A DNA stretch of 55,952 nucleotides from a virus (taxonomy: Duplodnaviria; Caudoviricetes), in IMG/VR virus record IMGVR_UViG_3300012346_000267, positions 1 to 55,952 of that record; one strand, 5' to 3'. Under the pieces are notes generated by a model. The model searched no databases, was not told the origin of the DNA, and saw only the letters and a list, made by a program, of their open reading frames with translations. This document shows, piece after piece, positions 1-55,952 of this stretch; positions within the stretch are counted from its first letter, which is position 1; every line of letters starts with the position of its first letter. Both the position numbers and the translations under genes were made by a program.

Positions 1-846
1 GTGCAAGAAATAGCAGACCAATCATACCAAGAAAAATTTGAAAAAGTTACTCAAGCACAAGAGCAAATTCGCTTATTAAATATGAGCGAAAGAGATAGAG
101 AATTTATGGAAGTTCAACTATGGCATGAGGAACAATTTAAACTATTAAGCGAAGCTGGTGAATCTACATATACATTAGAACAAGTAAGACTATCAAAGTT
201 AGCAGAATTGAAGTCCAAGTATATGGAAGAGGATATGCAGAAAGAGCAAGAAAGAGTTAACAAAGAAAACGCAATCAATCAAGCTAGAATATCAGTAGTG
301 CATGACCATGCTTCCGCAGTGCTTAGTGCTGGTAAAGCAGTGGCAGGACTATACAAGAAAAATGGAGTAGCTTTAAAAGCCTTTGCCATGGGCGAAGTGT
401 TGGTCAATACATCGAGAGCAGTAGCTGGAGCATTGGCTCCCCCTCCTACCGGGTTAGGGCCAGTATACGGGATACCATTGTCTTTACTAATGGCGGTCAA
501 AGGTGGGGCAGAGTTGGCCACAGTGGCTAGGCAAAAATTCGCTAAGGGTGGTTTTCCCTCAGGAAGAAATGCCCTAGTGCAAGTTAACGAACAGGGTCAG
601 GAATCTATACTAAACGCAAACGCTACATCAAGACTTGGTGTAGGTGCTATTAATGCAATAAACAACAATACATCACAAGCTGGTGGTATCACTAATCATA
701 TTAGCTATGCACCTACATTGACTATAGGTGATGGTTCAAGTGCTTCTTCACTATCTATCATGGATGCTTTAGAAAAAGACAAGAAAAGATTTGCGGACTT
801 CTTTGTGAACAATATATCTAAGAAAGGATATTTAAATTTTGCGTAG
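1..846 (+). CDS. Tape measure protein, C-terminal part (continues from 54494..55952)
   Basis: Helical E/Q/K-rich start, Ala/Gly-rich middle and FAKGG...VNEQGQESILNANAT motif typical of TMP C-termini; joins the ORF at the right end in frame with a 1-nt overlap. Confidence 0.85.
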   Translation: MQEIADQSYQEKFEKVTQAQEQIRLLNMSERDREFMEVQLWHEEQFKLLSEAGESTYTLEQVRLSKLAELKSKYMEEDMQKEQERVNKENAINQARISVVHDHASAVLSAGKAVAGLYKKNGVALKAFAMGEVLVNTSRAVAGALAPPPTGLGPVYGIPLSLLMAVKGGAELATVARQKFAKGGFPSGRNALVQVNEQGQESILNANATSRLGVGAINAINNNTSQAGGITNHISYAPTLTIGDGSSASSLSIMDALEKDKKRFADFFVNNISKKGYLNFA

Positions 847-1183
847 TGTAATAACATGGGAAATCGTGACCCTACTAATGGGTTCATTTGTGACAGTAAT
901 GACATATATATTCAACCTTCAGAAAATGAAGCAGAACCCTGCTACTAACAATGAAACAAGTGGACTAAACACATACATACAAGAGCAAGTTAAAATACTA
1001 ATGACAATGACTAATAGCTTCACAAAGCTGGAAGGTATATTGATTGCTCACCATGAAAAGATGTGTAGTCACCATGACAAACTTGAATTTATTAAAATGC
1101 AAGTATTAGATATTAATAATGGTATGGACTTAGTAATTAAAAGAACAGACGACATTCACGAGCATATACATCCAGCTAAATAA
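839..1183 (+). CDS. Small protein with one N-terminal transmembrane helix and a coiled coil; possible holin-like protein
   Basis: WEIVTLLMGSFVTVMTYIF hydrophobic segment, then heptad-like region; start codon uncertain. Confidence 0.4.
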   Translation: MRSVITWEIVTLLMGSFVTVMTYIFNLQKMKQNPATNNETSGLNTYIQEQVKILMTMTNSFTKLEGILIAHHEKMCSHHDKLEFIKMQVLDINNGMDLVIKRTDDIHEHIHPAK

Positions 1184-1184
1184 C

Positions 1185-1550
1185 ATGGCGACAATTAATC
1201 TAGATAATTTTAAAATTGAATACCAATATCCCATTGTACATTCTACGGTTGAAAATAAAATATCATATCGTAAAGATAATATGCAGTGGAACAATACACT
1301 ATTCACAAATACATCATGGACTCATTCTACTTGTCTACTATCATTAAAGGTTAGAACTGATTCATGGGCATCCTTACTAGCTTTGCTTGAAGGAAATAGA
1401 ATTTTTTTAAATACATTGATTACCACTGGTGTCGCTCCATTTGGTGATGGTATCGAAACAAATAATGTATATTTAAAAAATGTGTCTCCCAGTGAAAGAA
1501 TTATGTTTGAGTGGCGGTCTCTGCAATTGGAATTACTTAGGATTGATTAA
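1185..1550 (+). CDS. Putative distal tail / tail-tip protein
   Basis: Position after the TMP, beta-rich 121 aa; synteny only. Confidence 0.45.
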   Translation: MATINLDNFKIEYQYPIVHSTVENKISYRKDNMQWNNTLFTNTSWTHSTCLLSLKVRTDSWASLLALLEGNRIFLNTLITTGVAPFGDGIETNNVYLKNVSPSERIMFEWRSLQLELLRID

Positions 1551-1552
1551 TA

Positions 1553-4500
1553 ATGAAGTTTAATTCCTTATCAATATCACATGCTATTAATTTTTATAGC
1601 TTTAAAGTTGTATTGAATACATCCTCTACATCCGTTACAAACGAATCAGGAATAGTATTCCATACATTCCTTGATGGTTCCATACAACCACTATTAATGG
1701 GTAACAATACATTAGAAGCCTCTATCACTATTGATGAAATGACAGAGACAGAATTTGCCGACTTAAAATCTTTCTTGATTGAAAATTCTGGGAGTGCTAT
1801 ATACATATCGGAGGAGCATTCAAAGGAAAAACTTTTTACTGAATCGTGGCCATATTTAAACTACTATGCAACCGTTTTAGAAGTAGGTAGCTTTCAACAG
1901 GCAGACTATACACCAACTAGGAGTCTTTATTCATTAGTATTAAAACTATCTTTGATTGGCAATACATTAGAATCAGATGTACCCTTTGTAACTTCATTCG
2001 ACCAATTAGTGAAGATCAATACCATACCTTTAGCAATACATAGCGCAACCGCTCCTGCTTCTCCTTCAGAAAACACTCAGTGGTTTAATACAACCACTAG
2101 AGACTTGAGCGTATACTTAAACTCCGCTTGGAGTAAACTATATACACTCGCTCCTAATTCCACTTCTATTGGTTGGGTCAATGGAGCTTTTCATTTTTCG
2201 TCTTTTAATCAAGCTATACTAAATGACATTACATACATGCCCGGATTTATTACCCATCGAGGAATTGAACTACCAAACAGGTCTATAGATATAGACAAAG
2301 GGCCATCTATTGAATACTTAAACGGTTTTAGATTCTCTATAGATAACAACCATACTGCTCTCTCAGAAAAATTTTGGGACTTTGTTTTGCAAAATAGAAT
2401 GGTTTTATTTGGTGCAGAAATTAAACTATACATATACCATAATAGTACTTACTACTTAAAAATGACTGGTATCAATAAACAAAACTCCTTTAGCTATACT
2501 GACTATACATTCGATGTTGAACCTCTAAACTTTATTAATTCAACATTGTATCCCAATACATACACTCAGAAAAGCCGACCGAGGTTCACCAATACAAAGA
2601 AAGAATTACTAGACAAGCCATCCTTTGTTACATTTGGTAATTGGGATAAAATGGCTTTGCAGGATGTATCTGCTGAAATTTCTAATGTGGTAGGCAATGT
2701 AGCATCCACTGGAACTGAGACAAGTATATTTAATGGCCAAGTATACCAAATAATAGGTCAACCATTAAAGTACATAACAACTTCATTATTGTATAGCATA
2801 CCTCAGGAAGTAGTGGACGATATAAATACAAACCCCTCACAGTACGCAATTTTAATTAATGGATGTACTGCAACCGATACAGAGAATGTAGGTGTCACTA
2901 GAAATGTAGTATCAATAGATAATACCACTGGACAAGCATATCACGCCTTTATTGAATTAGATTACCCAGTACCTACACTTAGTTCAAATATTTTTTATAT
3001 AATTGTAAAGTCCCAGTACCAGTATCAAATGAATGATAATGACCTTCCATCAAATGCAATAGGAACTGACCAATACATATTTGATTCTAAAGATCAAAAG
3101 TTTAAAGAAATACCTTCAGTGGCATTTCAACCTAATGCCGATTTAAATATGCTTACTGTCATTGCCAGTGAAAGTGGTAATATAAGTAAACTTACTGACT
3201 ATGTAGCCATCGGAAATAAATTTCCAAGAACCATGCAAACCAACATGTTACCAATAGGCGGTGATAGTGGATATATATACGACTCAGTTTTGTATGATAC
3301 TCACTTAAATCCGTTTGGTAGAACTGGAGCAAAAGGTTTTATTTTTTATAATGATACATCCTTAGTGGATGACAATACTTCAAAGGATACAGTTGCCCCT
3401 ACATACACATTGACATGCAAGCAATCAATAGCTGGAGGTAGTGAATATGTACCAGCATCTGATGCCAATATATTTGTGGCTGGCTTAAAAATAATTGTCA
3501 ATCATAATAATGATTCCCAATTACTTAATAAAAAAAATATCCGATTATGCTTGGCAGTAAAAATGTCGGCAACTATGAATATCGAAAATACTCCTACATA
3601 TAGAGAAAGACCGTGTGGGTTTTCTTTAGTGGTTAGGTTTGTCAGGTATAATGGAACATACATAGACAATGACGACTGGGTTCATAAACTAGACCATAAC
3701 TATTTAAGTATCGGTAATACTTCACATCCTAATAGACATACTATACATGTTAATAATTTTCCTGATGGTAATAGAGGTACTGGCGGATTCAGTTTAAATC
3801 CTTTACCAATTACAAAATATTATGATGTACAGATAGCAACAATGGGAAGTACTGGGGCACTAAATAGTATCATACTAAACCTACTGGCTAATGACATGGT
3901 ATTCGATACTACCACTTTTCAATTTAAAATGGCTTCAAGGTGGCCCGGAGGTGGCAGGTTTGATTTGGTAGAAGATGCTTATCCGTATCCTGTAGTAGGG
4001 GCAAAGGTATTGTATAATAATGCTATATATACATTCACAGGATTTGGATTAACCTTTCAATACAATGTAGACACTACTGCTTACAATACATTGAGAGGAC
4101 AAGAACTATTTAAACTCGATTCTTTATTTGAAGCCAATGCCCCTTTGTGGTCAGATGTAGCTAGTATTGAAATATGTATGCTTGCCAATGCCTACGAAGA
4201 ACAACCACTATTTAGAAATGCCGATGGTGTCGCTTTTACTACTGATATAACCACTACACAAAAAGGTAGATTATACGACCCTATCACTACTATAAATAAA
4301 ATTCAATTGTTAGACGACCCTACATTGTATGCGGCTGATGAATTTAATATTGAAGGTAAAGTTATTTTTACTTCAGGAACTGGCAGAATACTTACATCAT
4401 TAATAGGTGATAGGACTACTAACCCTAAAGGTATTATTACTGATATAATGAATGAAATGTATGCATCCTCTAAGTGGGACTATTCTACTTTAAACACCTT

Positions 4501-5353
4501 GTTTAATCAGTATAGTAGATCAACTATACAAAGATTTAGAAAGCAATTTGTTAAGCAAGAAAAATCCGAAGCAGTATTGACTGACATACTAGAAGCATTA
4601 TTTGCTTGTGCCATTACTACCCCAGAAAATAAGATAGCTTTTAAATCTTTAGCTTCAGAAGACTATCCTACACCGGCACATGTATTTAACCAATCAAACA
4701 TATTAAATGGTTCCGTGCAAAAGCCCAAGTTTAGGAAAATAGAGAATGTATACCAATCATTTGTGCTTAAGTATGGTGAGTCTCCAGTGGCTCAATTCTT
4801 TTCTACAGAACCAAAGTATTCATTTCAGAATGTATACAAGCCTTCAGATACATTACTGGAACCAGAAATAAGAAATGTATTGAGCCAATCTTCTTTATTG
4901 TATAATAGTAATAATGAATTAGTAAAAGAACTATCATACCATTATGAAAATATACCTACTCAATTTGCTAAAAATATAATAGAACACTATGTATTTAATG
5001 CTTGGACTATTAAATTTTCAGTATCTATAAATCCTTTCTATCTATCCTCTGAAGTAAACTTGATGGACTATGTATCTTTAGCATTAGACTACCATACTAA
5101 TGGTGAAGCATTAGAAGGCTTTATAATTGATATAGAACCTAATCTATATGAAGGGTTTGTTGAACTAACTTTGTTCATCACATCACCACCAGATAAAAAT
5201 GCTTTTGTATGTGAACTACTGAAGGATGCTTTAAACGAAAATAGAGACCTCAATATATTGACAGCGAATGACGCTGGTAATGAAAATAGAATATTAAGCG
5301 AGTATACAGCAGACGATGCAAAAGACGAAAATCGAACCTTTACATGTGAGTAA
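1553..5353 (+). CDS. Large tail-tip / hub / central fibre protein (1266 aa)
   Basis: Size and position after the TMP; C-terminal hub-like segment (LMDYVSLALDY...GFIIDIEPNLYEGFVELTL). Confidence 0.6.
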   Translation: MKFNSLSISHAINFYSFKVVLNTSSTSVTNESGIVFHTFLDGSIQPLLMGNNTLEASITIDEMTETEFADLKSFLIENSGSAIYISEEHSKEKLFTESWPYLNYYATVLEVGSFQQADYTPTRSLYSLVLKLSLIGNTLESDVPFVTSFDQLVKINTIPLAIHSATAPASPSENTQWFNTTTRDLSVYLNSAWSKLYTLAPNSTSIGWVNGAFHFSSFNQAILNDITYMPGFITHRGIELPNRSIDIDKGPSIEYLNGFRFSIDNNHTALSEKFWDFVLQNRMVLFGAEIKLYIYHNSTYYLKMTGINKQNSFSYTDYTFDVEPLNFINSTLYPNTYTQKSRPRFTNTKKELLDKPSFVTFGNWDKMALQDVSAEISNVVGNVASTGTETSIFNGQVYQIIGQPLKYITTSLLYSIPQEVVDDINTNPSQYAILINGCTATDTENVGVTRNVVSIDNTTGQAYHAFIELDYPVPTLSSNIFYIIVKSQYQYQMNDNDLPSNAIGTDQYIFDSKDQKFKEIPSVAFQPNADLNMLTVIASESGNISKLTDYVAIGNKFPRTMQTNMLPIGGDSGYIYDSVLYDTHLNPFGRTGAKGFIFYNDTSLVDDNTSKDTVAPTYTLTCKQSIAGGSEYVPASDANIFVAGLKIIVNHNNDSQLLNKKNIRLCLAVKMSATMNIENTPTYRERPCGFSLVVRFVRYNGTYIDNDDWVHKLDHNYLSIGNTSHPNRHTIHVNNFPDGNRGTGGFSLNPLPITKYYDVQIATMGSTGALNSIILNLLANDMVFDTTTFQFKMASRWPGGGRFDLVEDAYPYPVVGAKVLYNNAIYTFTGFGLTFQYNVDTTAYNTLRGQELFKLDSLFEANAPLWSDVASIEICMLANAYEEQPLFRNADGVAFTTDITTTQKGRLYDPITTINKIQLLDDPTLYAADEFNIEGKVIFTSGTGRILTSLIGDRTTNPKGIITDIMNEMYASSKWDYSTLNTLFNQYSRSTIQRFRKQFVKQEKSEAVLTDILEALFACAITTPENKIAFKSLASEDYPTPAHVFNQSNILNGSVQKPKFRKIENVYQSFVLKYGESPVAQFFSTEPKYSFQNVYKPSDTLLEPEIRNVLSQSSLLYNSNNELVKELSYHYENIPTQFAKNIIEHYVFNAWTIKFSVSINPFYLSSEVNLMDYVSLALDYHTNGEALEGFIIDIEPNLYEGFVELTLFITSPPDKNAFVCELLKDALNENRDLNILTANDAGNENRILSEYTADDAKDENRTFTCE

Positions 5354-5356
5354 TAT

Positions 5357-8152
5357 ATGGCAGATAAAAAATACCAACAACACATAGACGGCACTACTAG
5401 AGCCACTTTGGAACCAGCATTGGTCACTAAAGAAATCGGGTACAATGCAGATACTACTAAGAAGGAGCTTATATATAAAGTCTCCACTGGTGTATATGTA
5501 CATTTTCCTTCAGAGGAACGGCTACTTATTAATAGTACTTCCTCTGGCTCTGGTGCTAACATTATCAATGTATCTAGTGAAACATTCAACCTACTAACTG
5601 CTGGAAGTATACAGAATGTATTTCAACAAATAGATACATTACTAGCTGGTGGAGTAGGTGGTGATAATCTATCCAATACATCGGTAATTTTTGGTATTGA
5701 TGAAGATAATAATTCCACTACCGAGTCCTTTATATGGCGAAATAATGGTTCAAATACATTGATGAAGCTATGGGAGTCAGGAGAGCTAGTACTTGGAGGA
5801 GAAGCTAATCAAAATAAACTAACAATAATTGCTAATACAGCCACTGAAAACACTAGAGGTCTATGTATAGTTAATGAGAATAATACTTTCGCTGGTACTT
5901 CAGAAATCACATTCAACACGGTACAAGATGGGACGACTTCTTTCAGAGCAATGTTAGTAGGTAGTAAGTATGTATCTGGAACAAATACAAATGCAGGATT
6001 AACTGCTAATAACAGAGGTAGATTTGATATATATGTACAAAATAATAACACTATGATTCCAGTGTTTCGTATTGGGTATAATGGTTCTGCTTCACTAGGT
6101 ACATCACAAGCAGGTGCGCAAGCGGATAAATATGACCACACTTCGTTTCCAGATGGTTCATTAGATATACAGGGTAGGATGCTTATTAAGAATGGAGGTA
6201 GTACCGGTTTTGATTCAGTTGATTCGCTAATGGTAAGAAATTCAACCAGTAATCCCGGCATTACATTCTACTCAGAAAGTTCCCCTACTGGAAGGTCTCG
6301 TATACAATCCACAAATACATCCTTAATTGTTAATAGGTTAGTAACTGGTACTACAGATATGCAGATACTAGGTACATCAAGGCTATATATTGAAGCTGAT
6401 GGTGATATTGGTATCGGTACTACAAGTCCTACTGCTGGTTGCGTACATACATTAGGAAAAAATTTAAGAGTAGAAAGAACCGACGATAACTTAACCACAA
6501 GTCTAATAGGCAATGATGGTTCTGCTTTATACTTAAATGAATCATACATACAATACGATTCTGGTTCTCAAGACTTTGAAATAAACCTACCTTACCATGC
6601 GAACTTGGAATATAAGTTATGGGTTTCTGGGGCATCTCAGATATACATCATGGATTATACTAGCTCCCTATTACAGTTTAATTCATTTAATGACATGAGA
6701 TTTGGTATAGATGGTTCAAACCTTAATACTACAAATAAGTTTTCTTGGATAACTAATGGGTCAACTACACTAATGACTTTAAATGAGGCTGGTAAGTTAG
6801 GTATAGGTATAGATACACCAGATTCATTACTACATATATATAGTAGCAATGCTGGTGCTTTTACTGCTTCTGCTAGTTCTTTATTAACTCTTGAAAGTGG
6901 AGATAACTCCTTAATTCAATTTTTAGCCCCTTCTTCAGGTACATCGACTGGAATTGATTTTAGTAATAATGTCACTATATCTAAAGCAAACGACAATAAA
7001 TTAAAGATTAATTCTCCTGAGTATATAGAGATTACAACCACTATGCAACTTCCGGGCAATAGTGGAGGTATAATATTTACAAGTGTAGATATATTCTTAA
7101 ATGGGCCTACTAGATTAATTGCAAGTACTGCGGACAAGGTTCCATTAAGGTTCGGTATAGGAGTAGCGCCTACAAATGCGTTATACATGGACGATGGAGA
7201 TATGTATGCAACTACTGGTGGATTGTTTTATCGTCACTCAGGAACTGCATATAACCTAATTAAACCTACCTCATTCACTATTGAGAATACATCTGGTGTT
7301 GCGAACTTATATATACTTCCAGCTGCTTCCAGTACTGCTGGTATTATGTTTAAAGCAGATGAAAGAGTATCACTCATATTTAACAATGCAGACGATTATT
7401 TAACACTGGCTAACTATGACGCTGGTATGGCTATTACTACTAGCTATCAATTGTCTATATATGGAGCCAATGGAGTAAGTATATCTACTGGCGGTAAAGT
7501 AACTTTGACAAGTTGTTATATAGATTATAACCAACCATTAGCCTTTGGAGATGGTCTCACTGATGGGGATTATAGAACTATCAGAAGTGGAAATAATTTA
7601 GTTACGCAAAGGAGGGAGAGCAGTACATGGGTAACTAAATTAACTGTCACTCCTACTCCAGTAGTTATACTGCCTACCTTTGCGGATGTGATGGCCAATT
7701 GTACATCTACTGCACATAGAACAATTAGTATATTAGAGGCCGATGTATTCTTAATTGAGAATACTATTTCATCGGTTAAATATGACGCAATAAGGGTTAG
7801 TAGTTCTGGAATAATAATAGGTGATGGTAATTCTTCAGGAGTACCGGTAACCATACAAACAGGTTATAATCCATTAGCATTGTCGGCTATCAATACAATG
7901 ACCTTAGACGCTAATGCAATTGAACTAACTGGAACAGTGGATGTAGTAGGAACACTAGATGCTACCAGTGATATATCTTCAGAAGGTGCAATATCCGCTA
8001 CCACTGGTATGTATGCCGGAGGTGTTGTATATATTAATGGTAATGAATCAACTGATAATTCATGGCGTATTGGATACGACACTGGTAATACAAACCTAGT
8101 AATTCAAAAGCGAGTGGCTGGTAGTTGGGTAACAAAGCAGACTATCACATGA
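5357..8152 (+). CDS. Tail fibre / receptor-binding protein (931 aa)
   Basis: GDIGIGTTSP and GKLGIGIDTPDSLLHI fibre repeats; G/S/T/N-rich; internally duplicated modules. Confidence 0.8.
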   Translation: MADKKYQQHIDGTTRATLEPALVTKEIGYNADTTKKELIYKVSTGVYVHFPSEERLLINSTSSGSGANIINVSSETFNLLTAGSIQNVFQQIDTLLAGGVGGDNLSNTSVIFGIDEDNNSTTESFIWRNNGSNTLMKLWESGELVLGGEANQNKLTIIANTATENTRGLCIVNENNTFAGTSEITFNTVQDGTTSFRAMLVGSKYVSGTNTNAGLTANNRGRFDIYVQNNNTMIPVFRIGYNGSASLGTSQAGAQADKYDHTSFPDGSLDIQGRMLIKNGGSTGFDSVDSLMVRNSTSNPGITFYSESSPTGRSRIQSTNTSLIVNRLVTGTTDMQILGTSRLYIEADGDIGIGTTSPTAGCVHTLGKNLRVERTDDNLTTSLIGNDGSALYLNESYIQYDSGSQDFEINLPYHANLEYKLWVSGASQIYIMDYTSSLLQFNSFNDMRFGIDGSNLNTTNKFSWITNGSTTLMTLNEAGKLGIGIDTPDSLLHIYSSNAGAFTASASSLLTLESGDNSLIQFLAPSSGTSTGIDFSNNVTISKANDNKLKINSPEYIEITTTMQLPGNSGGIIFTSVDIFLNGPTRLIASTADKVPLRFGIGVAPTNALYMDDGDMYATTGGLFYRHSGTAYNLIKPTSFTIENTSGVANLYILPAASSTAGIMFKADERVSLIFNNADDYLTLANYDAGMAITTSYQLSIYGANGVSISTGGKVTLTSCYIDYNQPLAFGDGLTDGDYRTIRSGNNLVTQRRESSTWVTKLTVTPTPVVILPTFADVMANCTSTAHRTISILEADVFLIENTISSVKYDAIRVSSSGIIIGDGNSSGVPVTIQTGYNPLALSAINTMTLDANAIELTGTVDVVGTLDATSDISSEGAISATTGMYAGGVVYINGNESTDNSWRIGYDTGNTNLVIQKRVAGSWVTKQTIT

Positions 8153-8964
8153 TTATACGATTAATGTTTGCATACTATAAAGAGTGTCCCATATACTATA
8201 AGCTACTAGAAGAAGCAAAGCAGTATAGAGGAGAACATCAATTTCAATTCAGAATAGCACAAGGTTCTGTTATTCACGATGTGCGTAATGTATTGATTGC
8301 AGAATGTACTATCATACCTACTAACTTTGTATTACCTGAGTTTGATGTAGGTATTATGGTAGATAGTGACTGCGTCGGTTCTCTGGAAGATGCAATATAC
8401 TTAGCTGAAACTGACTATGATATAATAGGCCTACCGTACATGTTAAGGGGCAGCAAAAATAAATACAATGCTGGTTTTATTCTTAAAAATGGATTCGACC
8501 ACTTACCGGTACATACCTCAGGAATGATGGAAGTACATGGCCAAGGTAATGGATTCAAAGCAATCAAGAAAAAAGTTTTTGAAGCAATACCTCCATGCTG
8601 GTTCTGGCCTGAAATTATTACCTTTGAAGATGGTAGCATGGCTAGTCTAGTTGAGGATTGGGCATTTGACCGCAAGGCTCGGAAAGCTGGCTTCCGCGTC
8701 TGGTGTAATTTTGATAGGCCAGTGAAACATAACCCGAACCAAGGAGCATACATGACCGTAGAAGATACATCGGCTAAACAGCCACCACAAGCCCCACAGC
8801 AACCTCAAGGCATTAGTCTTATGGATTTAATGCTAAGAGCTTCAACTCACTCCACAAAGGCTACAACCTCTATACAGGAGCTAACTAGCATAGTGACCAT
8901 GCTGGTTGAAGTAGTTGAACAACAAAATAAGCGTATCACTGAATTGTCAAACAAGCAAACCTAG
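8149..8964 (+). CDS. GT-A (GT2-like) glycosyltransferase with C-terminal coiled-coil extension
   Basis: MVDSD (DxD), GNGFKAIKKKVFEAI and EDWAFDRKARKAGFRVW motifs of phage GT-A proteins; ATG at 8149 overlaps the fibre stop (ATGA). Confidence 0.7.
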   Translation: MIIRLMFAYYKECPIYYKLLEEAKQYRGEHQFQFRIAQGSVIHDVRNVLIAECTIIPTNFVLPEFDVGIMVDSDCVGSLEDAIYLAETDYDIIGLPYMLRGSKNKYNAGFILKNGFDHLPVHTSGMMEVHGQGNGFKAIKKKVFEAIPPCWFWPEIITFEDGSMASLVEDWAFDRKARKAGFRVWCNFDRPVKHNPNQGAYMTVEDTSAKQPPQAPQQPQGISLMDLMLRASTHSTKATTSIQELTSIVTMLVEVVEQQNKRITELSNKQT

Positions 8965-8970
8965 TGCTTG

Positions 8971-9013
8971 GGTCGGGATGTATCGGAGTCGGCTCCCTTC
9001 GATACACTCGATT
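8971..9013 (+). terminator. GC-rich hairpin ending the structural operon
   Basis: TGTATCGGAG pairs with CTTCGATACA and outer TCGGG pairs with CTCGA; followed by AT-rich sequence; U-tract is weak. Confidence 0.55.
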
Positions 9014-9362
9014 TAATATTAATATTATATTAATGTTAATATTAATATTATCTATAATGATAATATTAATGTTAAAAACTCCAACACATATATGAGCCTA
9101 TACATAGATTGATGTATATATACTAAAATTTTAATTTGTTTAGTATATCTCCACGCTAATGTATACAATATTAGTATTATATTATCTAGATATTTAATAT
9201 TAATATTATAAATTAAATAAATAGTATATACAAACCCGTTGAATTTTTATTAATGAAAATATTATAAATTGTAAGTCGTTGAAAAATATGGACTTATATA
9301 ATTAATATTTATATTATAAATTATTTTACACTCAAACTTTAAAATGAAATTAAATTGAGTGT
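9011..9362. promoter_or_regulatory. Very AT-rich intergenic region with TAATATTAAT repeats; likely promoter region for replication genes, possible origin
   Basis: Almost no G/C over long stretches; repeated TAATAT; imperfect TTGAAT/TTGAAA -35-like boxes at 9239 and 9279. Confidence 0.45.
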
Positions 9363-10703
9363 ATGATAAATCCAAAAATACTAGCCCCTCACCAAGTAAC
9401 TGCGCTGGAAAAACTAGCTACTAAAAATAGTAGCCCAATTTTCATGTCAATGCGACTCGGAAAAAATTTAGTAATTATAAGGCACTTACAAAGTAAAGGC
9501 CTTAATTTACATAACTTCAAAATTTTATTTGTAACTACTATTGGAGCAATGGATAGCATACATAATGAACTAATGAGTGAAGGTGAACAGGTAACAATAT
9601 TAAGAGGTACAAAGCCTCAAAGATTAAAGACTCTAGCTTCCTACAGTAAAGGTTGGTTAGTAGTAAACTATGAATCATGTTCCATATACAACATACATAA
9701 GATGGATTGGAAAGTTATCATACTAGATGAATCTATTAAGATAGCAAATCCTAAATCAAACTTAACTAAGTATTTCTTATCTAGTGCATGGAACCATGTT
9801 AAGTATAGATACCTTTTAAATGGCGCACCTAACCCAGAAAGTGACATGCAATTAGTTAGTCAATTCTTATTCACAAATAAAGTATTTATGGACTGCTATA
9901 ATTTCTGGCAGTATAGAAATAGATACTACATTAAAAACGGCGAATGGGATTACATACCAAAGACAGGACACAAAAAAGATTTAATCGACTATGTACATAC
10001 TCATGCAATTGTAATGTATAGAGGTGACATTGGTATTGGTTCTTTAAAGGAATATTCAAAGCGTATACTATCTGCTAATGCAGAGCAAATAAAAGCTACT
10101 AAGGAACTAATCGAAAACTATGAGGTGAATGGAGTACAATACAAAAACGAATTAGGAGTTCAAGTTGGGCTAGCGTATATAGCCGGCGGCCTTCTTCCTT
10201 CAGAGGACGGAAAGCATGTATTAATATCCGATGTAAAGATTAAAGAACTGCTACATATTATTAGTAGTAACTACGGAGAGAAGATACTAGTATGGACTAG
10301 GTTTGTATCTGAGCAATATCATATAAGTAAAGCATTAGTCAAACATGACATTGAACACATAGTAATTAATGGAAGTATTGAACCTACGGACAGAATAGAA
10401 ATTAAAAAAGAATTTGACAAAAGCAAAACATGTAATGTAGCACTATTAACTATTGCCTCATGCGCTAAAGGGCAAGACTGGTCTCTAGCAAATACATCCG
10501 TATTCTATTCTAATGAATGGAGCAATGACCTTAGAATACAAGCCGAAGAAAGAATGATACATGTACATAAAAAGGAACCAATAGTTATTATAGATTTATT
10601 AACTAATGGATGTATTGATGGAGAAGTTCTTTTTGCCCTTAAAGAAAAAACCTTTAATGTGAAACAAGTAATGAGTAACTTTGTAGCCAAACTAAGTAAG
10701 TAA
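9363..10703 (+). CDS. SNF2-like superfamily 2 helicase
   Basis: LAPHQ Q-motif, MRLGK motif I, VVNYE, IILDES motif II, LNGAP motif III, RIQAEERM motif VI. Confidence 0.85.
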   Translation: MINPKILAPHQVTALEKLATKNSSPIFMSMRLGKNLVIIRHLQSKGLNLHNFKILFVTTIGAMDSIHNELMSEGEQVTILRGTKPQRLKTLASYSKGWLVVNYESCSIYNIHKMDWKVIILDESIKIANPKSNLTKYFLSSAWNHVKYRYLLNGAPNPESDMQLVSQFLFTNKVFMDCYNFWQYRNRYYIKNGEWDYIPKTGHKKDLIDYVHTHAIVMYRGDIGIGSLKEYSKRILSANAEQIKATKELIENYEVNGVQYKNELGVQVGLAYIAGGLLPSEDGKHVLISDVKIKELLHIISSNYGEKILVWTRFVSEQYHISKALVKHDIEHIVINGSIEPTDRIEIKKEFDKSKTCNVALLTIASCAKGQDWSLANTSVFYSNEWSNDLRIQAEERMIHVHKKEPIVIIDLLTNGCIDGEVLFALKEKTFNVKQVMSNFVAKLSK

Positions 10704-11180
10704 ATGATTACATACAACATACTAACAATAGACCCAGGTATACATATTGGTTATGCTATATGGAAACAAAACAGGATTGAAAATAAAGTCCTGCACTATC
10801 CAGTAGCTTTTGGAGTGGTACAAGGTAAAGACGAAGAAAAAAGATTCGACAAATTTAAAAAGATAATCAGTCAGTATCCTATCTACAATGTATATATGGA
10901 AAATTCAGCACTAATGAAACATTCGGCTAAAGGAACAGTAACCGCCGAGAGTGGTGCTTTAGTAAAGTTATCTCAGACAATCGGAAGGATAGTTCAAATA
11001 TGTAAAGATCAAGGTATGAAGGTAGAATTAATACCAGTATCTAAGTGGAAAGGTACATTGCCTAAAGATGTATGTGAAAGAAGAATTAGAAGAGCATTGC
11101 CTGACCTATCGAAGGATATATCTAACCACGCTATTGATGCAATAGGAATCGGTCTTTACATAGGAGGAATACTAAAATGA
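10704..11180 (+). CDS. RuvC-like Holliday junction resolvase
   Basis: LTIDPG, VYME, PVSKWK and NHAIDAIGIG RNase H-fold motifs. Confidence 0.85.
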   Translation: MITYNILTIDPGIHIGYAIWKQNRIENKVLHYPVAFGVVQGKDEEKRFDKFKKIISQYPIYNVYMENSALMKHSAKGTVTAESGALVKLSQTIGRIVQICKDQGMKVELIPVSKWKGTLPKDVCERRIRRALPDLSKDISNHAIDAIGIGLYIGGILK

Positions 11181-11554
11181 ATAGTCATAACTATAAAGAG
11201 TATAAATACATACCTGAAAAGGATAGTGAAATAACTATACCAATGACAACACCAATAGGATTTATGCAGTGTCTATGTTCCAAAGAACTAAGAACCAAAA
11301 TTGATACTGTGACAAGTAAGTTTACTATTGCTTGCCCATACTGCGCAGAGTTTTATTATTTCGACGACGCAAATACATTGATTAAAAAGAACATGAATCT
11401 ACGAGCAGATGAATCATATACATACGACCATACACAGTATATTATTAACTTCGTTTTATTCTTTCAAAAGGAATTATCATTCTTTACATACAATGTAACT
11501 AAGGACGATACGAATGAAACATACACCATAAATATTATAAAGGTAATAAGATAA
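11177..11554 (+). CDS. Hypothetical protein, possible zinc ribbon
   Basis: CLC...CPYC; translationally coupled to both neighbours. Confidence 0.55.
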   Translation: MNSHNYKEYKYIPEKDSEITIPMTTPIGFMQCLCSKELRTKIDTVTSKFTIACPYCAEFYYFDDANTLIKKNMNLRADESYTYDHTQYIINFVLFFQKELSFFTYNVTKDDTNETYTINIIKVIR

Positions 11555-12528
11555 TGAAAGAAATTCCGGGAAAAGGTATACTAAAAGAATATGACCCTCG
11601 TATACATGGGGTCACTCAATCATTATTAGCCAAGTATCTAGCTTGTGAAAAGAAAGCTAGATACTATACACAAGGTTTAACCTCTACACATACTAGCGGT
11701 AAAGCATTGGTGTTCGGTAGTGTATTCCATGAGTTTCAAGACTTAGTATTGAATGTAATTAAATCTGGTCAAGTTGGTAACCATGTAGAGATAGAACTGT
11801 ATGTTAATAACCCCAGTACTCAGGAATACATGCAATCAAAATTCCCACCTAAAGATGAAGATACAATGTTCGCAATACATTTTAATACTCTATTATGTGT
11901 AGAGTACTTTAAGTACTGGAATGAAAAGTACTTCGGAGAAAATAAATTTGAAATCGTAGGAGTTGAAAATTCATTTGATATAGTTCTCCCTTCAGGAATA
12001 CGGTTGCGAGGTAAAATGGATGGTATACTGTCTAAAGATTCAGAGTACTATCTACTAGAACATAAAACTAAATCTAGGATGGATACTGAGACTATACAAA
12101 AAACATTAAAGATTAATATACAATGCTTGGTATACATCATTGCATGCTACCAACAAACTGGATTAATAATAACAAAGATTGCTTATGATGTAATTAGAAA
12201 ACCTGGAATAAGAAAAAAGAATGGCGAAAACTATATAGCTTTTTCTAATAGATGTATAGCTGAGGTTAAAGTGCAACCTGATTACTACTTTAAAATGTTT
12301 TATCAGGATATATCTATAGAAAGTATAGATACATTCTACACTCAATTGGATGTATTGTTAGAGAGGTATTTAAAATGGAGTTTACAACATCCTGAAATGG
12401 ATTTAAAGAATACCCATACATGCTCAAACATGTTTGGTACATGTGAGTATTTGGACTATTGTACATCTAATGAAAGAGACCACTATACATTAGATATTAA
12501 TGACGATTTATTTAGGGAGTTAATCTAA
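11554..12528 (+). CDS. PD-(D/E)XK Cas4/RecB-like exonuclease
   Basis: GSVFH, VE...LRGKMD...LLEHKT, QCLVY, plus N- and C-terminal cysteines (C...CSNMFGTCEYLDYC) for an Fe-S cluster. Confidence 0.85.
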   Translation: MKEIPGKGILKEYDPRIHGVTQSLLAKYLACEKKARYYTQGLTSTHTSGKALVFGSVFHEFQDLVLNVIKSGQVGNHVEIELYVNNPSTQEYMQSKFPPKDEDTMFAIHFNTLLCVEYFKYWNEKYFGENKFEIVGVENSFDIVLPSGIRLRGKMDGILSKDSEYYLLEHKTKSRMDTETIQKTLKINIQCLVYIIACYQQTGLIITKIAYDVIRKPGIRKKNGENYIAFSNRCIAEVKVQPDYYFKMFYQDISIESIDTFYTQLDVLLERYLKWSLQHPEMDLKNTHTCSNMFGTCEYLDYCTSNERDHYTLDINDDLFRELI

Positions 12529-12704
12529 TGTTATTTGATATGTATGTATGCTGTAGTTGCGGAGCAAACTTTGTTGTAAGAAAGAACTCCTATATATCTA
12601 CCTTTAATTGTAAGGAATGTCACATCACGGTAGATATATGTGAGTGCAAAAAGATACCTATTGAAAGAACCAAAAACAAAAAACAAGGAGAAGACAATGC
12701 TTAA
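12528..12704 (+). CDS. Small zinc-ribbon protein (58 aa), below the ORF-track cutoff
   Basis: MLFDMYVCCSCGANFVVRKNSYISTFNCKECHITVDICECKK...; TAATG-coupled to the upstream gene and fills the gap. Confidence 0.6.
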   Translation: MLFDMYVCCSCGANFVVRKNSYISTFNCKECHITVDICECKKIPIERTKNKKQGEDNA

Positions 12705-13506
12705 ATTCACACCACTAAACTTAACCTTGCCAACTGAGAAATCAGTTCCAGTGACAGATATATCGAAGTTCTCTGTCTTTGTGTACGGCAAGCAAGGTAT
12801 AGGAAAAACTTCCTTTACTGCCCAGTTTCCAGACGCTATACATCTAATGTTTGAACCCGGCGGTAAGACAGAGCAGATGTATCAAGTATTTCCAGAGAAC
12901 TGGGAGCAGGTTGTAGAGTATACAAGACTTATTAAAGCTACTAATCAATACAAGAACATTGTCATTGATACAATTGATTTAATGTTTGACATGTGTTGCG
13001 AGCAAGTATGTAAAGATAATGGAGTAAAGATGCTAAAAGATATTGGCTTCGGTGATGGATACAATCAAGCTGGCACAAAGTTTAGGGATGTATTGACTGA
13101 CTTACATTCCAACAAAGGTCTTATTATGTTAGCACATGACAAAGAAAAAATGAAGACAGACGACAGTGAACCTACATACATTGTTCCTTCCACTGCCAAG
13201 CGAGGTGCAGAGACAGTAGCTAAATGGGTAGACCTTACATGTCACTATTATATAGACCGCCAAGGTCGCAGACAATTAAGAGTAAGAACCAGTGTAGACA
13301 GAGAAGCAAAGAACAGAATCAAAGGTCGCTTCATGTATACTAATGGTACTCCTATGAATGATATATACATGGGAACAAATGAGTTTGAAGCATACGCTAA
13401 CTTTATGAAGGCTTTTAATAATAGCCTTGATGCCGAATCTGTAAAACCAACAGAACCACAGAAACAAGAAACAAAAAAACAATTCACATTAAGAAAGGAA
13501 TCCTAG
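12697..13506 (+). CDS. Sak4-like (AAA_24) ATPase / single-strand annealing protein
   Basis: GKQGIGKTS Walker A, IVIDTID Walker B, LAH and EAKNR motifs; AAGGAG RBS before ATG 12697. Confidence 0.85.
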   Translation: MLKFTPLNLTLPTEKSVPVTDISKFSVFVYGKQGIGKTSFTAQFPDAIHLMFEPGGKTEQMYQVFPENWEQVVEYTRLIKATNQYKNIVIDTIDLMFDMCCEQVCKDNGVKMLKDIGFGDGYNQAGTKFRDVLTDLHSNKGLIMLAHDKEKMKTDDSEPTYIVPSTAKRGAETVAKWVDLTCHYYIDRQGRRQLRVRTSVDREAKNRIKGRFMYTNGTPMNDIYMGTNEFEAYANFMKAFNNSLDAESVKPTEPQKQETKKQFTLRKES

Positions 13507-13507
13507 T

Positions 13508-14140
13508 ATGGAACAGGATTTTAAAACACTCATGGCTCAGGCCAAAAAAGACGCAGAAAAAGGTGGAGGTACATTCAAAGAACTTGAATGTGGTTCCTAT
13601 GTATGCCGACTGACAAAGGCGTTTGTCAACAAATCAAAAGCTGGTAAACTTCAGGTCAATATCGACATGGAAGTAATACAAGGTGAATGTATCGGTGCAA
13701 CACATCGAGTATTCAGAAGCCTTGAACATAGTGTAGCTCGCTCTATACTATTCTCAGAAATGTCAAAAATGGAATTAGACCTTTCTGTATGTGAGACTCC
13801 AGAAGAGTTAGAGACTATGCTAACAAGTCTCACTGATAGTGGGCCGGTTGTATCTATCATTATATTTGAATCAAAGGGGTATCGAAATACTAAGATCGAA
13901 GAGTTCTTAGGATACGAAGATACACCTACTCCACCAGCACCTACGCCTGCCCCTACACCAGAGCCAGAGCCAGTACCTCAAGAGGATGGATTTGAAATCA
14001 AGATAGGTGCAAAGGTCAAGTATACATACAATGGAGTAGAAAAGGTTGGAACAGTGTTCGCTATACATGAAGCCACTGAGACAGTTGATTTTGCTTTTGC
14101 AAAAGGTGTAAAGCTGGAAGACATTATCGGGCCAGCATAG
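13508..14140 (+). CDS. Putative ssDNA-binding protein (DUF669-like) with Pro-rich linker and small C-terminal beta domain
   Basis: GSYVCRLTKAFVNKSKAGK OB-fold-type N-terminus; follows Sak4 as in the usual Cas4-Sak4-SSB module. Confidence 0.65.
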   Translation: MEQDFKTLMAQAKKDAEKGGGTFKELECGSYVCRLTKAFVNKSKAGKLQVNIDMEVIQGECIGATHRVFRSLEHSVARSILFSEMSKMELDLSVCETPEELETMLTSLTDSGPVVSIIIFESKGYRNTKIEEFLGYEDTPTPPAPTPAPTPEPEPVPQEDGFEIKIGAKVKYTYNGVEKVGTVFAIHEATETVDFAFAKGVKLEDIIGPA

Positions 14141-14147
14141 TTAACAT

Positions 14148-14177
14148 GTATAGGGTGTACATGAGTATACCCTATAC
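14148..14177 (+). other. 13-bp RNA hairpin between ssb and polA
   Basis: GTATAGGGTGTAC-ATGA-GTATACCCTATAC (one G-U pair); no U-tract, so it may be a processing or stability element. Confidence 0.55.
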
Positions 14178-14209
14178 TCTACAAAAACAATTAACACAAA
14201 GAAAAAACA

Positions 14210-16009
14210 ATGATACTAGCAGTAGATACTGAAACAACTGGATTAAATTGGTTCCATGGTGATAGACCTTATCTTATCTCATATACTAGAGAAGAAATGG
14301 TAACTGATTATATACAAGGATTTGTTAATCCATTCACTAGGGCAGTGACATGGAATGCCGTTGATTTAATAAACTTTCAGCAATTGCTAGACAGTTGCAC
14401 TATTATAATATTTCATAATGCTTCATTCGATATACACATGTTGGAAACCATAGGTATAAAGATTAATAAACCATATATAGATACATTGGTATTCACTCAC
14501 TTAGTTAATAACTCATATATGGAGTACGGACTAAAACCTTTAACTAAAAAGTTATTAGGTATGCCAACACAAGACCAAAAGGATTTAAGTGATTCTACTA
14601 AAGAAGCTAGAAGAAAAGGAAAGAAGTTAGGCTATAAATTAGCCGAGGATGTAGAGGCCGACTACTGGTTAGCTGACCCTGAATTAGTTGTTGAGTATGC
14701 TTGTCAGGATACTGAAAGAACCATGAATCTTTATAAGTATTTAGAAATATGTTGCAAGAAAAGAGACAATGTATGGGAGCTATTAGAAATTGAAATGGCA
14801 TGTACTGAAGCACTAATCAGTATGGAAAGAGTAGGTATATCTATTGATTTGCAAAAAGCAAAAGACTTGGAACAGTACTACGAAACACTAATAGCAATAT
14901 CAGAACATAAAAAAGCAAAGTTAGGATTTGCTTCATTAAATACTAACTCTCCTAAACAAATGATGGATGTATTCTATAATAAGTTAGGAGCAAAGGTACA
15001 CTACGCACAAAGAAAACGGGATGGGGTAAGAATTAAAACGCCATCTATGGATAAGCATGTATTGGCTAAGTTGGCCCCTACATACGAACTGGCGGATGTG
15101 ATTGTAAAAATGAATAGCTATAAGAATGAATTAAATACATTCATTAAACCTTTACAAGTGCTATGTGATGAGCGAGGGGTGGTACATCCTAGCTACCGGC
15201 AAGTAGGAGCCACTACTGGACGGCTATCATGTACTAACCCCAACCTTCAGAATATTAGCAATGTATCTGAGGATAAAAAAGCTAGAGAACTATTCGTGCC
15301 TAGAGCAGGATGTATACTATACTTTCCAGATTACTCACAAATCGAAGTATGGATTGCAGCCTTTACAAGTGGTGATGAAGTAATGAAAAACTACTTATTA
15401 AATGGCCATGACTTACATGGCGAATTAAATAACCAATTCTTTGGAGGAAAGCCAGACTTTAATGAAAATAAAGGTATGTATAGAAAGAAGATCAAAGGAC
15501 TTACCTTTGCTACTATATACGGAGCTGGTGCGAATCAATTATCTGAAATGGGATTAGGACTTAGTGTTGATGAAGGTAAAGACTTTATTAGTAAATTTTA
15601 CACCAAGTATAGTGGGCTGGATAACTACAAAAAGAATCTTATATATGCAGCGGATCAATTAGGATTCATAGAAGATAACTTTGGTCGTCGATACTACATT
15701 GATGAAGGGTTCGCTTTTAAATCTTTGAATTATATGATTCAAGGTTCCGCTTCAGGAGTTATGAAAAGAGCAATTATAAATGTGCATAACTATTGCAAGA
15801 AAATAAAAGGTGCTAACTTGTTATTAACTATCCACGATGAGCTATGTATTGAAATGCCGATGAATGAACATTGTATCGACACTATGAAAGATATTGTAGA
15901 ATGTATGCAAGGTAACTTTCACACATACTTTAATATGCCGAAGCCTTTCGATGTATCAATGGCGGTCACTGAAACTAATTGGGCAGAAAAGAAAGAGGTT
16001 GCACTATGA
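14210..16009 (+). CDS. polA: DNA polymerase, family A, with 3'-5' exonuclease
   Basis: Exo motifs VDTETTG, FHNASFD, YACQD; TTGRLSCTNPNLQNI; motif A DYSQIE, motif B KGLTFATIYG (Phe at the 762-equivalent position), motif C TIHDE. Confidence 0.95.
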   Translation: MILAVDTETTGLNWFHGDRPYLISYTREEMVTDYIQGFVNPFTRAVTWNAVDLINFQQLLDSCTIIIFHNASFDIHMLETIGIKINKPYIDTLVFTHLVNNSYMEYGLKPLTKKLLGMPTQDQKDLSDSTKEARRKGKKLGYKLAEDVEADYWLADPELVVEYACQDTERTMNLYKYLEICCKKRDNVWELLEIEMACTEALISMERVGISIDLQKAKDLEQYYETLIAISEHKKAKLGFASLNTNSPKQMMDVFYNKLGAKVHYAQRKRDGVRIKTPSMDKHVLAKLAPTYELADVIVKMNSYKNELNTFIKPLQVLCDERGVVHPSYRQVGATTGRLSCTNPNLQNISNVSEDKKARELFVPRAGCILYFPDYSQIEVWIAAFTSGDEVMKNYLLNGHDLHGELNNQFFGGKPDFNENKGMYRKKIKGLTFATIYGAGANQLSEMGLGLSVDEGKDFISKFYTKYSGLDNYKKNLIYAADQLGFIEDNFGRRYYIDEGFAFKSLNYMIQGSASGVMKRAIINVHNYCKKIKGANLLLTIHDELCIEMPMNEHCIDTMKDIVECMQGNFHTYFNMPKPFDVSMAVTETNWAEKKEVAL

Positions 16010-16551
16010 GAAAAAAATTTAATATAATAAGAGTCCAAACTAATACTCCAGTAGTCGTAGATACTGAAGAAGAAAGGATACTAAAAGAAAAGATTGCTTC
16101 TATACAAGCAAAGCTAAAAGCAATAGATGAAGAGCCAGTACATGTGAATACCGCTGAAGATGAAAAGCAATGTCCCAAGCCTTTAGTAACTATACAAAAA
16201 AAGGTTCCGCCTAACCCTACTAATAATAAACTATACAAGACAGGAAACTATGAAAAGAAATCTGGTGAGTATATACCTAAGGCAGTATGGGAAAGAGAAA
16301 TCTTTAAGATAATGGAGACTAGAGTAGGTGGGGAAGTTTGTCCAGTACCGGAATCGGACAGGATTGATGTACATGGTGACGATTACAGAATGGTTATAAT
16401 GCAATTGTATGGAGGTGAATTTGAAATTACATTATATGTGAAGCATGGTATCTTTGTTAATACTACTCAATTAATTATTAATTGGATACCTATGGATAAG
16501 CTGGCAGTGGCTATACATAACTTATTAAATATCTATAAACAATTTAAGTAA
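16006..16551 (+). CDS. Hypothetical protein
   Basis: ATGA overlap with the polA stop; open for 181 codons. Confidence 0.6.
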   Translation: MRKKFNIIRVQTNTPVVVDTEEERILKEKIASIQAKLKAIDEEPVHVNTAEDEKQCPKPLVTIQKKVPPNPTNNKLYKTGNYEKKSGEYIPKAVWEREIFKIMETRVGGEVCPVPESDRIDVHGDDYRMVIMQLYGGEFEITLYVKHGIFVNTTQLIINWIPMDKLAVAIHNLLNIYKQFK

Positions 16552-16572
16552 AGAAAGAAAAGGAGCGTATAC

Positions 16573-16794
16573 ATGGCTTTCATAACAGCAGGCGGATTAG
16601 CTAACCAGATTAGAAAAGAATGTGGTATAGCTATATGCGAAGAGAATGATGGTAAAACCGTATTCAGTAAGGAAGAGTTATTGTTAGTAATTGCTTCATT
16701 CACTATGCGAAGGAGACAAGCAGAGGAGAATCTAGTAAAGGAAACAATAAAGCAAACCATACATGAGATGCAGGTTATCAATGGCGGAAATTGA
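16573..16794 (+). CDS. Hypothetical protein
   Basis: AAGGAG RBS; 73 aa. Confidence 0.6.
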   Translation: MAFITAGGLANQIRKECGIAICEENDGKTVFSKEELLLVIASFTMRRRQAEENLVKETIKQTIHEMQVINGGN

Positions 16795-18823
16795 TTACAT
16801 CGGTACATGGGAGTCTTTAGGCTTCGAGTTTAAACGGCATGAGAAAGAGTGTATTACATATAATCCCTTCGATGGTGGGGATAAGAAGATGTATGTCAAT
16901 GCCGAAACTGGTTTGTGGATAGCGTATGGGGTATCTTCACTAAGTGGTAATATGTATACATTCATCGAAATGTATTACGAACACTGCTTAAAGAATACTG
17001 GTATATCTAACTTAACTCCTTTAGCGGACGAAAAAAAGTTGCCAGTACAGGCCTTCTCAGGACAAGTGGCCTATAATAAACTAAACAATACATACCTTAT
17101 TGCCTTCAGAGAATTTGATGGAAAAATAAGAGGTATGCAAAGCTATGTGATCGGTGGGAAGTGTAAGAATGTAAAGGGACTGCAAACTGGTTTGTGGGGT
17201 GCAGAAAAACTAAAAGATAATAAGACTTCTCCAGTATGGGTATGCGAAGGTATATGGGATGCCCTAGCTATGCAGTGGCTTTGTAAGAGTACTGAAGAGG
17301 ATGCTTTAATTACTGCTATACAAGGTGGAAACCCATTTGGATTTAAAGAAGCCTTTGTACCTTTCTTAAATCGTAGGACTGTATATATATGGTATGATAA
17401 TGATAGAGCTGGTTTTGATGGTGAAGAAAAAGTATTCTCTCTACTACATAGGGTAGCAGAACAATTATTATTTGTTAGCTGGCCTGAGATACTAAGAGAA
17501 AAATATGATGTGAGGGACTTCTTAGTAGAGAATGGTGGGTTTCCCGGCTATCCTAAATTAGCTTTGAAAAAAGTAGTCGATACATTGAAGGGATTACTTA
17601 ATAGACAAACTAAGTACCAAAGAACCAGAGACCTAAATAAAGAGCATATACCTGAAGGTGACCTTGCAGTACCTCAGAGACAAGAGGTCGAAGACCTATT
17701 TAATAAATGGTTAAAAATGACAGATAGTGATGCCCTAGCAATTATGTTTGGAACTATATTTGCGAACCGTATATCGACCAGAGACCCTATATGGATGTTT
17801 ATGGTGACCCCTCCAGCAGGTATGAAGACCGAGCTTATATCGAAGCTATGTAAGTCTCCGAGGATTACATCGGTCAACAAACTAACTCCAGCCGGTCTTA
17901 TTAGTAGTTCAGTAATGCGAAACGGTGAAGACCCATCACTACTGAAGGCCTCAGATAAAAAAACTTTAGTGATTACTGACTTCACTACATTGATTGAAGG
18001 CAACCGTATTGTTAGGGATGAAGTGTTCTCTATACTGAGGGATGCCTATGACGGTAAAGTGGAAAAGCAATTTGCTAAATTTAAAAAAGTTATTGAAAGT
18101 AACTTCGGTATATTGGCCGCAGTGACACCTATCATAGATAGTTCCTCAAGTATTAATAGTGCATTAGGTGAAAGATTCCTAAGGTATAGAATCGAAAAAG
18201 ATTTAACACCTTTCGATGAAGAGGCAAGAATGATTAAGGCCATTGGCAATATAGGTGACGAGGGCCAGATGGGAGATGAATTGTTCGATATATGTTATAG
18301 ATACTTAGAGAAAAAAATGCCCGATGTACCTCCTAAACTTAACAAGGATAGATTGATTGAATTAATAAGTACCGCAAAGTTTACTGCTATGCTAAGGGCA
18401 CATCTAATCGAGGACGCACTATTCGGAGAAACACAAGTAATGCCATTCTCAGAATTTGGAACTAGACTAGCAAAACAATTTGTAAAGCTGGCCATGGGAC
18501 TATCTATATACTTTGACCAGTATGATGAAATTAGTGGAGAGGCTTTGAGACTAACTAAAGAAGTTGCTCTCGATACATGTCCTCAGATTACACTAGAAAT
18601 GGTTCGCAGTGTATATATACTGAACAAAGAAAACGGTAAATGTACATGTAATGATGTATCGGAAAAATTAGGTCTATCGAATACAACCATCACTAGGAGA
18701 GCTGGAAGGCTTACTCAATTGAATATTTTTAAAAGAATAAACGACGGATTTGGCAAAAAACAATACTACCAGCTATCCGAAACAGTGGAAAATTTAGTCG
18801 AAAAAGCGGTACTATTTAAGTAA
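16781..18823 (+). CDS. Primase-helicase (TOPRIM + AAA-like + C-terminal winged HTH)
   Basis: VWVCEGIWDALA and WYDNDRAG TOPRIM motifs; TPPAGMKT Walker-A-like and LVITDFTT Walker-B-like motifs; ERFLRYR arginine finger; C-terminal HTH (VSEKLGLSNTTITRR). Confidence 0.8.
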   Translation: MAEIDYIGTWESLGFEFKRHEKECITYNPFDGGDKKMYVNAETGLWIAYGVSSLSGNMYTFIEMYYEHCLKNTGISNLTPLADEKKLPVQAFSGQVAYNKLNNTYLIAFREFDGKIRGMQSYVIGGKCKNVKGLQTGLWGAEKLKDNKTSPVWVCEGIWDALAMQWLCKSTEEDALITAIQGGNPFGFKEAFVPFLNRRTVYIWYDNDRAGFDGEEKVFSLLHRVAEQLLFVSWPEILREKYDVRDFLVENGGFPGYPKLALKKVVDTLKGLLNRQTKYQRTRDLNKEHIPEGDLAVPQRQEVEDLFNKWLKMTDSDALAIMFGTIFANRISTRDPIWMFMVTPPAGMKTELISKLCKSPRITSVNKLTPAGLISSSVMRNGEDPSLLKASDKKTLVITDFTTLIEGNRIVRDEVFSILRDAYDGKVEKQFAKFKKVIESNFGILAAVTPIIDSSSSINSALGERFLRYRIEKDLTPFDEEARMIKAIGNIGDEGQMGDELFDICYRYLEKKMPDVPPKLNKDRLIELISTAKFTAMLRAHLIEDALFGETQVMPFSEFGTRLAKQFVKLAMGLSIYFDQYDEISGEALRLTKEVALDTCPQITLEMVRSVYILNKENGKCTCNDVSEKLGLSNTTITRRAGRLTQLNIFKRINDGFGKKQYYQLSETVENLVEKAVLFK

Positions 18824-18840
18824 AGAAATGTCAAGTAATT

Positions 18841-18984
18841 TAAAATTTAAGCTATTTTTTAAAAAGTAGCTTAAATTTTAAGTACTAAAATTTGAGTTTT
18901 TTGAGGTTTTATAGCTAAATTTGGGTTTATTTAGGCAATTATTTTTACTTTTTTATAAAAAAAATCACTTTTTTATAAAAAAGT
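18841..18984. promoter_or_regulatory. Palindrome cluster (candidate operators or replication origin)
   Basis: TAAAATTTAAGCTA...TAGCTTAAATTTTA inverted repeat at 18841-18880; two ACTTTTTTATAAAAAA copies at 18947 and 18967. Confidence 0.5.
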
Positions 18985-19021
18985 ATGTATTTTTAGTCTC
19001 TACTTAATTAGAGAGTAGTTA

Positions 19022-19070
19022 AACAAGTAACAAGTAACAAGTAACAAGTAACAAGTAACAAGTAACAAAG
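19022..19070 (+). repeat. Heptamer tandem repeat (AACAAGT)x6 plus AACAAAG
   Basis: Directly visible; abuts the first hammerhead. Confidence 0.95.
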
Positions 19071-19132
19071 TCTAATTGATAAGGATTTAATATCCGAAAC
19101 TATACATCTATTAAGTATGTATAGTCTTAGAC
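19070..19132 (+). ncRNA. Type I hammerhead ribozyme 1 (U3-A8 core variant); predicted cleavage after C19126
   Basis: Stem I GTCTAA/TTAGAC; core TTGATAA; stem II GGAT-TTAAT-ATCC; GAAA; stem III CTATACAT/ATGTATAG; GTC triplet. Confidence 0.88.
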
Positions 19133-19170
19133 AGTGCAATGTCGCACATCTAAAAACAAAGGAGTCATTT

Positions 19171-19563
19171 ATGACACAAGTACAAACCACCCCAGCCGTT
19201 GAACTAACATACACCGATGGCGTATTAAATTGGCGCAAGGGCAATACATACCTACCTGACCTGACCAAGGAAGATTTCTTGGTACATGGCAATGGTGTAG
19301 AAAAGTATGAAAGCAAAGAGCAATTCAATGCAATCAAAAAGCAATTCTATACATATATGGCCATGTTTAAAACAGACCGAGCAATCAAGTTTAAAACTAT
19401 GGCCGATGAACTATTTTCAGCAAGTGCCGAGTATACCAAGAAAGCTAACAACATTGGCAAGGAACTATCTCCAGAGGAAGTACTGGCCGAGAAAAAAGCC
19501 AAACTACTCAAGCAATTGGAAGCCCTTAACGCAACAGCTGAAGCCCAAGGTATTGAAATTTAG
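19171..19563 (+). CDS. Hypothetical protein lying between hammerheads 1 and 2
   Basis: AAAGGAG RBS before ATG 19171; C-terminal coiled coil. Confidence 0.8.
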   Translation: MTQVQTTPAVELTYTDGVLNWRKGNTYLPDLTKEDFLVHGNGVEKYESKEQFNAIKKQFYTYMAMFKTDRAIKFKTMADELFSASAEYTKKANNIGKELSPEEVLAEKKAKLLKQLEALNATAEAQGIEI

Positions 19564-19571
19564 TTTGCCAC

Positions 19572-19611
19572 TATACATGTATGCCTTCACCAGGTATACA
19601 TGTATATTTTT
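19572..19611 (+). terminator. Intrinsic terminator-like hairpin
   Basis: TATACATGTATGCCT / AGGTATACATGTATA 15-bp stem (one G-U pair) followed by TTTTT. Confidence 0.55.
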
Positions 19612-19614
19612 AAA

Positions 19615-19671
19615 GTCTAACTGAAGAGGATTTAATATCCGAAACAGGTATGCTATATACATGTATTAGAC
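19615..19671 (+). ncRNA. Type I hammerhead ribozyme 2 (canonical C3-G8 core); predicted cleavage after A19665
   Basis: Stem I GTCTAA/TTAGAC; core CTGAAGA; stem II GGAT-TTAAT-ATCC; GAAA; stem III CAgGTATG/TATACaTG with one mismatch; GTA triplet. Confidence 0.88.
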
Positions 19672-19695
19672 ACAACAAAAAACAAAGGACAAAAA

Positions 19696-20037
19696 ATGAA
19701 ATACACCCACAAAGAAATAGTGGCATTATTCGACAATGCACAAGAGGATTTTAGAAATAGTATTCAAGCCATTGGCGAGGCTAATAGTGAAATACGCTCC
19801 GCAGAACTATTGGTAGAGCGTACACTAAAACAAATTGAGAACCGCAAAGTTAAGCTCCAGATACTTTCAGAGAAAGCGAACCACGCCAAGGAGCGTATTG
19901 CCCAATTTACCCCATACATAGGCGAAAGCAGAGTACTAGTGAGAGAGGAAGCCCGTATACTAGCTAAGATAACTGAATTAGATACCGCCCTAGCAAAAAG
20001 GCGCAAGGTATACAAAGACTGGAAGGAGCTGGTATGA
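19696..20037 (+). CDS. Hypothetical coiled-coil protein lying between hammerheads 2 and 3
   Basis: AAAGGA RBS; 113 aa, all-helical composition. Confidence 0.75.
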   Translation: MKYTHKEIVALFDNAQEDFRNSIQAIGEANSEIRSAELLVERTLKQIENRKVKLQILSEKANHAKERIAQFTPYIGESRVLVREEARILAKITELDTALAKRRKVYKDWKELV

Positions 20038-20111
20038 TTATATACAACATTGCTTTAATAGTAATACTGGGCTTTTTGCTTAAAGATGTACTAAGCAATA
20101 CCAAAGTCTAA
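20034..20111 (+). CDS. 25-aa hydrophobic peptide MIIYNIALIVILGFLLKDVLSNTKV
   Basis: AAGGAG RBS; ATGA overlap with the upstream stop; its own stop codon lies in stem I of hammerhead 3. Confidence 0.55.
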   Translation: MIIYNIALIVILGFLLKDVLSNTKV

Positions 20112-20163
20112 TTGATAAGGATTTAATATCCGAAACCACTTATGTATATAAGTGGTCTTAGAC
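20106..20163 (+). ncRNA. Type I hammerhead ribozyme 3 (U3-A8 core variant); predicted cleavage after C20157
   Basis: Stem I GTCTAA/TTAGAC; core TTGATAA; stem II GGAT-TTAAT-ATCC; GAAA; perfect stem III CCACTTAT/ATAAGTGG; GTC triplet. Confidence 0.9.
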
Positions 20164-20191
20164 AATACATATTAATAACAAAGGAGCGTAT

Positions 20192-20506
20192 ATGTCACAA
20201 CCTATATTAAGTAGGGAAAAATTACTTTTAAAAGCCAAGCGGTTTTTAGAATTGAAAGAACTGACTAAACAAATAACAGGCGAGCTGGATTCTATACATG
20301 AGGAGCTATGTATAGTAGCAAAGACCGACTCGGCTAGGACAATATGTTTAGAAGAGGCTGGTAGTAATCATTCTATCCGTATTACTTTAGATACAGCCAT
20401 TAGAAATACTTTCGATAGTGCTAAGTTTAAAGAAGACCACCATGATACATGGTGTCAGTATTTAAAGGGTGGTACAGTTGAAACCTTAAGAGTAGTAAAG
20501 GTATAG
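20192..20506 (+). CDS. Hypothetical phage protein
   Basis: AAAGGAG RBS; N-terminal coiled coil and FDSAKFKEDH...YLK C-terminal motif seen in small phage proteins. Confidence 0.7.
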   Translation: MSQPILSREKLLLKAKRFLELKELTKQITGELDSIHEELCIVAKTDSARTICLEEAGSNHSIRITLDTAIRNTFDSAKFKEDHHDTWCQYLKGGTVETLRVVKV

Positions 20507-20515
20507 GATACATAC

Positions 20516-22063
20516 ATGAGAAAGAAACCAGTAAAAATAATTCGTATTGAAGAGACTCCTATGGGGCATGACATGAAACCAATGGGAGATGCTAAAGAGG
20601 AACAGAAAGATAATTTTTCAGGTAAACTTGAAGCCTTAATTGATTTAGTTCATCGTACTAAAGATTTTAAAATAATGGGGTTTACCTCCTCAGTATTGAA
20701 AAAAGAAATGAATAAAGATGTATTCATTTCTTATATACATAACACTATTAAAAGTGAAGTGGCAGCTAGATACATGTTGACAGAACTAGAACAATATTTA
20801 GGTATACATGGAGACGACCAATCACCTTTGCCTGAAGAGGAAGAGGAAGAGGAAGAGGAAGAGGAAGAGGAAGAGGATAATCAAAAAAAACTGAGAGACT
20901 ACTTAGAGCAGATACCAGCACCAGTACCTCCCAAAGAAACACCTGTACCTGAAGAGGGTGATATATATACTCAGGTTCAAAAGTATTTAGACCTTGAGTT
21001 TGATCCTTCTAAGGACGACCCTATGCAATACATGAAAGATAACTTTATTGCCACAGAGGAAGAATTACAAGCTATACATGATAGGTTAACAAAGTGCGAA
21101 AGGAATATAGCTGACCTTAAACTAATGGACAATAAACTTGAATGTAAAATTACTGGTTTGGAAAGTACAATAACTACTGACCTAGCAAGTATATATGCCA
21201 AGTTGGATGTATTGGCTAAAGGTATTGGTACTGGTGTATCTGGCGAGTATGTAATCAAGTATCCTGAAGGTGATATAAAGAAGATTACCAAAAAACTTCC
21301 GGCATGTTGGACTAAGTTACTTGATTTAGTAACGACTAGAGACAATATATTCCTCGCTGGCCCTACACAATGTGGAAAGACTACCACCGCAGAAATGGTA
21401 GCGGATGCAGTTGGATTGAGATTCAGTTCTCTGTCATGTAGTGAAGGTATGGACGAAAGTTTATTCGCAGGTACATTACTGCCAGTAGGCGAGTTAGGAA
21501 AATTTGAGTATGTACCTAGTACCTTTGTAGACTTCTATGAGAATGGTGGTGTATACTTACTAGATGAATTTTGCGCTAGTGATAGTAACCTATCTATATT
21601 TATTAACAATGCCATAGGGAATGACCACTTCTTTCTTCCCAGAAGATACGCGAACCCCAGAGTGGAAAAGCACAAAGACTTCGTATGTATAGCCGCAGAC
21701 AATACATTAGGTCATGGTGGCGACGATGTATATGTAGGTCGTAACCAATTGGATGCCAGTACATTAGAAAGATTTAGAACTGGCTTTATAGTGATGGACT
21801 ATAATAATGCTATTGAAAAATCAATTAGTGATCCTGAAGTGTATGACTGGTGTATACTGATTCGCAATGCTATACATAAACTAAAACTTAAAAGGCACAT
21901 GACAACTAGAACTATGAAACGATTCACTATAATGAAGAGGGAAAGGAATTGGAATCTAGTTGACATGCAGAGTGTATACTTCGCAGATTGGCAGAAAGAC
22001 GATGTGAAGCGTATACTACAAATTGTCCAGCAAGACATTAGTGCGCAGTTAGGAAAGAAGTAA
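20516..22063 (+). CDS. MoxR/CobS-like AAA+ ATPase with long acidic, coiled-coil N-terminus
   Basis: GPTQCGKT Walker A, GGVYLLDE Walker B, HKDFVCIAADNT, YVGRNQLDASTLERF. Confidence 0.85.
   Translation: MRKKPVKIIRIEETPMGHDMKPMGDAKEEQKDNFSGKLEALIDLVHRTKDFKIMGFTSSVLKKEMNKDVFISYIHNTIKSEVAARYMLTELEQYLGIHGDDQSPLPEEEEEEEEEEEEEEDNQKKLRDYLEQIPAPVPPKETPVPEEGDIYTQVQKYLDLEFDPSKDDPMQYMKDNFIATEEELQAIHDRLTKCERNIADLKLMDNKLECKITGLESTITTDLASIYAKLDVLAKGIGTGVSGEYVIKYPEGDIKKITKKLPACWTKLLDLVTTRDNIFLAGPTQCGKTTTAEMVADAVGLRFSSLSCSEGMDESLFAGTLLPVGELGKFEYVPSTFVDFYENGGVYLLDEFCASDSNLSIFINNAIGNDHFFLPRRYANPRVEKHKDFVCIAADNTLGHGGDDVYVGRNQLDASTLERFRTGFIVMDYNNAIEKSISDPEVYDWCILIRNAIHKLKLKRHMTTRTMKRFTIMKRERNWNLVDMQSVYFADWQKDDVKRILQIVQQDISAQLGKK
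20834..20875 (+). repeat. (GAAGAG)x7 microsatellite encoding a poly-Glu tract
   Basis: Directly visible within the AAA+ gene. Confidence 0.9.
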
Positions 22064-22064
22064 T

Positions 22065-22919
22065 ATGTATCTACAGGAACTACCAAAATTCGATACATTG
22101 ATGCAGTACCATGACGGATTCACATCCGTCGCTAATCTGGAAGCACATCCTAACAACCTTGAAAAGTTTAGGGAAACAACTAACAGGAGCCAAAGGGAAA
22201 TGAAGGACTGGTATGGAGCGAACTCTATACTAGAACTGAGAACTACATGCGAACTGCATGGATGGACAGAAGGCCTCGCAAGAGGCCAACACATACTAGG
22301 TGATATTAAAGCACCTAAGTTACCATCATACAAGCGTAAAAGATGTAAGGGTATGACAGGTCACTCTCTTAACATTACCGCTATATATAATGGCAATTTT
22401 AATAAGGCTTGGAGTACTGCAAAGAAGATACCAACTTCGGACAGGACTAAGAAAGCTGGTAAGGTTAATATTGCAATCAGTATAGATGCCTCATGCGGTA
22501 AATCGGCAGAAACTTTTTTCTGGAGAGGAGCCGTAGGATGTATGCTTGCGAAAGCATTACAAACCAGTGGACGAAATGTAGCTATGTATACAGTGGCTAA
22601 CCAGAGGGATTTATTTGTCAATGGTGAATTTAAATACTCCTTACTCCTTACTAAGATTAAAGACTATGGATACCCATTGGAAATGGAAAGATTATTTTCA
22701 ATGACAGCCTACGCGGGTTTCTATAGGTACTATATGTTTAAGGCCATGTGCGCTTTTGAATACAAGGTAGATGGTGGACTAGGTTATCCTAACCATGTAT
22801 CTTCCGAACTCATTCAGGAAGCGGTACAAGACGACGCTCCTACAATAATAGTGGCGGATATATGGAATGAGAATCAAGCCAAGTCCGCAATCAATACATT
22901 ACTAGAACAATTTAATTGA
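22065..22919 (+). CDS. VWA-like (CobT-like) partner of the AAA+ ATPase
   Basis: NIAISIDASCGKS MIDAS-like strand; directly follows a MoxR/CobS ATPase. Confidence 0.6.
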   Translation: MYLQELPKFDTLMQYHDGFTSVANLEAHPNNLEKFRETTNRSQREMKDWYGANSILELRTTCELHGWTEGLARGQHILGDIKAPKLPSYKRKRCKGMTGHSLNITAIYNGNFNKAWSTAKKIPTSDRTKKAGKVNIAISIDASCGKSAETFFWRGAVGCMLAKALQTSGRNVAMYTVANQRDLFVNGEFKYSLLLTKIKDYGYPLEMERLFSMTAYAGFYRYYMFKAMCAFEYKVDGGLGYPNHVSSELIQEAVQDDAPTIIVADIWNENQAKSAINTLLEQFN

Positions 22920-22926
22920 GGTATAC

Positions 22927-23220
22927 ATGCCAGAGCGAAGAAAGAAACCCGAATCTAATCTACGAATAGATATTAAGCAATGGGCAACCGCAATCGAGAC
23001 AGAACTAATGGTTAGGAATATTGTTAATAATGAGCAAGCCACTCAGGTACTAAACACCATACTTGATATGATAGAGACTAACCTACTATGTAAAGACTGC
23101 GGAAGAGTATTATTAGACGATAACTTTTATAACCAGCAGGCACAATTTGCTAGAAGATACAAAGCACAAATATGTAAAGAGTGTTGGAACAGAGTATACC
23201 AACCCGGAAAAAGGAATTAA
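22927..23220 (+). CDS. Hypothetical zinc-finger protein
   Basis: CKDC...CKEC; GAGGT RBS. Confidence 0.65.
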   Translation: MPERRKKPESNLRIDIKQWATAIETELMVRNIVNNEQATQVLNTILDMIETNLLCKDCGRVLLDDNFYNQQAQFARRYKAQICKECWNRVYQPGKRN

Positions 23221-23221
23221 T

Positions 23222-23398
23222 ATGAGTGGTATACATGGTACTCCTTTGTTGGTGTCTAACTTCAAAAGCCATGTATACCATCTCAGAAAGATAGGGTATT
23301 CATACCAGATTATTAAAGACGGATACGAACTATACATGGACGGTCTGTCTCTCAGGAAAGCAAAACAAATACTTAACAAACTAACAAAGGATAAATAA
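23222..23398 (+). CDS. Hypothetical protein
   Basis: AAGGA RBS before ATG 23222. Confidence 0.5.
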   Translation: MSGIHGTPLLVSNFKSHVYHLRKIGYSYQIIKDGYELYMDGLSLRKAKQILNKLTKDK

Positions 23399-23553
23399 TG
23401 GCAGGATGCTTTGGAAATTCAGATTATGACCGATATGTGGAAGGTCAATTGTATGATTACCTAGATAAGTTTGGAGACAGTGACGACGAGGACTTATGTA
23501 TAGGTGACAGTGAACTAGAAAAAGAAATGAGTAGCGAAGATGAAAATGAGTAG
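23398..23553 (+). CDS. Small acidic hypothetical protein (51 aa)
   Basis: MAGCFGNSDYDRYVEGQLYDYLDKFGDSDDED...; TAATG coupling; not in the ORF track. Confidence 0.55.
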   Translation: MAGCFGNSDYDRYVEGQLYDYLDKFGDSDDEDLCIGDSELEKEMSSEDENE

Positions 23554-23683
23554 TGACGATAAAATAATTTTAGTAGCTGGTATAATGCTATTGGTAATAA
23601 TGACCTTAGTATTTATGTTAGCTACTTACCATATATACTACTATGGTTTTGATTTTAATTGGGAGATTAAACATGCGCGATGA
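23540..23683 (+). CDS. Small membrane protein (47 aa)
   Basis: IILVAGIMLLVIMTLVFMLA TM segment; fills the gap; not in the ORF track. Confidence 0.5.
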   Translation: MKMSSDDKIILVAGIMLLVIMTLVFMLATYHIYYYGFDFNWEIKHAR

Positions 23684-23837
23684 AGAAAATAAAACAAATT
23701 GGGATAACTTACTTCATGCCGTAGTACTAGGCTTAATAGGTATGATATGTTTATTTGGTTATCTAACCTTTGCACCTAAACCAATTATGCCCTCAGAGAA
23801 AGGAGCTGAAAATGAAAAAAATTACATTAGGGAATGA
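23673..23837 (+). CDS. Small membrane protein
   Basis: GGGAG RBS; TM segment LLHAVVLGLIGMICLFGYLTF. Confidence 0.55.
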   Translation: MRDEENKTNWDNLLHAVVLGLIGMICLFGYLTFAPKPIMPSEKGAENEKNYIRE

Positions 23838-24438
23838 AGTATATACATATACAAAATTCTCGGAACTAGAGGAACCTCTAAAGAAATTTAAGATTAGTAT
23901 AGGCAAGAAAACTATAATCGGAAACAATGTCACTATAGGTGTGAATGTTATTATTGGAGAGGATTGCCGTATACTAAACAAAGTATTAATATTTAATAAT
24001 GTTCGTATAGGTCGCAAGACATATATAGGCACTGGAGCAGTATTGATGTCGTACGCTAATATTGAAAACCATGTATCCATATTTCCTGAGGTAGTCATTA
24101 GTTCTACTATTAGAATACCTTCGTATGTACGCATTGAACAAGGACATAGACCTATACAACTTACCTATATTGGTAATGGTTATAAGTACGCCACATGCTC
24201 CTACCAGGATGCACATACTGACGAATGGTATATACAAATGGGCTGTAAGACAAAGACCTTGGCGGAGTGGAAAAACAATTTCTGGGATAATGATGAAGAG
24301 TTTCCTAACAATGACTCTGACCAATCTATAGGTAGAGACTTTGCTTTCAGGAGACACATGGCATGTATAGAGTTAAACATTGAAGAAGAGAAAAAAATTA
24401 ATTGGAGGTGTTATGACAGTAATGAAGAAAGTCTTTAA
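23812..24438 (+). CDS. Left-handed beta-helix (hexapeptide repeat) protein
   Basis: IGKKTI-IGNNVT-IGVNVI-IGEDCR repeats; C-terminal IQMGC...EW motif; AAGGAG RBS. Confidence 0.8.
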   Translation: MKKITLGNEVYTYTKFSELEEPLKKFKISIGKKTIIGNNVTIGVNVIIGEDCRILNKVLIFNNVRIGRKTYIGTGAVLMSYANIENHVSIFPEVVISSTIRIPSYVRIEQGHRPIQLTYIGNGYKYATCSYQDAHTDEWYIQMGCKTKTLAEWKNNFWDNDEEFPNNDSDQSIGRDFAFRRHMACIELNIEEEKKINWRCYDSNEESL

Positions 24439-24796
24439 GATTAAAACTACTGGTAACCATTATTACCATGTAATGGCAAACCGTATGGGAGAGGCAGAAA
24501 AACTTTTTGTTGATTACTATTCTAGTTCTAATATTCAATCAATTGAAATGATAATTGAAAAGTGCTTAAGCAAGACAGATATAATCGTAGAAAAAAAGGA
24601 GGAAACCAACAATGAAGGTTTGTGTAGTATATGGAAGGTGCTATGTAAAATTGCCGATACTAATAAAAATAATAAATGGTTTTCTTTCTACTTTGGTAAT
24701 GATCTATATATCAGTAAATTAAGTTCTACTAATGATAAATGGAACTTACCAGAAAAGTTACCTATAATAGGTATAGAGGAGGAAGGGCAATGTTAG
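24413..24796 (+). CDS. Hypothetical protein
   Basis: GGAGGT RBS before ATG 24413. Confidence 0.55.
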   Translation: MTVMKKVFKIKTTGNHYYHVMANRMGEAEKLFVDYYSSSNIQSIEMIIEKCLSKTDIIVEKKEETNNEGLCSIWKVLCKIADTNKNNKWFSFYFGNDLYISKLSSTNDKWNLPEKLPIIGIEEEGQC

Positions 24797-24996
24797 AATG
24801 TGTAGCTTTCTTGATGTATACATCCTTAGGTGTAGAACAAATACCTTTCGATACTGCATTGGTGTACCACATGCACGCAGTTGAACCTAAACGGTTCATG
24901 AGAAAAGTAGGTAATACTAATGATACCATGGTAGTTTGCATAACTGAAAAATATATAGACACAATAGTTAACAGGAGAGATGTATGGAAGAGATAA
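24790..24996 (+). CDS. Hypothetical protein
   Basis: GGAGG RBS; overlaps the upstream gene end. Confidence 0.5.
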   Translation: MLECVAFLMYTSLGVEQIPFDTALVYHMHAVEPKRFMRKVGNTNDTMVVCITEKYIDTIVNRRDVWKR

Positions 24997-25253
24997 TTGC
25001 ATTAAATGAATACCGTAAAGAGCAAAGGGAAGCACGATTTAAAAGGTTTGAAACAGAGTTATTTCCTAAGCTATACAAGTTAGGAATTATATATAGGCAT
25101 CATAATGATGGTTATGGAGTTTATACTACGAAGTACGGCAGGCTTGATTTTTATCCGAAAGCTGATAAGGTATTGATTAGGGAGAATAATAAATGGATAC
25201 GAGATGGATATAAATTTCTTTCAAAACTAGTAAGGGAGATTGAAAATGTTTGA
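24984..25253 (+). CDS. Hypothetical protein
   Basis: AGGAG RBS; 89 aa. Confidence 0.6.
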   Translation: MEEIIALNEYRKEQREARFKRFETELFPKLYKLGIIYRHHNDGYGVYTTKYGRLDFYPKADKVLIRENNKWIRDGYKFLSKLVREIENV

Positions 25254-25328
25254 TAATTTAAAAAGTGGGGACGAAAAAGAAATCATTAAATTTGCTGAAC
25301 AGCTAATTATACAAAACATGGTGGTGTA

Positions 25329-25802
25329 ATGAGTAAGATATTTTGGAATGGAGTTGATAAGGACGATATACACGGCAAATGGGTTGATATACCAGAGCAC
25401 ATTAAAGATCAGGATGAAGAACTTAAGTATATACTCTATGCAAGGCTAAAGCACAAAGCTAAATTAGCGTCAGGATATTACAACAAAAAAGGAAATTTTA
25501 TGGATTGGTTATTAAGTAAAAGTGTAAATATTATTTTATGGGCAATAATAGTTTTAGTGGTGTTTAGTGTTCTGGTGTTTAGTATTGATGTATATAATAA
25601 CACAATAGGAAAGCCTGAACCTAAAATTGGTGATGTATGGATAAGTGCTGATAGTACTGATCCTTTCAAGCCTATTAATTGGGACACTATCATAGTGCTA
25701 GATACATCCAGAGGATACGCCAAAGTCAATTGGAACGGAAGAATCACATCCATGCGCTTTGATTTAGTAACGCATAGAGCAAAAGTGATAAATGGCAATT
25801 AA
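25329..25802 (+). CDS. Hypothetical membrane protein, possibly with an internal start at 25500
   Basis: Central TM segment IILWAIIVLVVFSVLVFSI; AAAGGA precedes the in-frame ATG at 25500. Confidence 0.55.
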   Translation: MSKIFWNGVDKDDIHGKWVDIPEHIKDQDEELKYILYARLKHKAKLASGYYNKKGNFMDWLLSKSVNIILWAIIVLVVFSVLVFSIDVYNNTIGKPEPKIGDVWISADSTDPFKPINWDTIIVLDTSRGYAKVNWNGRITSMRFDLVTHRAKVINGN

Positions 25803-26043
25803 AATTATTGATGCTAGAATTAATACAATATCGTGCTATATATACACAATATTCACATACTGTCCGGATATAGCTTGGGACAAAATTACTGATAGTTGTC
25901 ATGTATACTTAATTACCCCTCACGGACTTAATAAGAATAAATACGAAATATATAACTATGGTATTTTTATGGAGTTAGAAACTTTCAATACATTGGAAGA
26001 AGCTGAAAAAAGAATTGAATGGTATTTAAATTTAGAAAGGTAA
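25792..26043 (+). CDS. Hypothetical protein
   Basis: C-terminal FNTLEEAEK motif common in small phage proteins. Confidence 0.55.
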   Translation: MAIKIIDARINTISCYIYTIFTYCPDIAWDKITDSCHVYLITPHGLNKNKYEIYNYGIFMELETFNTLEEAEKRIEWYLNLER

Positions 26044-26049
26044 AAGAAA

Positions 26050-26277
26050 ATGACATTAAAAGAATTCATAGCAAACTTGAATAAGTTTGTAGAAGAAAAT
26101 CCAGATACATTGGACATGGAAGTAATAACAAGTAAGGACGATGAAGGTAATGGATATAATCCAGTATCCTATACACCCACAAAAGGTATATACGAGGATG
26201 GAGAGTTCTCCTCTTCAGAGAATTACGAAGAAGATGAAAAAGACGAAACTATAACCAACGCAGTGTGCGTTAACTAA
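26050..26277 (+). CDS. Hypothetical acidic protein
   Basis: MTLKEFIANL...SKDDEGNGY motif common in phage hypotheticals. Confidence 0.65.
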   Translation: MTLKEFIANLNKFVEENPDTLDMEVITSKDDEGNGYNPVSYTPTKGIYEDGEFSSSENYEEDEKDETITNAVCVN

Positions 26278-26283
26278 GAAAGG

Positions 26284-26463
26284 ATGTATGTATGCGCCGT
26301 AAAAAAAATAATAGTAAAACCAATAGTGCTTACAGAGCAGGAGAAGGAAGATATTATAAGCTGGTGTGACGAAGGCATTGAAATATGTTTTGAGTATAGG
26401 TGTGACGAGAGAGTTGGTACTCGATTTTTAAAGATTCTTGAAAAAATAAAAGGAGTAAAATAA
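26284..26463 (+). CDS. Small hypothetical protein (59 aa)
   Basis: Open frame filling the gap between neighbours; not in the ORF track. Confidence 0.45.
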   Translation: MYVCAVKKIIVKPIVLTEQEKEDIISWCDEGIEICFEYRCDERVGTRFLKILEKIKGVK

Positions 26464-26464
26464 A

Positions 26465-26923
26465 ATGAAAGAGTTAATACTAGAGGCACTACATGAAGCA
26501 TACGAATGTATGGAGAAGCAAGTGCCTCAGACTAAAACTGAAACTAAGTTTCAACCTATAGAAGGTATTAGGGTAACTGAGTTGGCTGGTATTATTAGGG
26601 AACACAATATTCCGGAGCATGCCGAGTTTGTTGCGGTATGGGACGATAATATAGGAGGTGAAGAAGCTGGATTGAGGTGGTATATAGATGTACCTACTAC
26701 TGACCTTGATAAATTAAACTTCAGAAAAGTAAGGTTTAGCAATATTGCTTTTAAGTATGTATACGACAAACTTATTGCCAATGGCTATAAAAGGATTGGT
26801 GTTTGGTCACATGAGTTAAAAAAGTATTTTAGGGAAGACTTTTATAATAAGTATTATGCTAAGGAGTATGACTATTTAGTAGAATACTATTCATTATATT
26901 TTACAAAGAAGGAAGAGGTATAG
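26465..26923 (+). CDS. Hypothetical protein
   Basis: AAAGGAG RBS; 152 aa. Confidence 0.65.
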   Translation: MKELILEALHEAYECMEKQVPQTKTETKFQPIEGIRVTELAGIIREHNIPEHAEFVAVWDDNIGGEEAGLRWYIDVPTTDLDKLNFRKVRFSNIAFKYVYDKLIANGYKRIGVWSHELKKYFREDFYNKYYAKEYDYLVEYYSLYFTKKEEV

Positions 26924-26924
26924 A

Positions 26925-27347
26925 ATGGAATACAAAATAGGGGATAAAGTAATTTTCAAGGATAGGTATCGGATAGAAGAGATACTTAAGGAAACTTTAT
27001 TATTACGAAATATTGATACCAATACAAAAATATGGGCAGATATGACTGAAGTAATTCCGTATACTGAGCCAGTACCACTAAACGAACTGCAACAGGCTTT
27101 TAATCATATATATGAATGGAATAGGGATAATGGAGCATCATGGCATTATACGTATAGTCACTTATATATTCCACCTATTCCTATTCCAGAAAAAGGGACT
27201 CCGATAGAGGTATTCATTAATGATGTATACTACATAGTCTACTCTTCAGGTGTATATGAGAACGGGGTATTAAAAGCCTACCGAGAAAAAAATCTTTATG
27301 ATAAGTATAATGGATACTTGGAAGCTAAAACATGGAGAGTACTATAA
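26925..27347 (+). CDS. Hypothetical protein with SH3-like YKIGDKV N-terminus
   Basis: GAGGT RBS; 140 aa. Confidence 0.6.
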   Translation: MEYKIGDKVIFKDRYRIEEILKETLLLRNIDTNTKIWADMTEVIPYTEPVPLNELQQAFNHIYEWNRDNGASWHYTYSHLYIPPIPIPEKGTPIEVFINDVYYIVYSSGVYENGVLKAYREKNLYDKYNGYLEAKTWRVL

Positions 27348-27667
27348 TGAAAAAAGAAATAGAAAAGATATTTCAAGAGGATGTATATCAACTTCTTAAA
27401 AGTCTAAATGTATCTGATAAAGAAATAGCCAGAATGAGGCATGACAAGTTGAATGAACATGTACTGGCTATATTGGAGCAAGTTGTAGAGCATGTAGAGA
27501 ACATGAACTATACTAAAGTTAAGAAGCATGCAATATACTCACCTGCTGGTGACGAGGCTGGAAGTGATAATTACTTCATAAACTTCGGCGGGTGTAGTAC
27601 CGAAGAATACATGGATATATCGGAAGTATGTGACCAACTAGAAATGTTAAAGGAGGAGATGAAATGA
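27347..27667 (+). CDS. Hypothetical protein
   Basis: TAATG coupling; GGAG RBS. Confidence 0.6.
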   Translation: MKKEIEKIFQEDVYQLLKSLNVSDKEIARMRHDKLNEHVLAILEQVVEHVENMNYTKVKKHAIYSPAGDEAGSDNYFINFGGCSTEEYMDISEVCDQLEMLKEEMK

Positions 27668-27939
27668 ATAAGGTATACATATTAATAGTGGCCTACTTTG
27701 CCAAAGGTATTTGGTTAGTGGTTTGGTTACTACTATTCTTTTTATTGTTCGGATGTATATCTACAAAGCCAAAGGGTGATGTAGAACTAATTTATGTACT
27801 GGACAAGAAACCTACTCTAGTTGATACAGTAGGTATTGACAGTGCTGGAGTGGTACATCTTAAATTTAATGTAGCTTTTTGCTTTCACGCTTTTAATGGT
27901 GAAGTGTATAGCTATCCTTGTGAAGCTGGAGGTAAGTAG
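27664..27939 (+). CDS. Putative lipoprotein
   Basis: Long hydrophobic N-terminus ending in the lipobox-like LFGC. Confidence 0.5.
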   Translation: MNKVYILIVAYFAKGIWLVVWLLLFFLLFGCISTKPKGDVELIYVLDKKPTLVDTVGIDSAGVVHLKFNVAFCFHAFNGEVYSYPCEAGGK

Positions 27940-27940
27940 T

Positions 27941-28183
27941 ATGGAAAAAATTATTCCAATACTAATGTTGATAATGGTGACAATGTCATCCTTGTATGTA
28001 ATGTACAAAATACATAAAGAAAGTAAACCTAAAATGAATTACAAAGTTACCTCAGAAAATGACTGCCTTGTTATATATAGTAATAAGAGTGGGAACACAT
28101 GTATCATTCACAGAGATAAACTATTTCTCTTAGCTAAGAATGGTGACTTAAATGTATACTCTTTAACAACAAAGGAGATTTAA
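27941..28183 (+). CDS. Small membrane-anchored protein
   Basis: GGAGGT RBS; IIPILMLIMVTMSSLYVMY. Confidence 0.55.
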   Translation: MEKIIPILMLIMVTMSSLYVMYKIHKESKPKMNYKVTSENDCLVIYSNKSGNTCIIHRDKLFLLAKNGDLNVYSLTTKEI

Positions 28184-28184
28184 A

Positions 28185-28532
28185 ATGGAAAATCATTACG
28201 GTAATACATACATACAATGCCCTCACTGCAATCATATTGAAACTGCCAGTTGGGAGTTTGAAAGGGACGAAGGTGAATGGGACTGCGGTAACTGCGAAAA
28301 ATCTTTTAATGTAAAGAGAGAGGTTCAATACACATACAACTCCGAAGTGATAGAGTGCCAAGAGAAAAAAGAAGAGCATACCTATACTGTATCTTTTAAG
28401 TACATACAAAAAGTACTACCTGAAGAGTCGATATACAAGGTATATTACGAATGCACAAAGTGCCTTCATAGTTATTCAGAAGTAATAACTAAAGAACAAT
28501 ATGAACAATTAACCATTGAGGAGCTGAAGTAA
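28185..28532 (+). CDS. Zinc-ribbon protein
   Basis: CPHC...CGNC plus further C/H residues; AAGGAG RBS. Confidence 0.7.
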   Translation: MENHYGNTYIQCPHCNHIETASWEFERDEGEWDCGNCEKSFNVKREVQYTYNSEVIECQEKKEEHTYTVSFKYIQKVLPEESIYKVYYECTKCLHSYSEVITKEQYEQLTIEELK

Positions 28533-28729
28533 TGTATATACATAATGGAACTGAATACATGCTATTAAAAGAAAAAGATGGGCTATCTATACTAATAGAC
28601 ACTGACACCGTTACTAACTTATTAATATTAAATAGTGATGGTGTTGTGGTGCTTAGTATAGGTGTAGAATGTGTTGGTGGTAGTTGGTCATTTAACATTG
28701 AAGGGATGGTTAAAGATGAAATACATTAA
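28532..28729 (+). CDS. Hypothetical protein
   Basis: TAATG coupling; GAGGAG RBS. Confidence 0.5.
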   Translation: MYIHNGTEYMLLKEKDGLSILIDTDTVTNLLILNSDGVVVLSIGVECVGGSWSFNIEGMVKDEIH

Positions 28730-28964
28730 TAGTTTGGAAAGTGCATTTAACATTGCTGATGTTAATATGTATACTGTATCAAAGGTATACTCAAAAAAGA
28801 AATATCTCGGCATTGTTACTGAGAATGGATTTCTAACAATAAAGATATATTTTAAATCTGGAGGGTTCTTAGAAAGAACATTTCCAAACATGCCGGACAA
28901 GGCAATAAATAGTAAACTGAATGAAATAAAAAAAGAATTTATGGCCAAAGGCATCAACACATAG
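28716..28964 (+). CDS. Hypothetical protein
   Basis: Overlapping start; co-oriented with neighbours. Confidence 0.5.
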   Translation: MKYINSLESAFNIADVNMYTVSKVYSKKKYLGIVTENGFLTIKIYFKSGGFLERTFPNMPDKAINSKLNEIKKEFMAKGINT

Positions 28965-28974
28965 AAAGGTATAT

Positions 28975-29739
28975 ATGGGAAAGATTTTTACTACATCCTT
29001 CGAGGATATAGCAGAGTTCACAAGTCGTGGTTATTATATTGAAGGAGGTAGCTCCTATGATTCAGGCCAAGCACTAACTCCAGAGAATAAGGTCGATGGG
29101 TTAGTAAGTAATAAAGCATGGCCATTGTTCGCTAGAGCATTGGACAATGATGGTGAAGGTATTCTATACAAACCTCACCGAGCCTACCCAACGGTACAAA
29201 TGTTTAAGGACTCTGGAGGTACTGGAACTTTTGTCGGGCCTTGTTTATTGTCTATGTATGTACACCTTGACATGACTCTGAAGGACAGGACTGGTATTGA
29301 CGATTGGTTATCATTAGTTACACTTTGTTGCGACCCTTCAGTTAATTGGTCACGAACTGTATTATGTAATCTTACTACTGATGGTTACCTAAGATTAGTA
29401 CATGTACCTACTCAAGGTCTACAAGTTCACACCTACCAAATGAATAGCAGTATAGATGTTAACAGAATCTACCGATGCCCTCAGAAAACCTGGTTCCGGC
29501 TGGATATGTATTGCGACTTTACAGTTACTACTGGGAAGGCGATTATATGGCAAGACGGTATCCGAGTTAGTGAAGCCCCAGTGACGGACGGAAACGGGAC
29601 ACTGGCCCAAGTACATTGTGGTCTATACTGCGCTGCAATGGTAGACCATGGGTATGTATATAATGACAAGTTGCGAATAATGGAAGTTGCTAATCAAGCC
29701 GAAGCAGAAAGTTTATTAGGAGTTGACTATGTGGTATAA
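28975..29739 (+). CDS. Concanavalin-like jelly-roll protein, possibly polysaccharide-lyase-like
   Basis: IFTTSFE N-terminus; TWFRLDMY...GKAIIWQDG and VYNDKLRI strands typical of LamG/PL jelly-roll folds. Confidence 0.5.
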   Translation: MGKIFTTSFEDIAEFTSRGYYIEGGSSYDSGQALTPENKVDGLVSNKAWPLFARALDNDGEGILYKPHRAYPTVQMFKDSGGTGTFVGPCLLSMYVHLDMTLKDRTGIDDWLSLVTLCCDPSVNWSRTVLCNLTTDGYLRLVHVPTQGLQVHTYQMNSSIDVNRIYRCPQKTWFRLDMYCDFTVTTGKAIIWQDGIRVSEAPVTDGNGTLAQVHCGLYCAAMVDHGYVYNDKLRIMEVANQAEAESLLGVDYVV

Positions 29740-29953
29740 GAAAGCAAAAGCAAAAGAAAAAGAAATAACTAAACACCAATTTATGAAGTTCTTTAGAGAC
29801 AATGATTGCCTTGCGGAACTTACTATTGATGAAAGAAAAGAATTGTTTAAGTACTCATTAGCAGGTTCAATGGATTTAACTAAGGAACTAATCAATGATG
29901 TATTGTCGGACTATGGCATTGATAGTATTAAGGTAGTCGATGTAGATGCTTGA
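29729..29953 (+). CDS. Hypothetical protein
   Basis: AGGAG RBS; overlaps the upstream gene end. Confidence 0.5.
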   Translation: MWYKKAKAKEKEITKHQFMKFFRDNDCLAELTIDERKELFKYSLAGSMDLTKELINDVLSDYGIDSIKVVDVDA

Positions 29954-29978
29954 CTTTGTACGGCGGTGGATATATATT
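29950..29978 (+). promoter_or_regulatory. Sigma70-type promoter for the lipase gene
   Basis: TTGACT-17 nt-TATATT. Confidence 0.6.
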
Positions 29979-30003
29979 AATAATAAATTAAAAAGGATTT
30001 ATT

Positions 30004-30678
30004 ATGAAAAAAATGACCGCCGTACAAACATTCTGGTCACTATGTGACCGGGCTTATAATGATAATAAGGTTACCAGTTTACATTGTGGAGCTACATTGT
30101 TAGGTACTATTCAAATAGACCATGATGTAATGATGTATTGGGAAGACCTTGATGGTGATCTTATTATGATATTTAGAGGTAGTGACGATTGGAAAGATTG
30201 GTTTAGTAATATTTTGCAGTGTGGTATATTTAGTGACTACCATGAGGACATGTATAATATTAGTAGTAAGTTTGTTAATAAGTTATTGTTTGAAGCGGGT
30301 GGTATTATTACTAAGTATTTAGAGCGAGGTAATAAGATTGGTTTTGGTGGACATAGTAGAGGTGCTTTGTTAGCAGTATACACAAGTAAAATGATATACG
30401 ATGTATATGGTGTTAGTATGTCATGTATAACCTTTGGCTGTCCTAATCAATACAGTAGTGAGTTAAGGAATAAGTATAACCTTACAATGATAGATTGTAC
30501 ACATGTTATTAATCCAGGTGATATAGTTTGTGATGTACCAGTATCATTAAAGAAGGCTGGCAAGGTATACATGTTGAAGCACAAAGGTTTTTGGGGCTTC
30601 AGATTTAGAATAATTGGTTTTAAAAGTTTGGCCCACTTGAGGGAGAGGTACTCTGTTAATTTGGGTCTAGTTGGTTGA
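30004..30678 (+). CDS. Class 3 lipase (alpha/beta hydrolase)
   Basis: IFRGSDDWKDW, GHSRGA nucleophile elbow, TFGCP, DIVCDVP and a late His. Confidence 0.85.
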   Translation: MKKMTAVQTFWSLCDRAYNDNKVTSLHCGATLLGTIQIDHDVMMYWEDLDGDLIMIFRGSDDWKDWFSNILQCGIFSDYHEDMYNISSKFVNKLLFEAGGIITKYLERGNKIGFGGHSRGALLAVYTSKMIYDVYGVSMSCITFGCPNQYSSELRNKYNLTMIDCTHVINPGDIVCDVPVSLKKAGKVYMLKHKGFWGFRFRIIGFKSLAHLRERYSVNLGLVG

Positions 30679-30682
30679 TTAT

Positions 30683-30735
30683 AGCTTCCTCAGGAGTTTT
30701 TTTTGGTTAGGGGTACATGTGAGTACCCCTTTTTT
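30683..30735 (+). terminator. Two tandem intrinsic terminators
   Basis: AGCTTCC-TCA-GGAGTT running into a T8 tract; AGGGGTAC-ATGTGA-GTACCCCT followed by a T tract. Confidence 0.8.
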
Positions 30736-31000
30736 ATTTAATCGGTTCTAGGGCGGTATGTGACGGTGGGTGCTGTTTTTAGCGAAATTTCCCATTAAGC
30801 GCAAATGTATAGTACATTATTAAATTTTTTAATATTAATATTATCTATTAATTTTAATATTAATATTATAAAATAAATAAATGATATATACAAGTGCGCT
30901 TTTTGGTAAATTATTGAAAAAAGGGCAATTCTGCGACGGTGTACATGTGTTGAGGTCGGACGGCTTTCGTGTTCATGCTTTTTTTCGATTTTTTGACCCC

Positions 31001-31029
31001 TTGACAAACAAGAGGTAAAAATGTATGCT
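31001..31029 (+). promoter_or_regulatory. Near-consensus sigma70 promoter
   Basis: TTGACA-17 nt-TATGCT. Confidence 0.7.
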
Positions 31030-31110
31030 ATTTACTATGTCACCTTCACCTCTCTATACATCCTACAAAAAACTCAGTCTATACATACGGCTCTATACAT
31101 GGGTCGCTTA

Positions 31111-31620
31111 TATGTATAGCCCTAAGACTTGGGTGACACTACATATACATACTAATGGTTACATACATATTGATAGTGAGTTAAGTATGTATACATTCCT
31201 AACCGCTTGGCTATGTATAGATACAGATGTATATATAGTTGAGGTTTATAATCATGTAACTAAATCTATGTATAGATTACCTAAAGAATTAATTAAGGTA
31301 GTATATGTATAGTACTGTAGCTTTACCTTATCCATATACATATCGAGTTCCCATTAGTGGTAATACTTATTACATTACTCCTTGGGTCACTTATAAAGTT
31401 ATCAATCCAAATCCAATCCATACATCCTCACAAACTGGAACCGTCCTATGTATAGAGAGCAAATGATGTATAGATCAGCGCGTATGTATAGATTGGAATC
31501 TATGTATAGATTGAGTCGATATATATCCCGGATCTATGTATATGGAGCTATGTATAGAGACCTATGTATAGACGGATGTATATGTCGCAAACTATATATA
31601 GAACCGGTATGTATATGGGC
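31111..31620 (+). repeat. Array of degenerate (C)TATGTATAGA repeats, densest at 31447-31620
   Basis: About 10 copies in 31447-31620 plus copies near 31111, 31211, 31266 and 31303; followed by A/T tracts at 31645-31705. Confidence 0.8.
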
Positions 31621-31715
31621 TACAACACTCTTTTACCCACAAGTAAAATTTTGAAAAAAACTCGAACCTCAAAAAAAATTTAGGAAAAAATTTTTAGAAA
31701 AATTTCGGAGCCAAC

Positions 31716-32273
31716 ATGTCACTAGGACACATATCAACAAAGAGAGTACCTCTCACATCATTAATACCAGCGGAGTACAATCCGCGAAGAATTAGTGACA
31801 AAGCAAAAAAAGGTTTATCAAATAGTATTACGCAGTTTGGTATACTTCAACCTATTGTATGGAACCAAAGAACAGGTCACATCATAGGTGGACATCAAAG
31901 GTATTATGACTTACTAGAAAGGGGTATTGCAGACACTGATGTGTTGGTAGTCAACTTTCCAATTGAGAAGGAAAAGGCCGCAAACATTGCCTTAAACCAC
32001 TCTGGTATATCTGGAGAGTATGATGAAGATAAGTTACAAGAACTTCTCCAAGACCTAGATCAACAATACATCGACGCTCTTAACTTTGATGAATTAAAAC
32101 TTCCTGAATGGGAAACATTACCAGAAGCACCAGTTGCAGATTTTGAAGAGAAGCCAACCACTATTACAATATCTATACCTCCTAGTGTTAAGTATATTAA
32201 AGATGAATTTATAGAAGTAATATCTGATTTAGTAAAACAACATTTCCCAGATAAAGGTATTAAAGTAGATTAA
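31716..32273 (+). CDS. ParB/Srx N-terminal-domain protein
   Basis: LIPAEYNPRRI, SITQFGILQPIVWN, IIGGHQR; GGAG RBS. Confidence 0.9.
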   Translation: MSLGHISTKRVPLTSLIPAEYNPRRISDKAKKGLSNSITQFGILQPIVWNQRTGHIIGGHQRYYDLLERGIADTDVLVVNFPIEKEKAANIALNHSGISGEYDEDKLQELLQDLDQQYIDALNFDELKLPEWETLPEAPVADFEEKPTTITISIPPSVKYIKDEFIEVISDLVKQHFPDKGIKVD

Positions 32274-32316
32274 TTAATATTAATATTAATATTAATCTAT
32301 ACATATAATCAATACT

Positions 32317-33240
32317 ATGCTAAACATACTAATGTCATACCATTACCTAAAGAAATGTACCGCGGTACAAAGGGAAGCACTATACGAAGAGATAAATAGT
32401 AATCGGTCAAGTAAAATTAGATTTTTAATGGACTCTGGTGCATACTCGGCTTTTAAAATTGGCGCACCGATTAAGTTAGAAGAGTATATATCTTTTATTA
32501 AGTCAATACCAAATTATAATAATCCTAATGTGGTATACGGTTATGTTGGTTTAGATGTCATTCAAAATAAAAATCAATCTAAAATAAATATTAATAAAAT
32601 GTTAGATGCAGGATTAAGGCCTGTGCCAGTATTAACAATAGATGAAGATATTAAAGAGGTGGAGTTCTTTAAAACCTTTACTGATTATGTTTGTGTCGCT
32701 GGCGGTATAGGTCAACCTATTCCTTTTGTTGCAAGTAGAATACAACAAGCAAAAAACATCTTAGGCCCGACTGGCAGAGTACATGGATTAGCTTTTGTAA
32801 AGACACCTACTATATATCAAATACCAGTGCATAGTGTTGATTCATCTTCATATACAGCAGGTAGGCAGTTTGGTAGCTTAGTTACTTTTGGAAGTAACAA
32901 AAGATTAAAACAAATTGAAAAGAACTCAATCGAATTTAATAATTTTAAAAGCAAGTTTAATTTAACTAACAAAGATTTAACTATAGAAAATGGAATTAGT
33001 AATCACGGCTTATATGGAATAATAACAATGACTGCTCATATTGAAATGATGCTATACATGCAAAAGCATTTAAATAAACAATACTTCTTAGCAGTGGCCA
33101 ATATTAAAGATATTTATATAATGAAACTAATACTACACAGCATTGAGAATAAACTACAAATTAATTTTTTAGACATAAAGGAAAGATACATGGATTGGAA
33201 AGATACATCTAAAAGCAGGAGCTTTGAATTATGTATTTAA
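32317..33240 (+). CDS. dpdA: DpdA-like DNA-guanine transglycosylase (TGT fold)
   Basis: FLMDSGAYSAF, LDVI, PVL, RVHGLA and SVDSSS motifs; sits within a que/folE cluster. Confidence 0.8.
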   Translation: MLNILMSYHYLKKCTAVQREALYEEINSNRSSKIRFLMDSGAYSAFKIGAPIKLEEYISFIKSIPNYNNPNVVYGYVGLDVIQNKNQSKININKMLDAGLRPVPVLTIDEDIKEVEFFKTFTDYVCVAGGIGQPIPFVASRIQQAKNILGPTGRVHGLAFVKTPTIYQIPVHSVDSSSYTAGRQFGSLVTFGSNKRLKQIEKNSIEFNNFKSKFNLTNKDLTIENGISNHGLYGIITMTAHIEMMLYMQKHLNKQYFLAVANIKDIYIMKLILHSIENKLQINFLDIKERYMDWKDTSKSRSFELCI

Positions 33241-33572
33241 TAAAAGCAAAGATTCAATTTGAAGGAACGCATTATTGGCCAGATGCTCCAGACGATGTAT
33301 GGTTCTTGAGAAACGAACACAGACACATCTTTACAGTAGTTGCTACTTTAAAAGTTGCGCATAGCAATAGAGATACAGAATTTATTCTGTTAGGTAAAGC
33401 TATTAAGGCATACATAGATACAAACTACTTTCAAAGAAACAATATAGTATTGTTACAACAAACTTCGTGCGAACACTTAGCATCAGTACTAGCCATTCAA
33501 TTTGATCTTGCAGAGTGCGAAGTTTACGAAGACATGGAGAACAGCGGAGTGTATATAAATGAAAATCTTTAA
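33231..33572 (+). CDS. QueD-paralogous T-fold protein, DpdL-like (putative CDG decarboxylase)
   Basis: FEGTHYWPDAP, LRNEHRHIF (LxxxHRHxF), SCEHLA and VYEDMENSG; a canonical QueD is present separately. Confidence 0.65.
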   Translation: MYLIKAKIQFEGTHYWPDAPDDVWFLRNEHRHIFTVVATLKVAHSNRDTEFILLGKAIKAYIDTNYFQRNNIVLLQQTSCEHLASVLAIQFDLAECEVYEDMENSGVYINENL

Positions 33573-34536
33573 TATTATTATTGAGCCACTAGAGGAAAGG
33601 TATTCTATACAATGGGCAAAATGGTGGCAAAACGAATTTCGTAACCAGCACATTGAATCAATAATCATTAAAGGAGATGTATTAACTTCTAAAGTAGAAA
33701 CTGGTTCATTCTTAGATTGTCATGGAACTATATATTGGAAGTCAGAACAATTAAAAACAATATCACAGTATTTAAAAGACAAAATAATTAAAGACGGTGA
33801 TGTATTGTTCTTCCACGATTTGTGGTTTCCTGGGATAGAGGGATTGGCATATATACGAGACATCTCAGGAGTTGACTTTAAGATAGCAGGATACTTACAT
33901 GCAGGATCGTATGATCCAGCAGATTTGTTAAGCCAGTTAAACATGCAAAGATGGGTTAGAGGTTGTGAGGTTAGTTGGTTAAGACTTATCGATTATGTAT
34001 TTGTAGGCTCTTACTATCATAAGCAGTTATTAATAGATATATGCCCACTAGCTACAAATAAAATTTTTCCAATAGGGTATCCAGTACTAAAAGAAGATTT
34101 TTTTATTGAAAGTATTAAACAAAAAGTAGTAGTGTTCCCTCATAGATTAAACATTGAAAAGCATCCAGACCTTTTTGACCTGTTAGCGTGCAAACTAAAA
34201 GATGAAGCAGTATTTGTAAAAACAAAAGATGTATGCAAAACAAAGAATGAGTATTACCGACTACTAGCAAAAGCTAAAGTGTCAGTGTCATTCGCAGAGC
34301 AAGAAACTTTCGGTATAGCTATGGTAGAGTCTGCCTTAATGGGGTGCATACCAATTACACCTAACAAACTATCATATATAGACACTATGCCTTCAGAATG
34401 GCAATACGACTCTTTTAATAAATGTATAGAGCTGGTAAGAAAAGCATTAAATACTGAGAACTATGTATATCATAAAGAACTAGATTATCACCCTTCAACA
34501 ATAGTAGCAAAAGTCTTAAAGGAAATAGCAGCATGA
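33559..34536 (+). CDS. GT-B (GT4-like) glycosyltransferase
   Basis: VVFPHRLNIEKHP and QETFGIAMVE (ExFG-x4-E) motifs. Confidence 0.85.
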   Translation: MKIFNIIIEPLEERYSIQWAKWWQNEFRNQHIESIIIKGDVLTSKVETGSFLDCHGTIYWKSEQLKTISQYLKDKIIKDGDVLFFHDLWFPGIEGLAYIRDISGVDFKIAGYLHAGSYDPADLLSQLNMQRWVRGCEVSWLRLIDYVFVGSYYHKQLLIDICPLATNKIFPIGYPVLKEDFFIESIKQKVVVFPHRLNIEKHPDLFDLLACKLKDEAVFVKTKDVCKTKNEYYRLLAKAKVSVSFAEQETFGIAMVESALMGCIPITPNKLSYIDTMPSEWQYDSFNKCIELVRKALNTENYVYHKELDYHPSTIVAKVLKEIAA

Positions 34537-34961
34537 GTAAACCAAATTTAAAAGTATGGAAGTCTTGGGTTGGTGTAGAGGCAGAAGGTAACTTGGTCGG
34601 TGCTAACACCGTCTTTGTTATTAGTAATGATGCTAACCCGTTAAAGTTAGTTCAAGCTAAACACTTATATGTATGCCCAGAGGTTACTGAACTAAGTAAA
34701 ATAAAGAAGTGGTGTAAAGTGGTTAAGCCTTACATACTAACTTTGTCTTTACCTATTAACGAAAGAACTGACTTTGCAAAAAAAGTTAGAGCTGTTTGCA
34801 ACAAAAATAAAATTAAATTTAACTACCAAGTATTTATTAAATATACAGGTATACGCCCTAATACCGTTAGACTTGATTGGAAACCTTTTGAAAATGAGAG
34901 TTATGCTTGTGTCAGGAACACAACTATACATGATTATAAAAACGACAGGAGATTAGAATGA
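34533..34961 (+). CDS. Uncharacterised protein in the deazaguanine cluster with a QueE-like N-terminus
   Basis: GVEAEGNLVGANTVFV aligns by eye with Que[17 protein letters not shown]; no CxxC radical-SAM motif. Confidence 0.6.
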   Translation: MSKPNLKVWKSWVGVEAEGNLVGANTVFVISNDANPLKLVQAKHLYVCPEVTELSKIKKWCKVVKPYILTLSLPINERTDFAKKVRAVCNKNKIKFNYQVFIKYTGIRPNTVRLDWKPFENESYACVRNTTIHDYKNDRRLE

Positions 34962-35395
34962 GTAATACATATACAGCAGTAAGACGATTACAATTTTGTG
35001 CTGGTCACAGAGTATACAAGCACGAAAGTAAATGTGCAAACTTGCATGGGCACAACTATGTTGTTTATATACATGCCAGACCAAAACCACACTATTCATT
35101 GGACGAAATAGGTAGGGTCATTGATTTCTCTGAGTTGAAACAAAAGGTAGGTAGTTGGATAGATACATACTGGGATCACGGGTTTATATACTACTCTGAA
35201 GACCCAGAATTAAAATTGATACATCATACCTTCGACGACAAGAAGTTTTATGTATTGCCCACTAATCCTACTGCTGAAAACATGTCATCATATTTGTTAG
35301 ATGTATGTGAAATGTTATTTAAAGATAGTGACATAGAAGTTTTTAAAATTGTTTTATGGGAAACAGAAAATTGTTTTGCGGAGGTTGAAAAATGA
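34958..35395 (+). CDS. queD: 6-carboxy-5,6,7,8-tetrahydropterin synthase
   Basis: FCAGHR, CANLHGHNY, IDFSELK, WDH, NPTAEN, WETEN. Confidence 0.95.
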   Translation: MSNTYTAVRRLQFCAGHRVYKHESKCANLHGHNYVVYIHARPKPHYSLDEIGRVIDFSELKQKVGSWIDTYWDHGFIYYSEDPELKLIHHTFDDKKFYVLPTNPTAENMSSYLLDVCEMLFKDSDIEVFKIVLWETENCFAEVEK

Positions 35396-36027
35396 AAGTG
35401 AAAGAAGTGTTCGGAGTAACTATACAAGGTGAAGGTACATACGCTGGGCATCCAGCTATCTTTGTTAGGTTCAGTACATGCAACATGTGGTCAGGTAAAG
35501 AGGCTGACAAGGCTACTAGCTTTTGTCCTTTTTGCGACACTAACTTTTATGGTGGTACTGAATACCCACCTCAAACTATATATGAGAAGATTACTGAAAT
35601 AAGTAATGACATTCCATACATAGTAGTGCTGTCGGGTGGTGAGCCTTTACTTCAGAGAACTGAGGAACTATTAGATTTAGTGAAACTATTAGCTAGTGCT
35701 AATTATCCTATACATATAGAGACTAATGGTACTATTAAAATACATAAAGACTTAAAGTCGTATATAGACCATGTGACATGTAGTCCTAAATTACCACTTG
35801 AGAAATGTAAAATAGATTGGAGGGATGTAGATGCCTTGAAACTATTGTATCCTCATACCGATACATTGATTACTCCAGAAGCGTTTGATAACTTGCCAAT
35901 ATTCTATAAGTATTTGCAACCATTAGATAATGAAAAGAATATGTACATTGCTTCTAAGAAAGTAAAAGAGTTAGGCAATGGGTGGGCTATATCTTTACAA
36001 CTACACAAATTTTTAAAAGAAAGGTAA
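35392..36027 (+). CDS. queE: 7-carboxy-7-deazaguanine synthase (radical SAM, CX14CX2C type)
   Basis: TIQGEG, FVRFSTC-X14-CPFCDT, SGGEP, IETNGT, SPK, SLQLHK. Confidence 0.95.
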
Positions 36028-36032
36028 TATAC

Positions 36033-36875
36033 ATGAGACACTTAACTCACGAAACAGTAATGGAAACAATAAGGAAAAATTTTCCTTCTGAGTTCTATAC
36101 AAAGAAAGTCTTTGGAGTACCTAGAGGTGGATACTACATTGCCCAATGTATACAAACACTCGGACTAGCTGAACAAGTTGGTGACCCTGCACAAGCGGAC
36201 TTAATAGTGGACGACATTATTGATTCTGGTAATACTGCTCGCAAATACATAGAACAAGGATATAAGTTTTGGGTTCCATTTGTTAATGATGTGAATGAAT
36301 GGGTAGTGTTTCCTTGGGAGGTATCTGCTGAAGTAGATCAGGAAGATATTATTACTAGATACATACAAGCAATTGGTGACGACCCGAATAGAGAAGGTTT
36401 ACTTGAAACACCAAGGAGAGTAGTAAAAAGCTGGAGGGAGTTGTATAGTGGATACACTAAAGACCCTAAAGATATACTCGGTAAAGTGTTTGCATCAGAT
36501 ACTGACACCATGGTTATATGTAAAGACATAGAGTTTTTTTCCACTTGTGAACATCACATGATTCCTTTCCATGGAAAAGTGCATATTGGATACATACCTA
36601 GTGGGCATGTAGTTGGTCTGTCTAAACTAGCAAGGTTGGTTGAGATATATGCAAGACGATTACAAATACAAGAGAACATGACAGATCAAATTGCAAAAGC
36701 AATAATGGAGCATGTTCCTGGATGTAAAGGAGTGATGGTAGTAGTTAATGCTAGGCATCTATGTATGTGTGCAAGAGGTGTTGGTAAACAACATAGTTCA
36801 ATGACTACTTCTTCTATACAAGGTATGTTTAAAGAGCAAGTAGTACGGGCTGAATTTTTATCATTGGTGAGCTAG
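36033..36875 (+). CDS. folE: Type I phosphoribosyltransferase domain fused to GTP cyclohydrolase I
   Basis: N-terminal [18 protein letters not shown] and WVVFPWE (Gpt-like PRTase); C-terminal [28 protein letters not shown] and HLCMCARG (FolE). Confidence 0.92.
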
Positions 36876-36876
36876 T

Positions 36877-37515
36877 ATGGAAGAAGATCAAGAAGAAGAA
36901 GCTGAGTATACTGAAGTAGAGTATACTAAAGCCTACGAAGATGAACCTATAGTACCTACTAAGGATGTAGATACATCTGTCCTAACTCCTGAAGATATTA
37001 ACCAATTACCTATTGAAAATACCGCTCTATACTATCCACATGAGAATGAGCAAGCCTTAGTTGGCTTTGCTCCACTTATAGTCGAGGAAATGTTAAAGCA
37101 TGTAACCTTAGGATGTAACTTAACCGATATAGCGAACATTGTAAGACTACCACCAGCCAGAGTTCGCAATTGGTATGATACTAACTATTGTAATTTTAAG
37201 TATGCAGTTGACTATAGTATGGCAGACCATAAAAGAAGATTGCTACAGAAGCTAGTAACTGCCGACGATGGTTTAAAAATAAAAGCATCTCAATTCTTAT
37301 TAGAACGAAAGTATAGGGATGAATATGGTAAAGAAATAAGAATAGATGTTAACCATGTAATGATAGACAATATAACTAGAGTTGTATTTGAGACAGCAGT
37401 TAAGTATATTAAAGATACCGATATATTGAAACTATTTGTTAATGACCTATCAGAACAATTAGCAATGATACGGCCTTCGGCTGGTATAGAGACTGGTCAA
37501 AGGCTTTCAACATAA
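36877..37515 (+). CDS. Putative terminase small subunit
   Basis: HTH-like segment and ASQFLLERKYRDEYG motif; lies upstream of TerL. Confidence 0.6.
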   Translation: MEEDQEEEAEYTEVEYTKAYEDEPIVPTKDVDTSVLTPEDINQLPIENTALYYPHENEQALVGFAPLIVEEMLKHVTLGCNLTDIANIVRLPPARVRNWYDTNYCNFKYAVDYSMADHKRRLLQKLVTADDGLKIKASQFLLERKYRDEYGKEIRIDVNHVMIDNITRVVFETAVKYIKDTDILKLFVNDLSEQLAMIRPSAGIETGQRLST

Positions 37516-37544
37516 TTGAATTTTTAACCAAAAAGAATTATAAT
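37516..37544 (+). promoter_or_regulatory. Sigma70-type promoter
   Basis: TTGAAT-17 nt-TATAAT, followed by AAGGA RBS. Confidence 0.65.
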
Positions 37545-37557
37545 AAGGAAATAAACT

Positions 37558-37983
37558 ATGGCACAACTAAAATTAATTCGAGTAGAAGCTAACCCTATAC
37601 ATGGGGTTTTTGGTGTATTGTTAATCGACGATGCAATTTTTTGTTGCACATTAGAACCAAGGGATTTAAATAATCAAAAAAAGATTTCGTGTATACCTTC
37701 AACTATTAAAGGATATACATGTACTAAAACAAGGTCGTTTAAGTTTGGGGATACATGGATGGTAAACGATGTACCCAATAGAGGCAACATTTTATTTCAC
37801 GCTGGCAACACTGTTGAACATACTGAAGGATGTATACTGTTAGGTGAAACATTCGGTAAATTAAACAACCCAACTGACCAAAGGGCTATACTAAACTCTG
37901 GAACTACTTTTAAAAAGTTTTTATATGTATTGGATACTCTAGCTGTTAAGTCTTTTAATCTTAGTATTATTAAAGCCTATTAA
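37558..37983 (+). CDS. DUF5675-like (L,D-transpeptidase-like) protein, candidate endolysin
   Basis: CCTLEP, ISCIP, VPNRGNILFHAGNTVEHTEGCILLG, NS. Confidence 0.75.
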   Translation: MAQLKLIRVEANPIHGVFGVLLIDDAIFCCTLEPRDLNNQKKISCIPSTIKGYTCTKTRSFKFGDTWMVNDVPNRGNILFHAGNTVEHTEGCILLGETFGKLNNPTDQRAILNSGTTFKKFLYVLDTLAVKSFNLSIIKAY

Positions 37984-37984
37984 T

Positions 37985-39559
37985 ATGATTAGTAATAACC
38001 CATATACATTGTATGGTTCAAAACTTAAAGATGTATTGAACGAATACCTTGAGACTGGTATTAATAGGGATTTGTCAGTTGAATCATTCTTTACTGATAG
38101 AGTTAAGATTAAATCAATACATCATACCATCGTACCTTTTGTGCCTAAAAAAATTCAGCTTATACATCAGCAGGCTAAACAGGATGCACTAAAGGCTGGA
38201 AAGAAAGCTAGATTCCTTTTATTAAAATCGAGGCGTATGGGCATGACAACATGGGAGCAAGCACTATCATATAAAGCAGTTGCTACCATGCCAAACACTA
38301 CATGCGTGACCTTAGCGGATAACCAATCCAATACTAAAAGTATTTTTAGAATGGTTAATCTAATGGCACAACTAGACCCTCGATTGAAGTATAAAACAAA
38401 TGAATCTAAAATTGCTTTAGAAATTCCGGCTATCAATACATACTTTCACATCGGTACTGCTGGTTCTAGATCATTCTCCAGAGGAAACAATGTGTATAGA
38501 GCGCATGGTTCTGAGGTAGCTTGGTGGGCTGGAGACTATGATTTAATAGGTAATTTAATGGCTGGTATATCTGAAGCAACTAGGTATGGAGAAGTAATTT
38601 TGGAAACTACTGCCAATGGTGCAAGTGGTTGGTTTTATGAAGAGTACAAAGAAGCAATGGCCGGAAAAAATCAATGGGTTCCTTTATTCTATCCTTGGTT
38701 TACCGATCCTCAAAATACATTAGTCACTACTAAAGAAAAAGAACAAGAGTGGTTGGATACTGTCACTGGTGAAGAAAAAGAATTAATGTCACATCATAAT
38801 TTATCTATACATCAAATGCTATGGCGTAGGGATAAACAAGGCGAATTAAAAAAACTATTTCAACAAGAATATCCAGAGTCATGGACACAAGCCTTTTTAA
38901 CTAGGAGCAATACATTCTTCGACCAATCATTACTATCTGAATTAGCAACTACTCTTAAAGCCCCTATTAATCATAGGGATTATTTAACTGTATGGCAGAG
39001 ACCTATACAAGGGCATAAGTATATACTTGGTGCAGATACTGCTGAAGGTGTAGTGGGTGGTGACAATAGTGTTGCAGGTATATTGAATAAAACTACTGGA
39101 GAACAGGTAGCAGTATTGAGAGGAAAGTGGAGACCAGAGGTATTTGCTAGGAAGTGTATAGAGCTATGCAAGGAATACAACAATGCTTTATTCACATGCG
39201 AAATAAATAATCATGGGCATAGTGTTATGAATACAGTAATGAATGTATTGATGTATAAACATATATACTATAGAACAAAGATACTGGAGAAGGATAAGTA
39301 TGGAAACGGTAAAGTAGAAAAAGTTCCCGGCTGGAAAACTGATAGTGCTACTCGACCTATACTACTTGATGAATTGAATGAAGCACTAGAAAATAAATTT
39401 ATGATAGTGAATGATAGTGTATTCCTTGCAGAATGTAAATCGTTTATAGATACTGGAGAAAGATATGAAGCAGACTCCGGTAAGAAGGACGATTCAATAG
39501 TGGCTTGGGGTATTGCATGGCAAGGTCGAAAAGCAAAAACTTTAACTTATAAGATATAG
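37985..39559 (+). CDS. terL: Terminase large subunit
   Basis: LKSRRMGMTT Walker A, HGSEVAWW Walker B, ETTANG, GADTAEG nuclease motif, KDDSIVA. Confidence 0.95.
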   Translation: MISNNPYTLYGSKLKDVLNEYLETGINRDLSVESFFTDRVKIKSIHHTIVPFVPKKIQLIHQQAKQDALKAGKKARFLLLKSRRMGMTTWEQALSYKAVATMPNTTCVTLADNQSNTKSIFRMVNLMAQLDPRLKYKTNESKIALEIPAINTYFHIGTAGSRSFSRGNNVYRAHGSEVAWWAGDYDLIGNLMAGISEATRYGEVILETTANGASGWFYEEYKEAMAGKNQWVPLFYPWFTDPQNTLVTTKEKEQEWLDTVTGEEKELMSHHNLSIHQMLWRRDKQGELKKLFQQEYPESWTQAFLTRSNTFFDQSLLSELATTLKAPINHRDYLTVWQRPIQGHKYILGADTAEGVVGGDNSVAGILNKTTGEQVAVLRGKWRPEVFARKCIELCKEYNNALFTCEINNHGHSVMNTVMNVLMYKHIYYRTKILEKDKYGNGKVEKVPGWKTDSATRPILLDELNEALENKFMIVNDSVFLAECKSFIDTGERYEADSGKKDDSIVAWGIAWQGRKAKTLTYKI

Positions 39560-39568
39560 GTAATATGT

Positions 39569-41713
39569 ATGGAATGGAATAGATTTTTACAAAAAGAATT
39601 AGCTAAAAAAGGTTATACTAACCTTGATTCTGAATTTTTTAACTATGCTAAAGGCGGTAAAAGTAAAGAAGTAAACGAAAGGTTATCATACAAGAATAAT
39701 GTATGGGTATACTCTGCATGTCAGGCTATCACTAGAAATATCGTACAATTACCAAAGGCGTTAGACTATACAAATACAACTAATAAAGAACTGATTACTA
39801 ATCACCAAATACTAGATTTATTTAATGCACCTAATCCAATGATGGATAGGGCTAGTTTTTGGGAAACTATCATTTTAAATTTGTTGTTACCTACACCAAA
39901 TACTGATGGTGGCCAATGTTTCCTAGTGTTCGAGACAGGTTCACCTAGCAAAAAGTTTTCAGTATCTAGAGGAGATATACCTAAAGAGATATATCCTTTT
40001 TCTTCAGAATTTGTGAAAGCTGTTAAAGATTCAAAGAATATATTAGTAGGATGGCAACTAATCATAGGTCAACAAAAAATAAACTATACATTAGATGAAG
40101 TTATTAGAATTAACTTTACTGACCCTGACGACCCATCAGGAGGTATGTGTCCTTTAGTATCTGCGTATCCATCACTTCGTGAAGATATAAAGGCTCAATT
40201 AGTAAATGAAACTTTCTTCGATAATAATGCTTCATTAGGTGGTACATTAAAAACTAATGCAGAATTATCATTAGAACAGATAAAAGAAATAAGAGAGCAA
40301 TGGGAGTCTATGTATGGAGGTGGAGCTAATGCTGGTAAAGATGCTATACTACATAGTGGATTAGAGTACCAACAATTCCAAAGAACGCATTTAGAAATGC
40401 AATTCTTAGAACAAAGAAAATGGACTAGAGACCAAGTCCTCGCAGTATACGGAGTGCCTAAAGCTGAAGTATCAAGCTATGAAGATTTAAATTATGCAAC
40501 TGCCATTACTGCAAATAAATCATTCTGGGATAAAACATTATTACCATTAGACAAGCGCATATTGGAAAGTTTAAATAAATGGGTTGGTAAAGTTGACAGA
40601 GGAGTCTATACATTAGTCTCTGACTATACAAGGGTCGAAGCGTTACAAGACAACTACGCCAACAAATTAGAACAAGCTAAATTAATGATGGGCTTAAATA
40701 TTCCATTATCCATAATTAACACAAGGTTAAAACTTGACCTAGACCTATCAAAGGTAGTATGGGCTGATACTGCTTTAATTAGTTATGGATTAGTACCAGC
40801 CGAAATGGTAATGAGTGGAGATACATATCCTGACTATGCTACTCCTGAAGAAGATACTACTCCTACCAATACTGAAGGAGAAGGAGAAGAGAAATCGACA
40901 CTACATAGGGCTGGTAGTATGCACTACTTAGCACAGTATCACAAAGAAGTATTAATACCTAGTGAAAAAAAGTTTAAAAAAGATTTAGTGAAGTTCTTTG
41001 TTGGTCAAAGGAATAAAGTACTAGACTCAATTGATACATGGGTCAATACTAATAAGAGTATAACTGGTTCAGTATTGAAAGCAAAAAAAGAACCGATTAA
41101 CTTTATACTAGACAAAGCAGAGCAAGACAAAACAATAAAATCATTAATGTTACCATCATATAAGGCATCCATACAATTAGAGGCTTCAAGACTTAGTAAA
41201 GAAGTCGAAGTAATAAACTGGGATGAAAATGGTTCTGCACTTAAAAAGGCTTTAAAGGATAGAATGAATGTATTGGCCAATGTCAATACAACTACCAACA
41301 AAGCAATTAGTACCAGAGTTAATGCAGTAATGAAACAAGCAATTGAAGAAGACCTATCCATCACTGACATAAGTCAATTATTAAAAAGTAATATTAGAAC
41401 CTTATTTAATAACCCTGCCAGAGCCAATACAATAGCTAGGACAGAGAGTGCGGCTATACATTCAATAGCAAGACAAGACATACTTAAATCCGCTGAAGTG
41501 GAAGAAGTAGAATGGGTAACCGCTGGTGATGAAAGAGTGAGGGGTGTTGGAACAGATACATTCTCTCATATTGAATTAGATGGACAAGTAATAAAGATAG
41601 GTGAAGTGTTTAATAATGGTGAAGATATATCTTATCCTCACGACCCAAACGCCAGTGCTGGTAATGTAATAAACTGTAGATGTATAGTAGTACCAATAAT
41701 AAAAGGAGAATAG
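39569..41713 (+). CDS. HK97-type portal protein fused to a MuF/gp7-like minor head domain
   Basis: VYSACQAI, PNPMM, FFDNNASLGG and VYGVP portal motifs; C-terminal RANTIARTE, WVTAGDERVR and INCRC MuF motifs. Confidence 0.9.
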   Translation: MEWNRFLQKELAKKGYTNLDSEFFNYAKGGKSKEVNERLSYKNNVWVYSACQAITRNIVQLPKALDYTNTTNKELITNHQILDLFNAPNPMMDRASFWETIILNLLLPTPNTDGGQCFLVFETGSPSKKFSVSRGDIPKEIYPFSSEFVKAVKDSKNILVGWQLIIGQQKINYTLDEVIRINFTDPDDPSGGMCPLVSAYPSLREDIKAQLVNETFFDNNASLGGTLKTNAELSLEQIKEIREQWESMYGGGANAGKDAILHSGLEYQQFQRTHLEMQFLEQRKWTRDQVLAVYGVPKAEVSSYEDLNYATAITANKSFWDKTLLPLDKRILESLNKWVGKVDRGVYTLVSDYTRVEALQDNYANKLEQAKLMMGLNIPLSIINTRLKLDLDLSKVVWADTALISYGLVPAEMVMSGDTYPDYATPEEDTTPTNTEGEGEEKSTLHRAGSMHYLAQYHKEVLIPSEKKFKKDLVKFFVGQRNKVLDSIDTWVNTNKSITGSVLKAKKEPINFILDKAEQDKTIKSLMLPSYKASIQLEASRLSKEVEVINWDENGSALKKALKDRMNVLANVNTTTNKAISTRVNAVMKQAIEEDLSITDISQLLKSNIRTLFNNPARANTIARTESAAIHSIARQDILKSAEVEEVEWVTAGDERVRGVGTDTFSHIELDGQVIKIGEVFNNGEDISYPHDPNASAGNVINCRCIVVPIIKGE

Positions 41714-41714
41714 T

Positions 41715-41930
41715 ATGAAACATCATAATAGCGTAGTAAGAAATTCTTTAGTCAATACACCTAAAGAAGCTGTTAGTGAAGAAGATATAGATGTAATGCT
41801 AAAAGATGGCAATGTATCTATAGCTGACAATACTAAAGAAGTGGTTAGTAAGAATAAAGAAAGTGACGGAATAATGCAAAATTATTTTGCAGGACTTGCT
41901 TTTTATTCTACATTTAATATAGGGCAATAA
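41715..41930 (+). CDS. Hypothetical protein
   Basis: AAAGGAG RBS; 71 aa. Confidence 0.5.
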   Translation: MKHHNSVVRNSLVNTPKEAVSEEDIDVMLKDGNVSIADNTKEVVSKNKESDGIMQNYFAGLAFYSTFNIGQ

Positions 41931-41939
41931 GGAACCACT

Positions 41940-43028
41940 ATGACAAAAAATAATTCTGCTATCACCACTGAACAACTACCAGAGTATATACAATCCCAAT
42001 TTGGTAACACTATTACCGATGTATTGTTTAAAAAGAAATCTGGAGATCAAACCAGAGATGGTTCTGATGTATCTGCTCCTTCTCAGGTGTCAATTAGCAA
42101 AGAAGATTGCCAAGCACTATGTAAAGAAGCTGGTATTGAGTATCAGGAGGGATATGAAAAGCGTGTATTGTCCTATGTATGTTCCGATGAATCGGTAGAT
42201 AGGTATGGTGACATCATACGACAAGCAGGATGGGATTTAGAAAACTACAAAAAAAATCCTGTAGTAATGTTAAACCATGACTATACACAAATGCCAATCG
42301 GTTCCGGTATTAAAGTATGGGTCGATGAAACAACTAAACAATTAAAAATGTGGATACTATTTCCGAATGCGGATGTATCTGCTGAAGCCGACAAGGCTTT
42401 TCGATTAGCGAAAAACGGTTTTATGAAAGCCTCTAGCGTAGGATTTTTACCTAAAGCTACCAGCGAACTTTCAGTAAAAGAAAAAGAAGTACTTGGCATG
42501 ACACCTTGGGGTGTTGAATATACATCACAAGAACTTCTTGAGCATACATTATGTGGCATACCTGCCAACCCTAACGCCTTACAAGAGGCCATTGCTAAAG
42601 GTATTGTAAAGAGAGAAGAAATGGATACATGGGTGAAGAATAAAAATCTTATCACTCCAGTACCTACTATTGAAACCCCTATAATCATTGAGGAAAAATT
42701 AGATATGACAAACATCAAAGCACTTATAAAAACTGCATTAAAAGAGTTAAAAGCCGAGGAACCAATTGAATCAGATACATTGCCTGAGAATGTAAAGACT
42801 GCAATCAATGATGCCTTGGTAGCTATACAAAATGCGCAGAATGTTCTCAACCAATTGTTAAGCCCTATGGAAGAAGAAACCGAACCAGATACAACACCTG
42901 ACACTGAACCTGAAACTCTAGGCACTGAAGCCTCAGACACACAGCGTAAAGAGATAGATGTATATGAGTTAAGCCTTCTTACAGAATGTTTTAACGATAC
43001 ACTAACACAAATCAAAAAAGGAAAGTAA
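41940..43028 (+). CDS. HK97-family prohead protease with acidic scaffold-like C-terminus
   Basis: VDRYGDII, NPVVMLNHD, SSVGF, LLEHTLCGIPANPNA. Confidence 0.9.
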   Translation: MTKNNSAITTEQLPEYIQSQFGNTITDVLFKKKSGDQTRDGSDVSAPSQVSISKEDCQALCKEAGIEYQEGYEKRVLSYVCSDESVDRYGDIIRQAGWDLENYKKNPVVMLNHDYTQMPIGSGIKVWVDETTKQLKMWILFPNADVSAEADKAFRLAKNGFMKASSVGFLPKATSELSVKEKEVLGMTPWGVEYTSQELLEHTLCGIPANPNALQEAIAKGIVKREEMDTWVKNKNLITPVPTIETPIIIEEKLDMTNIKALIKTALKELKAEEPIESDTLPENVKTAINDALVAIQNAQNVLNQLLSPMEEETEPDTTPDTEPETLGTEASDTQRKEIDVYELSLLTECFNDTLTQIKKGK

Positions 43029-43029
43029 A

Positions 43030-44280
43030 ATGTCACAGGAATTAAAATCAGCCCTTGATACATTCAAGGCAGATGTATTGGAACAAATTGCCAATGCAAA
43101 AACTCTTTCTCCTGAAGAAAAACAGGCTAAAGAAAACGAACTCAATACATTGGTCGAAAAAGAAGTCGCCCGACAACTAGCCGAGCGAAAGATGTCCATG
43201 CCCGGAGTTGAAACCGAAAAGAATTTCTCATGGGTAGAAATTGTAAAGGCACAAGTCGAAGGTAAATGGGGAACCAATGCCAAAGCAAAAGCCACACAAG
43301 CTATTGTTGAAGAGCTTCACAAGAAGTCAAACAATACAACCACTGGTGCTAATGGCGGTTTCTTAGTACCTACCGAACTTTCAAAAGTGGTAATTGACCT
43401 TGCCATTGCCCGTATGCCTATTATGGAAATGGGGCCAACAGTATTGAAGGGACTCACTGGGAACCTCGATATACCTAAGGTCACTGGTCGAGCCACTGGA
43501 TACTGGGTCGGTGAAGAAGAAGCACCTACTGAAAGTCAATCCACCTTTGGTGCAATTGAACTTCGTCCCAAGACAGTAGCAGGCTTTACAAAACAAAGTC
43601 GTATGCTATTGACTCAAGCTGGCAGTATTGCCGACCAAATCATTCAAACTGAATTGGCCAGAGGTATTGCACTCACATGGGAAAGAGCTATCATGTCAGG
43701 TACTGGCAGCAGCTCACAACCTACTGGAATAATCAATACATCAGGTAAAACTGATTCATCTGCACTAGAAGCAACCAATGGTGCAAGGTTCCGTATTGAC
43801 AAGGCCATGGCAATGATGACCAAAGTCGATGTAAACAACCTATTGACTCCAGGTGGGAAGTATGGGTTCCTAATGCGTCCTGAAGTATTGAGTGGAATGA
43901 AGCGCGAGCGTGTACCTCAGTTCTCTGGACAACCAGAAGCACAAGGTATGCCAATTATCAATCCAATGATTAAAACCTCCACCTTGGAAGATATATTGGA
44001 AGCGGTTATCCGTACCACTACATTGCTTCCTAACAATGTTGTAAAAGGCACTTCAAGCACATCCTCACAAGTTATCTTTGGTGACTGGTCACAATTGATT
44101 CTTGCAATGTGGGACGACTTTGAAATCGTTACATCCACCATTGCTGGTGACAGTACTGGTTCCGCAATGCGAAATCGTCAAATCTGGATTAATGCTTTCC
44201 AGAATGTTGATGTAAACATTAAAGACCCTCTTGGCTTCACTGTAGTTGCAGATGCCGAGACTCTAGAAAGTGCATGGTAG
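43030..44280 (+). CDS. Major capsid protein, HK97 fold
   Basis: N-terminal coiled-coil delta domain; GGFLVP, WVGEEEA, GTGSSSQPTGI, IFGDWSQ. Confidence 0.95.
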   Translation: MSQELKSALDTFKADVLEQIANAKTLSPEEKQAKENELNTLVEKEVARQLAERKMSMPGVETEKNFSWVEIVKAQVEGKWGTNAKAKATQAIVEELHKKSNNTTTGANGGFLVPTELSKVVIDLAIARMPIMEMGPTVLKGLTGNLDIPKVTGRATGYWVGEEEAPTESQSTFGAIELRPKTVAGFTKQSRMLLTQAGSIADQIIQTELARGIALTWERAIMSGTGSSSQPTGIINTSGKTDSSALEATNGARFRIDKAMAMMTKVDVNNLLTPGGKYGFLMRPEVLSGMKRERVPQFSGQPEAQGMPIINPMIKTSTLEDILEAVIRTTTLLPNNVVKGTSSTSSQVIFGDWSQLILAMWDDFEIVTSTIAGDSTGSAMRNRQIWINAFQNVDVNIKDPLGFTVVADAETLESAW

Positions 44281-44283
44281 GCT

Positions 44284-44703
44284 ATGTATATAACAGAAAA
44301 AGTACTCGCAAAAGTTGCTTTACCTGCTAATAACTACGGTATTGCTACTGGTAACGGATTCACAATAGATACTAAAGACTTCGAGGAAGTGGTGTTTGTT
44401 GTGAACTCTGGAAGTAATACCGGTGGTGGTGCTGTCGATATAAAGGTACAACACGACGACCTAGCTGACATGAGTACTGCCACTGATTTAAGTGGGGCAG
44501 TATTACCTCAGATACTAGCAGCCAATGACAATGATGTATATCTAATCAGAGTTCTTTGTAAGAATGTCGGAAGATATATGCGTGTTGTTGCGACTGTAAC
44601 TGTCGCTGAATGTGATTTTGGAGTTGTTGCTTTACTAGGTTCACCTAGTTCTATAGCTCCTGTATCACAAAACAAAAACATTGTCAATGTCGTAGGATAC
44701 TAA
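44284..44703 (+). CDS. Putative capsid decoration / cement protein
   Basis: Follows the MCP; beta-sandwich pattern IDTKDF...VKVQH...RYMRV. Confidence 0.6.
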   Translation: MYITEKVLAKVALPANNYGIATGNGFTIDTKDFEEVVFVVNSGSNTGGGAVDIKVQHDDLADMSTATDLSGAVLPQILAANDNDVYLIRVLCKNVGRYMRVVATVTVAECDFGVVALLGSPSSIAPVSQNKNIVNVVGY

Positions 44704-44704
44704 A

Positions 44705-45547
44705 ATGGTGGTATGTTCTAGCCTTACTAGATTACGCAGATACATAGGTATCTCAGAGGACTCTAGCAATGTGCTAGAACATACATCATTACTAACAACC
44801 TTTTTATACTCTATGTCAAGGAACATAGAGTCTTTTATTAATACAAAGTTTAATCAAGAACAAAGAATAGAGTTTTTTAATATATCCCCGTACCAAACCA
44901 TCTTCTATACATCTAGTATTATTAACTCCGTTACATCATTGAAGTATTCATACACTGGAGAATTTACTGGAGAAGAAAGTGATGTGACAGATTATATACT
45001 AGGCACTAATAATAAAAGTATTATAACACATAGGGCACTAACTAACATTAAAACACCTAAAGGATTAAAGTTAGTGTATACCGGTGGACTAGCAATACAT
45101 GGAACAAGAACAGATTGTATTGGTACTAATTTATCTGGTAATCCTCTAGCTGGTAACTATATACGCAACACTAATGGAGCGGTAGGTATACTTACAAGCG
45201 TTAATGCACCTAACTTTACTTATGAAGCATTACAAGGTGTATTTGAAGCTGGTGATGTATTGACTATTTCGTTAACTGAAAACGGCAGTGCTATACCAGC
45301 CACAACTGCAAGTATACTATCAATCACTAATAAAAGTTTAGTTGAACAGTATCCAGAGATAGGTATGGCATGTGACATGCAAATCAGATACATGTTCAAG
45401 CATAAAGATAATTTTGAAGATACTAATGTCAATAGAGATTCCTCAACATTTGGTAATACTCAATATGTAAAGGCTGAGAACAATATATACGAACTGCGAC
45501 CAGAAGTGCGCAGTATGCTACTTCCTCTCAGGAGATTTCATGTCTAG
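44705..45547 (+). CDS. Head-tail adaptor with an inserted beta domain
   Basis: SLTRLRRYIGI N-terminus and PEVRSMLLPLRR C-terminus typical of gp6/gp15-like adaptors. Confidence 0.75.
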   Translation: MVVCSSLTRLRRYIGISEDSSNVLEHTSLLTTFLYSMSRNIESFINTKFNQEQRIEFFNISPYQTIFYTSSIINSVTSLKYSYTGEFTGEESDVTDYILGTNNKSIITHRALTNIKTPKGLKLVYTGGLAIHGTRTDCIGTNLSGNPLAGNYIRNTNGAVGILTSVNAPNFTYEALQGVFEAGDVLTISLTENGSAIPATTASILSITNKSLVEQYPEIGMACDMQIRYMFKHKDNFEDTNVNRDSSTFGNTQYVKAENNIYELRPEVRSMLLPLRRFHV

Positions 45548-46010
45548 TGATGGGTTAAGTACATCTATTAAGTTCTTGCGAAAGAAGATAGCAAAAGCAC
45601 CTTCTATCTTTGAAAAACATTTCCAACAAGCTGGACTTGAATTTATTACACATATACAAGAGCGGTGGTACTCTGGAAGAAGAAATGACGATACAGGACT
45701 ATACATAGGCACTGGTAGAGCTAGAGCTAGTTGGTTTCCTAAGACAACAATAACCAATAATAATGAGGTCGAAACTACTATATCTACATCCGCTACATAC
45801 TTAAAAGACCATGAGTTCGGTAAAGGAAAGTATAAAGGAAAAAGAGCAAAGCCACCTATTAAAGATAGAATTACTAAACCTATCAACTTTGAATTTGAGC
45901 ATATACCAGTAAGAACCTTTGTTCGTAAAGACCTTAAGCAAGTTGGTGGAAGAAAGTTCTTTGTAAGAGCGGTAAGAAAATCATTAAAAGAAATAATGAA
46001 ACAAAAATGA
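45540..46010 (+). CDS. Neck / tail-completion protein (HK97 gp10 / Mu gpG-like)
   Basis: TGRARAS, YLKDHEFG and IPVRTF motifs; basic. Confidence 0.7.
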   Translation: MSSDGLSTSIKFLRKKIAKAPSIFEKHFQQAGLEFITHIQERWYSGRRNDDTGLYIGTGRARASWFPKTTITNNNEVETTISTSATYLKDHEFGKGKYKGKRAKPPIKDRITKPINFEFEHIPVRTFVRKDLKQVGGRKFFVRAVRKSLKEIMKQK

Positions 46011-46396
46011 CTTACATACATCATACATTAGTAAGGGATGCCATGTGCCAAGTAGCTATTGATGCAGTCAATACTGGTACTGGTTTTTCTTCAGGAAGGT
46101 TAGAACTACAAAATTTAAATAATACACCTTTAGTTGTATTCATACTACCAAACCCAGCTTTCAATAATGTATCTAATGGGCAAGCATTATTAAAACCAGT
46201 ATCTTCACTATCTGCAATAGCAAAAGGATTAGTAAGTAAAGCAGTATTTAAGAATAGGGATAATGTAGTGACTATGACAGGTACTGTAACTGTAGCCGGT
46301 GCTGGTGGAGACTTTGAAGCAACTGGTATGGATTTGAATGTATCTATAGGAGATTTAATTATATTAAACTCATTGGTGTATAATGCACCTCAGTAA
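46007..46396 (+). CDS. Putative virion structural protein
   Basis: Beta-rich, Gly/Ala-rich; within the neck region. Confidence 0.55.
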   Translation: MTYIHHTLVRDAMCQVAIDAVNTGTGFSSGRLELQNLNNTPLVVFILPNPAFNNVSNGQALLKPVSSLSAIAKGLVSKAVFKNRDNVVTMTGTVTVAGAGGDFEATGMDLNVSIGDLIILNSLVYNAPQ

Positions 46397-46426
46397 AATA
46401 AACACAAACGAAAGGGAGACATATAT

Positions 46427-46870
46427 ATGTCACAATTAACCAATGCGGCTGAAACCGCTCTTTTAAATTTAATCTTCGCCAATACTGGGTGGGCGAATAT
46501 TGGAGACGCTACTGGTCTAAGGGGTTCAACCGTACCCGGAAGTTTTTATCTGTCGTTACATACCACGGATGCTGGAGAAGCTGGAGACCAGACCACAAAT
46601 GAGATCGCCTATACTGGCTATGCTAGAGTGGCCATTGTACGCTCTGGTGCTGGTTGGACTATTGCCTCAGAGAACTGCACTAACGCCGCATTGGTGGCCT
46701 TTGGTGCATGTACTGCCGGTACTGCAAATGCGGCCTTTGTAGGTCTCGGTACTGCCAGTACAGGAGCTGGAAACCTTATCCTAAGGGGAACCATCGGTAC
46801 GCCTCTAGCTATATCGGCTGGAATCACACCTCAATTCGCCATTGGTGCAATTACATTCACTGCGGCTTAA
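46427..46870 (+). CDS. Putative virion structural protein
   Basis: YLSLHT...NEIAYTGYARVAI motif of a common phage structural family; GGGAG RBS. Confidence 0.65.
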   Translation: MSQLTNAAETALLNLIFANTGWANIGDATGLRGSTVPGSFYLSLHTTDAGEAGDQTTNEIAYTGYARVAIVRSGAGWTIASENCTNAALVAFGACTAGTANAAFVGLGTASTGAGNLILRGTIGTPLAISAGITPQFAIGAITFTAA

Positions 46871-46879
46871 GGAGTATAC

Positions 46880-47458
46880 ATGGCTTGGGTTATCGGGTTA
46901 AAATCCAATAATAGTATAGTTGAAGTAACTACCAAAGACAGGAATAATGACTTTACTCTCAATGAGCTAGAGACCATTATTCCTGCCAAGTTTGGTGGGG
47001 TTAAAAGTGACTATACATTCTACAAACTTTCTAATGCTCAAACTAATAAGTTAGAGGATGGCGAGGAGTATGTAATTGTATGGACTGGTAATCTAGTAAC
47101 TGATATTAACTTCAATGTTGAAGGTAATAAAAGATGGATTAAAATATTCACCGACAAAACTTCAGTAAAAGACAATGGAACTAACAAGGCTAATATCACT
47201 ATAGAACTATGGGATAAAAACTTGATTGGTGTAGATACATCCTATAATGATAACAATTTTAGATTGCCTATTGTATTTGACAATAGAATTATATTTGTAC
47301 GATTTGCGGTTGTTGCTGGTGTTGCGAATGTGAAGTTTAATCCTACTGTAGCTGGTGAATACATTATACCAGTTGAAAGAAAACGGTTCGATAATGTTAG
47401 AGTATTCAATAGGATTAAAATTGAAGTTGATTCTGTAAGTTTATTTGAGCCAGTATAA
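46880..47458 (+). CDS. Hypothetical virion protein, possible C-terminal Ig-like domain
   Basis: AAGGAG RBS; TDKTSVKDNGTNKANITI resembles the start of bacterial Ig-like domains. Confidence 0.55.
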   Translation: MAWVIGLKSNNSIVEVTTKDRNNDFTLNELETIIPAKFGGVKSDYTFYKLSNAQTNKLEDGEEYVIVWTGNLVTDINFNVEGNKRWIKIFTDKTSVKDNGTNKANITIELWDKNLIGVDTSYNDNNFRLPIVFDNRIIFVRFAVVAGVANVKFNPTVAGEYIIPVERKRFDNVRVFNRIKIEVDSVSLFEPV

Positions 47459-49431
47459 TGTCACATGTGCAGAGTTTACAGCGTGGAGTAGTTACATTAG
47501 ATAGTGATAATACCACCACTGATGTAACCATCTCCACAGTAACTCTTACTAGGGCGTGGTTGAAATGTACTGTCAGAAGTCCTTCTGCTGACCCTCAAGG
47601 ATACCAGTTAGCATATTTTCTTTCTAGTTCCACTAATATACAAATGCGCTTAAGTACAATGACTACTGCTAGTGTAGTTGTTGAATGGGAAGTATGTGAG
47701 TTTACATCCGCCTCTGGTATAACTGTCCAGAGAGGTACATGGACTACTGAAACTTCTATAACCATTAGCGCAGTAACTGTCAGTCAGGCACATGTACAAT
47801 GTAACTTACACATGACTGGTGCTACATTAGGTGCGGACGATTTTGTAAGACCAAAAATTACTGGAACAACTACTTTAACAACTAACGACGGGCAAACTAA
47901 CACAAAGTGGTATGAAATAGTAAACTGGGGAAGTAAAGCCAGTGTTCAACACATAGATATATCTGTCGCTACAACTGATACAGGTACTAAAGACACCACT
48001 ATATCCACCTTAACTAACTATCAAAAAACTATTGTTATCGGTTCTACAGAGTTCGGAGCAGGATTCTTAGGAACTGACTTTGCAAATCTATACTGCACAT
48101 CAAATACTAATCTTAGACATATACGAAGTGGTGGTGCTAGAGCGGCCACTGTAACTGCACAAGTGATTGAATTTGTAGACGCAAATATATCTGTCCAACA
48201 ATTTAATACCAATACATTAGGAACAGCGACTACATCACTTGCCGTTACACTATCCACAGTAGACACTACTAAAACAGTATTGATACCTACATCTTCTTTA
48301 TACTGGTGGGCAAGAAGTGATGGTGCTAATGATATAGGTGGGCACTTTTGTGTCACATACAAATTAACAAACTCCACCACTGCAACCTTAGAAAAAGCTA
48401 GTACTGGCCAAACTACAATTGCAAGTTTTGCTTCATTGTCATTTCCTACCTTTTCAGTAGCTACAACTTCTACTAGCACCTTAGCAATTACATGTACCGC
48501 TAATATTTCTGGAGTAATAGCCGGTGCTACTGTCACTAATGTATCTTCCGACAAAGCAAATGCTACCTATACAACTGGTGAAGAGATATACATATCTGTA
48601 GAATTTAATAGAGCAGTAATTGCTACTGGAACACCTCAATTAAATTTAGCTGTAAAATCTGGTGGGTACTTAGTTAATAGAGTTGCAATGAAAACACCAA
48701 TAGATGTAGTACCTATGGCAGTATGGTATGATGCTTCAGATACATCGTCTATAACTCAATCAGGAGGATTTGCTTCGCAGTGGAATGACAAGTCCACTAA
48801 TGGTAGACACCTTGTGCAAGCTACTGAAAGTAAAAAACCTTCGTATGGTGTTAGATACATCAATGGATTACATGCACTAGAATTTCATTTGGCCGGTTTT
48901 GATTGTATGTCTACATCTGCCGCCTTTACTGCTATTAATTCGAGTGCGTATTCTATATTTGCAGTTATTGTATACGATACTGCTCCCGGTTATTTTGTTG
49001 GAACAAATCAACCCGGCAACTTTTCTGGTTTACATACTGGATACCGCAGTTCAACGCAATATACATTAGATCATTACAATGCTGGAGCCGATATAACAGT
49101 AACCCCTATTACTGGAACACCAACACTATTCAATCCTCAGTTTGATAACATAGGTTCAAACATAAGAATAAATGGAGTTAGTATTGGTAGTAGTGGTAGT
49201 TTTCCAGCAACTGCATTAGCAGTAACTACAGGAGTATTGAATGTTGGGGCAGGGCACGAACAGACCAGCGGTACATTAGATGGAGCTATAGGCGAGCTAT
49301 GTATATATGTAGGAGCTTTAAGCCAAGCAAATAGAGAACAGATCGAAGGTATACTAGCGCATAAATGGGGTATTGCAGGCTCGCTAAATTCTGGCCATCC
49401 ATACAAAAATCGTCCACCATTGGTAAGTTAA
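47458..49431 (+). CDS. Thr-rich virion appendage protein with a half Ig-like domain and a C-terminal LamG/ConA-like domain
   Basis: Repeated (S/T)VQ-x modules; WYDASD...WNDKS...GAIGELCIY...[11 protein letters not shown]...HPYK lectin-like domain. Confidence 0.7.
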
Positions 49432-49432
49432 C

Positions 49433-52400
49433 ATGTCAACTAAGATTTGGTTCAAATACATAGTACAGGCTGGAGATAACTCTGGAGATTTAGATTATGT
49501 AAATACATCCTCGCTCACATTAAATGGCGGTACTATTGTAAATGGTCAAGGTGGTGCAAATGCTACCCTTACCTTACCAGCTCCTTCTGCTTCAGGTTCA
49601 CTGGGAGCTAATAAGGCAATTGTAATAAGCACTACATCACCTGGATTTATGACCAGTACATCTACACTGGCCATTACTACTTCAGCCAATATATCTTCAT
49701 TAAGGAATCTTACCAGTACATCAACATTAGCCATTACTAGCAGTAGTACTATTAGTGCTAATGGCAATATTATATTATCCTCTATACTAGCAATAACTGG
49801 AACTGCTAGTATATTAGCTAAAGGAAATCTGACAAGTACATCTACTCTTTCAGTAGTAGGTACTTCAAATATTATTGGCAATACATCATTAATTTCTACC
49901 TCTTTACTAGCTGTCACAAGTAGTGCTAATGTATCTGCTAAAGGTAATATTAGTTCTACCTCTACTCTATCAATAAACACTACTACCAATATATCTTCAT
50001 TAAGAAATATTACTTCTACTTCGACTCTAGCAATTACTGGTAGTGCTAATATATCTGGTGAAGGTAATGTAGTTACTTCTACAATACTTGCCATCACTGG
50101 TAGTGCTAATATATCAGCAAAAGGAAATCTAGTAAGTACATCCACTATGTCTATTAGTGGAACCGCAAATATGTCCGCTCTTGGGAATGTGGTTGTGGCA
50201 TCTATACTAGAATTGGTTGGTAATGCTAGTATATCTGCCAAAGGTAATATTACAAGTACATCTTCTTTATCAATTACTGGAACCTCAAATATTACTGGAA
50301 GTACTGGAACTACTTTTACCTCTACCTTGTCAATCTCAGGAACTGCTAATATATCTTCGCTAAGAAATTTAGTAAGTACATCGACGCTTTCTATCAATAC
50401 TACCGCCAATGTATCGGCTAAAGGTAACTTAGTAAGTACATCTACTTTCGCAATTACCGGTAGTAGTATTATTAGTGGTAGTACTGGTACTGTTTCTTCA
50501 TCTATACTATCTATTGTTGGTAGTGCTAATATATCTTCCCTAAGGAATATCACTTCCACTTCAACCCTATCAATTACTACTTCAGCCAATATATCTTCAT
50601 TAAGGAATCTTACCAGTACATCAACATTAGCCATTACTAGCAGTAGTACTATTAGTGCTAATGGCAATATTATATTATCCTCTATACTAGCAATAACTGG
50701 AACTGCTAGTATATTAGCTAAAGGAAATCTGACAAGTACATCTACTCTTTCAGTAGTAGGTACTTCAAATATTATTGGCAATACATCATTAATTTCTACC
50801 TCTTTACTAGCTGTCACAAGTAGTGCTAATGTATCTGCTAAAGGTAATATTAGTTCTACCTCTACTCTATCAATAAACACTACTACCAATATATCTTCAT
50901 TAAGAAATATTACTTCTACTTCGACTCTAGCAATTACTGGTAGTGCTAATATATCTGGTGAAGGTAATGTAGTTACTTCTACAATACTTGCCATCACTGG
51001 TAGTGCTAATATATCAGCAAAAGGAAATCTAGTAAGTACATCCACTATGTCTATTAGTGGAACCGCAAATATGTCCGCTCTTGGGAATGTGGTTGTGGCA
51101 TCTATACTAGAATTGGTTGGTAATGCTAGTATATCTGCCAAAGGTAATATTACAAGTACATCTTCTTTATCAATTACTGGAACCTCAAATATTACTGGAA
51201 GTACTGGAACTACTTTTACCTCTACCTTGTCAATCTCAGGAACTGCTAATATATCTTCGCTAAGAAATTTAGTAAGTACATCGACGCTTTCTATCAATAC
51301 TACCGCCAATGTATCGGCTAAAGGTAACTTAGTAAGTACATCTACTTTCGCAATTACCGGTAGTAGTATTATTAGTGGTAGTACTGGTACTGTTTCTTCA
51401 TCTATACTATCTATTGTTGGTAGTGCTAATATATCTTCCCTAAGGAATATCACTTCCACTTCAACCCTATCAATTACTACTTCAGCCAATATATCTTCCC
51501 TCAGAAATCTTACCAGTACATCTACACTGGCCATAAATGGAAATGCAAATATATCCTCCCAATCAACTGGTGGAAGTTCGTCTATACTGTCAATTGTTGG
51601 TAGTGCTAATATGTCTGCCAAAGGTAATATTACAAGCACATCGTCTTTATCAATCAATACTGTTTCTAATATTACTGGTAGAGTAAACCTTAATTCAAAT
51701 GGTACTCTTTCACTAAATGGAACTACTTTAATAAAAGGTATAGGTTCAATACAATCCTCTAGTATTGGTATCGTATTCACTTCAACCAGTACCATTAAAG
51801 GTGTAACAAGTCTATCAAGTGCTTCTTCCTTATTAATCAATGGTAATGGTGTTATTAGAGGAAGTACATCTTTAACAAGTACTAGCAGTATTGTATTTAA
51901 TTCAGTTTCAAATATTGACGGAGTTATATATCTATCTAGCTTAAGTAATTTAAGTATTAATAGTACAAGCAATATTAAAGGCATTGGTAATGTAAGTAGC
52001 ACATCCACTATTAGTATTAATGGTCAAGCACCTATTTCCGCCCTTGCAAATATTTCAAGTTTAAGTACATTAAGAATATCAGGCCTAGCGAATATAAGTG
52101 TCGTAGGTGGTTATCTTCAACTTTCAGGAAATGGTAATGTATATGCTTGCACCAGTATCGGATATATCACTTTCAGGAACCCACAAAGTATGAGAGAGAG
52201 AATTAGAAAAGCTGCTATATATGGATTGAAGAACAATGTCAATCCTGCCAATGGTTACTATTTAAAATTTGGTGAGGTGAACTCTGAAGTAGTAGAACAC
52301 TCACAAAGAAAAGATTACCCATCCGTAGACGCAGTATGGGGAGATGAAGTATATACAAATGAATTTACTGGTGGTCATTCATTAGGACTATACGAAAAGA

Positions 52401-52663
52401 TAGCAGACCTTTTTATTGATGTATGGATAAAAGAATTAGATGGTATGACTACAATGAAAGAAAAAGTAATTGCCGATATAGAAAAATACTTCGGTACTAA
52501 CTATTCTATACCTGATGAAAACGGTAACGGTACTGCTTTCAATTGTATTATATCTAACAATAGACACTTCGGTACAAGAGCTGAAAAGCCTAGAGGTGGA
52601 ATATCTATACTGCTTAAAGTATATTATAGACAACAATTAATAAACCCCAATATAGGAGGATAA
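49433..52663 (+). CDS. Long 20-aa Ser/Thr repeat fibre fused to a C-terminal tail-terminator-like domain
   Basis: Roughly 40 [20 protein letters not shown]-like units; last ~155 aa (MRERIRKA...YPSV...LLKVYY) resemble tail terminators and precede the tail tube gene. Confidence 0.7.
49673..51498 (+). repeat. Apparently exact 900-bp tandem duplication
   Basis: 49673-50598 matches 50573-51498 line for line. Confidence 0.95.
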
Positions 52664-52664
52664 T

Positions 52665-53669
52665 ATGTTCTTAGTTGAAAAAACTGGAATTATCATTGGT
52701 ACTGAAACTACCCCATATACAGCAGAGACTCTAACCAGTGCTGATTACAATTTAGGCGTTAGAGACCTAACATACTCACATGAAATTGCAGAGTATAAAC
52801 GAAAAATTTTGCTACATACATTAGACCAACAAAGGTCAGTGATGGGAGCAAGGACTGGTAAGGTTGGATTTAAAGTAGATATGTATCCAGCAGCTACACC
52901 TAATGCCGAACCAGCTTGGAGTAAATTACTACAAGCCTGTGGATACAAAGCAGTAGGATGGAATAACAATACTGTAGTAGATGTATCCGCCGCAGTGGAT
53001 GGTATATCGTGGTTTCCTCATGCTGATATGACTCACTCACCAGTATCAATACTAATAGAAGAATTAGAGGAAGGTACATCACCTGATGGACTTCGTCTTG
53101 GTTTTTCTGGGATGGTAGGCGAAGTTAGTTTTAGTATTGGCACTGTAGGTGAACCAGTACAAGCTAATTTTGAATTTCAAGGAGCTTGGCCATTAATTCA
53201 AGACTTTATATACGCAAATAGATTAGTTCCTACTAATGTATCTGACATAACTCCACCTTCAGTGATGGGAGCAACTGCACTTGTCAATAGTATAAATCAA
53301 GACTTCGACTCATTTGAAATCGTTACCGGTAATGATATACAACTGTGGAAAGCCCCTCAAGCTAGTGGCGGTGTTGTTGGTGCATACATCGCTGGAAGGT
53401 CTTCTACTATTAGTATTGACCCTAATGCTAAATTACTATCACAAGTTGGATTTTATTCAGATTGGATTGGTCAAACTTTACGGGCTATACAAATTACCTT
53501 ATCCTCTGCCCCTGCCCTATCATTCAACATGAATAAGGCCCAGTATATATCTGTCGCTCCTGATGCTCGCAATGGTGCTAGAACTCATAAAATGAATTTT
53601 TTATTGACTGGTTCTGCAAGCGAAACTGGAAACGATTCCTTTGAAATACTACAAGGTGCAAGAACTTAA
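52665..53669 (+). CDS. Major tail tube protein
   Basis: ETTPY N-terminus, LLQACG, GEVSFSI...FEFQG; sits between terminator-like domain and chaperone. Confidence 0.8.
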   Translation: MFLVEKTGIIIGTETTPYTAETLTSADYNLGVRDLTYSHEIAEYKRKILLHTLDQQRSVMGARTGKVGFKVDMYPAATPNAEPAWSKLLQACGYKAVGWNNNTVVDVSAAVDGISWFPHADMTHSPVSILIEELEEGTSPDGLRLGFSGMVGEVSFSIGTVGEPVQANFEFQGAWPLIQDFIYANRLVPTNVSDITPPSVMGATALVNSINQDFDSFEIVTGNDIQLWKAPQASGGVVGAYIAGRSSTISIDPNAKLLSQVGFYSDWIGQTLRAIQITLSSAPALSFNMNKAQYISVAPDARNGARTHKMNFLLTGSASETGNDSFEILQGART

Positions 53670-53700
53670 TCAACACTAACAATTAATCCAAGGAGCCAAC

Positions 53701-54162
53701 ATGGATTTGAAAGAAGAAAACAGAATTTTTTCCCCAGAGGAAATTCAAAAATTAAAAGGATATATGGGATTCTCTTCAGAGGATTCCTTTCTATATACGC
53801 CAAAGATATATAGAGCAGTATTCCCAGAGAATAAAGACAAGTGGCCAGTATTTAAACTAAGAGGTTTGAATGGGTATCAAGTTGCGAAAGCTCAAGACGA
53901 TGTCGGTGTATATAGTCCGGGAACTGATAAAATGCAGTTCAATACTGGTGCGCAAAGGATTAAAACTATTGAGAGCAATGTACTTGGCTGGAAAAACTTA
54001 TTTGGTATGGATGGTAAAGAAATCCTTTTCAAACAGAATGGTCAGAAGGTACATATACAATGTATTGAAAAACTACCAGCCCCTTTACAAATGGAACTTC
54101 ACGAGGCTATTAATGAAAGGTCTTATCTTAACCATGAGGAACTGGAGGGTTTAGAATTTTAG
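53701..54162 (+). CDS. Tail assembly chaperone (gpG-like)
   Basis: Between tube and TMP; LGWKNL motif; slippery site near the 3' end. Confidence 0.8.
   Translation: MDLKEENRIFSPEEIQKLKGYMGFSSEDSFLYTPKIYRAVFPENKDKWPVFKLRGLNGYQVAKAQDDVGVYSPGTDKMQFNTGAQRIKTIESNVLGWKNLFGMDGKEILFKQNGQKVHIQCIEKLPAPLQMELHEAINERSYLNHEELEGLEF
54147..54153 (+). other. -1 programmed ribosomal frameshift site G GGT TTA
   Basis: X XXY YYZ heptamer in the correct phase; the -1 frame is open from here to TAG 54488. Confidence 0.85.
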
Positions 54163-54488
54163 CGGGCTATCACTCAGGAGCCATACCATCCGCTCCATGT
54201 ATGGTTTGTGGCACTGACGATAAAATAGCTGAATCTAGAGGATGTAAAGGCCAACCCGCACCTAAACCAGTTATAGTTGAAGTATATGAAGGAAGAAAAA
54301 TTAAATACTGGAATTGCCCTAGAAAGTTTATTCCAAAGCAAATACTGGCTTGGTTTGATAAATACAAATATCATACCAAGTTTCAAGGTGCTACGATGGA
54401 AAAGTATGAAGATCAAATGTATAGATTCATTCAAGCGTGTAATGTATATGAGATGTGCCTAGCACAATTTGAAAAGGAAAAAAGGTAG
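54147..54488 (+). CDS. Frameshift extension of the tail chaperone (gpGT-like)
   Basis: -1 frame reads RILAGYHSGAIPSAPCMVCG...; includes the track ORF 54201..54488. Confidence 0.75.
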   Translation, partial: GFRILAGYHSGAIPSAPCMVCGTDDKIAESRGCKGQPAPKPVIVEVYEGRKIKYWNCPRKFIPKQILAWFDKYKYHTKFQGATMEKYEDQMYRFIQACNVYEMCLAQFEKEKR

Positions 54489-54493
54489 TATGT

Positions 54494-55952
54494 ATGGCCA
54501 GTGGTGGTGATGAAGAATTAACAGTGGTAGCTAGGTTAGTAGACCTAGTTACACCACAACTAAAAGCAATGGCCATGGAAGCCAGTAAGTTCACTGCCAA
54601 AATTAGTGAAGGACTGGGAGTAGCAAAGAAAAAATTTTCCGAGTTTAAAGATTCAGTATTGACTATTAGTAATGCCATAAAAGGCTTCGTAGCAATACAG
54701 TTTGCTGGATGGATATATAATCAAGTAAAAGCAATAGCCACAATGGCTGACAGTATACGGGATACATCGAATAGATTAGGTATAGCTACCGACGACCTCC
54801 AGAAATTGCAGTATGCCGCAAAGCTAACAGGTATGGAAGTCGAAGCCCTTGATATGGTAATTACAAGGTTCAATGTATCTGTATCCGACGCTTCTAAAGG
54901 CAATGCAGAGGCATTGAATAAATTTAAAGCATTAGGTGTTAGTATAGCTAATACTGATGGAACATTAAAAGATACTGCTACATTATTTTCCGATGTGGCC
55001 GAAGGTATATCTAAAATCAATAGCCCTGCACAACAAGCTGGATTAGCTTCAGATATATTCGGAAGAGGTGTTGTAAGACTACTGCCATTATTAAAACAAG
55101 GTAAAGAAGGTATAAAACAATTTGGGGACGAAGCTGAAAGACTAGGTATAGTTATCTCAGAAGAATCTATACAATCTGCGGAAATGTTTAATGATTCATT
55201 AGACAGATTAAATAAACGATTAGATGGTGCAAAGATTAAAGCATTGACACCTCTACTGGATGCCCTTACTGATGCCTTCGACCAATCAGTAGAAGCAATG
55301 TCCACAGTCAATACATCCAAGTTCAATGATGGCTTAGGTGATTCAGTAAATGTAATGAAAGTATTTATTGACTCTTTATTAATTGGGTGGGAGACAATTA
55401 AAATAATATTTAATCAACTCTCTGGAATGTTACTCACTTACTTTATAGAACCTGTAGTATTGTCTTTTAAAACTGTCTCTACTATAGATAGTAAAGGTAT
55501 GGCCGGTTTTTGGCAAGCTATTAGAGGATATATATCTGGATCGGCAAATACTGTAAAAGATTTGTTTAATGAGGTTGGTAATGATACTGTCAATACTGCT
55601 AAAAGAATGGGTAATGAGTTTGTAGCAACACAAGAGCAAACCATACAAAGTATAGAGAAGATAAAAAAACTAGCTGAAAACATAGGTAAACCTAGTGATA
55701 AAAAAGGACTGAAACCAAAGCCTAATACTGAAACTGACAAAGTAACTGAAGTAGATACATCGGCTGAAAGTGCTGACAAGCAAGCAAAGATCGAAGCCGC
55801 AAAAAGATTGAATGAAGAATTATTAATAATAAATATGAAAGGTGATGAACAAAAACTTGCCCAATTGGAACTCTGGAGAAAAGATCAAATGGCAATTCTA
55901 GTAGCTGGCGGTATGGATACTGTAGCTTTAGAACAAGCTGTCAATACAAAGG
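54494..55952 (+). CDS. Tape measure protein, N-terminal part (runs off the window end)
   Basis: ATG 54494, MASGGDEELTVVARLVD...SNRLGIATDDLQKLQYAAKLTG...; no stop seen to the window end; missing from the ORF track because it has no stop codon. Confidence 0.88.
   Translation, partial: MASGGDEELTVVARLVDLVTPQLKAMAMEASKFTAKISEGLGVAKKKFSEFKDSVLTISNAIKGFVAIQFAGWIYNQVKAIATMADSIRDTSNRLGIATDDLQKLQYAAKLTGMEVEALDMVITRFNVSVSDASKGNAEALNKFKALGVSIANTDGTLKDTATLFSDVAEGISKINSPAQQAGLASDIFGRGVVRLLPLLKQGKEGIKQFGDEAERLGIVISEESIQSAEMFNDSLDRLNKRLDGAKIKALTPLLDALTDAFDQSVEAMSTVNTSKFNDGLGDSVNVMKVFIDSLLIGWETIKIIFNQLSGMLLTYFIEPVVLSFKTVSTIDSKGMAGFWQAIRGYISGSANTVKDLFNEVGNDTVNTAKRMGNEFVATQEQTIQSIEKIKKLAENIGKPSDKKGLKPKPNTETDKVTEVDTSAESADKQAKIEAAKRLNEELLIINMKGDEQKLAQLELWRKDQMAILVAGGMDTVALEQAVNTK

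Follow-up and report, generated by a model that had tools for sequence, protein, structure and literature searches.

Known genome-wide words and site arrays

The USS of the Pasteurellaceae, the DUS of Neisseria and the cyanobacterial HIP1 (GCGATCGC) are words of 8-12 nt which occur about once per kb, and USS and DUS are kept up by a DNA-moving protein machine that prefers the word. In the pac site of P1, clusters of hexanucleotides flank the cut, the ParB-fold proteins Noc and KorB each have numerous scattered sites, and mycobacteriophage stoperators number tens. HIP1 is described as occurring at high frequency and as being linked to DNA methyltransferases (PMC4390886), and the stoperators of Cluster A mycobacteriophages as a dispersed word read by one phage protein (PMC9283540). 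One review describes multiple contact points flanking the cut in the pac site of SPP1 (pacL/pacR) and small terminases whose DNA binding in vitro is often weak and lacks clear specificity (PMC9611059). The sequence contexts published for DpdA are 2-3 nt long (GA, GGC; PMC7544227, PMC10484667), and in bacterial Dpd systems a ParB-like protein, DpdB, is described as working with DpdA (PMC10164549).

The complete phage record IMGVR_UViG_3300012346_000267 was analysed over its whole length of 55,952 bp, here called the window. The evidence points to a genome-wide protein-recognition signal rather than to the word of a DNA-modification enzyme.

An over-represented word in all reading frames

ATACAT and ATGTAT are the two most frequent hexamers of the window with 180 and 162 copies respectively (AAAGAA is third with 132), and ATACAT occurs at about five times its chance frequency. 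Base composition predicts 33.7 and 32.9 copies over the whole window, an order-1 Markov model 41.9 and 38.6, an order-3 model 101.2 and 93.7 and an order-4 model 171.8 and 141.0, the last of which lies near the observed counts because the constituent pentamers are themselves enriched. Synonymous-codon shuffling (n=300 per gene) gives 84.2 +/- 6.1 ATACAT (maximum 103) and 93.1 +/- 5.3 ATGTAT (maximum 108), and codon permutation (n=300) gives 52.9 +/- 5.4 and 63.4 +/- 5.1. A dicodon-preserving Euler shuffle (n=100), in which frame-0 hexamers are fixed by construction, yields 58.0 +/- 4.3 ATACAT and 49.7 +/- 4.9 ATGTAT in frame 1, where 85 and 79 are observed, and 32.9 and 19.6 in frame 2, where 41 and 25 are observed. 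Since the synonymous, permutation and dicodon shuffles all leave the excess standing, it acts at the level of the DNA and not of the codons.

The initial annotation had proposed that the over-representation is genome-wide and extends into coding sequence, and this held under all codon-aware nulls, including a check set beforehand that would have counted loss of the enrichment under a codon- or dicodon-preserving null against it. The 16 ATACAT that it had listed for bases 1-2600 are all exact starts, to which a 17th at 2428 can be added next to a single ATGTAT (at 1465), and its rough expectation of about 2 is near the base-composition value of about 1.6. The excess is found in all three frames, on both strands and in every gene, ranging from 1.49- to 6.56-fold across the 29 genes of at least 600 bp, and as is typical of words of the USS, DUS and HIP1 kind it is the top k-mer excess under both composition- and codon-aware nulls. 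Altogether there are 342 copies, of which 317 lie outside the array described below; 288 of the 342 fall within ORFs, in either orientation. Outside the array, non-coding DNA holds 21 copies in 1750 bp (2.8 expected), and motif density in non-coding DNA is twice that in coding DNA. The dispersed copies, about 300 in both orientations and all frames, amount to approximately 6 per kb or one per 160 bp. Strand totals are near-even, and the local bias switches sign irregularly both in the window and in its relative G001; the strong strand polarity of Chi- and KOPS-type words was found in neither genome.

The true enriched unit is 8 bp long, VNATACAT. Outside the array A, C and G at position -2 are observed 117, 114 and 64 times against 49.7, 42.1 and 35.7 under the synonymous null (295 against 127.5 when pooled), whereas T is not enriched (22 against 25.3), and the copies in G001 likewise have a non-T at this position (8% T). 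Neighbours of the motif with one mismatch show a graded enrichment. In form, VNATACAT resembles a recognition site. A general effect of purine-pyrimidine alternation was ruled out, as ACACAC occurs once against 12.9 expected and ACATAT at 0.94 fold. The gaps between dispersed copies are near-exponential (CV 0.98) and no preferred pair spacing was found among these copies, a pattern which a mutational process would produce identically.

The array and the packaging module

A non-coding stretch of 1037 bp (30679-31715) holds 25 copies of the motif, 23 of them within 31021-31614, and the array that the initial annotation had seen upstream of parB-dpdA is therefore real. The features of the region are as follows.

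30827..30876, + strand: AT-rich repeats of TAATATTAATATTA units (repeat family D4), just 5' of the array
31001..31029, + strand: sigma-70-like promoter match (TTGACA, 17 nt, TATGCT; 10 of 12 consensus positions) at the left edge of the array
31021..31614, no strand assigned: dense motif array of 23 copies, unit consensus tCTATACATa, spacings of 12-18 bp common
31716..32273, + strand: standalone ParB-like protein, 185 aa (Pfam ParB_N, 31.9 bits; phrog_620, E 3.4e-34)
32317..33240, + strand: DpdA-like DNA guanine transglycosylase, first gene of the 7-deazaguanine (dpd) cluster (phrog_887, E 3.9e-29; no Pfam match)
33231..34961, + strand: three cluster genes encoding a 113-aa protein of unknown function (phrog_17812), a 325-aa weakly glycosyltransferase-like protein (18.5 bits, under the Pfam cut-off of 26.4) and a 142-aa protein of unknown function
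34958..36875, + strand: QueD (PTPS), QueE (radical SAM) and FolE (GTP cyclohydrolase I), E 1.6e-28, 6.9e-09 and 3.9e-69
36877..37515, + strand: TerS-like protein, 212 aa (phrog_4102, E 3.7e-05; E 6.6e-7 in the genome search)
37985-39559, + strand: terminase large subunit, TerL (phrog_38407/24361/38)
39569-41713, + strand: portal (phrog_2662, E 3.3e-72)

Read on the + strand, the array has ATACAT copies at its left end (31056-31095) and ATGTAT copies at its right end (31448-31609). It lies directly upstream of the ParB-like gene (23-25 copies), and the syntenic relative G001 (estimated to be 88% complete, with 195 motif copies) has its own ATACAT array of 25 copies in 700 bp, with local palindromes and most copies oriented the same way, which is followed by a ParB_N gene and then directly by a phrog_4102 TerS-like gene. 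Both genomes have a block of AT-rich repeats immediately 5' of the array and, as in parS loci, a repeat array beside a parB gene. As in pac sites, the array stands at the head of the terS-terL operon; the gene order is array, ParB-like, TerS-like (phrog_4102), TerL and portal, into which the window has the dpd cluster inserted, and the TerL and portal genes span 37985..41713. The record belongs to the IMG/VR class without terminal repeats. No upstream array was found at other IMG/VR ParB_N loci (0 of the 78 with enough upstream sequence, out of 80 fetched). Promoter matches are no more numerous in the array region than in shuffles and 31001..31029 is a consensus match only; if used, this promoter would cause the array to be transcribed as the leader of the ParB-like gene.

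The AF2 model of the ParB-like protein (pLDDT 86.5) finds its best Foldseek matches in the N-terminal CTPase domains of ParB, Noc and KorB, and the match spans about 127 columns of the ParB N-terminal regions. The C-terminal tail is variable, and the protein falls in a ParB_N subfamily whose members are usually fused to DNA methylases. A full ParABS centromere was considered and rejected, since Pfam detects no HTH in the ParB-like protein, where ParB_N (9-82) is the only domain matched, and no ParA-type ATPase partner was found among the ORFs scanned. The TerS-like PHROG is common to the window and to the gene directly after the ParB_N gene in G001. The ParB-like proteins of the two genomes share 24% identity over 80 residues and the alignment of the TerS-like proteins covers only 22 residues, yet the word is identical in both despite the poor conservation of these candidate readers.

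Conservation among relatives

In a DNA-polymerase tree the window falls in a seven-member clade (support 100/99) of which six members, the window included, are enriched (2.95-4.55 fold); its relatives, five out of six of which share the enrichment, are uncultured phages. In a panel of 147 loci with at least 3 expected copies, which includes some duplicate records, the six enriched members of the clade are the top six (median 1.15). Synonymous shuffling of G001 gives 65 and 67 copies where 104 and 91 are observed. Orthologous gene pairs share just 0-3 motif positions, and this turnover implies that it is the density and not the particular sites that is maintained; as for USS, DUS and HIP1, the word is conserved in relatives and single copies turn over. 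The suggestion in the initial annotation that the site is positively maintained and not due to chance is borne out by this clade-wide conservation, even though orthologous sites have mostly turned over.

In the 61 kb of G003, the sole unenriched member of the clade, the motif occurs 6 times. The replication genes are shared and the polymerase groups as sister to that of G001; neither an array nor a phrog_4102 TerS was found in G003, and the same slot holds a fusion of ParB_N with a DNA methylase. This would imply that the bias follows the type of packaging module and not the replication enzymes, a correlation which is based on three full-length genomes only; G003 has also shifted to 55% GC and probably infects a different host, both of which confound the contrast.

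The 7-deazaguanine cluster

The dpd cluster separates the ParB-like and TerS-like genes, which are adjacent in G001, and is a later insertion into the packaging module and not the cause of the motif bias. Its four scored genes (1.49-2.09 fold) all rank among the six with the least motif excess out of the 29 genes. DpdA, FolE and QueD are absent from G001 at the HMM level (phrog_887, PF01227, PF01242, with the window as positive control), and the bias and the array occur there independently of dpdA and the preQ0/CDG genes. The leading idea of the initial annotation was that the word could be the context of the G targeted by the DpdA/GT system, and it had proposed checking whether related phages without the cluster are also without the bias; G001 keeps the bias, and this idea is unsupported given the low excess of the dpd genes and published contexts of only 2-3 nt.

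It is barely credible that the word represents the preferred context for 7-deazaguanine insertion by DpdA at the G of ATGTAT, with the ParB-like protein as a possible DpdB-like partner. The parB-like gene does adjoin dpdA, the T-G-T within ATGTAT recalls the U-G-U recognised by tRNA-guanine transglycosylases, and the fusion in G003 indicates that ParB_N domains in that slot do accompany DNA-modifying enzymes. However, the word contains only 342 of the 19,896 G:C pairs (1.7%). QueC was not found among the approximately 60 ORFs scanned, and phages with FolE, QueD and QueE but without QueC have been linked to dDG, which is described as making up about 30% of all nucleotides in Cellulophaga phage phiST (PMC10516641).

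A proposed recognition word for the packaging module

It is tentatively proposed, as the best explanation, that VNATACAT is a recognition word for a protein of the packaging module, the ParB-like protein and/or TerS, which would mark the whole genome. VNATACAT would be the sequence-specific protein-recognition word of this phage clade, with the 23-copy array that heads the packaging module as its primary site, and the approximately 300 dispersed copies would be held dense, enabling the same protein to recognise the entire phage chromosome. The likeliest reader would be the ParB-like protein with its NTPase fold and/or the small terminase, and binding would probably label phage DNA as self, either for packaging or for coating by the ParB-like protein. 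The density may be kept up by ordinary selection or by a packaging-linked drive, analogous to the one suggested for the DNA-uptake sequences of bacteria, whereby DNA with more copies of the word would be packaged more often. We infer the binding of the word by a protein, the identity of the reader and the effect of binding from sequence comparisons. The suggestion that a ParB-like protein, terminase or another phage protein binds the word to mark self DNA thus survives as the best reading, given the synteny of array, ParB_N and TerS-like genes and the conserved non-T at -2, with its reader as a candidate only. A more specific version, conceivable but rather doubtful, is that a self-mark placed every 160 bp or so would be read by a ParB-fold NTPase and/or small terminase loading at the array, and that the capsid-filling or coating machinery would sort phage from host DNA by word density, with packaging-linked drive; if true, the word would be the viral equivalent of the DNA-uptake sequences of bacteria.

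Alternative explanations

A further intergenic element is relevant here.

19573..19666, no strand assigned: 10-bp palindrome ATACATGTAT, 3 copies (19573, 19596, 19657) in one 132-bp intergenic region

The word may instead be the operator or iteron of a different regulator or replication initiator, encoded by phage or host, which is possible although there is reason to doubt it. The array, with an AT-rich stretch and iterons, would then act as an origin or control the late operon, the palindromes would be operators, and the dispersed copies would serve a global DNA-binding protein as weak secondary sites, much like the dispersed C1 operators of P1 and the mycobacteriophage stoperators but far denser. 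The AT-rich repeats 5' of both arrays and the doubled non-coding density are in keeping with this, as are the ATACATGTAT palindromes, which look like operators, have no copies elsewhere in the genome and share their intergenic region with 6 hexamer copies (0.19 expected). Motif copies also follow promoter-like repeated elements at approximately 19.09, 19.62, 20.10 and 32.28 kb. The primase has a C-terminal winged-helix domain (HTH_24), but its recognition helix varies among motif-positive genomes, Pfam detects no HTH-type regulator among the approximately 60 ORFs scanned, there is no GC-skew origin signal at 31 kb, and some 300 intragenic sites in both orientations exceed any described operator network. 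A polar, Chi-like signal against nucleases, recognised on a single strand by a host enzyme of the RecBCD/AddAB type, is very unlikely. Clusters of opposite orientation flanking the packaging cut would protect both DNA ends, the switch between the two ends of the array is what a cut between them would call for, and the per-strand density is of the same order as that of the 5-nt Bacillus Chi. Genome-wide polarity is nevertheless absent, the bias beside the array runs counter to that of the array half it adjoins, and the G001 array runs mostly in a single orientation.

The enrichment could also arise by neutral molecular drive, which seems unlikely; a context-specific mutation or repair bias would turn near-cognates into VNATACAT with no selection on each copy, and candidates include very-short-patch-like mismatch repair, polymerase bias and the funnelling of avoided restriction sites. 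The Poisson-like placement, the turnover of sites, the graded enrichment of one-mismatch neighbours and the order-4 expectation would all fit such a process, and ATACAT and ATGTAT are transition products of ATGCAT and ACGT-containing hexamers, which are avoided on both strands (2 vs 23.6 and 2 vs 20.9). However, funnelling yields at most about 40 of at least 165 excess copies, two relatives (L012 and L104) are enriched without avoiding ACGT (20 and 21 ACGT copies), and G003 is unbiased despite the shared replication module. Drive also leaves unexplained a 23-copy non-coding array whose position is kept in two genomes, and the higher non-coding density.

Comparison with known systems

The window resembles DpdA/DpdB systems in having DpdA, QueD, QueE and FolE together with an adjacent ParB-like gene; unlike them, the bias occurs in a relative without those genes, and the sections of the literature cited above that describe their 2-3 nt contexts report no enrichment. 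Like the stoperators and the P1 C1 operators, the motif consists of many copies of one asymmetric word across a phage genome, whereas stoperators are 13 bp long, mostly intergenic and oriented the same way with respect to transcription. The present copies run to hundreds and point in both directions, 288 of the 342 being intragenic.

A recognition word for a packaging-module protein has parallels in ParB-parS, Noc-NBS and KorB-OB, where a ParB-fold gene likewise stands beside an array of presumed sites and whose N-terminal domains match the model. The protein described here differs in having no recognisable HTH and no ParA, and in belonging to a ParB_N subfamily that is usually methylase-fused, and its presumed sites number about 340 in 56 kb compared with tens per chromosome or plasmid. 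The pac sites of P1 and SPP1 are similar in that a cluster of short repeats heads the terminase operon, two groups of repeats flank a centre and TerS is the expected reader, but the known ones are single loci with units that are not enriched elsewhere in the genome. With USS, DUS and HIP1 the motif shares the dense use of a short word in all frames and both orientations, which is kept across related genomes as individual copies turn over. Those words belong to bacterial chromosomes, whereas VNATACAT belongs to a phage, recurs about 6 times per kb and forms an array beside the packaging genes, whose machinery is predicted to prefer it.

Genome organisation

The window covers an entire virus record (55,952 bp, 35.6% GC), whose completeness the collection estimates at 95% and nearly all of whose genes are encoded on the + strand. 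Genes were called simply as the longest ORFs on this strand, which carries small errors into the frame and non-coding counts. The tape-measure gene (54494-55951) is cut off by the 3' end of the record, and an ORF open at its 5' end occupies 1-846; as their frames do not join across the ends, a little sequence is seemingly missing there. No tRNA genes were found in the window, which is laid out as follows:

Roughly 44-56 kb, continuing 1-9 kb: tail genes
9.3-18.8 kb: replication module (SNF2-type helicase, exonuclease, Sak4-like protein, DNA polymerase I, Toprim primase)
19-30 kb: block of small unknown ORFs
30679-31715: non-coding region of 1037 bp
31716-32273: ParB-like gene
32317-36875: 7-deazaguanine cluster (DpdA-like gene, three poorly characterised ORFs, QueD, QueE, FolE)
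36877-37515: TerS-like gene (phrog_4102)
After the TerS-like gene: packaging and head genes (DUF5675 protein, TerL, portal, capsid genes)

Enrichment of the ATACAT word

No other hexamer of the window is as frequent as ATACAT (180 copies) or its reverse complement ATGTAT (162), and the 16 ATACAT positions which the initial annotation had picked out by eye in bases 1-2600 are all exact, with a 17th at 2428. Expected counts for ATACAT/ATGTAT are 34/33 from base composition, 42/39 from a Markov model of order 1 and 101/94 from order 3. A model of order 4 predicts as many copies as are observed, which means no more than that the constituent pentamers (ATACA, TACAT, ATGTA and TGTAT) are enriched as well, by about 2.3-3.3 fold. 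A synonymous null of 300 shuffles, which keeps every protein sequence and the codon counts of each gene, yields 84.2 +/- 6.1 copies of ATACAT (maximum 103) and 93.1 +/- 5.3 of ATGTAT (maximum 108), and a codon-permutation null yields 52.9 and 63.4, which implies that synonymous codon choice and amino-acid sequences are both bent toward the word. The enrichment also persists under a dicodon-preserving shuffle of 17,608 concatenated codons, which keeps frame-0 copies by construction: in frame 1 there are 85 ATACAT against 58.0 +/- 4.3 and 79 ATGTAT against 49.7 +/- 4.9, and in frame 2 there are 41 against 32.9 and 25 against 19.6. Relative to the synonymous null, every combination of frame and strand is enriched 1.5-3.4 fold. 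All 29 genes of at least 600 bp show enrichment too (1.5-6.6 fold), and neither strand is consistently favoured along the window.

In a ranking of all k-mers of lengths 3-8 by comparison with 100 synonymous shuffles, the word with its sub- and superstrings tops the lists of 4-, 5- and 6-mers and fills much of those of 7- and 8-mers. The top-ranked k-mers, each with its reverse complement, include GTAT/ATAC, TACAT, CTATAC and GATGTA/TACATC, and further AGATACAT/ATGTATCT, CAATACAT/ATGTATTG and CTATACAT/ATGTATAG. Two positions upstream of the word on either strand, T is seldom found (7% and 6%) and C often (38%). Outside the array described below, copies with A, C or G at this position number 117, 114 and 64 against 49.7, 42.1 and 35.7 in the synonymous null, whereas those with T show no enrichment (22 against 25.3), and the enriched unit is thus VNATACAT, which is longer than six bases. 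Enrichment of the one-mismatch neighbours is graded (for example GTACAT 1.66, ATACCT 1.51, ATATAT 1.36, AGACAT 0.45). DNA flexibility or Z-like alternation of purines and pyrimidines is out as a cause, as alternating hexamers are not generally enriched (ACACAC 1 copy against 12.9, ACATAT 0.94, ACACAT 0.81).

Phages characteristically avoid short words in their genomes, restriction sites and PAMs among them, and in the window the avoidance of short palindromes is extreme despite the presence of a DNA-modification cluster. ACGT occurs once (at 27150) against 82 copies in the synonymous null and 179 by composition, and also avoided relative to the synonymous null are GATC (34 against 110), AAGCTT (0 against 19), GAATTC (1 against 16), ACTAGT (3 against 30), TCATGA (1 against 15) and ATGCAT (1 against 11.8).

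The array and other non-coding copies

An array of the word upstream of the ParB-like and DpdA-like genes, as first noticed by eye, is real. The non-coding region 30679-31715 holds 25 copies, 23 of which lie within 31021-31614 as units of consensus tCTATACATa with frequent spacings of 12-18 bp; on the + strand, the left end (31056-31095) carries the word as ATACAT and the right end (31448-31609) as ATGTAT. The last copy lies 100 bp from the start of the ParB-like gene, TAATATTAATATTA units form an AT-rich block ahead of the array, and the left edge of the array carries a sigma-70-like match at 10/12 positions. Folded as single strand or RNA, the region 31036-31715 forms a long-range hairpin (-168.9 kcal/mol, z -3.3, 20 shuffles), which follows from the opposite orientation of the word at its two ends and is given no weight.

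Non-coding DNA outside the array holds 21 copies in 1750 bp against 2.8 expected, which is twice the coding density. The perfect palindrome ATACATGTAT has only three copies in the genome, all within the 132-bp spacer 19564-19695. Gaps between copies outside the array are near exponential (mean 176 bp, CV 0.98) with no preferred pair spacing or orientation, and neither paired sites nor helical phasing were found there. NtcA-like pairing of the form TGTA-N8-TACA was rejected, since the spacing of 12 that it needs is absent from the over-represented spacings. A scan of IMG/VR for paired CTATGTATAG units returned 11 loci, none with enrichment, which are therefore regarded as chance matches.

Other repeats share these regions. 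TAATATTAATATTA occurs 11 times with at most one mismatch (0.23 expected), always on the + strand and confined to three non-coding regions at module boundaries (9014-9316, 30830-30868 and 32275-32294), each block being followed by ATACAT-type copies; at 32280-32309 it includes a good sigma-70-like match ending in TATAAT. An element of about 33 nt, aagtctaattgataaggatttaatatccgaaac, is present in three copies upstream of small genes (about 19085-19116, 19615-19646 and 20100-20131), each followed by copies of the word, and a run of GTAACAA heptamers (19030-19070) lies just before the first of them.

Conservation among relatives

No close relative was found among named phages: 20 kb searched with megablast against the phage collection matched nothing, and tblastn of the portal and DpdA gave only identities below 30%. 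A portal-based scan of IMG/VR returned nothing. An alignment of polymerase homologues was then used to obtain 80 loci each from IMG/VR, metagenomes and genomes; the genome contigs offered no clue to the host, with polymerases of at most 32% identity. Observed-to-expected ratios were compared over the 147 loci with at least three copies expected, some records being present in two collections. The panel median is 1.15, and the six highest ratios are those of the window together with five relatives, whose polymerases share 40-57% identity with its own.

Observed-to-expected ratio of the word in the six enriched genomes
L013 (the syntenic relative G001): 4.55
L104 (46% GC): 4.49
Window: 4.35
L012: 4.22
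L105: 3.55
L103 (from a 52.7-kb metagenome record): 2.95

In the polymerase tree these six form a clade (support 100/99) together with the non-enriched G003 (L034), whose polymerase is sister to that of G001 (96/94); L014, labelled negative in the tree, lies outside the clade and shows a weak excess (14 against 7.2). ACGT is found once each in the window, L103 and L013, and 20 and 21 times in L012 and L104, and GATC is depleted in the window and abundant in L013, so the set of avoided palindromes is not the same among relatives. As site avoidance differs among enriched genomes, the enrichment is not its side effect: a by-product of ACGT, GATC or ATGCAT avoidance would be too small, and the avoidance is absent from relatives that are still enriched. 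Polymerase, primase and Sak4 orthologues have 0-3 positions of the word in common per pair of genomes; motif density is conserved and individual sites turn over. The primase of the window (16763-18823) has a C-terminal winged-helix domain (HTH_24), and the CPF of the N-terminal zinc finger in other clade members is replaced by NPF or NCF in the window, L103 and L012.

G001 (51,791 bp, estimated 88% complete) is syntenic with the window, and 19 of 74 window ORFs match it in tblastn at 25-46% identity. It has 195 copies of the word, exceeds its own synonymous shuffle (104 against 65.1 +/- 4.9 and 91 against 66.9 +/- 4.4) and likewise avoids T at position -2 (8%). Upstream of its ParB_N gene, which scores above the Pfam threshold, are 25 copies in 700 bp, many spaced by 11 bp and preceded by an AT-rich block, and the gene that follows is TerS-like and belongs to the same PHROG (phrog_4102) as that of the window. 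Beside the array are a nucleoside 2-deoxyribosyltransferase-like and a GT29-like gene. G001 also shows very strong over-representation of GC-rich hexamers (AGCCGC 43 against 1, AGCGGC 31 against 1), which probably stem from a repeat peculiar to it, tandem or dispersed.

G003 (61 kb, 99% complete, 55% GC) has replication genes in common with the window at 30-40% identity, only 6 copies of the word and no other word that stands out to a similar degree. Its terminase is preceded by a slot that holds a 455-aa fusion of ParB_N with an N6/N4 DNA methylase (L187:15468-16835, minus strand), with no non-coding array upstream of the fusion and no phrog_4102 TerS. ParB_N thus occurs in this slot of the clade as a standalone protein beside DpdA, as a standalone protein, or as a methylase fusion.

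The 7-deazaguanine cluster

The order of array, ParB-like gene and TerS gene is common to the window and G001. In the window the 7-deazaguanine cluster intervenes between genes that are adjacent in G001 and is therefore read as an insertion; DpdA (phrog_887), FolE (PF01227) and QueD (PF01242) are not found in G001 by searches that are positive in the window. The initial annotation had asked whether recently acquired genes lack the bias and whether it is lost together with the cluster. On the first point, the excess of the four scored cluster genes is low (1.49, 2.09, 2.03 and 1.66): of the 29 genes of at least 600 bp, the six with the weakest excess include all four, consistent with a later arrival of the cluster. 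On the second, G001 has both copies and array. Judged from gene order, the 7-deazaguanine genes are taken to adjoin the array by insertion and not by function.

DpdA, QueD, QueE and FolE are present, and no QueC was found among the window ORFs scanned. One study describes phages with such a gene set as carrying a QueD-like decarboxylase, DpdL, and making dDG (PMC10516641). A 142-aa ORF (34533-34961) has no Pfam or PHROG match and no BLASTP similarity to the adjoining QueD, and another ORF of the cluster (33559-34536) is weakly glycosyltransferase-like.

Candidate readers of the word

The AF2 model of the ParB-like protein (pLDDT 86.5) matches the N-terminal NTPase domains of ParB, Noc, KorB and PadC over ~127 columns, and members of its subfamily usually occur as N-terminal domains in fusions of ParB with a methylase (phrog_498). 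Among 40 homologues only the N-terminal 125 residues are conserved (PAEYNPR, GGHQR, KEKAANIALN) and the C-terminal tails vary; the closest are 56% identical, and the closest homologues of both this protein and the polymerase are carried by the same long contigs (59 kb and 52.6 kb). Other IMG/VR loci with ParB_N mostly encode fusions of ~410-450 aa, and the idea that ParB_N genes generally have arrays upstream is rejected, as none of the 78 loci with enough upstream sequence (80 fetched) has one. The ParB-like proteins of the window and G001 are 24% identical and their TerS-like proteins align over 22 residues; that both candidate readers are so poorly conserved is what weakens the binding hypothesis most. 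For parS, however, it is well established that ParB proteins can diverge while their sites stay conserved. The primase was rejected as reader, since neither its winged-helix recognition helix nor its N-terminal zinc-finger cysteines are conserved among motif-positive genomes.

Possible functions and comparison with known systems

The strand symmetry, the 8-bp form common to two very diverged genomes, the higher non-coding density, the palindromic operator-like copies and the retained position of the array point to VNATACAT being a word recognised in double-stranded DNA and kept up by selection or by a drive linked to the protein that reads it. Since the array stands at the head of the packaging operon, the ParB-like protein and/or the small terminase are the most economical candidate readers. 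It is tentatively proposed that a reader from the packaging module would use the array as its primary loading or pac region, and that the dispersed copies may mark the whole phage chromosome as DNA-uptake sequences mark bacterial genomes. Small-terminase specificity is described as still unclear (PMC9611059).

That the word instead serves an origin or is the operator of another regulator is rather unlikely. A neutral drive of mutation or repair is improbable in view of the array, the non-coding excess and G003. The latter keeps the replication genes without the bias, which suggests that the bias follows the type of packaging module and not the replication enzymes, and so argues against polymerase-driven mutational bias; this contrast is confounded by a GC shift and a probable host shift, and the correlation of module with motif comes from three full-length genomes only. 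A polar Chi-like signal is very improbable given the absence of polarity. That the word is the target context of the DpdA/glycosyltransferase system, one option raised by the initial annotation, is scarcely credible, as G001 has both excess and array without DpdA, FolE or QueD.

It is rare, to our knowledge, for a word to be strongly enriched throughout coding DNA and for this to be conserved, and no description of such a case in phages was found in the open-access papers searched for this word and for over-represented hexamers in phage genomes; it is classed with genome-wide functional words, in this case of a phage and linked to an array at the packaging module. If it is indeed a genome-wide recognition signal, it would offer a testable route to the old problem of how terminases or phage DNA-coating proteins pick viral over host DNA, and a function for standalone ParB_N proteins, which are widespread in phages. 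Members of this uncultured clade can be recognised simply by their word density, which also dates acquired DNA, as in the lower excess of the 7-deazaguanine cluster, and the result corrects a tempting misreading of these genes.

Several known systems differ from this one in their defining features: ParABS centromeres in the HTH and ParA that were not found here, Chi and KOPS in their polarity, and a DpdA motif in its co-occurrence with DpdA. As dispersed phage sites, stoperators are the closest (PMC9283540); unlike them, the copies here are mostly intragenic and in both orientations. The closest kinds in distribution are USS/DUS and HIP1, and the closest in position are repeat-built pac sites and par centromeres.

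Follow-up and report, generated by a model that had tools for sequence, protein, structure and literature searches.

We have analysed an array of three elements with the sequence features of hammerhead ribozymes, designated HH1, HH2 and HH3, which lie within 1.1 kb of one another in the window, i.e. the whole 55,952-nt stretch of DNA of a virus record. The genes flanking the array, as well as every family-annotated ORF of the window, are carried on the + strand. The array sits after the replication module and before a stretch of small genes (Table 1). Neither a Pfam nor a PHROG family was identified for gene A and a word-indexed homologue search returned only the protein itself, with exhaustive phmmer detecting 12 distant homologues of similar length. 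Word-indexed searches with the products of genes B and C also returned self-hits only and Atlas searches named no family, the nearest Atlas clusters to gene C consisting of unnamed phage proteins. A possible 25-aa hydrophobic ORF follows gene B, its ATG overlapping the gene B stop codon (ATGA) in a translationally coupled arrangement and its TAA stop supplied by the final triplet of the helix I 5' strand of HH3. The original prediction placed one ribozyme in front of each gene, an arrangement which holds approximately, with the exceptions that the 25-aa ORF lies between HH2 and HH3 and that the genes beyond 20506 lack a ribozyme.

Table 1. Coordinates of the ribozyme elements, neighbouring genes and flanking signals in the window.
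Feature	Position	Strand	Description
Family A DNA polymerase	14210-16009		
Toprim/primase-like ORF	16763-18823		
AT-rich palindrome CTTTTTTATAAAAAAG	18948-18983	+	Two adjacent copies, in the 246-nt gap upstream of HH1
Tandem heptamer AACAAGT	19022-19068	+	6.7 copies, 100% matches, score 94
HH1	19070-19132	+	GTCTAA/TTGATAA/GGAT-TTAAT-ATCC/GAAA/stem III/TC/TTAGAC; type I, U3-A8 core variant
HH1 helix I	19070-19075 with 19127-19132	+	
HH1 core	19076-19082	+	UUGAUAA
HH1 helix II and loop	19083-19095	+	
HH1 GAAA	19096-19099	+	
HH1 stem III	19100-19124	+	8 bp, 9-nt loop
HH1 U16.1 and C17	19125-19126	+	
HH1 predicted cut	19126/19127	+	
Gene A	19171-19563	+	130 aa; Shine-Dalgarno AGGAG 19160-19164
Terminator-like hairpin	19572-19606	+	15-bp hairpin and T-run; terminator call; between gene A stop and HH2
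HH2	19615-19671	+	Type I, canonical core CTGAAGA (CUGAAGA), layout as HH1
HH2 predicted cut	19665/19666	+	H17 = A; TA precedes cut
Gene B	19696-20037	+	113 aa, predicted helical; Shine-Dalgarno AAGGA 19685-19689
Possible hydrophobic ORF	20034-20111	+	25 aa; read from sequence
HH3	20106-20163	+	Type I, U3-A8 variant, core TTGATAA, TC
HH3 predicted cut	20157/20158	+	
Gene C	20192-20506	+	104 aa; Shine-Dalgarno AGGAG 20182-20186
AAA_5 ATPase gene	20516-22063		After gene C, no ribozyme between
DUF7192 gene	22065-22919		After AAA_5 ATPase gene

Parsing of the sequence indicates that the three elements share a 6-bp helix I, identical in sequence and of the same polarity in all copies, and a helix II of 4 bp closed by a UUAAU loop, with approximately 30 nt being identical across the copies and helix III being copy-specific. 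Stem III is a perfect 8-bp helix in HH3 and contains one G.A mismatch and one G.U pair in HH2. GAAA, which supplies G12, A13, A14 and A15.1, and U16.1, the partner of A15.1, are present in 3/3 copies, H17 being C, A and C in HH1, HH2 and HH3, respectively. The only departures from the conserved core are found in HH1 and HH3, in which the paired C3-G8 is replaced by U3-A8, all other conserved core positions being present. The CUGANGA core originally cited for the architecture is present in HH2 (CUGAAGA) but not in HH1 and HH3, whose UUGAUAA core carries the C3-G8 to U3-A8 double change. Element positions of 19070, 19615 and 20106 were correctly predicted, as every sequence feature of a type I hammerhead was found there, and the parse agrees with cleavage after 19126, 19665 and 20157. 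Coordinates likewise confirm the predicted 5' leaders of 44, 30 and 34 nt to the ATGs at 19171, 19696 and 20192, and the lengths of 539 and 492 nt for the RNAs that would be released. Each predicted leader begins with UUAGACA and retains, as had been proposed, an intact ribosome-binding site in the form of an AGGAG or AAGGA Shine-Dalgarno box.

The elements are specific to this locus within the window. The helix II 17-mer GGATTTAATATCCGAAA occurs three times, against 0.26 expected, a count reached in 0 of 100 shuffles, and all copies are in the forward orientation (3 forward, 0 reverse). A covariance model built from the sequences of relatives and run with filters off gave exactly three matches, at 64–70 bits (HH1, 64.1 bits, E 4.6e-14; HH2, 67.3 bits; HH3, 70.3 bits, E 1.1e-15), the next best match scoring 15 bits. 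Folded alone, HH1 and HH3 adopt the three-way junction of type I hammerheads, in which helices II and III end in loops and helix I opens to the flanking RNA, as the minimum free energy (MFE) structure, the exact junction at −15.2 kcal/mol (z −2.7) in HH1 and at −16.1 kcal/mol (z −4.2) in HH3, for which 0 of 200 shuffles were as stable. The MFE of HH2 is a competing structure (−10.0 kcal/mol, z −1.2) in which the core CUG pairs with the CAG of stem III, the hammerhead junction being accessible to HH2 though not as the MFE fold. As stem III is weakened and part of the core is paired in the MFE structure, HH2 may be slow or conditional. A hairpin is located 7–8 nt upstream of HH2 and HH3 and is absent from HH1.

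Relatives of the elements were found by the exact helix II 17-mer, which is found 102 times across 90 IMG/VR stretches, one related contig carrying at least 11 ribozyme copies. A YYGANRA core is located directly upstream of the 17-mer at 82 of the 102 viral-contig sites, and the full architecture, defined as 6/6 helix I pairs, U-H and a stem III of at least 3 bp, is present at 81 of these 82. The same architecture was recovered at 1/82 sites when the downstream sequence was reversed, at 0/82 when it was shuffled and at 5/82 when the helix I strand was swapped between sites. In a 57-sequence alignment, 99.9% of cells are paired compared with 69.9% in shuffles, a percentage which is partly circular as the alignment was selected by a pairing filter, the unfiltered 81/82 count being the cleaner test. 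In this alignment the covariation score is 0.689 versus 0.127 in shuffles, pairing falls to 25–45% when the partner strand is slid, and double-sided changes are observed at 6/6 pairs of helix I and 5/6 of helix III. Helix II covaries in copies found with the model, e.g. GACU/AGUC, GGUU/AACC and GCCU/AGGC. Compensatory changes thus occur in all three helices of relatives, upholding the initial suggestion that a stem III which differs in each copy yet still pairs reflects selection on structure. Covariation, architecture count and model hits together provide strong comparative backing for assignment to the type I hammerheads.

The filtered set of 107 distinct entries defines the variation tolerated by this subfamily. 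Positions 3 and 8 are C..G in 104 entries and U..A in 3, with 0 mixed, the U3-A8 combination therefore being rare, and two of the three entries that carry it are in the window. The dinucleotide preceding the cut is UC in 91/107 and UA in 16/107, and an A is found immediately 5' and immediately 3' of helix I in 107/107 entries each. The third position of loop II is A in 103/107, the outer U residues of the loop being imposed by the filter. No signal for covariation between loop II and the helix I flanks was detected in the 107 entries, and the sequence pattern is suggestive of a tertiary contact between the two in the subfamily, of the type that rapid cleavage at physiological Mg2+ requires. 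A U3-A8 ribozyme which is identical outside stem III, in helix I, core and helix II, is present in an unrelated marine phage lineage. Among multi-copy genome groups, 11 of 24 contain copies with the same helix I and different stem III, whereas after label shuffling the count averaged 3.8 and peaked at 8, with 0/1000 as high as 11. Helix I is all-different in several other multi-copy relatives, for example the L071, L024 and L010 groups. Overall, helix I sequence tends towards being genome-specific.

Curated models largely fail to recover this subfamily. No hammerhead family was detected on the window copies with the whole Rfam set at gathering threshold, nor at E up to 10 on positions 18900–20400, RF00163 and RF03152 included, and RF00163 alone, run over the entire record with the same E cut-off, found no match. 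Two alignments of snoR160, on HH2 and HH3, were obtained with Rfam at E up to 10 and were dismissed as chance-level. In five related loci with 29 model hits, only 4 were detected by RF03152 or RF00163, all below gathering, at 30.5–42 bits against a threshold of 56.3 for RF03152 and 31.5 bits against 34 for RF00163. Hammerhead_1 (RF00163) and RAGATH-1-hammerhead (RF03152) have the same type I topology and catalytic core as the window copies, and the RAGATH-1 consensus further resembles them in its long stem III and in the A-rich linker that precedes its short helix I. Membership in RAGATH-1 was nevertheless rejected, as the window gave no match to it at E up to 10, relatives scored under 56.3 bits and the extra 5' hairpin that RAGATH-1 connects to its hammerhead through this linker is not enriched upstream of the subfamily (26% versus 19% at control positions). 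The failure of RF00163 is a limit of the curated model and not the absence of a defining feature of the ribozyme class, which suggests that Rfam-based ribozyme counts in viromes are underestimates.

In 97 of 106 unique relatives, an ORF with an ATG start and a length of 35 codons or more begins 10–49 nt past the cleavage site, compared with 420 of 2120 random same-strand control positions, and the upstream frame stops inside the ribozyme or within 9 nt of its start in 84 of the 106. The ribozymes are thus tightly fitted into the gap that separates a stop codon from the ribosome-binding site of the following gene. Comparison of window proteins with the 90 loci by tblastn gave weak matches only, for the polymerase in L026 and L029, and a further tblastn against L078, L094 and L095 gave one weak match, in L095, of the window ORF at 9363–10703 (E 6e-6). 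A megablast of 16700–22100 against the phage collection and queries of viral contigs with the AAA_5 protein and two gene A homologues yielded no matches. An exact 22-mer was found in 0 of 185,579 prokaryote genomes, so that no clue to a prophage or host was obtained. In a search of public runs with sampled window words, no RNA run was listed and only one DNA run was, which contained 5% of the sampled words.

Signals in the flanking DNA bear on how the array may be transcribed. The palindrome CTTTTTTATAAAAAAG matches twice when up to 2 mismatches are allowed (0.09 expected) and nowhere else in the window; the pair may serve the transcription unit headed by HH1 as an operator or promoter element. 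No sigma-70-like promoter was called on the + strand upstream of HH1, and a search for a single-subunit RNA polymerase gave no match, with the control likewise matching nothing anywhere. The TTGATA within the core was considered as a sigma-70 element and rejected, as CTGA occupies this position in HH2 and most relatives and no promoter was called there. The AACAAGT repeat stops one base short of HH1 and, if transcribed, falls in the leader removed by HH1 cleavage. The terminator-like hairpin lies 8 nt upstream of HH2 helix I and forms in a 141-nt context fold. Because of this hairpin, HH2 and everything downstream may be transcribed only by read-through.

Taken together, these sequence comparisons make it highly probable that HH1–HH3 are type I hammerheads within a + strand operon, which would cut themselves and divide the transcript into cistron messages with short leaders, likely insulating each one. 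The elements would be transcribed with the operon that starts after the replication module, and each hammerhead would fold during synthesis and then cut its own backbone after C17 or A17. Cleavage by HH1 would remove the primary leader including the heptamer repeat, while cleavage by HH2 and HH3 would remove the preceding cistron. The downstream message would retain its Shine-Dalgarno box within a short, defined 5'-OH leader, a compact ribozyme body bearing a 2',3'-cyclic phosphate would terminate the upstream piece, and the stability and translation of each cistron would become independent of its neighbours and of upstream read-through. We infer cleavage in vivo, the activity of the U3-A8 copies and all effects on stability and translation, the latter from what is generally known about 5'-OH ends and engineered ribozyme insulators. 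Protein-independent mRNA processing is the most likely function, in line with the reading of phage clusters put forward in PMC3088659.

The original prediction also raised the production of circular coding RNAs, in which paired ribozymes would release 19127–19665 and 19666–20157 and these would be circularised by reverse hammerhead ligation or a host RtcB-type ligase, in the manner of retrozymes or viroid-like agents. This is very improbable. The identical helix I and uniform polarity of the copies, each unit being bounded by same-polarity hammerheads, are as expected for such a process, since a 5' end produced by one copy could anneal to the following copy's 5' strand and restore a complete hammerhead, and the 11/24 groups sharing helix I against a shuffle mean of 3.8 point the same way. 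However, helix I is all-different in the L071, L024 and L010 groups and, as several multi-copy relatives differ in helix I, end-to-end docking is not a conserved requirement. The units themselves are ordinary Shine-Dalgarno-led protein genes in a dsDNA phage, without terminal repeats apart from the ribozyme, and the record, which is 95% complete, encodes neither RtcB nor an RNA ligase of the Rnl2 type, a search for a T4 Rnl1-type ligase also giving no match but with a control that likewise matched nothing anywhere. Spliced or circular products were sought in phage clusters and were undetected, according to PMC3088659, which gives the data as not shown. The proposal of circular coding RNAs is thus not sustained by ligase content, by the often non-matching helix I of relatives or by that earlier search. 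A broader form of the idea is slightly less improbable yet still distinctly unlikely, namely that a large intercistronic type I subfamily in aquatic phages has been missed by curated models and that its genome-specific helix I provides shared 5'-OH tag and body ends, which would enable docking, circularisation or re-joining (by ribozyme or RtcB) or recognition of the tag by a phage or host factor. If so, all processed messages of one phage would start with one 5'-OH tag, here UUAGACA, all upstream pieces would end in one ribozyme body, and any 5' end could dock.

Two further readings concern whether RNA cleavage is efficient or is what has been selected. The elements could be hammerhead-derived with some copies slow, conditional or dead, constituting a regulated or partial processing point in place of clean punctuation. 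The competing MFE and stem III G.A mismatch of HH2 and the scarcity of U3-A8, at 3/107 distinct subfamily entries, are compatible with this, and PMC3088659 notes slow phage core variants and suggests regulation as possible. We regard it as unlikely, because positions 3 and 8 never vary singly in the filtered set (104 C..G, 3 U..A, 0 mixed), a pattern which is the prediction of selection for an active core, and because the same U3-A8 ribozyme is retained in an unrelated marine phage lineage; in addition, PMC3088659 reports natural U3-A8 core covariation and cites earlier in vitro activity of ribozymes covarying at these positions. Alternatively, the repeats may have been selected mainly as DNA, as cassette recombination joints or protein-binding sites, the RNA fold being incidental. 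Such a role could account for the approximately 30 nt identical among the three copies, for a ribozyme identical outside stem III preceding unrelated genes in unrelated phages and for the flanked genes being orphans or nearly so. It leaves unexplained the compensatory changes in all three helices, the strict strand bias of 3 forward to 0 reverse, and the invariant catalytic core at a fixed distance from the start codon, and is hardly probable at all as the principal role, while recombination at the repeats may well occur as a side effect.

The proposed processing of transcripts into gene-sized messages has counterparts in other systems. RiboJ-type insulators are synthetic and derived from a satellite RNA hammerhead, and the RNase III intercistronic sites of T7 mRNAs require the host enzyme and leave 5'-phosphate ends; in both, a cut that separates a cistron from its promoter or leader, or one cistron from another, makes the 5' ends of messages uniform and independent of context. 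The window array would be a host-enzyme-independent counterpart of the T7 cuts, and its likeness to these sites and to RiboJ is one of functional analogy only. Hammerheads of RNA genomes in eukaryotic hosts resemble those in the window in being type I with a long helix III, in filling a short intergenic region and in cutting a few nt before the next start codon, which places the downstream ORF on its own RNA. These have been proposed to aid cap-independent translation initiation and are reported to lack the usual loop-loop contacts. The window differs from them in its DNA genome, its Shine-Dalgarno boxes and its invariant loop II and helix I flanks.

The closest precedents are phage clusters. 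A serial gene-flanking array had been described in the original prediction as much less familiar than single phage hammerheads, which overstated its rarity, as such arrays, with hammerheads clustered around phage genes and triplets among them, were already published in 2011 (Perreault et al., PMC3088659). The prophage examples given there are from Clostridium scindens, Azorhizobium caulinodans and the Agrobacterium tumefaciens ardA locus; the clusters cleaved in vitro, cleavage of the triple from A. tumefaciens was additionally seen inside E. coli cells, and processing of phage transcripts into single-gene mRNAs was proposed. As in the window, one gene or a short run of genes in phage DNA is bordered by multiple hammerheads on a common strand, and most of these small, variable genes lack a known function. 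The Perreault clusters, as presented there, belong to prophages of cultured bacteria and their cleavage was demonstrated, whereas the array studied here comes from an uncultured virus record and its cleavage is predicted. It is further distinguished from them by copies which are all type I, with invariant helix II and loop, two of the three having U3-A8.

The array thus belongs to a kind already known since 2011 and leaves the current picture of hammerhead elements unchanged. The roles of self-cleaving ribozymes in bacteria and phages are described as still 'largely elusive' in a 2019 review (PMC6765202). With three copies, two of which have the rare U3-A8 core, the window provides a compact and clean example for phage hammerheads, and the well-defined subfamily to which they belong is a good substrate for testing phage hammerheads as natural cistron insulators.

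Reading of the region 18800-20900 bore out the original prediction of three hammerhead elements on the + strand, designated here HH1, HH2 and HH3. All follow a common order, consisting of GTCTAA (helix I, 5' strand), a core of 7 nt, a helix II of 4 bp with a 5-nt loop (GGAT-TTAAT-ATCC), GAAA, helix III, T plus C, A and C in HH1, HH2 and HH3, respectively, and TTAGAC (helix I, 3' strand), with a different helix III stem-loop in each. The shared helix II 17-mer occurs 3 times in the window versus 0.26 expected, exclusively on the + strand. A Shine-Dalgarno box, AGGAG or AAGGA, lies 6-7 nt 5' of the ATGs at 19171, 19696 and 20192, the starts of the downstream genes A, B and C. Cleavage had been predicted after 19126, 19665 and 20157, and the arithmetic is correct: leaders of 44, 30 and 34 nt would keep the RBS and the internal RNAs would be 539 and 492 nt.

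Features of the virus genome in and around the hammerhead array
Feature	Position	Strand	Context
Pair of very large ORFs (1266 aa, 931 aa)	1553-8152		Left genome end; no PHROG family at E ≤1e-5
Replication/recombination module	9-19 kb		Helicase, exonuclease, Sak4-like protein, polymerase, primase-like ORF
Family A polymerase	14210-16009	+	Replication module
Toprim/primase-like ORF	16763-18823	+	Replication module
16-bp palindrome CTTTTTTATAAAAAAG, two adjacent copies	18948-18983		Gap 5' of HH1
Perfect heptamer repeat (AACAAGT)x6.7	19022-19068		Last base one nt 5' of HH1; adjoins primase-like gene
HH1	19070-19132	+	Core TTGATAA; C before 3' helix I strand
Gene A (130 aa)	19171-19563	+	Between HH1 and terminator-like hairpin
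15-bp hairpin with T-run, terminator-like by scan	19572-19606		3' of gene A, 8 nt 5' of HH2
HH2	19615-19671	+	Core CTGAAGA; A before 3' helix I strand
Gene B (113 aa)	19696-20037	+	Between HH2 and HH3
Possible 25-aa hydrophobic micro-ORF	20034-20111		Between HH2 and HH3; ATGA overlap with gene B stop
HH3	20106-20163	+	Core TTGATAA; C before 3' helix I strand
Gene C (104 aa)	20192-20506	+	After HH3
Terminase, portal, head genes	from 38 kb		After stretch of small/unknown genes

A search with the Rfam hammerhead models, proposed as a check, did not recover the elements: no family was reported in the whole window at gathering score, RF00163 alone gave no match against the whole record and the hammerhead families gave none on 18900-20400 even at E 10. 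The fold was therefore tested by comparison. Exact matches to the 17-mer were sought in IMG/VR and are present at 102 sites in 90 stretches, 82 of these sites carrying a YYGANRA core directly upstream. Architecture was defined as a downstream 6-mer which pairs 6/6 with the hexamer immediately 5' of the core and is preceded by U-H and a stem of 3 bp or more. In this set, which was not filtered for pairing, the full type I architecture is observed at 81 of the 82 sites, compared with 1/82 when the downstream sequence is reversed, 0/82 when it is shuffled and 5/82 when the helix I strand is taken from another site. Covariation was assessed in an alignment of 57 sequences (54 of 61 distinct locus ribozymes plus the 3 window copies), the 7 ribozymes whose stem III exceeds 36 nt being left out. 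Paired cells amount to 99.9%, versus 69.9% in column shuffles and 25-45% with the partner strand slid, with double-sided changes at 11 of 16 pairs and a covariation score of 0.689 versus 0.127. As this alignment was pre-filtered for pairing, the architecture test constitutes the less circular evidence.

A covariance model of the subfamily (R1), run on the window with filters off, detects HH1-3 at 64-70 bits with the next best match at 15 bits, indicating exactly three copies. On the 90 loci (793,757 nt) it yields 168 matches at E ≤0.01, many with another but still pairing helix II (GACU/AGUC, GGUU/AACC, GCCU/AGGC, GUCC/GGAC), thus helix II covaries as well. The MFE structure of isolated HH1 and HH3 is the three-way junction (z of -2.7 and -4.2, respectively); stem III of HH2 contains a G.A mismatch and its MFE structure is a competitor in which the core CUG pairs to the stem III CAG. 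Combined, these comparisons strongly support HH1-3 as genuine type I hammerhead motifs, for which self-cleavage is predicted. Covariation and architecture both support an RNA fold, in line with the earlier argument that a stem III which varies yet pairs reflects selection on structure.

A strict filter retained 129 of 153 aligned R1 matches, and these represent 106 unique ribozymes distributed over 53 genome groups. Copies per group number one in 29, two in 9, three in 10, four in 2, five in 2 and eleven in a single contig, L018, counts which are lower bounds because the loci include only roughly 5-kb flanks. In L018 (IMG/VR, 22,483 nt), about 6.3 kb (2286-8611, + strand) holds a minimum of 11 distinct hammerheads of type I and of the same subfamily at a spacing of ∼280-450 nt, with 14 R1 matches, 12 of them with 6/6 helix I pairs; 7 of these 11 have GTAATA as their common helix I but are unlike in helix II and stem III. 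Similar arrays are present in L087 and L090. In 97 of 106 ribozymes, the cleavage site is followed at a distance of 10-49 nt by an ORF with an ATG start and a length of 35 codons or more, compared with 420 of 2120 random same-strand positions, and in 84 of 106 the stop of the upstream reading frame lies within the ribozyme or no more than 9 nt from its start. With this tight stop-to-start placement, the ribozyme and a short leader with its Shine-Dalgarno box together make up the intergenic region. An A directly 5' and 3' of helix I is invariant (107/107) and A also occupies the centre of loop II in 103/107, a pattern suggestive of the loop II-helix I contact required by natural hammerheads; no covariation for this contact was found among the 107 distinct sequences. 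Helix I tends to be genome-specific, its mean Hamming distance being 1.14 within and 2.88 between genomes (L001-L090 plus window 19070-20163). The same helix I is combined with a different stem III in 11 of 24 multi-copy groups, label shuffles reaching at most 8 (n=1000), and stem III, often helix II too, differs between copies of one genome; exceptions are the L071, L024 and L010 groups, in which every helix I is different. A 22-mer scan of 185,579 prokaryote genomes returned 0 copies, with no prophage copies. At five loci, RF03152 or RF00163 detected 4 of 29 R1 matches, all sub-threshold. A sub-threshold RAGATH-1-hammerhead match (34.4 bits) at L030:7538-7652 (+) was not reported by R1, so this locus has one or more additional hammerheads whose helix II is different.

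The virus genome on record is 55,952 nt long and, by CheckV, 95% complete. Its family-assigned and array-flanking ORFs are all on the + strand, and its layout agrees with the proposal that the array opens the stretch of small genes. The gap 5' of HH1 is AT-rich and 246 nt long, and no sigma-70-like promoter was called in it. The CTTTTTTATAAAAAAG pair (2 matches versus 0.09 expected, no other site in the window) sits where the promoter of a ribozyme-led operon should be. The AACAAGT repeat could be an iteron-like array or just part of the leader removed by HH1. Given the terminator-like hairpin preceding it, HH2 is perhaps reached by read-through only. The hairpin arms contain TATACATGTAT-like sequence which also forms stem III of HH1 and HH2, making alternative pairings conceivable. 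The 25-aa ORF is translationally coupled to gene B via the ATGA and its TAA stop lies within HH3 helix I. Downstream of gene C, genes are tightly packed (gaps of 9 and 1 nt) and lack ribozymes. For genes A, B and C there is no match to a family of known function, B and C having weak sub-threshold matches only, and a word-indexed homologue search returned self-hits only; an exhaustive search detected 12 distant homologues of gene A, and gene C is similar to clusters of unnamed phage proteins. Within an AAA_5 ATPase gene, a perfect (GAAGAG)x7.3 repeat at 20834-20877 codes for a glutamate run.

HH1 and HH3 carry U3 with A8 (UUGAUAA) in place of C3-G8, the one double change that preserves this tertiary pair. 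Among the 107 distinct relatives plus window copies, positions 3/8 are C..G in 104, U..A in 3 and mixed in none. Natural hammerheads with this covariation have been reported, and earlier in vitro activity of such variants is cited, by Perreault et al. 2011 (PMC3088659). A U3-A8 ribozyme with the helix I of the window occurs as one copy each in L078 and two ocean metagenome contigs, L094 and L095. One common ribozyme sequence is present at L078:426-493, L094:2935-3002 (-) and L095:13147-13214 (-). Outside stem III it equals HH1/HH3 in helix I, core and helix II, and this marine phage lineage has no clear proteins in common with the window, one weak match only. The likeness suggests that the ribozyme module as such has been exchanged or that convergence has been strong.

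Alternative roles were considered. A DNA-level function, as a recombination joint or binding site, is very improbable, as it leaves the compensatory changes, the strand bias and the fixed distance to start codons unexplained. The proposal that gene-sized RNAs between hammerheads become circular coding RNAs by re-ligation is permitted by the array geometry and common helix I but is unsupported: no RtcB or Rnl2-type ligase was found in the 95%-complete record, helix I sharing is not universal, as the L071, L024 and L010 groups indicate, and Perreault et al. 2011 considered spliced or circular products and detected none (PMC3088659). It is possible that some copies are partly inactive or conditional, HH2 because of its competing fold and, conceivably, the U3-A8 copies HH1 and HH3.

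The serial gene-flanking array, originally regarded as much less familiar than single hammerheads, is an established pattern, since Perreault et al. 2011 describe cleavage of three tandem hammerhead arrangements, one of them triple (PMC3088659); the U3-A8 core is covered there too. According to a 2026 paper (PMC13725137), type I hammerheads whose helix III is long occur in bacteria and phages, while RNA viruses have intergenic ones a few nucleotides before a start codon. The subfamily signature, its near-invisibility to Rfam and arrays of eleven or more copies are not obviously in print within the article texts searched.

The likely function of HH1-3, judged from sequence and placement, is intercistronic processing. 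Most likely, each ribozyme would cleave itself co-transcriptionally, parting the downstream cistron from the preceding RNA. The new 5' terminus would carry a hydroxyl group, and its leader (UUAGACA...) would be short and uniform and retain the Shine-Dalgarno box. The upstream piece would retain its stop codon, so that ribosomes would never run off the cut end, and would terminate in a compact fold bearing a cyclic phosphate. An insulation-type role is listed in a review as a suggestion awaiting proof (PMC6765202). A plausible pay-off for the phage is that the stability and translation of each cistron would be insulated from those of its neighbours, independent of host nuclease.
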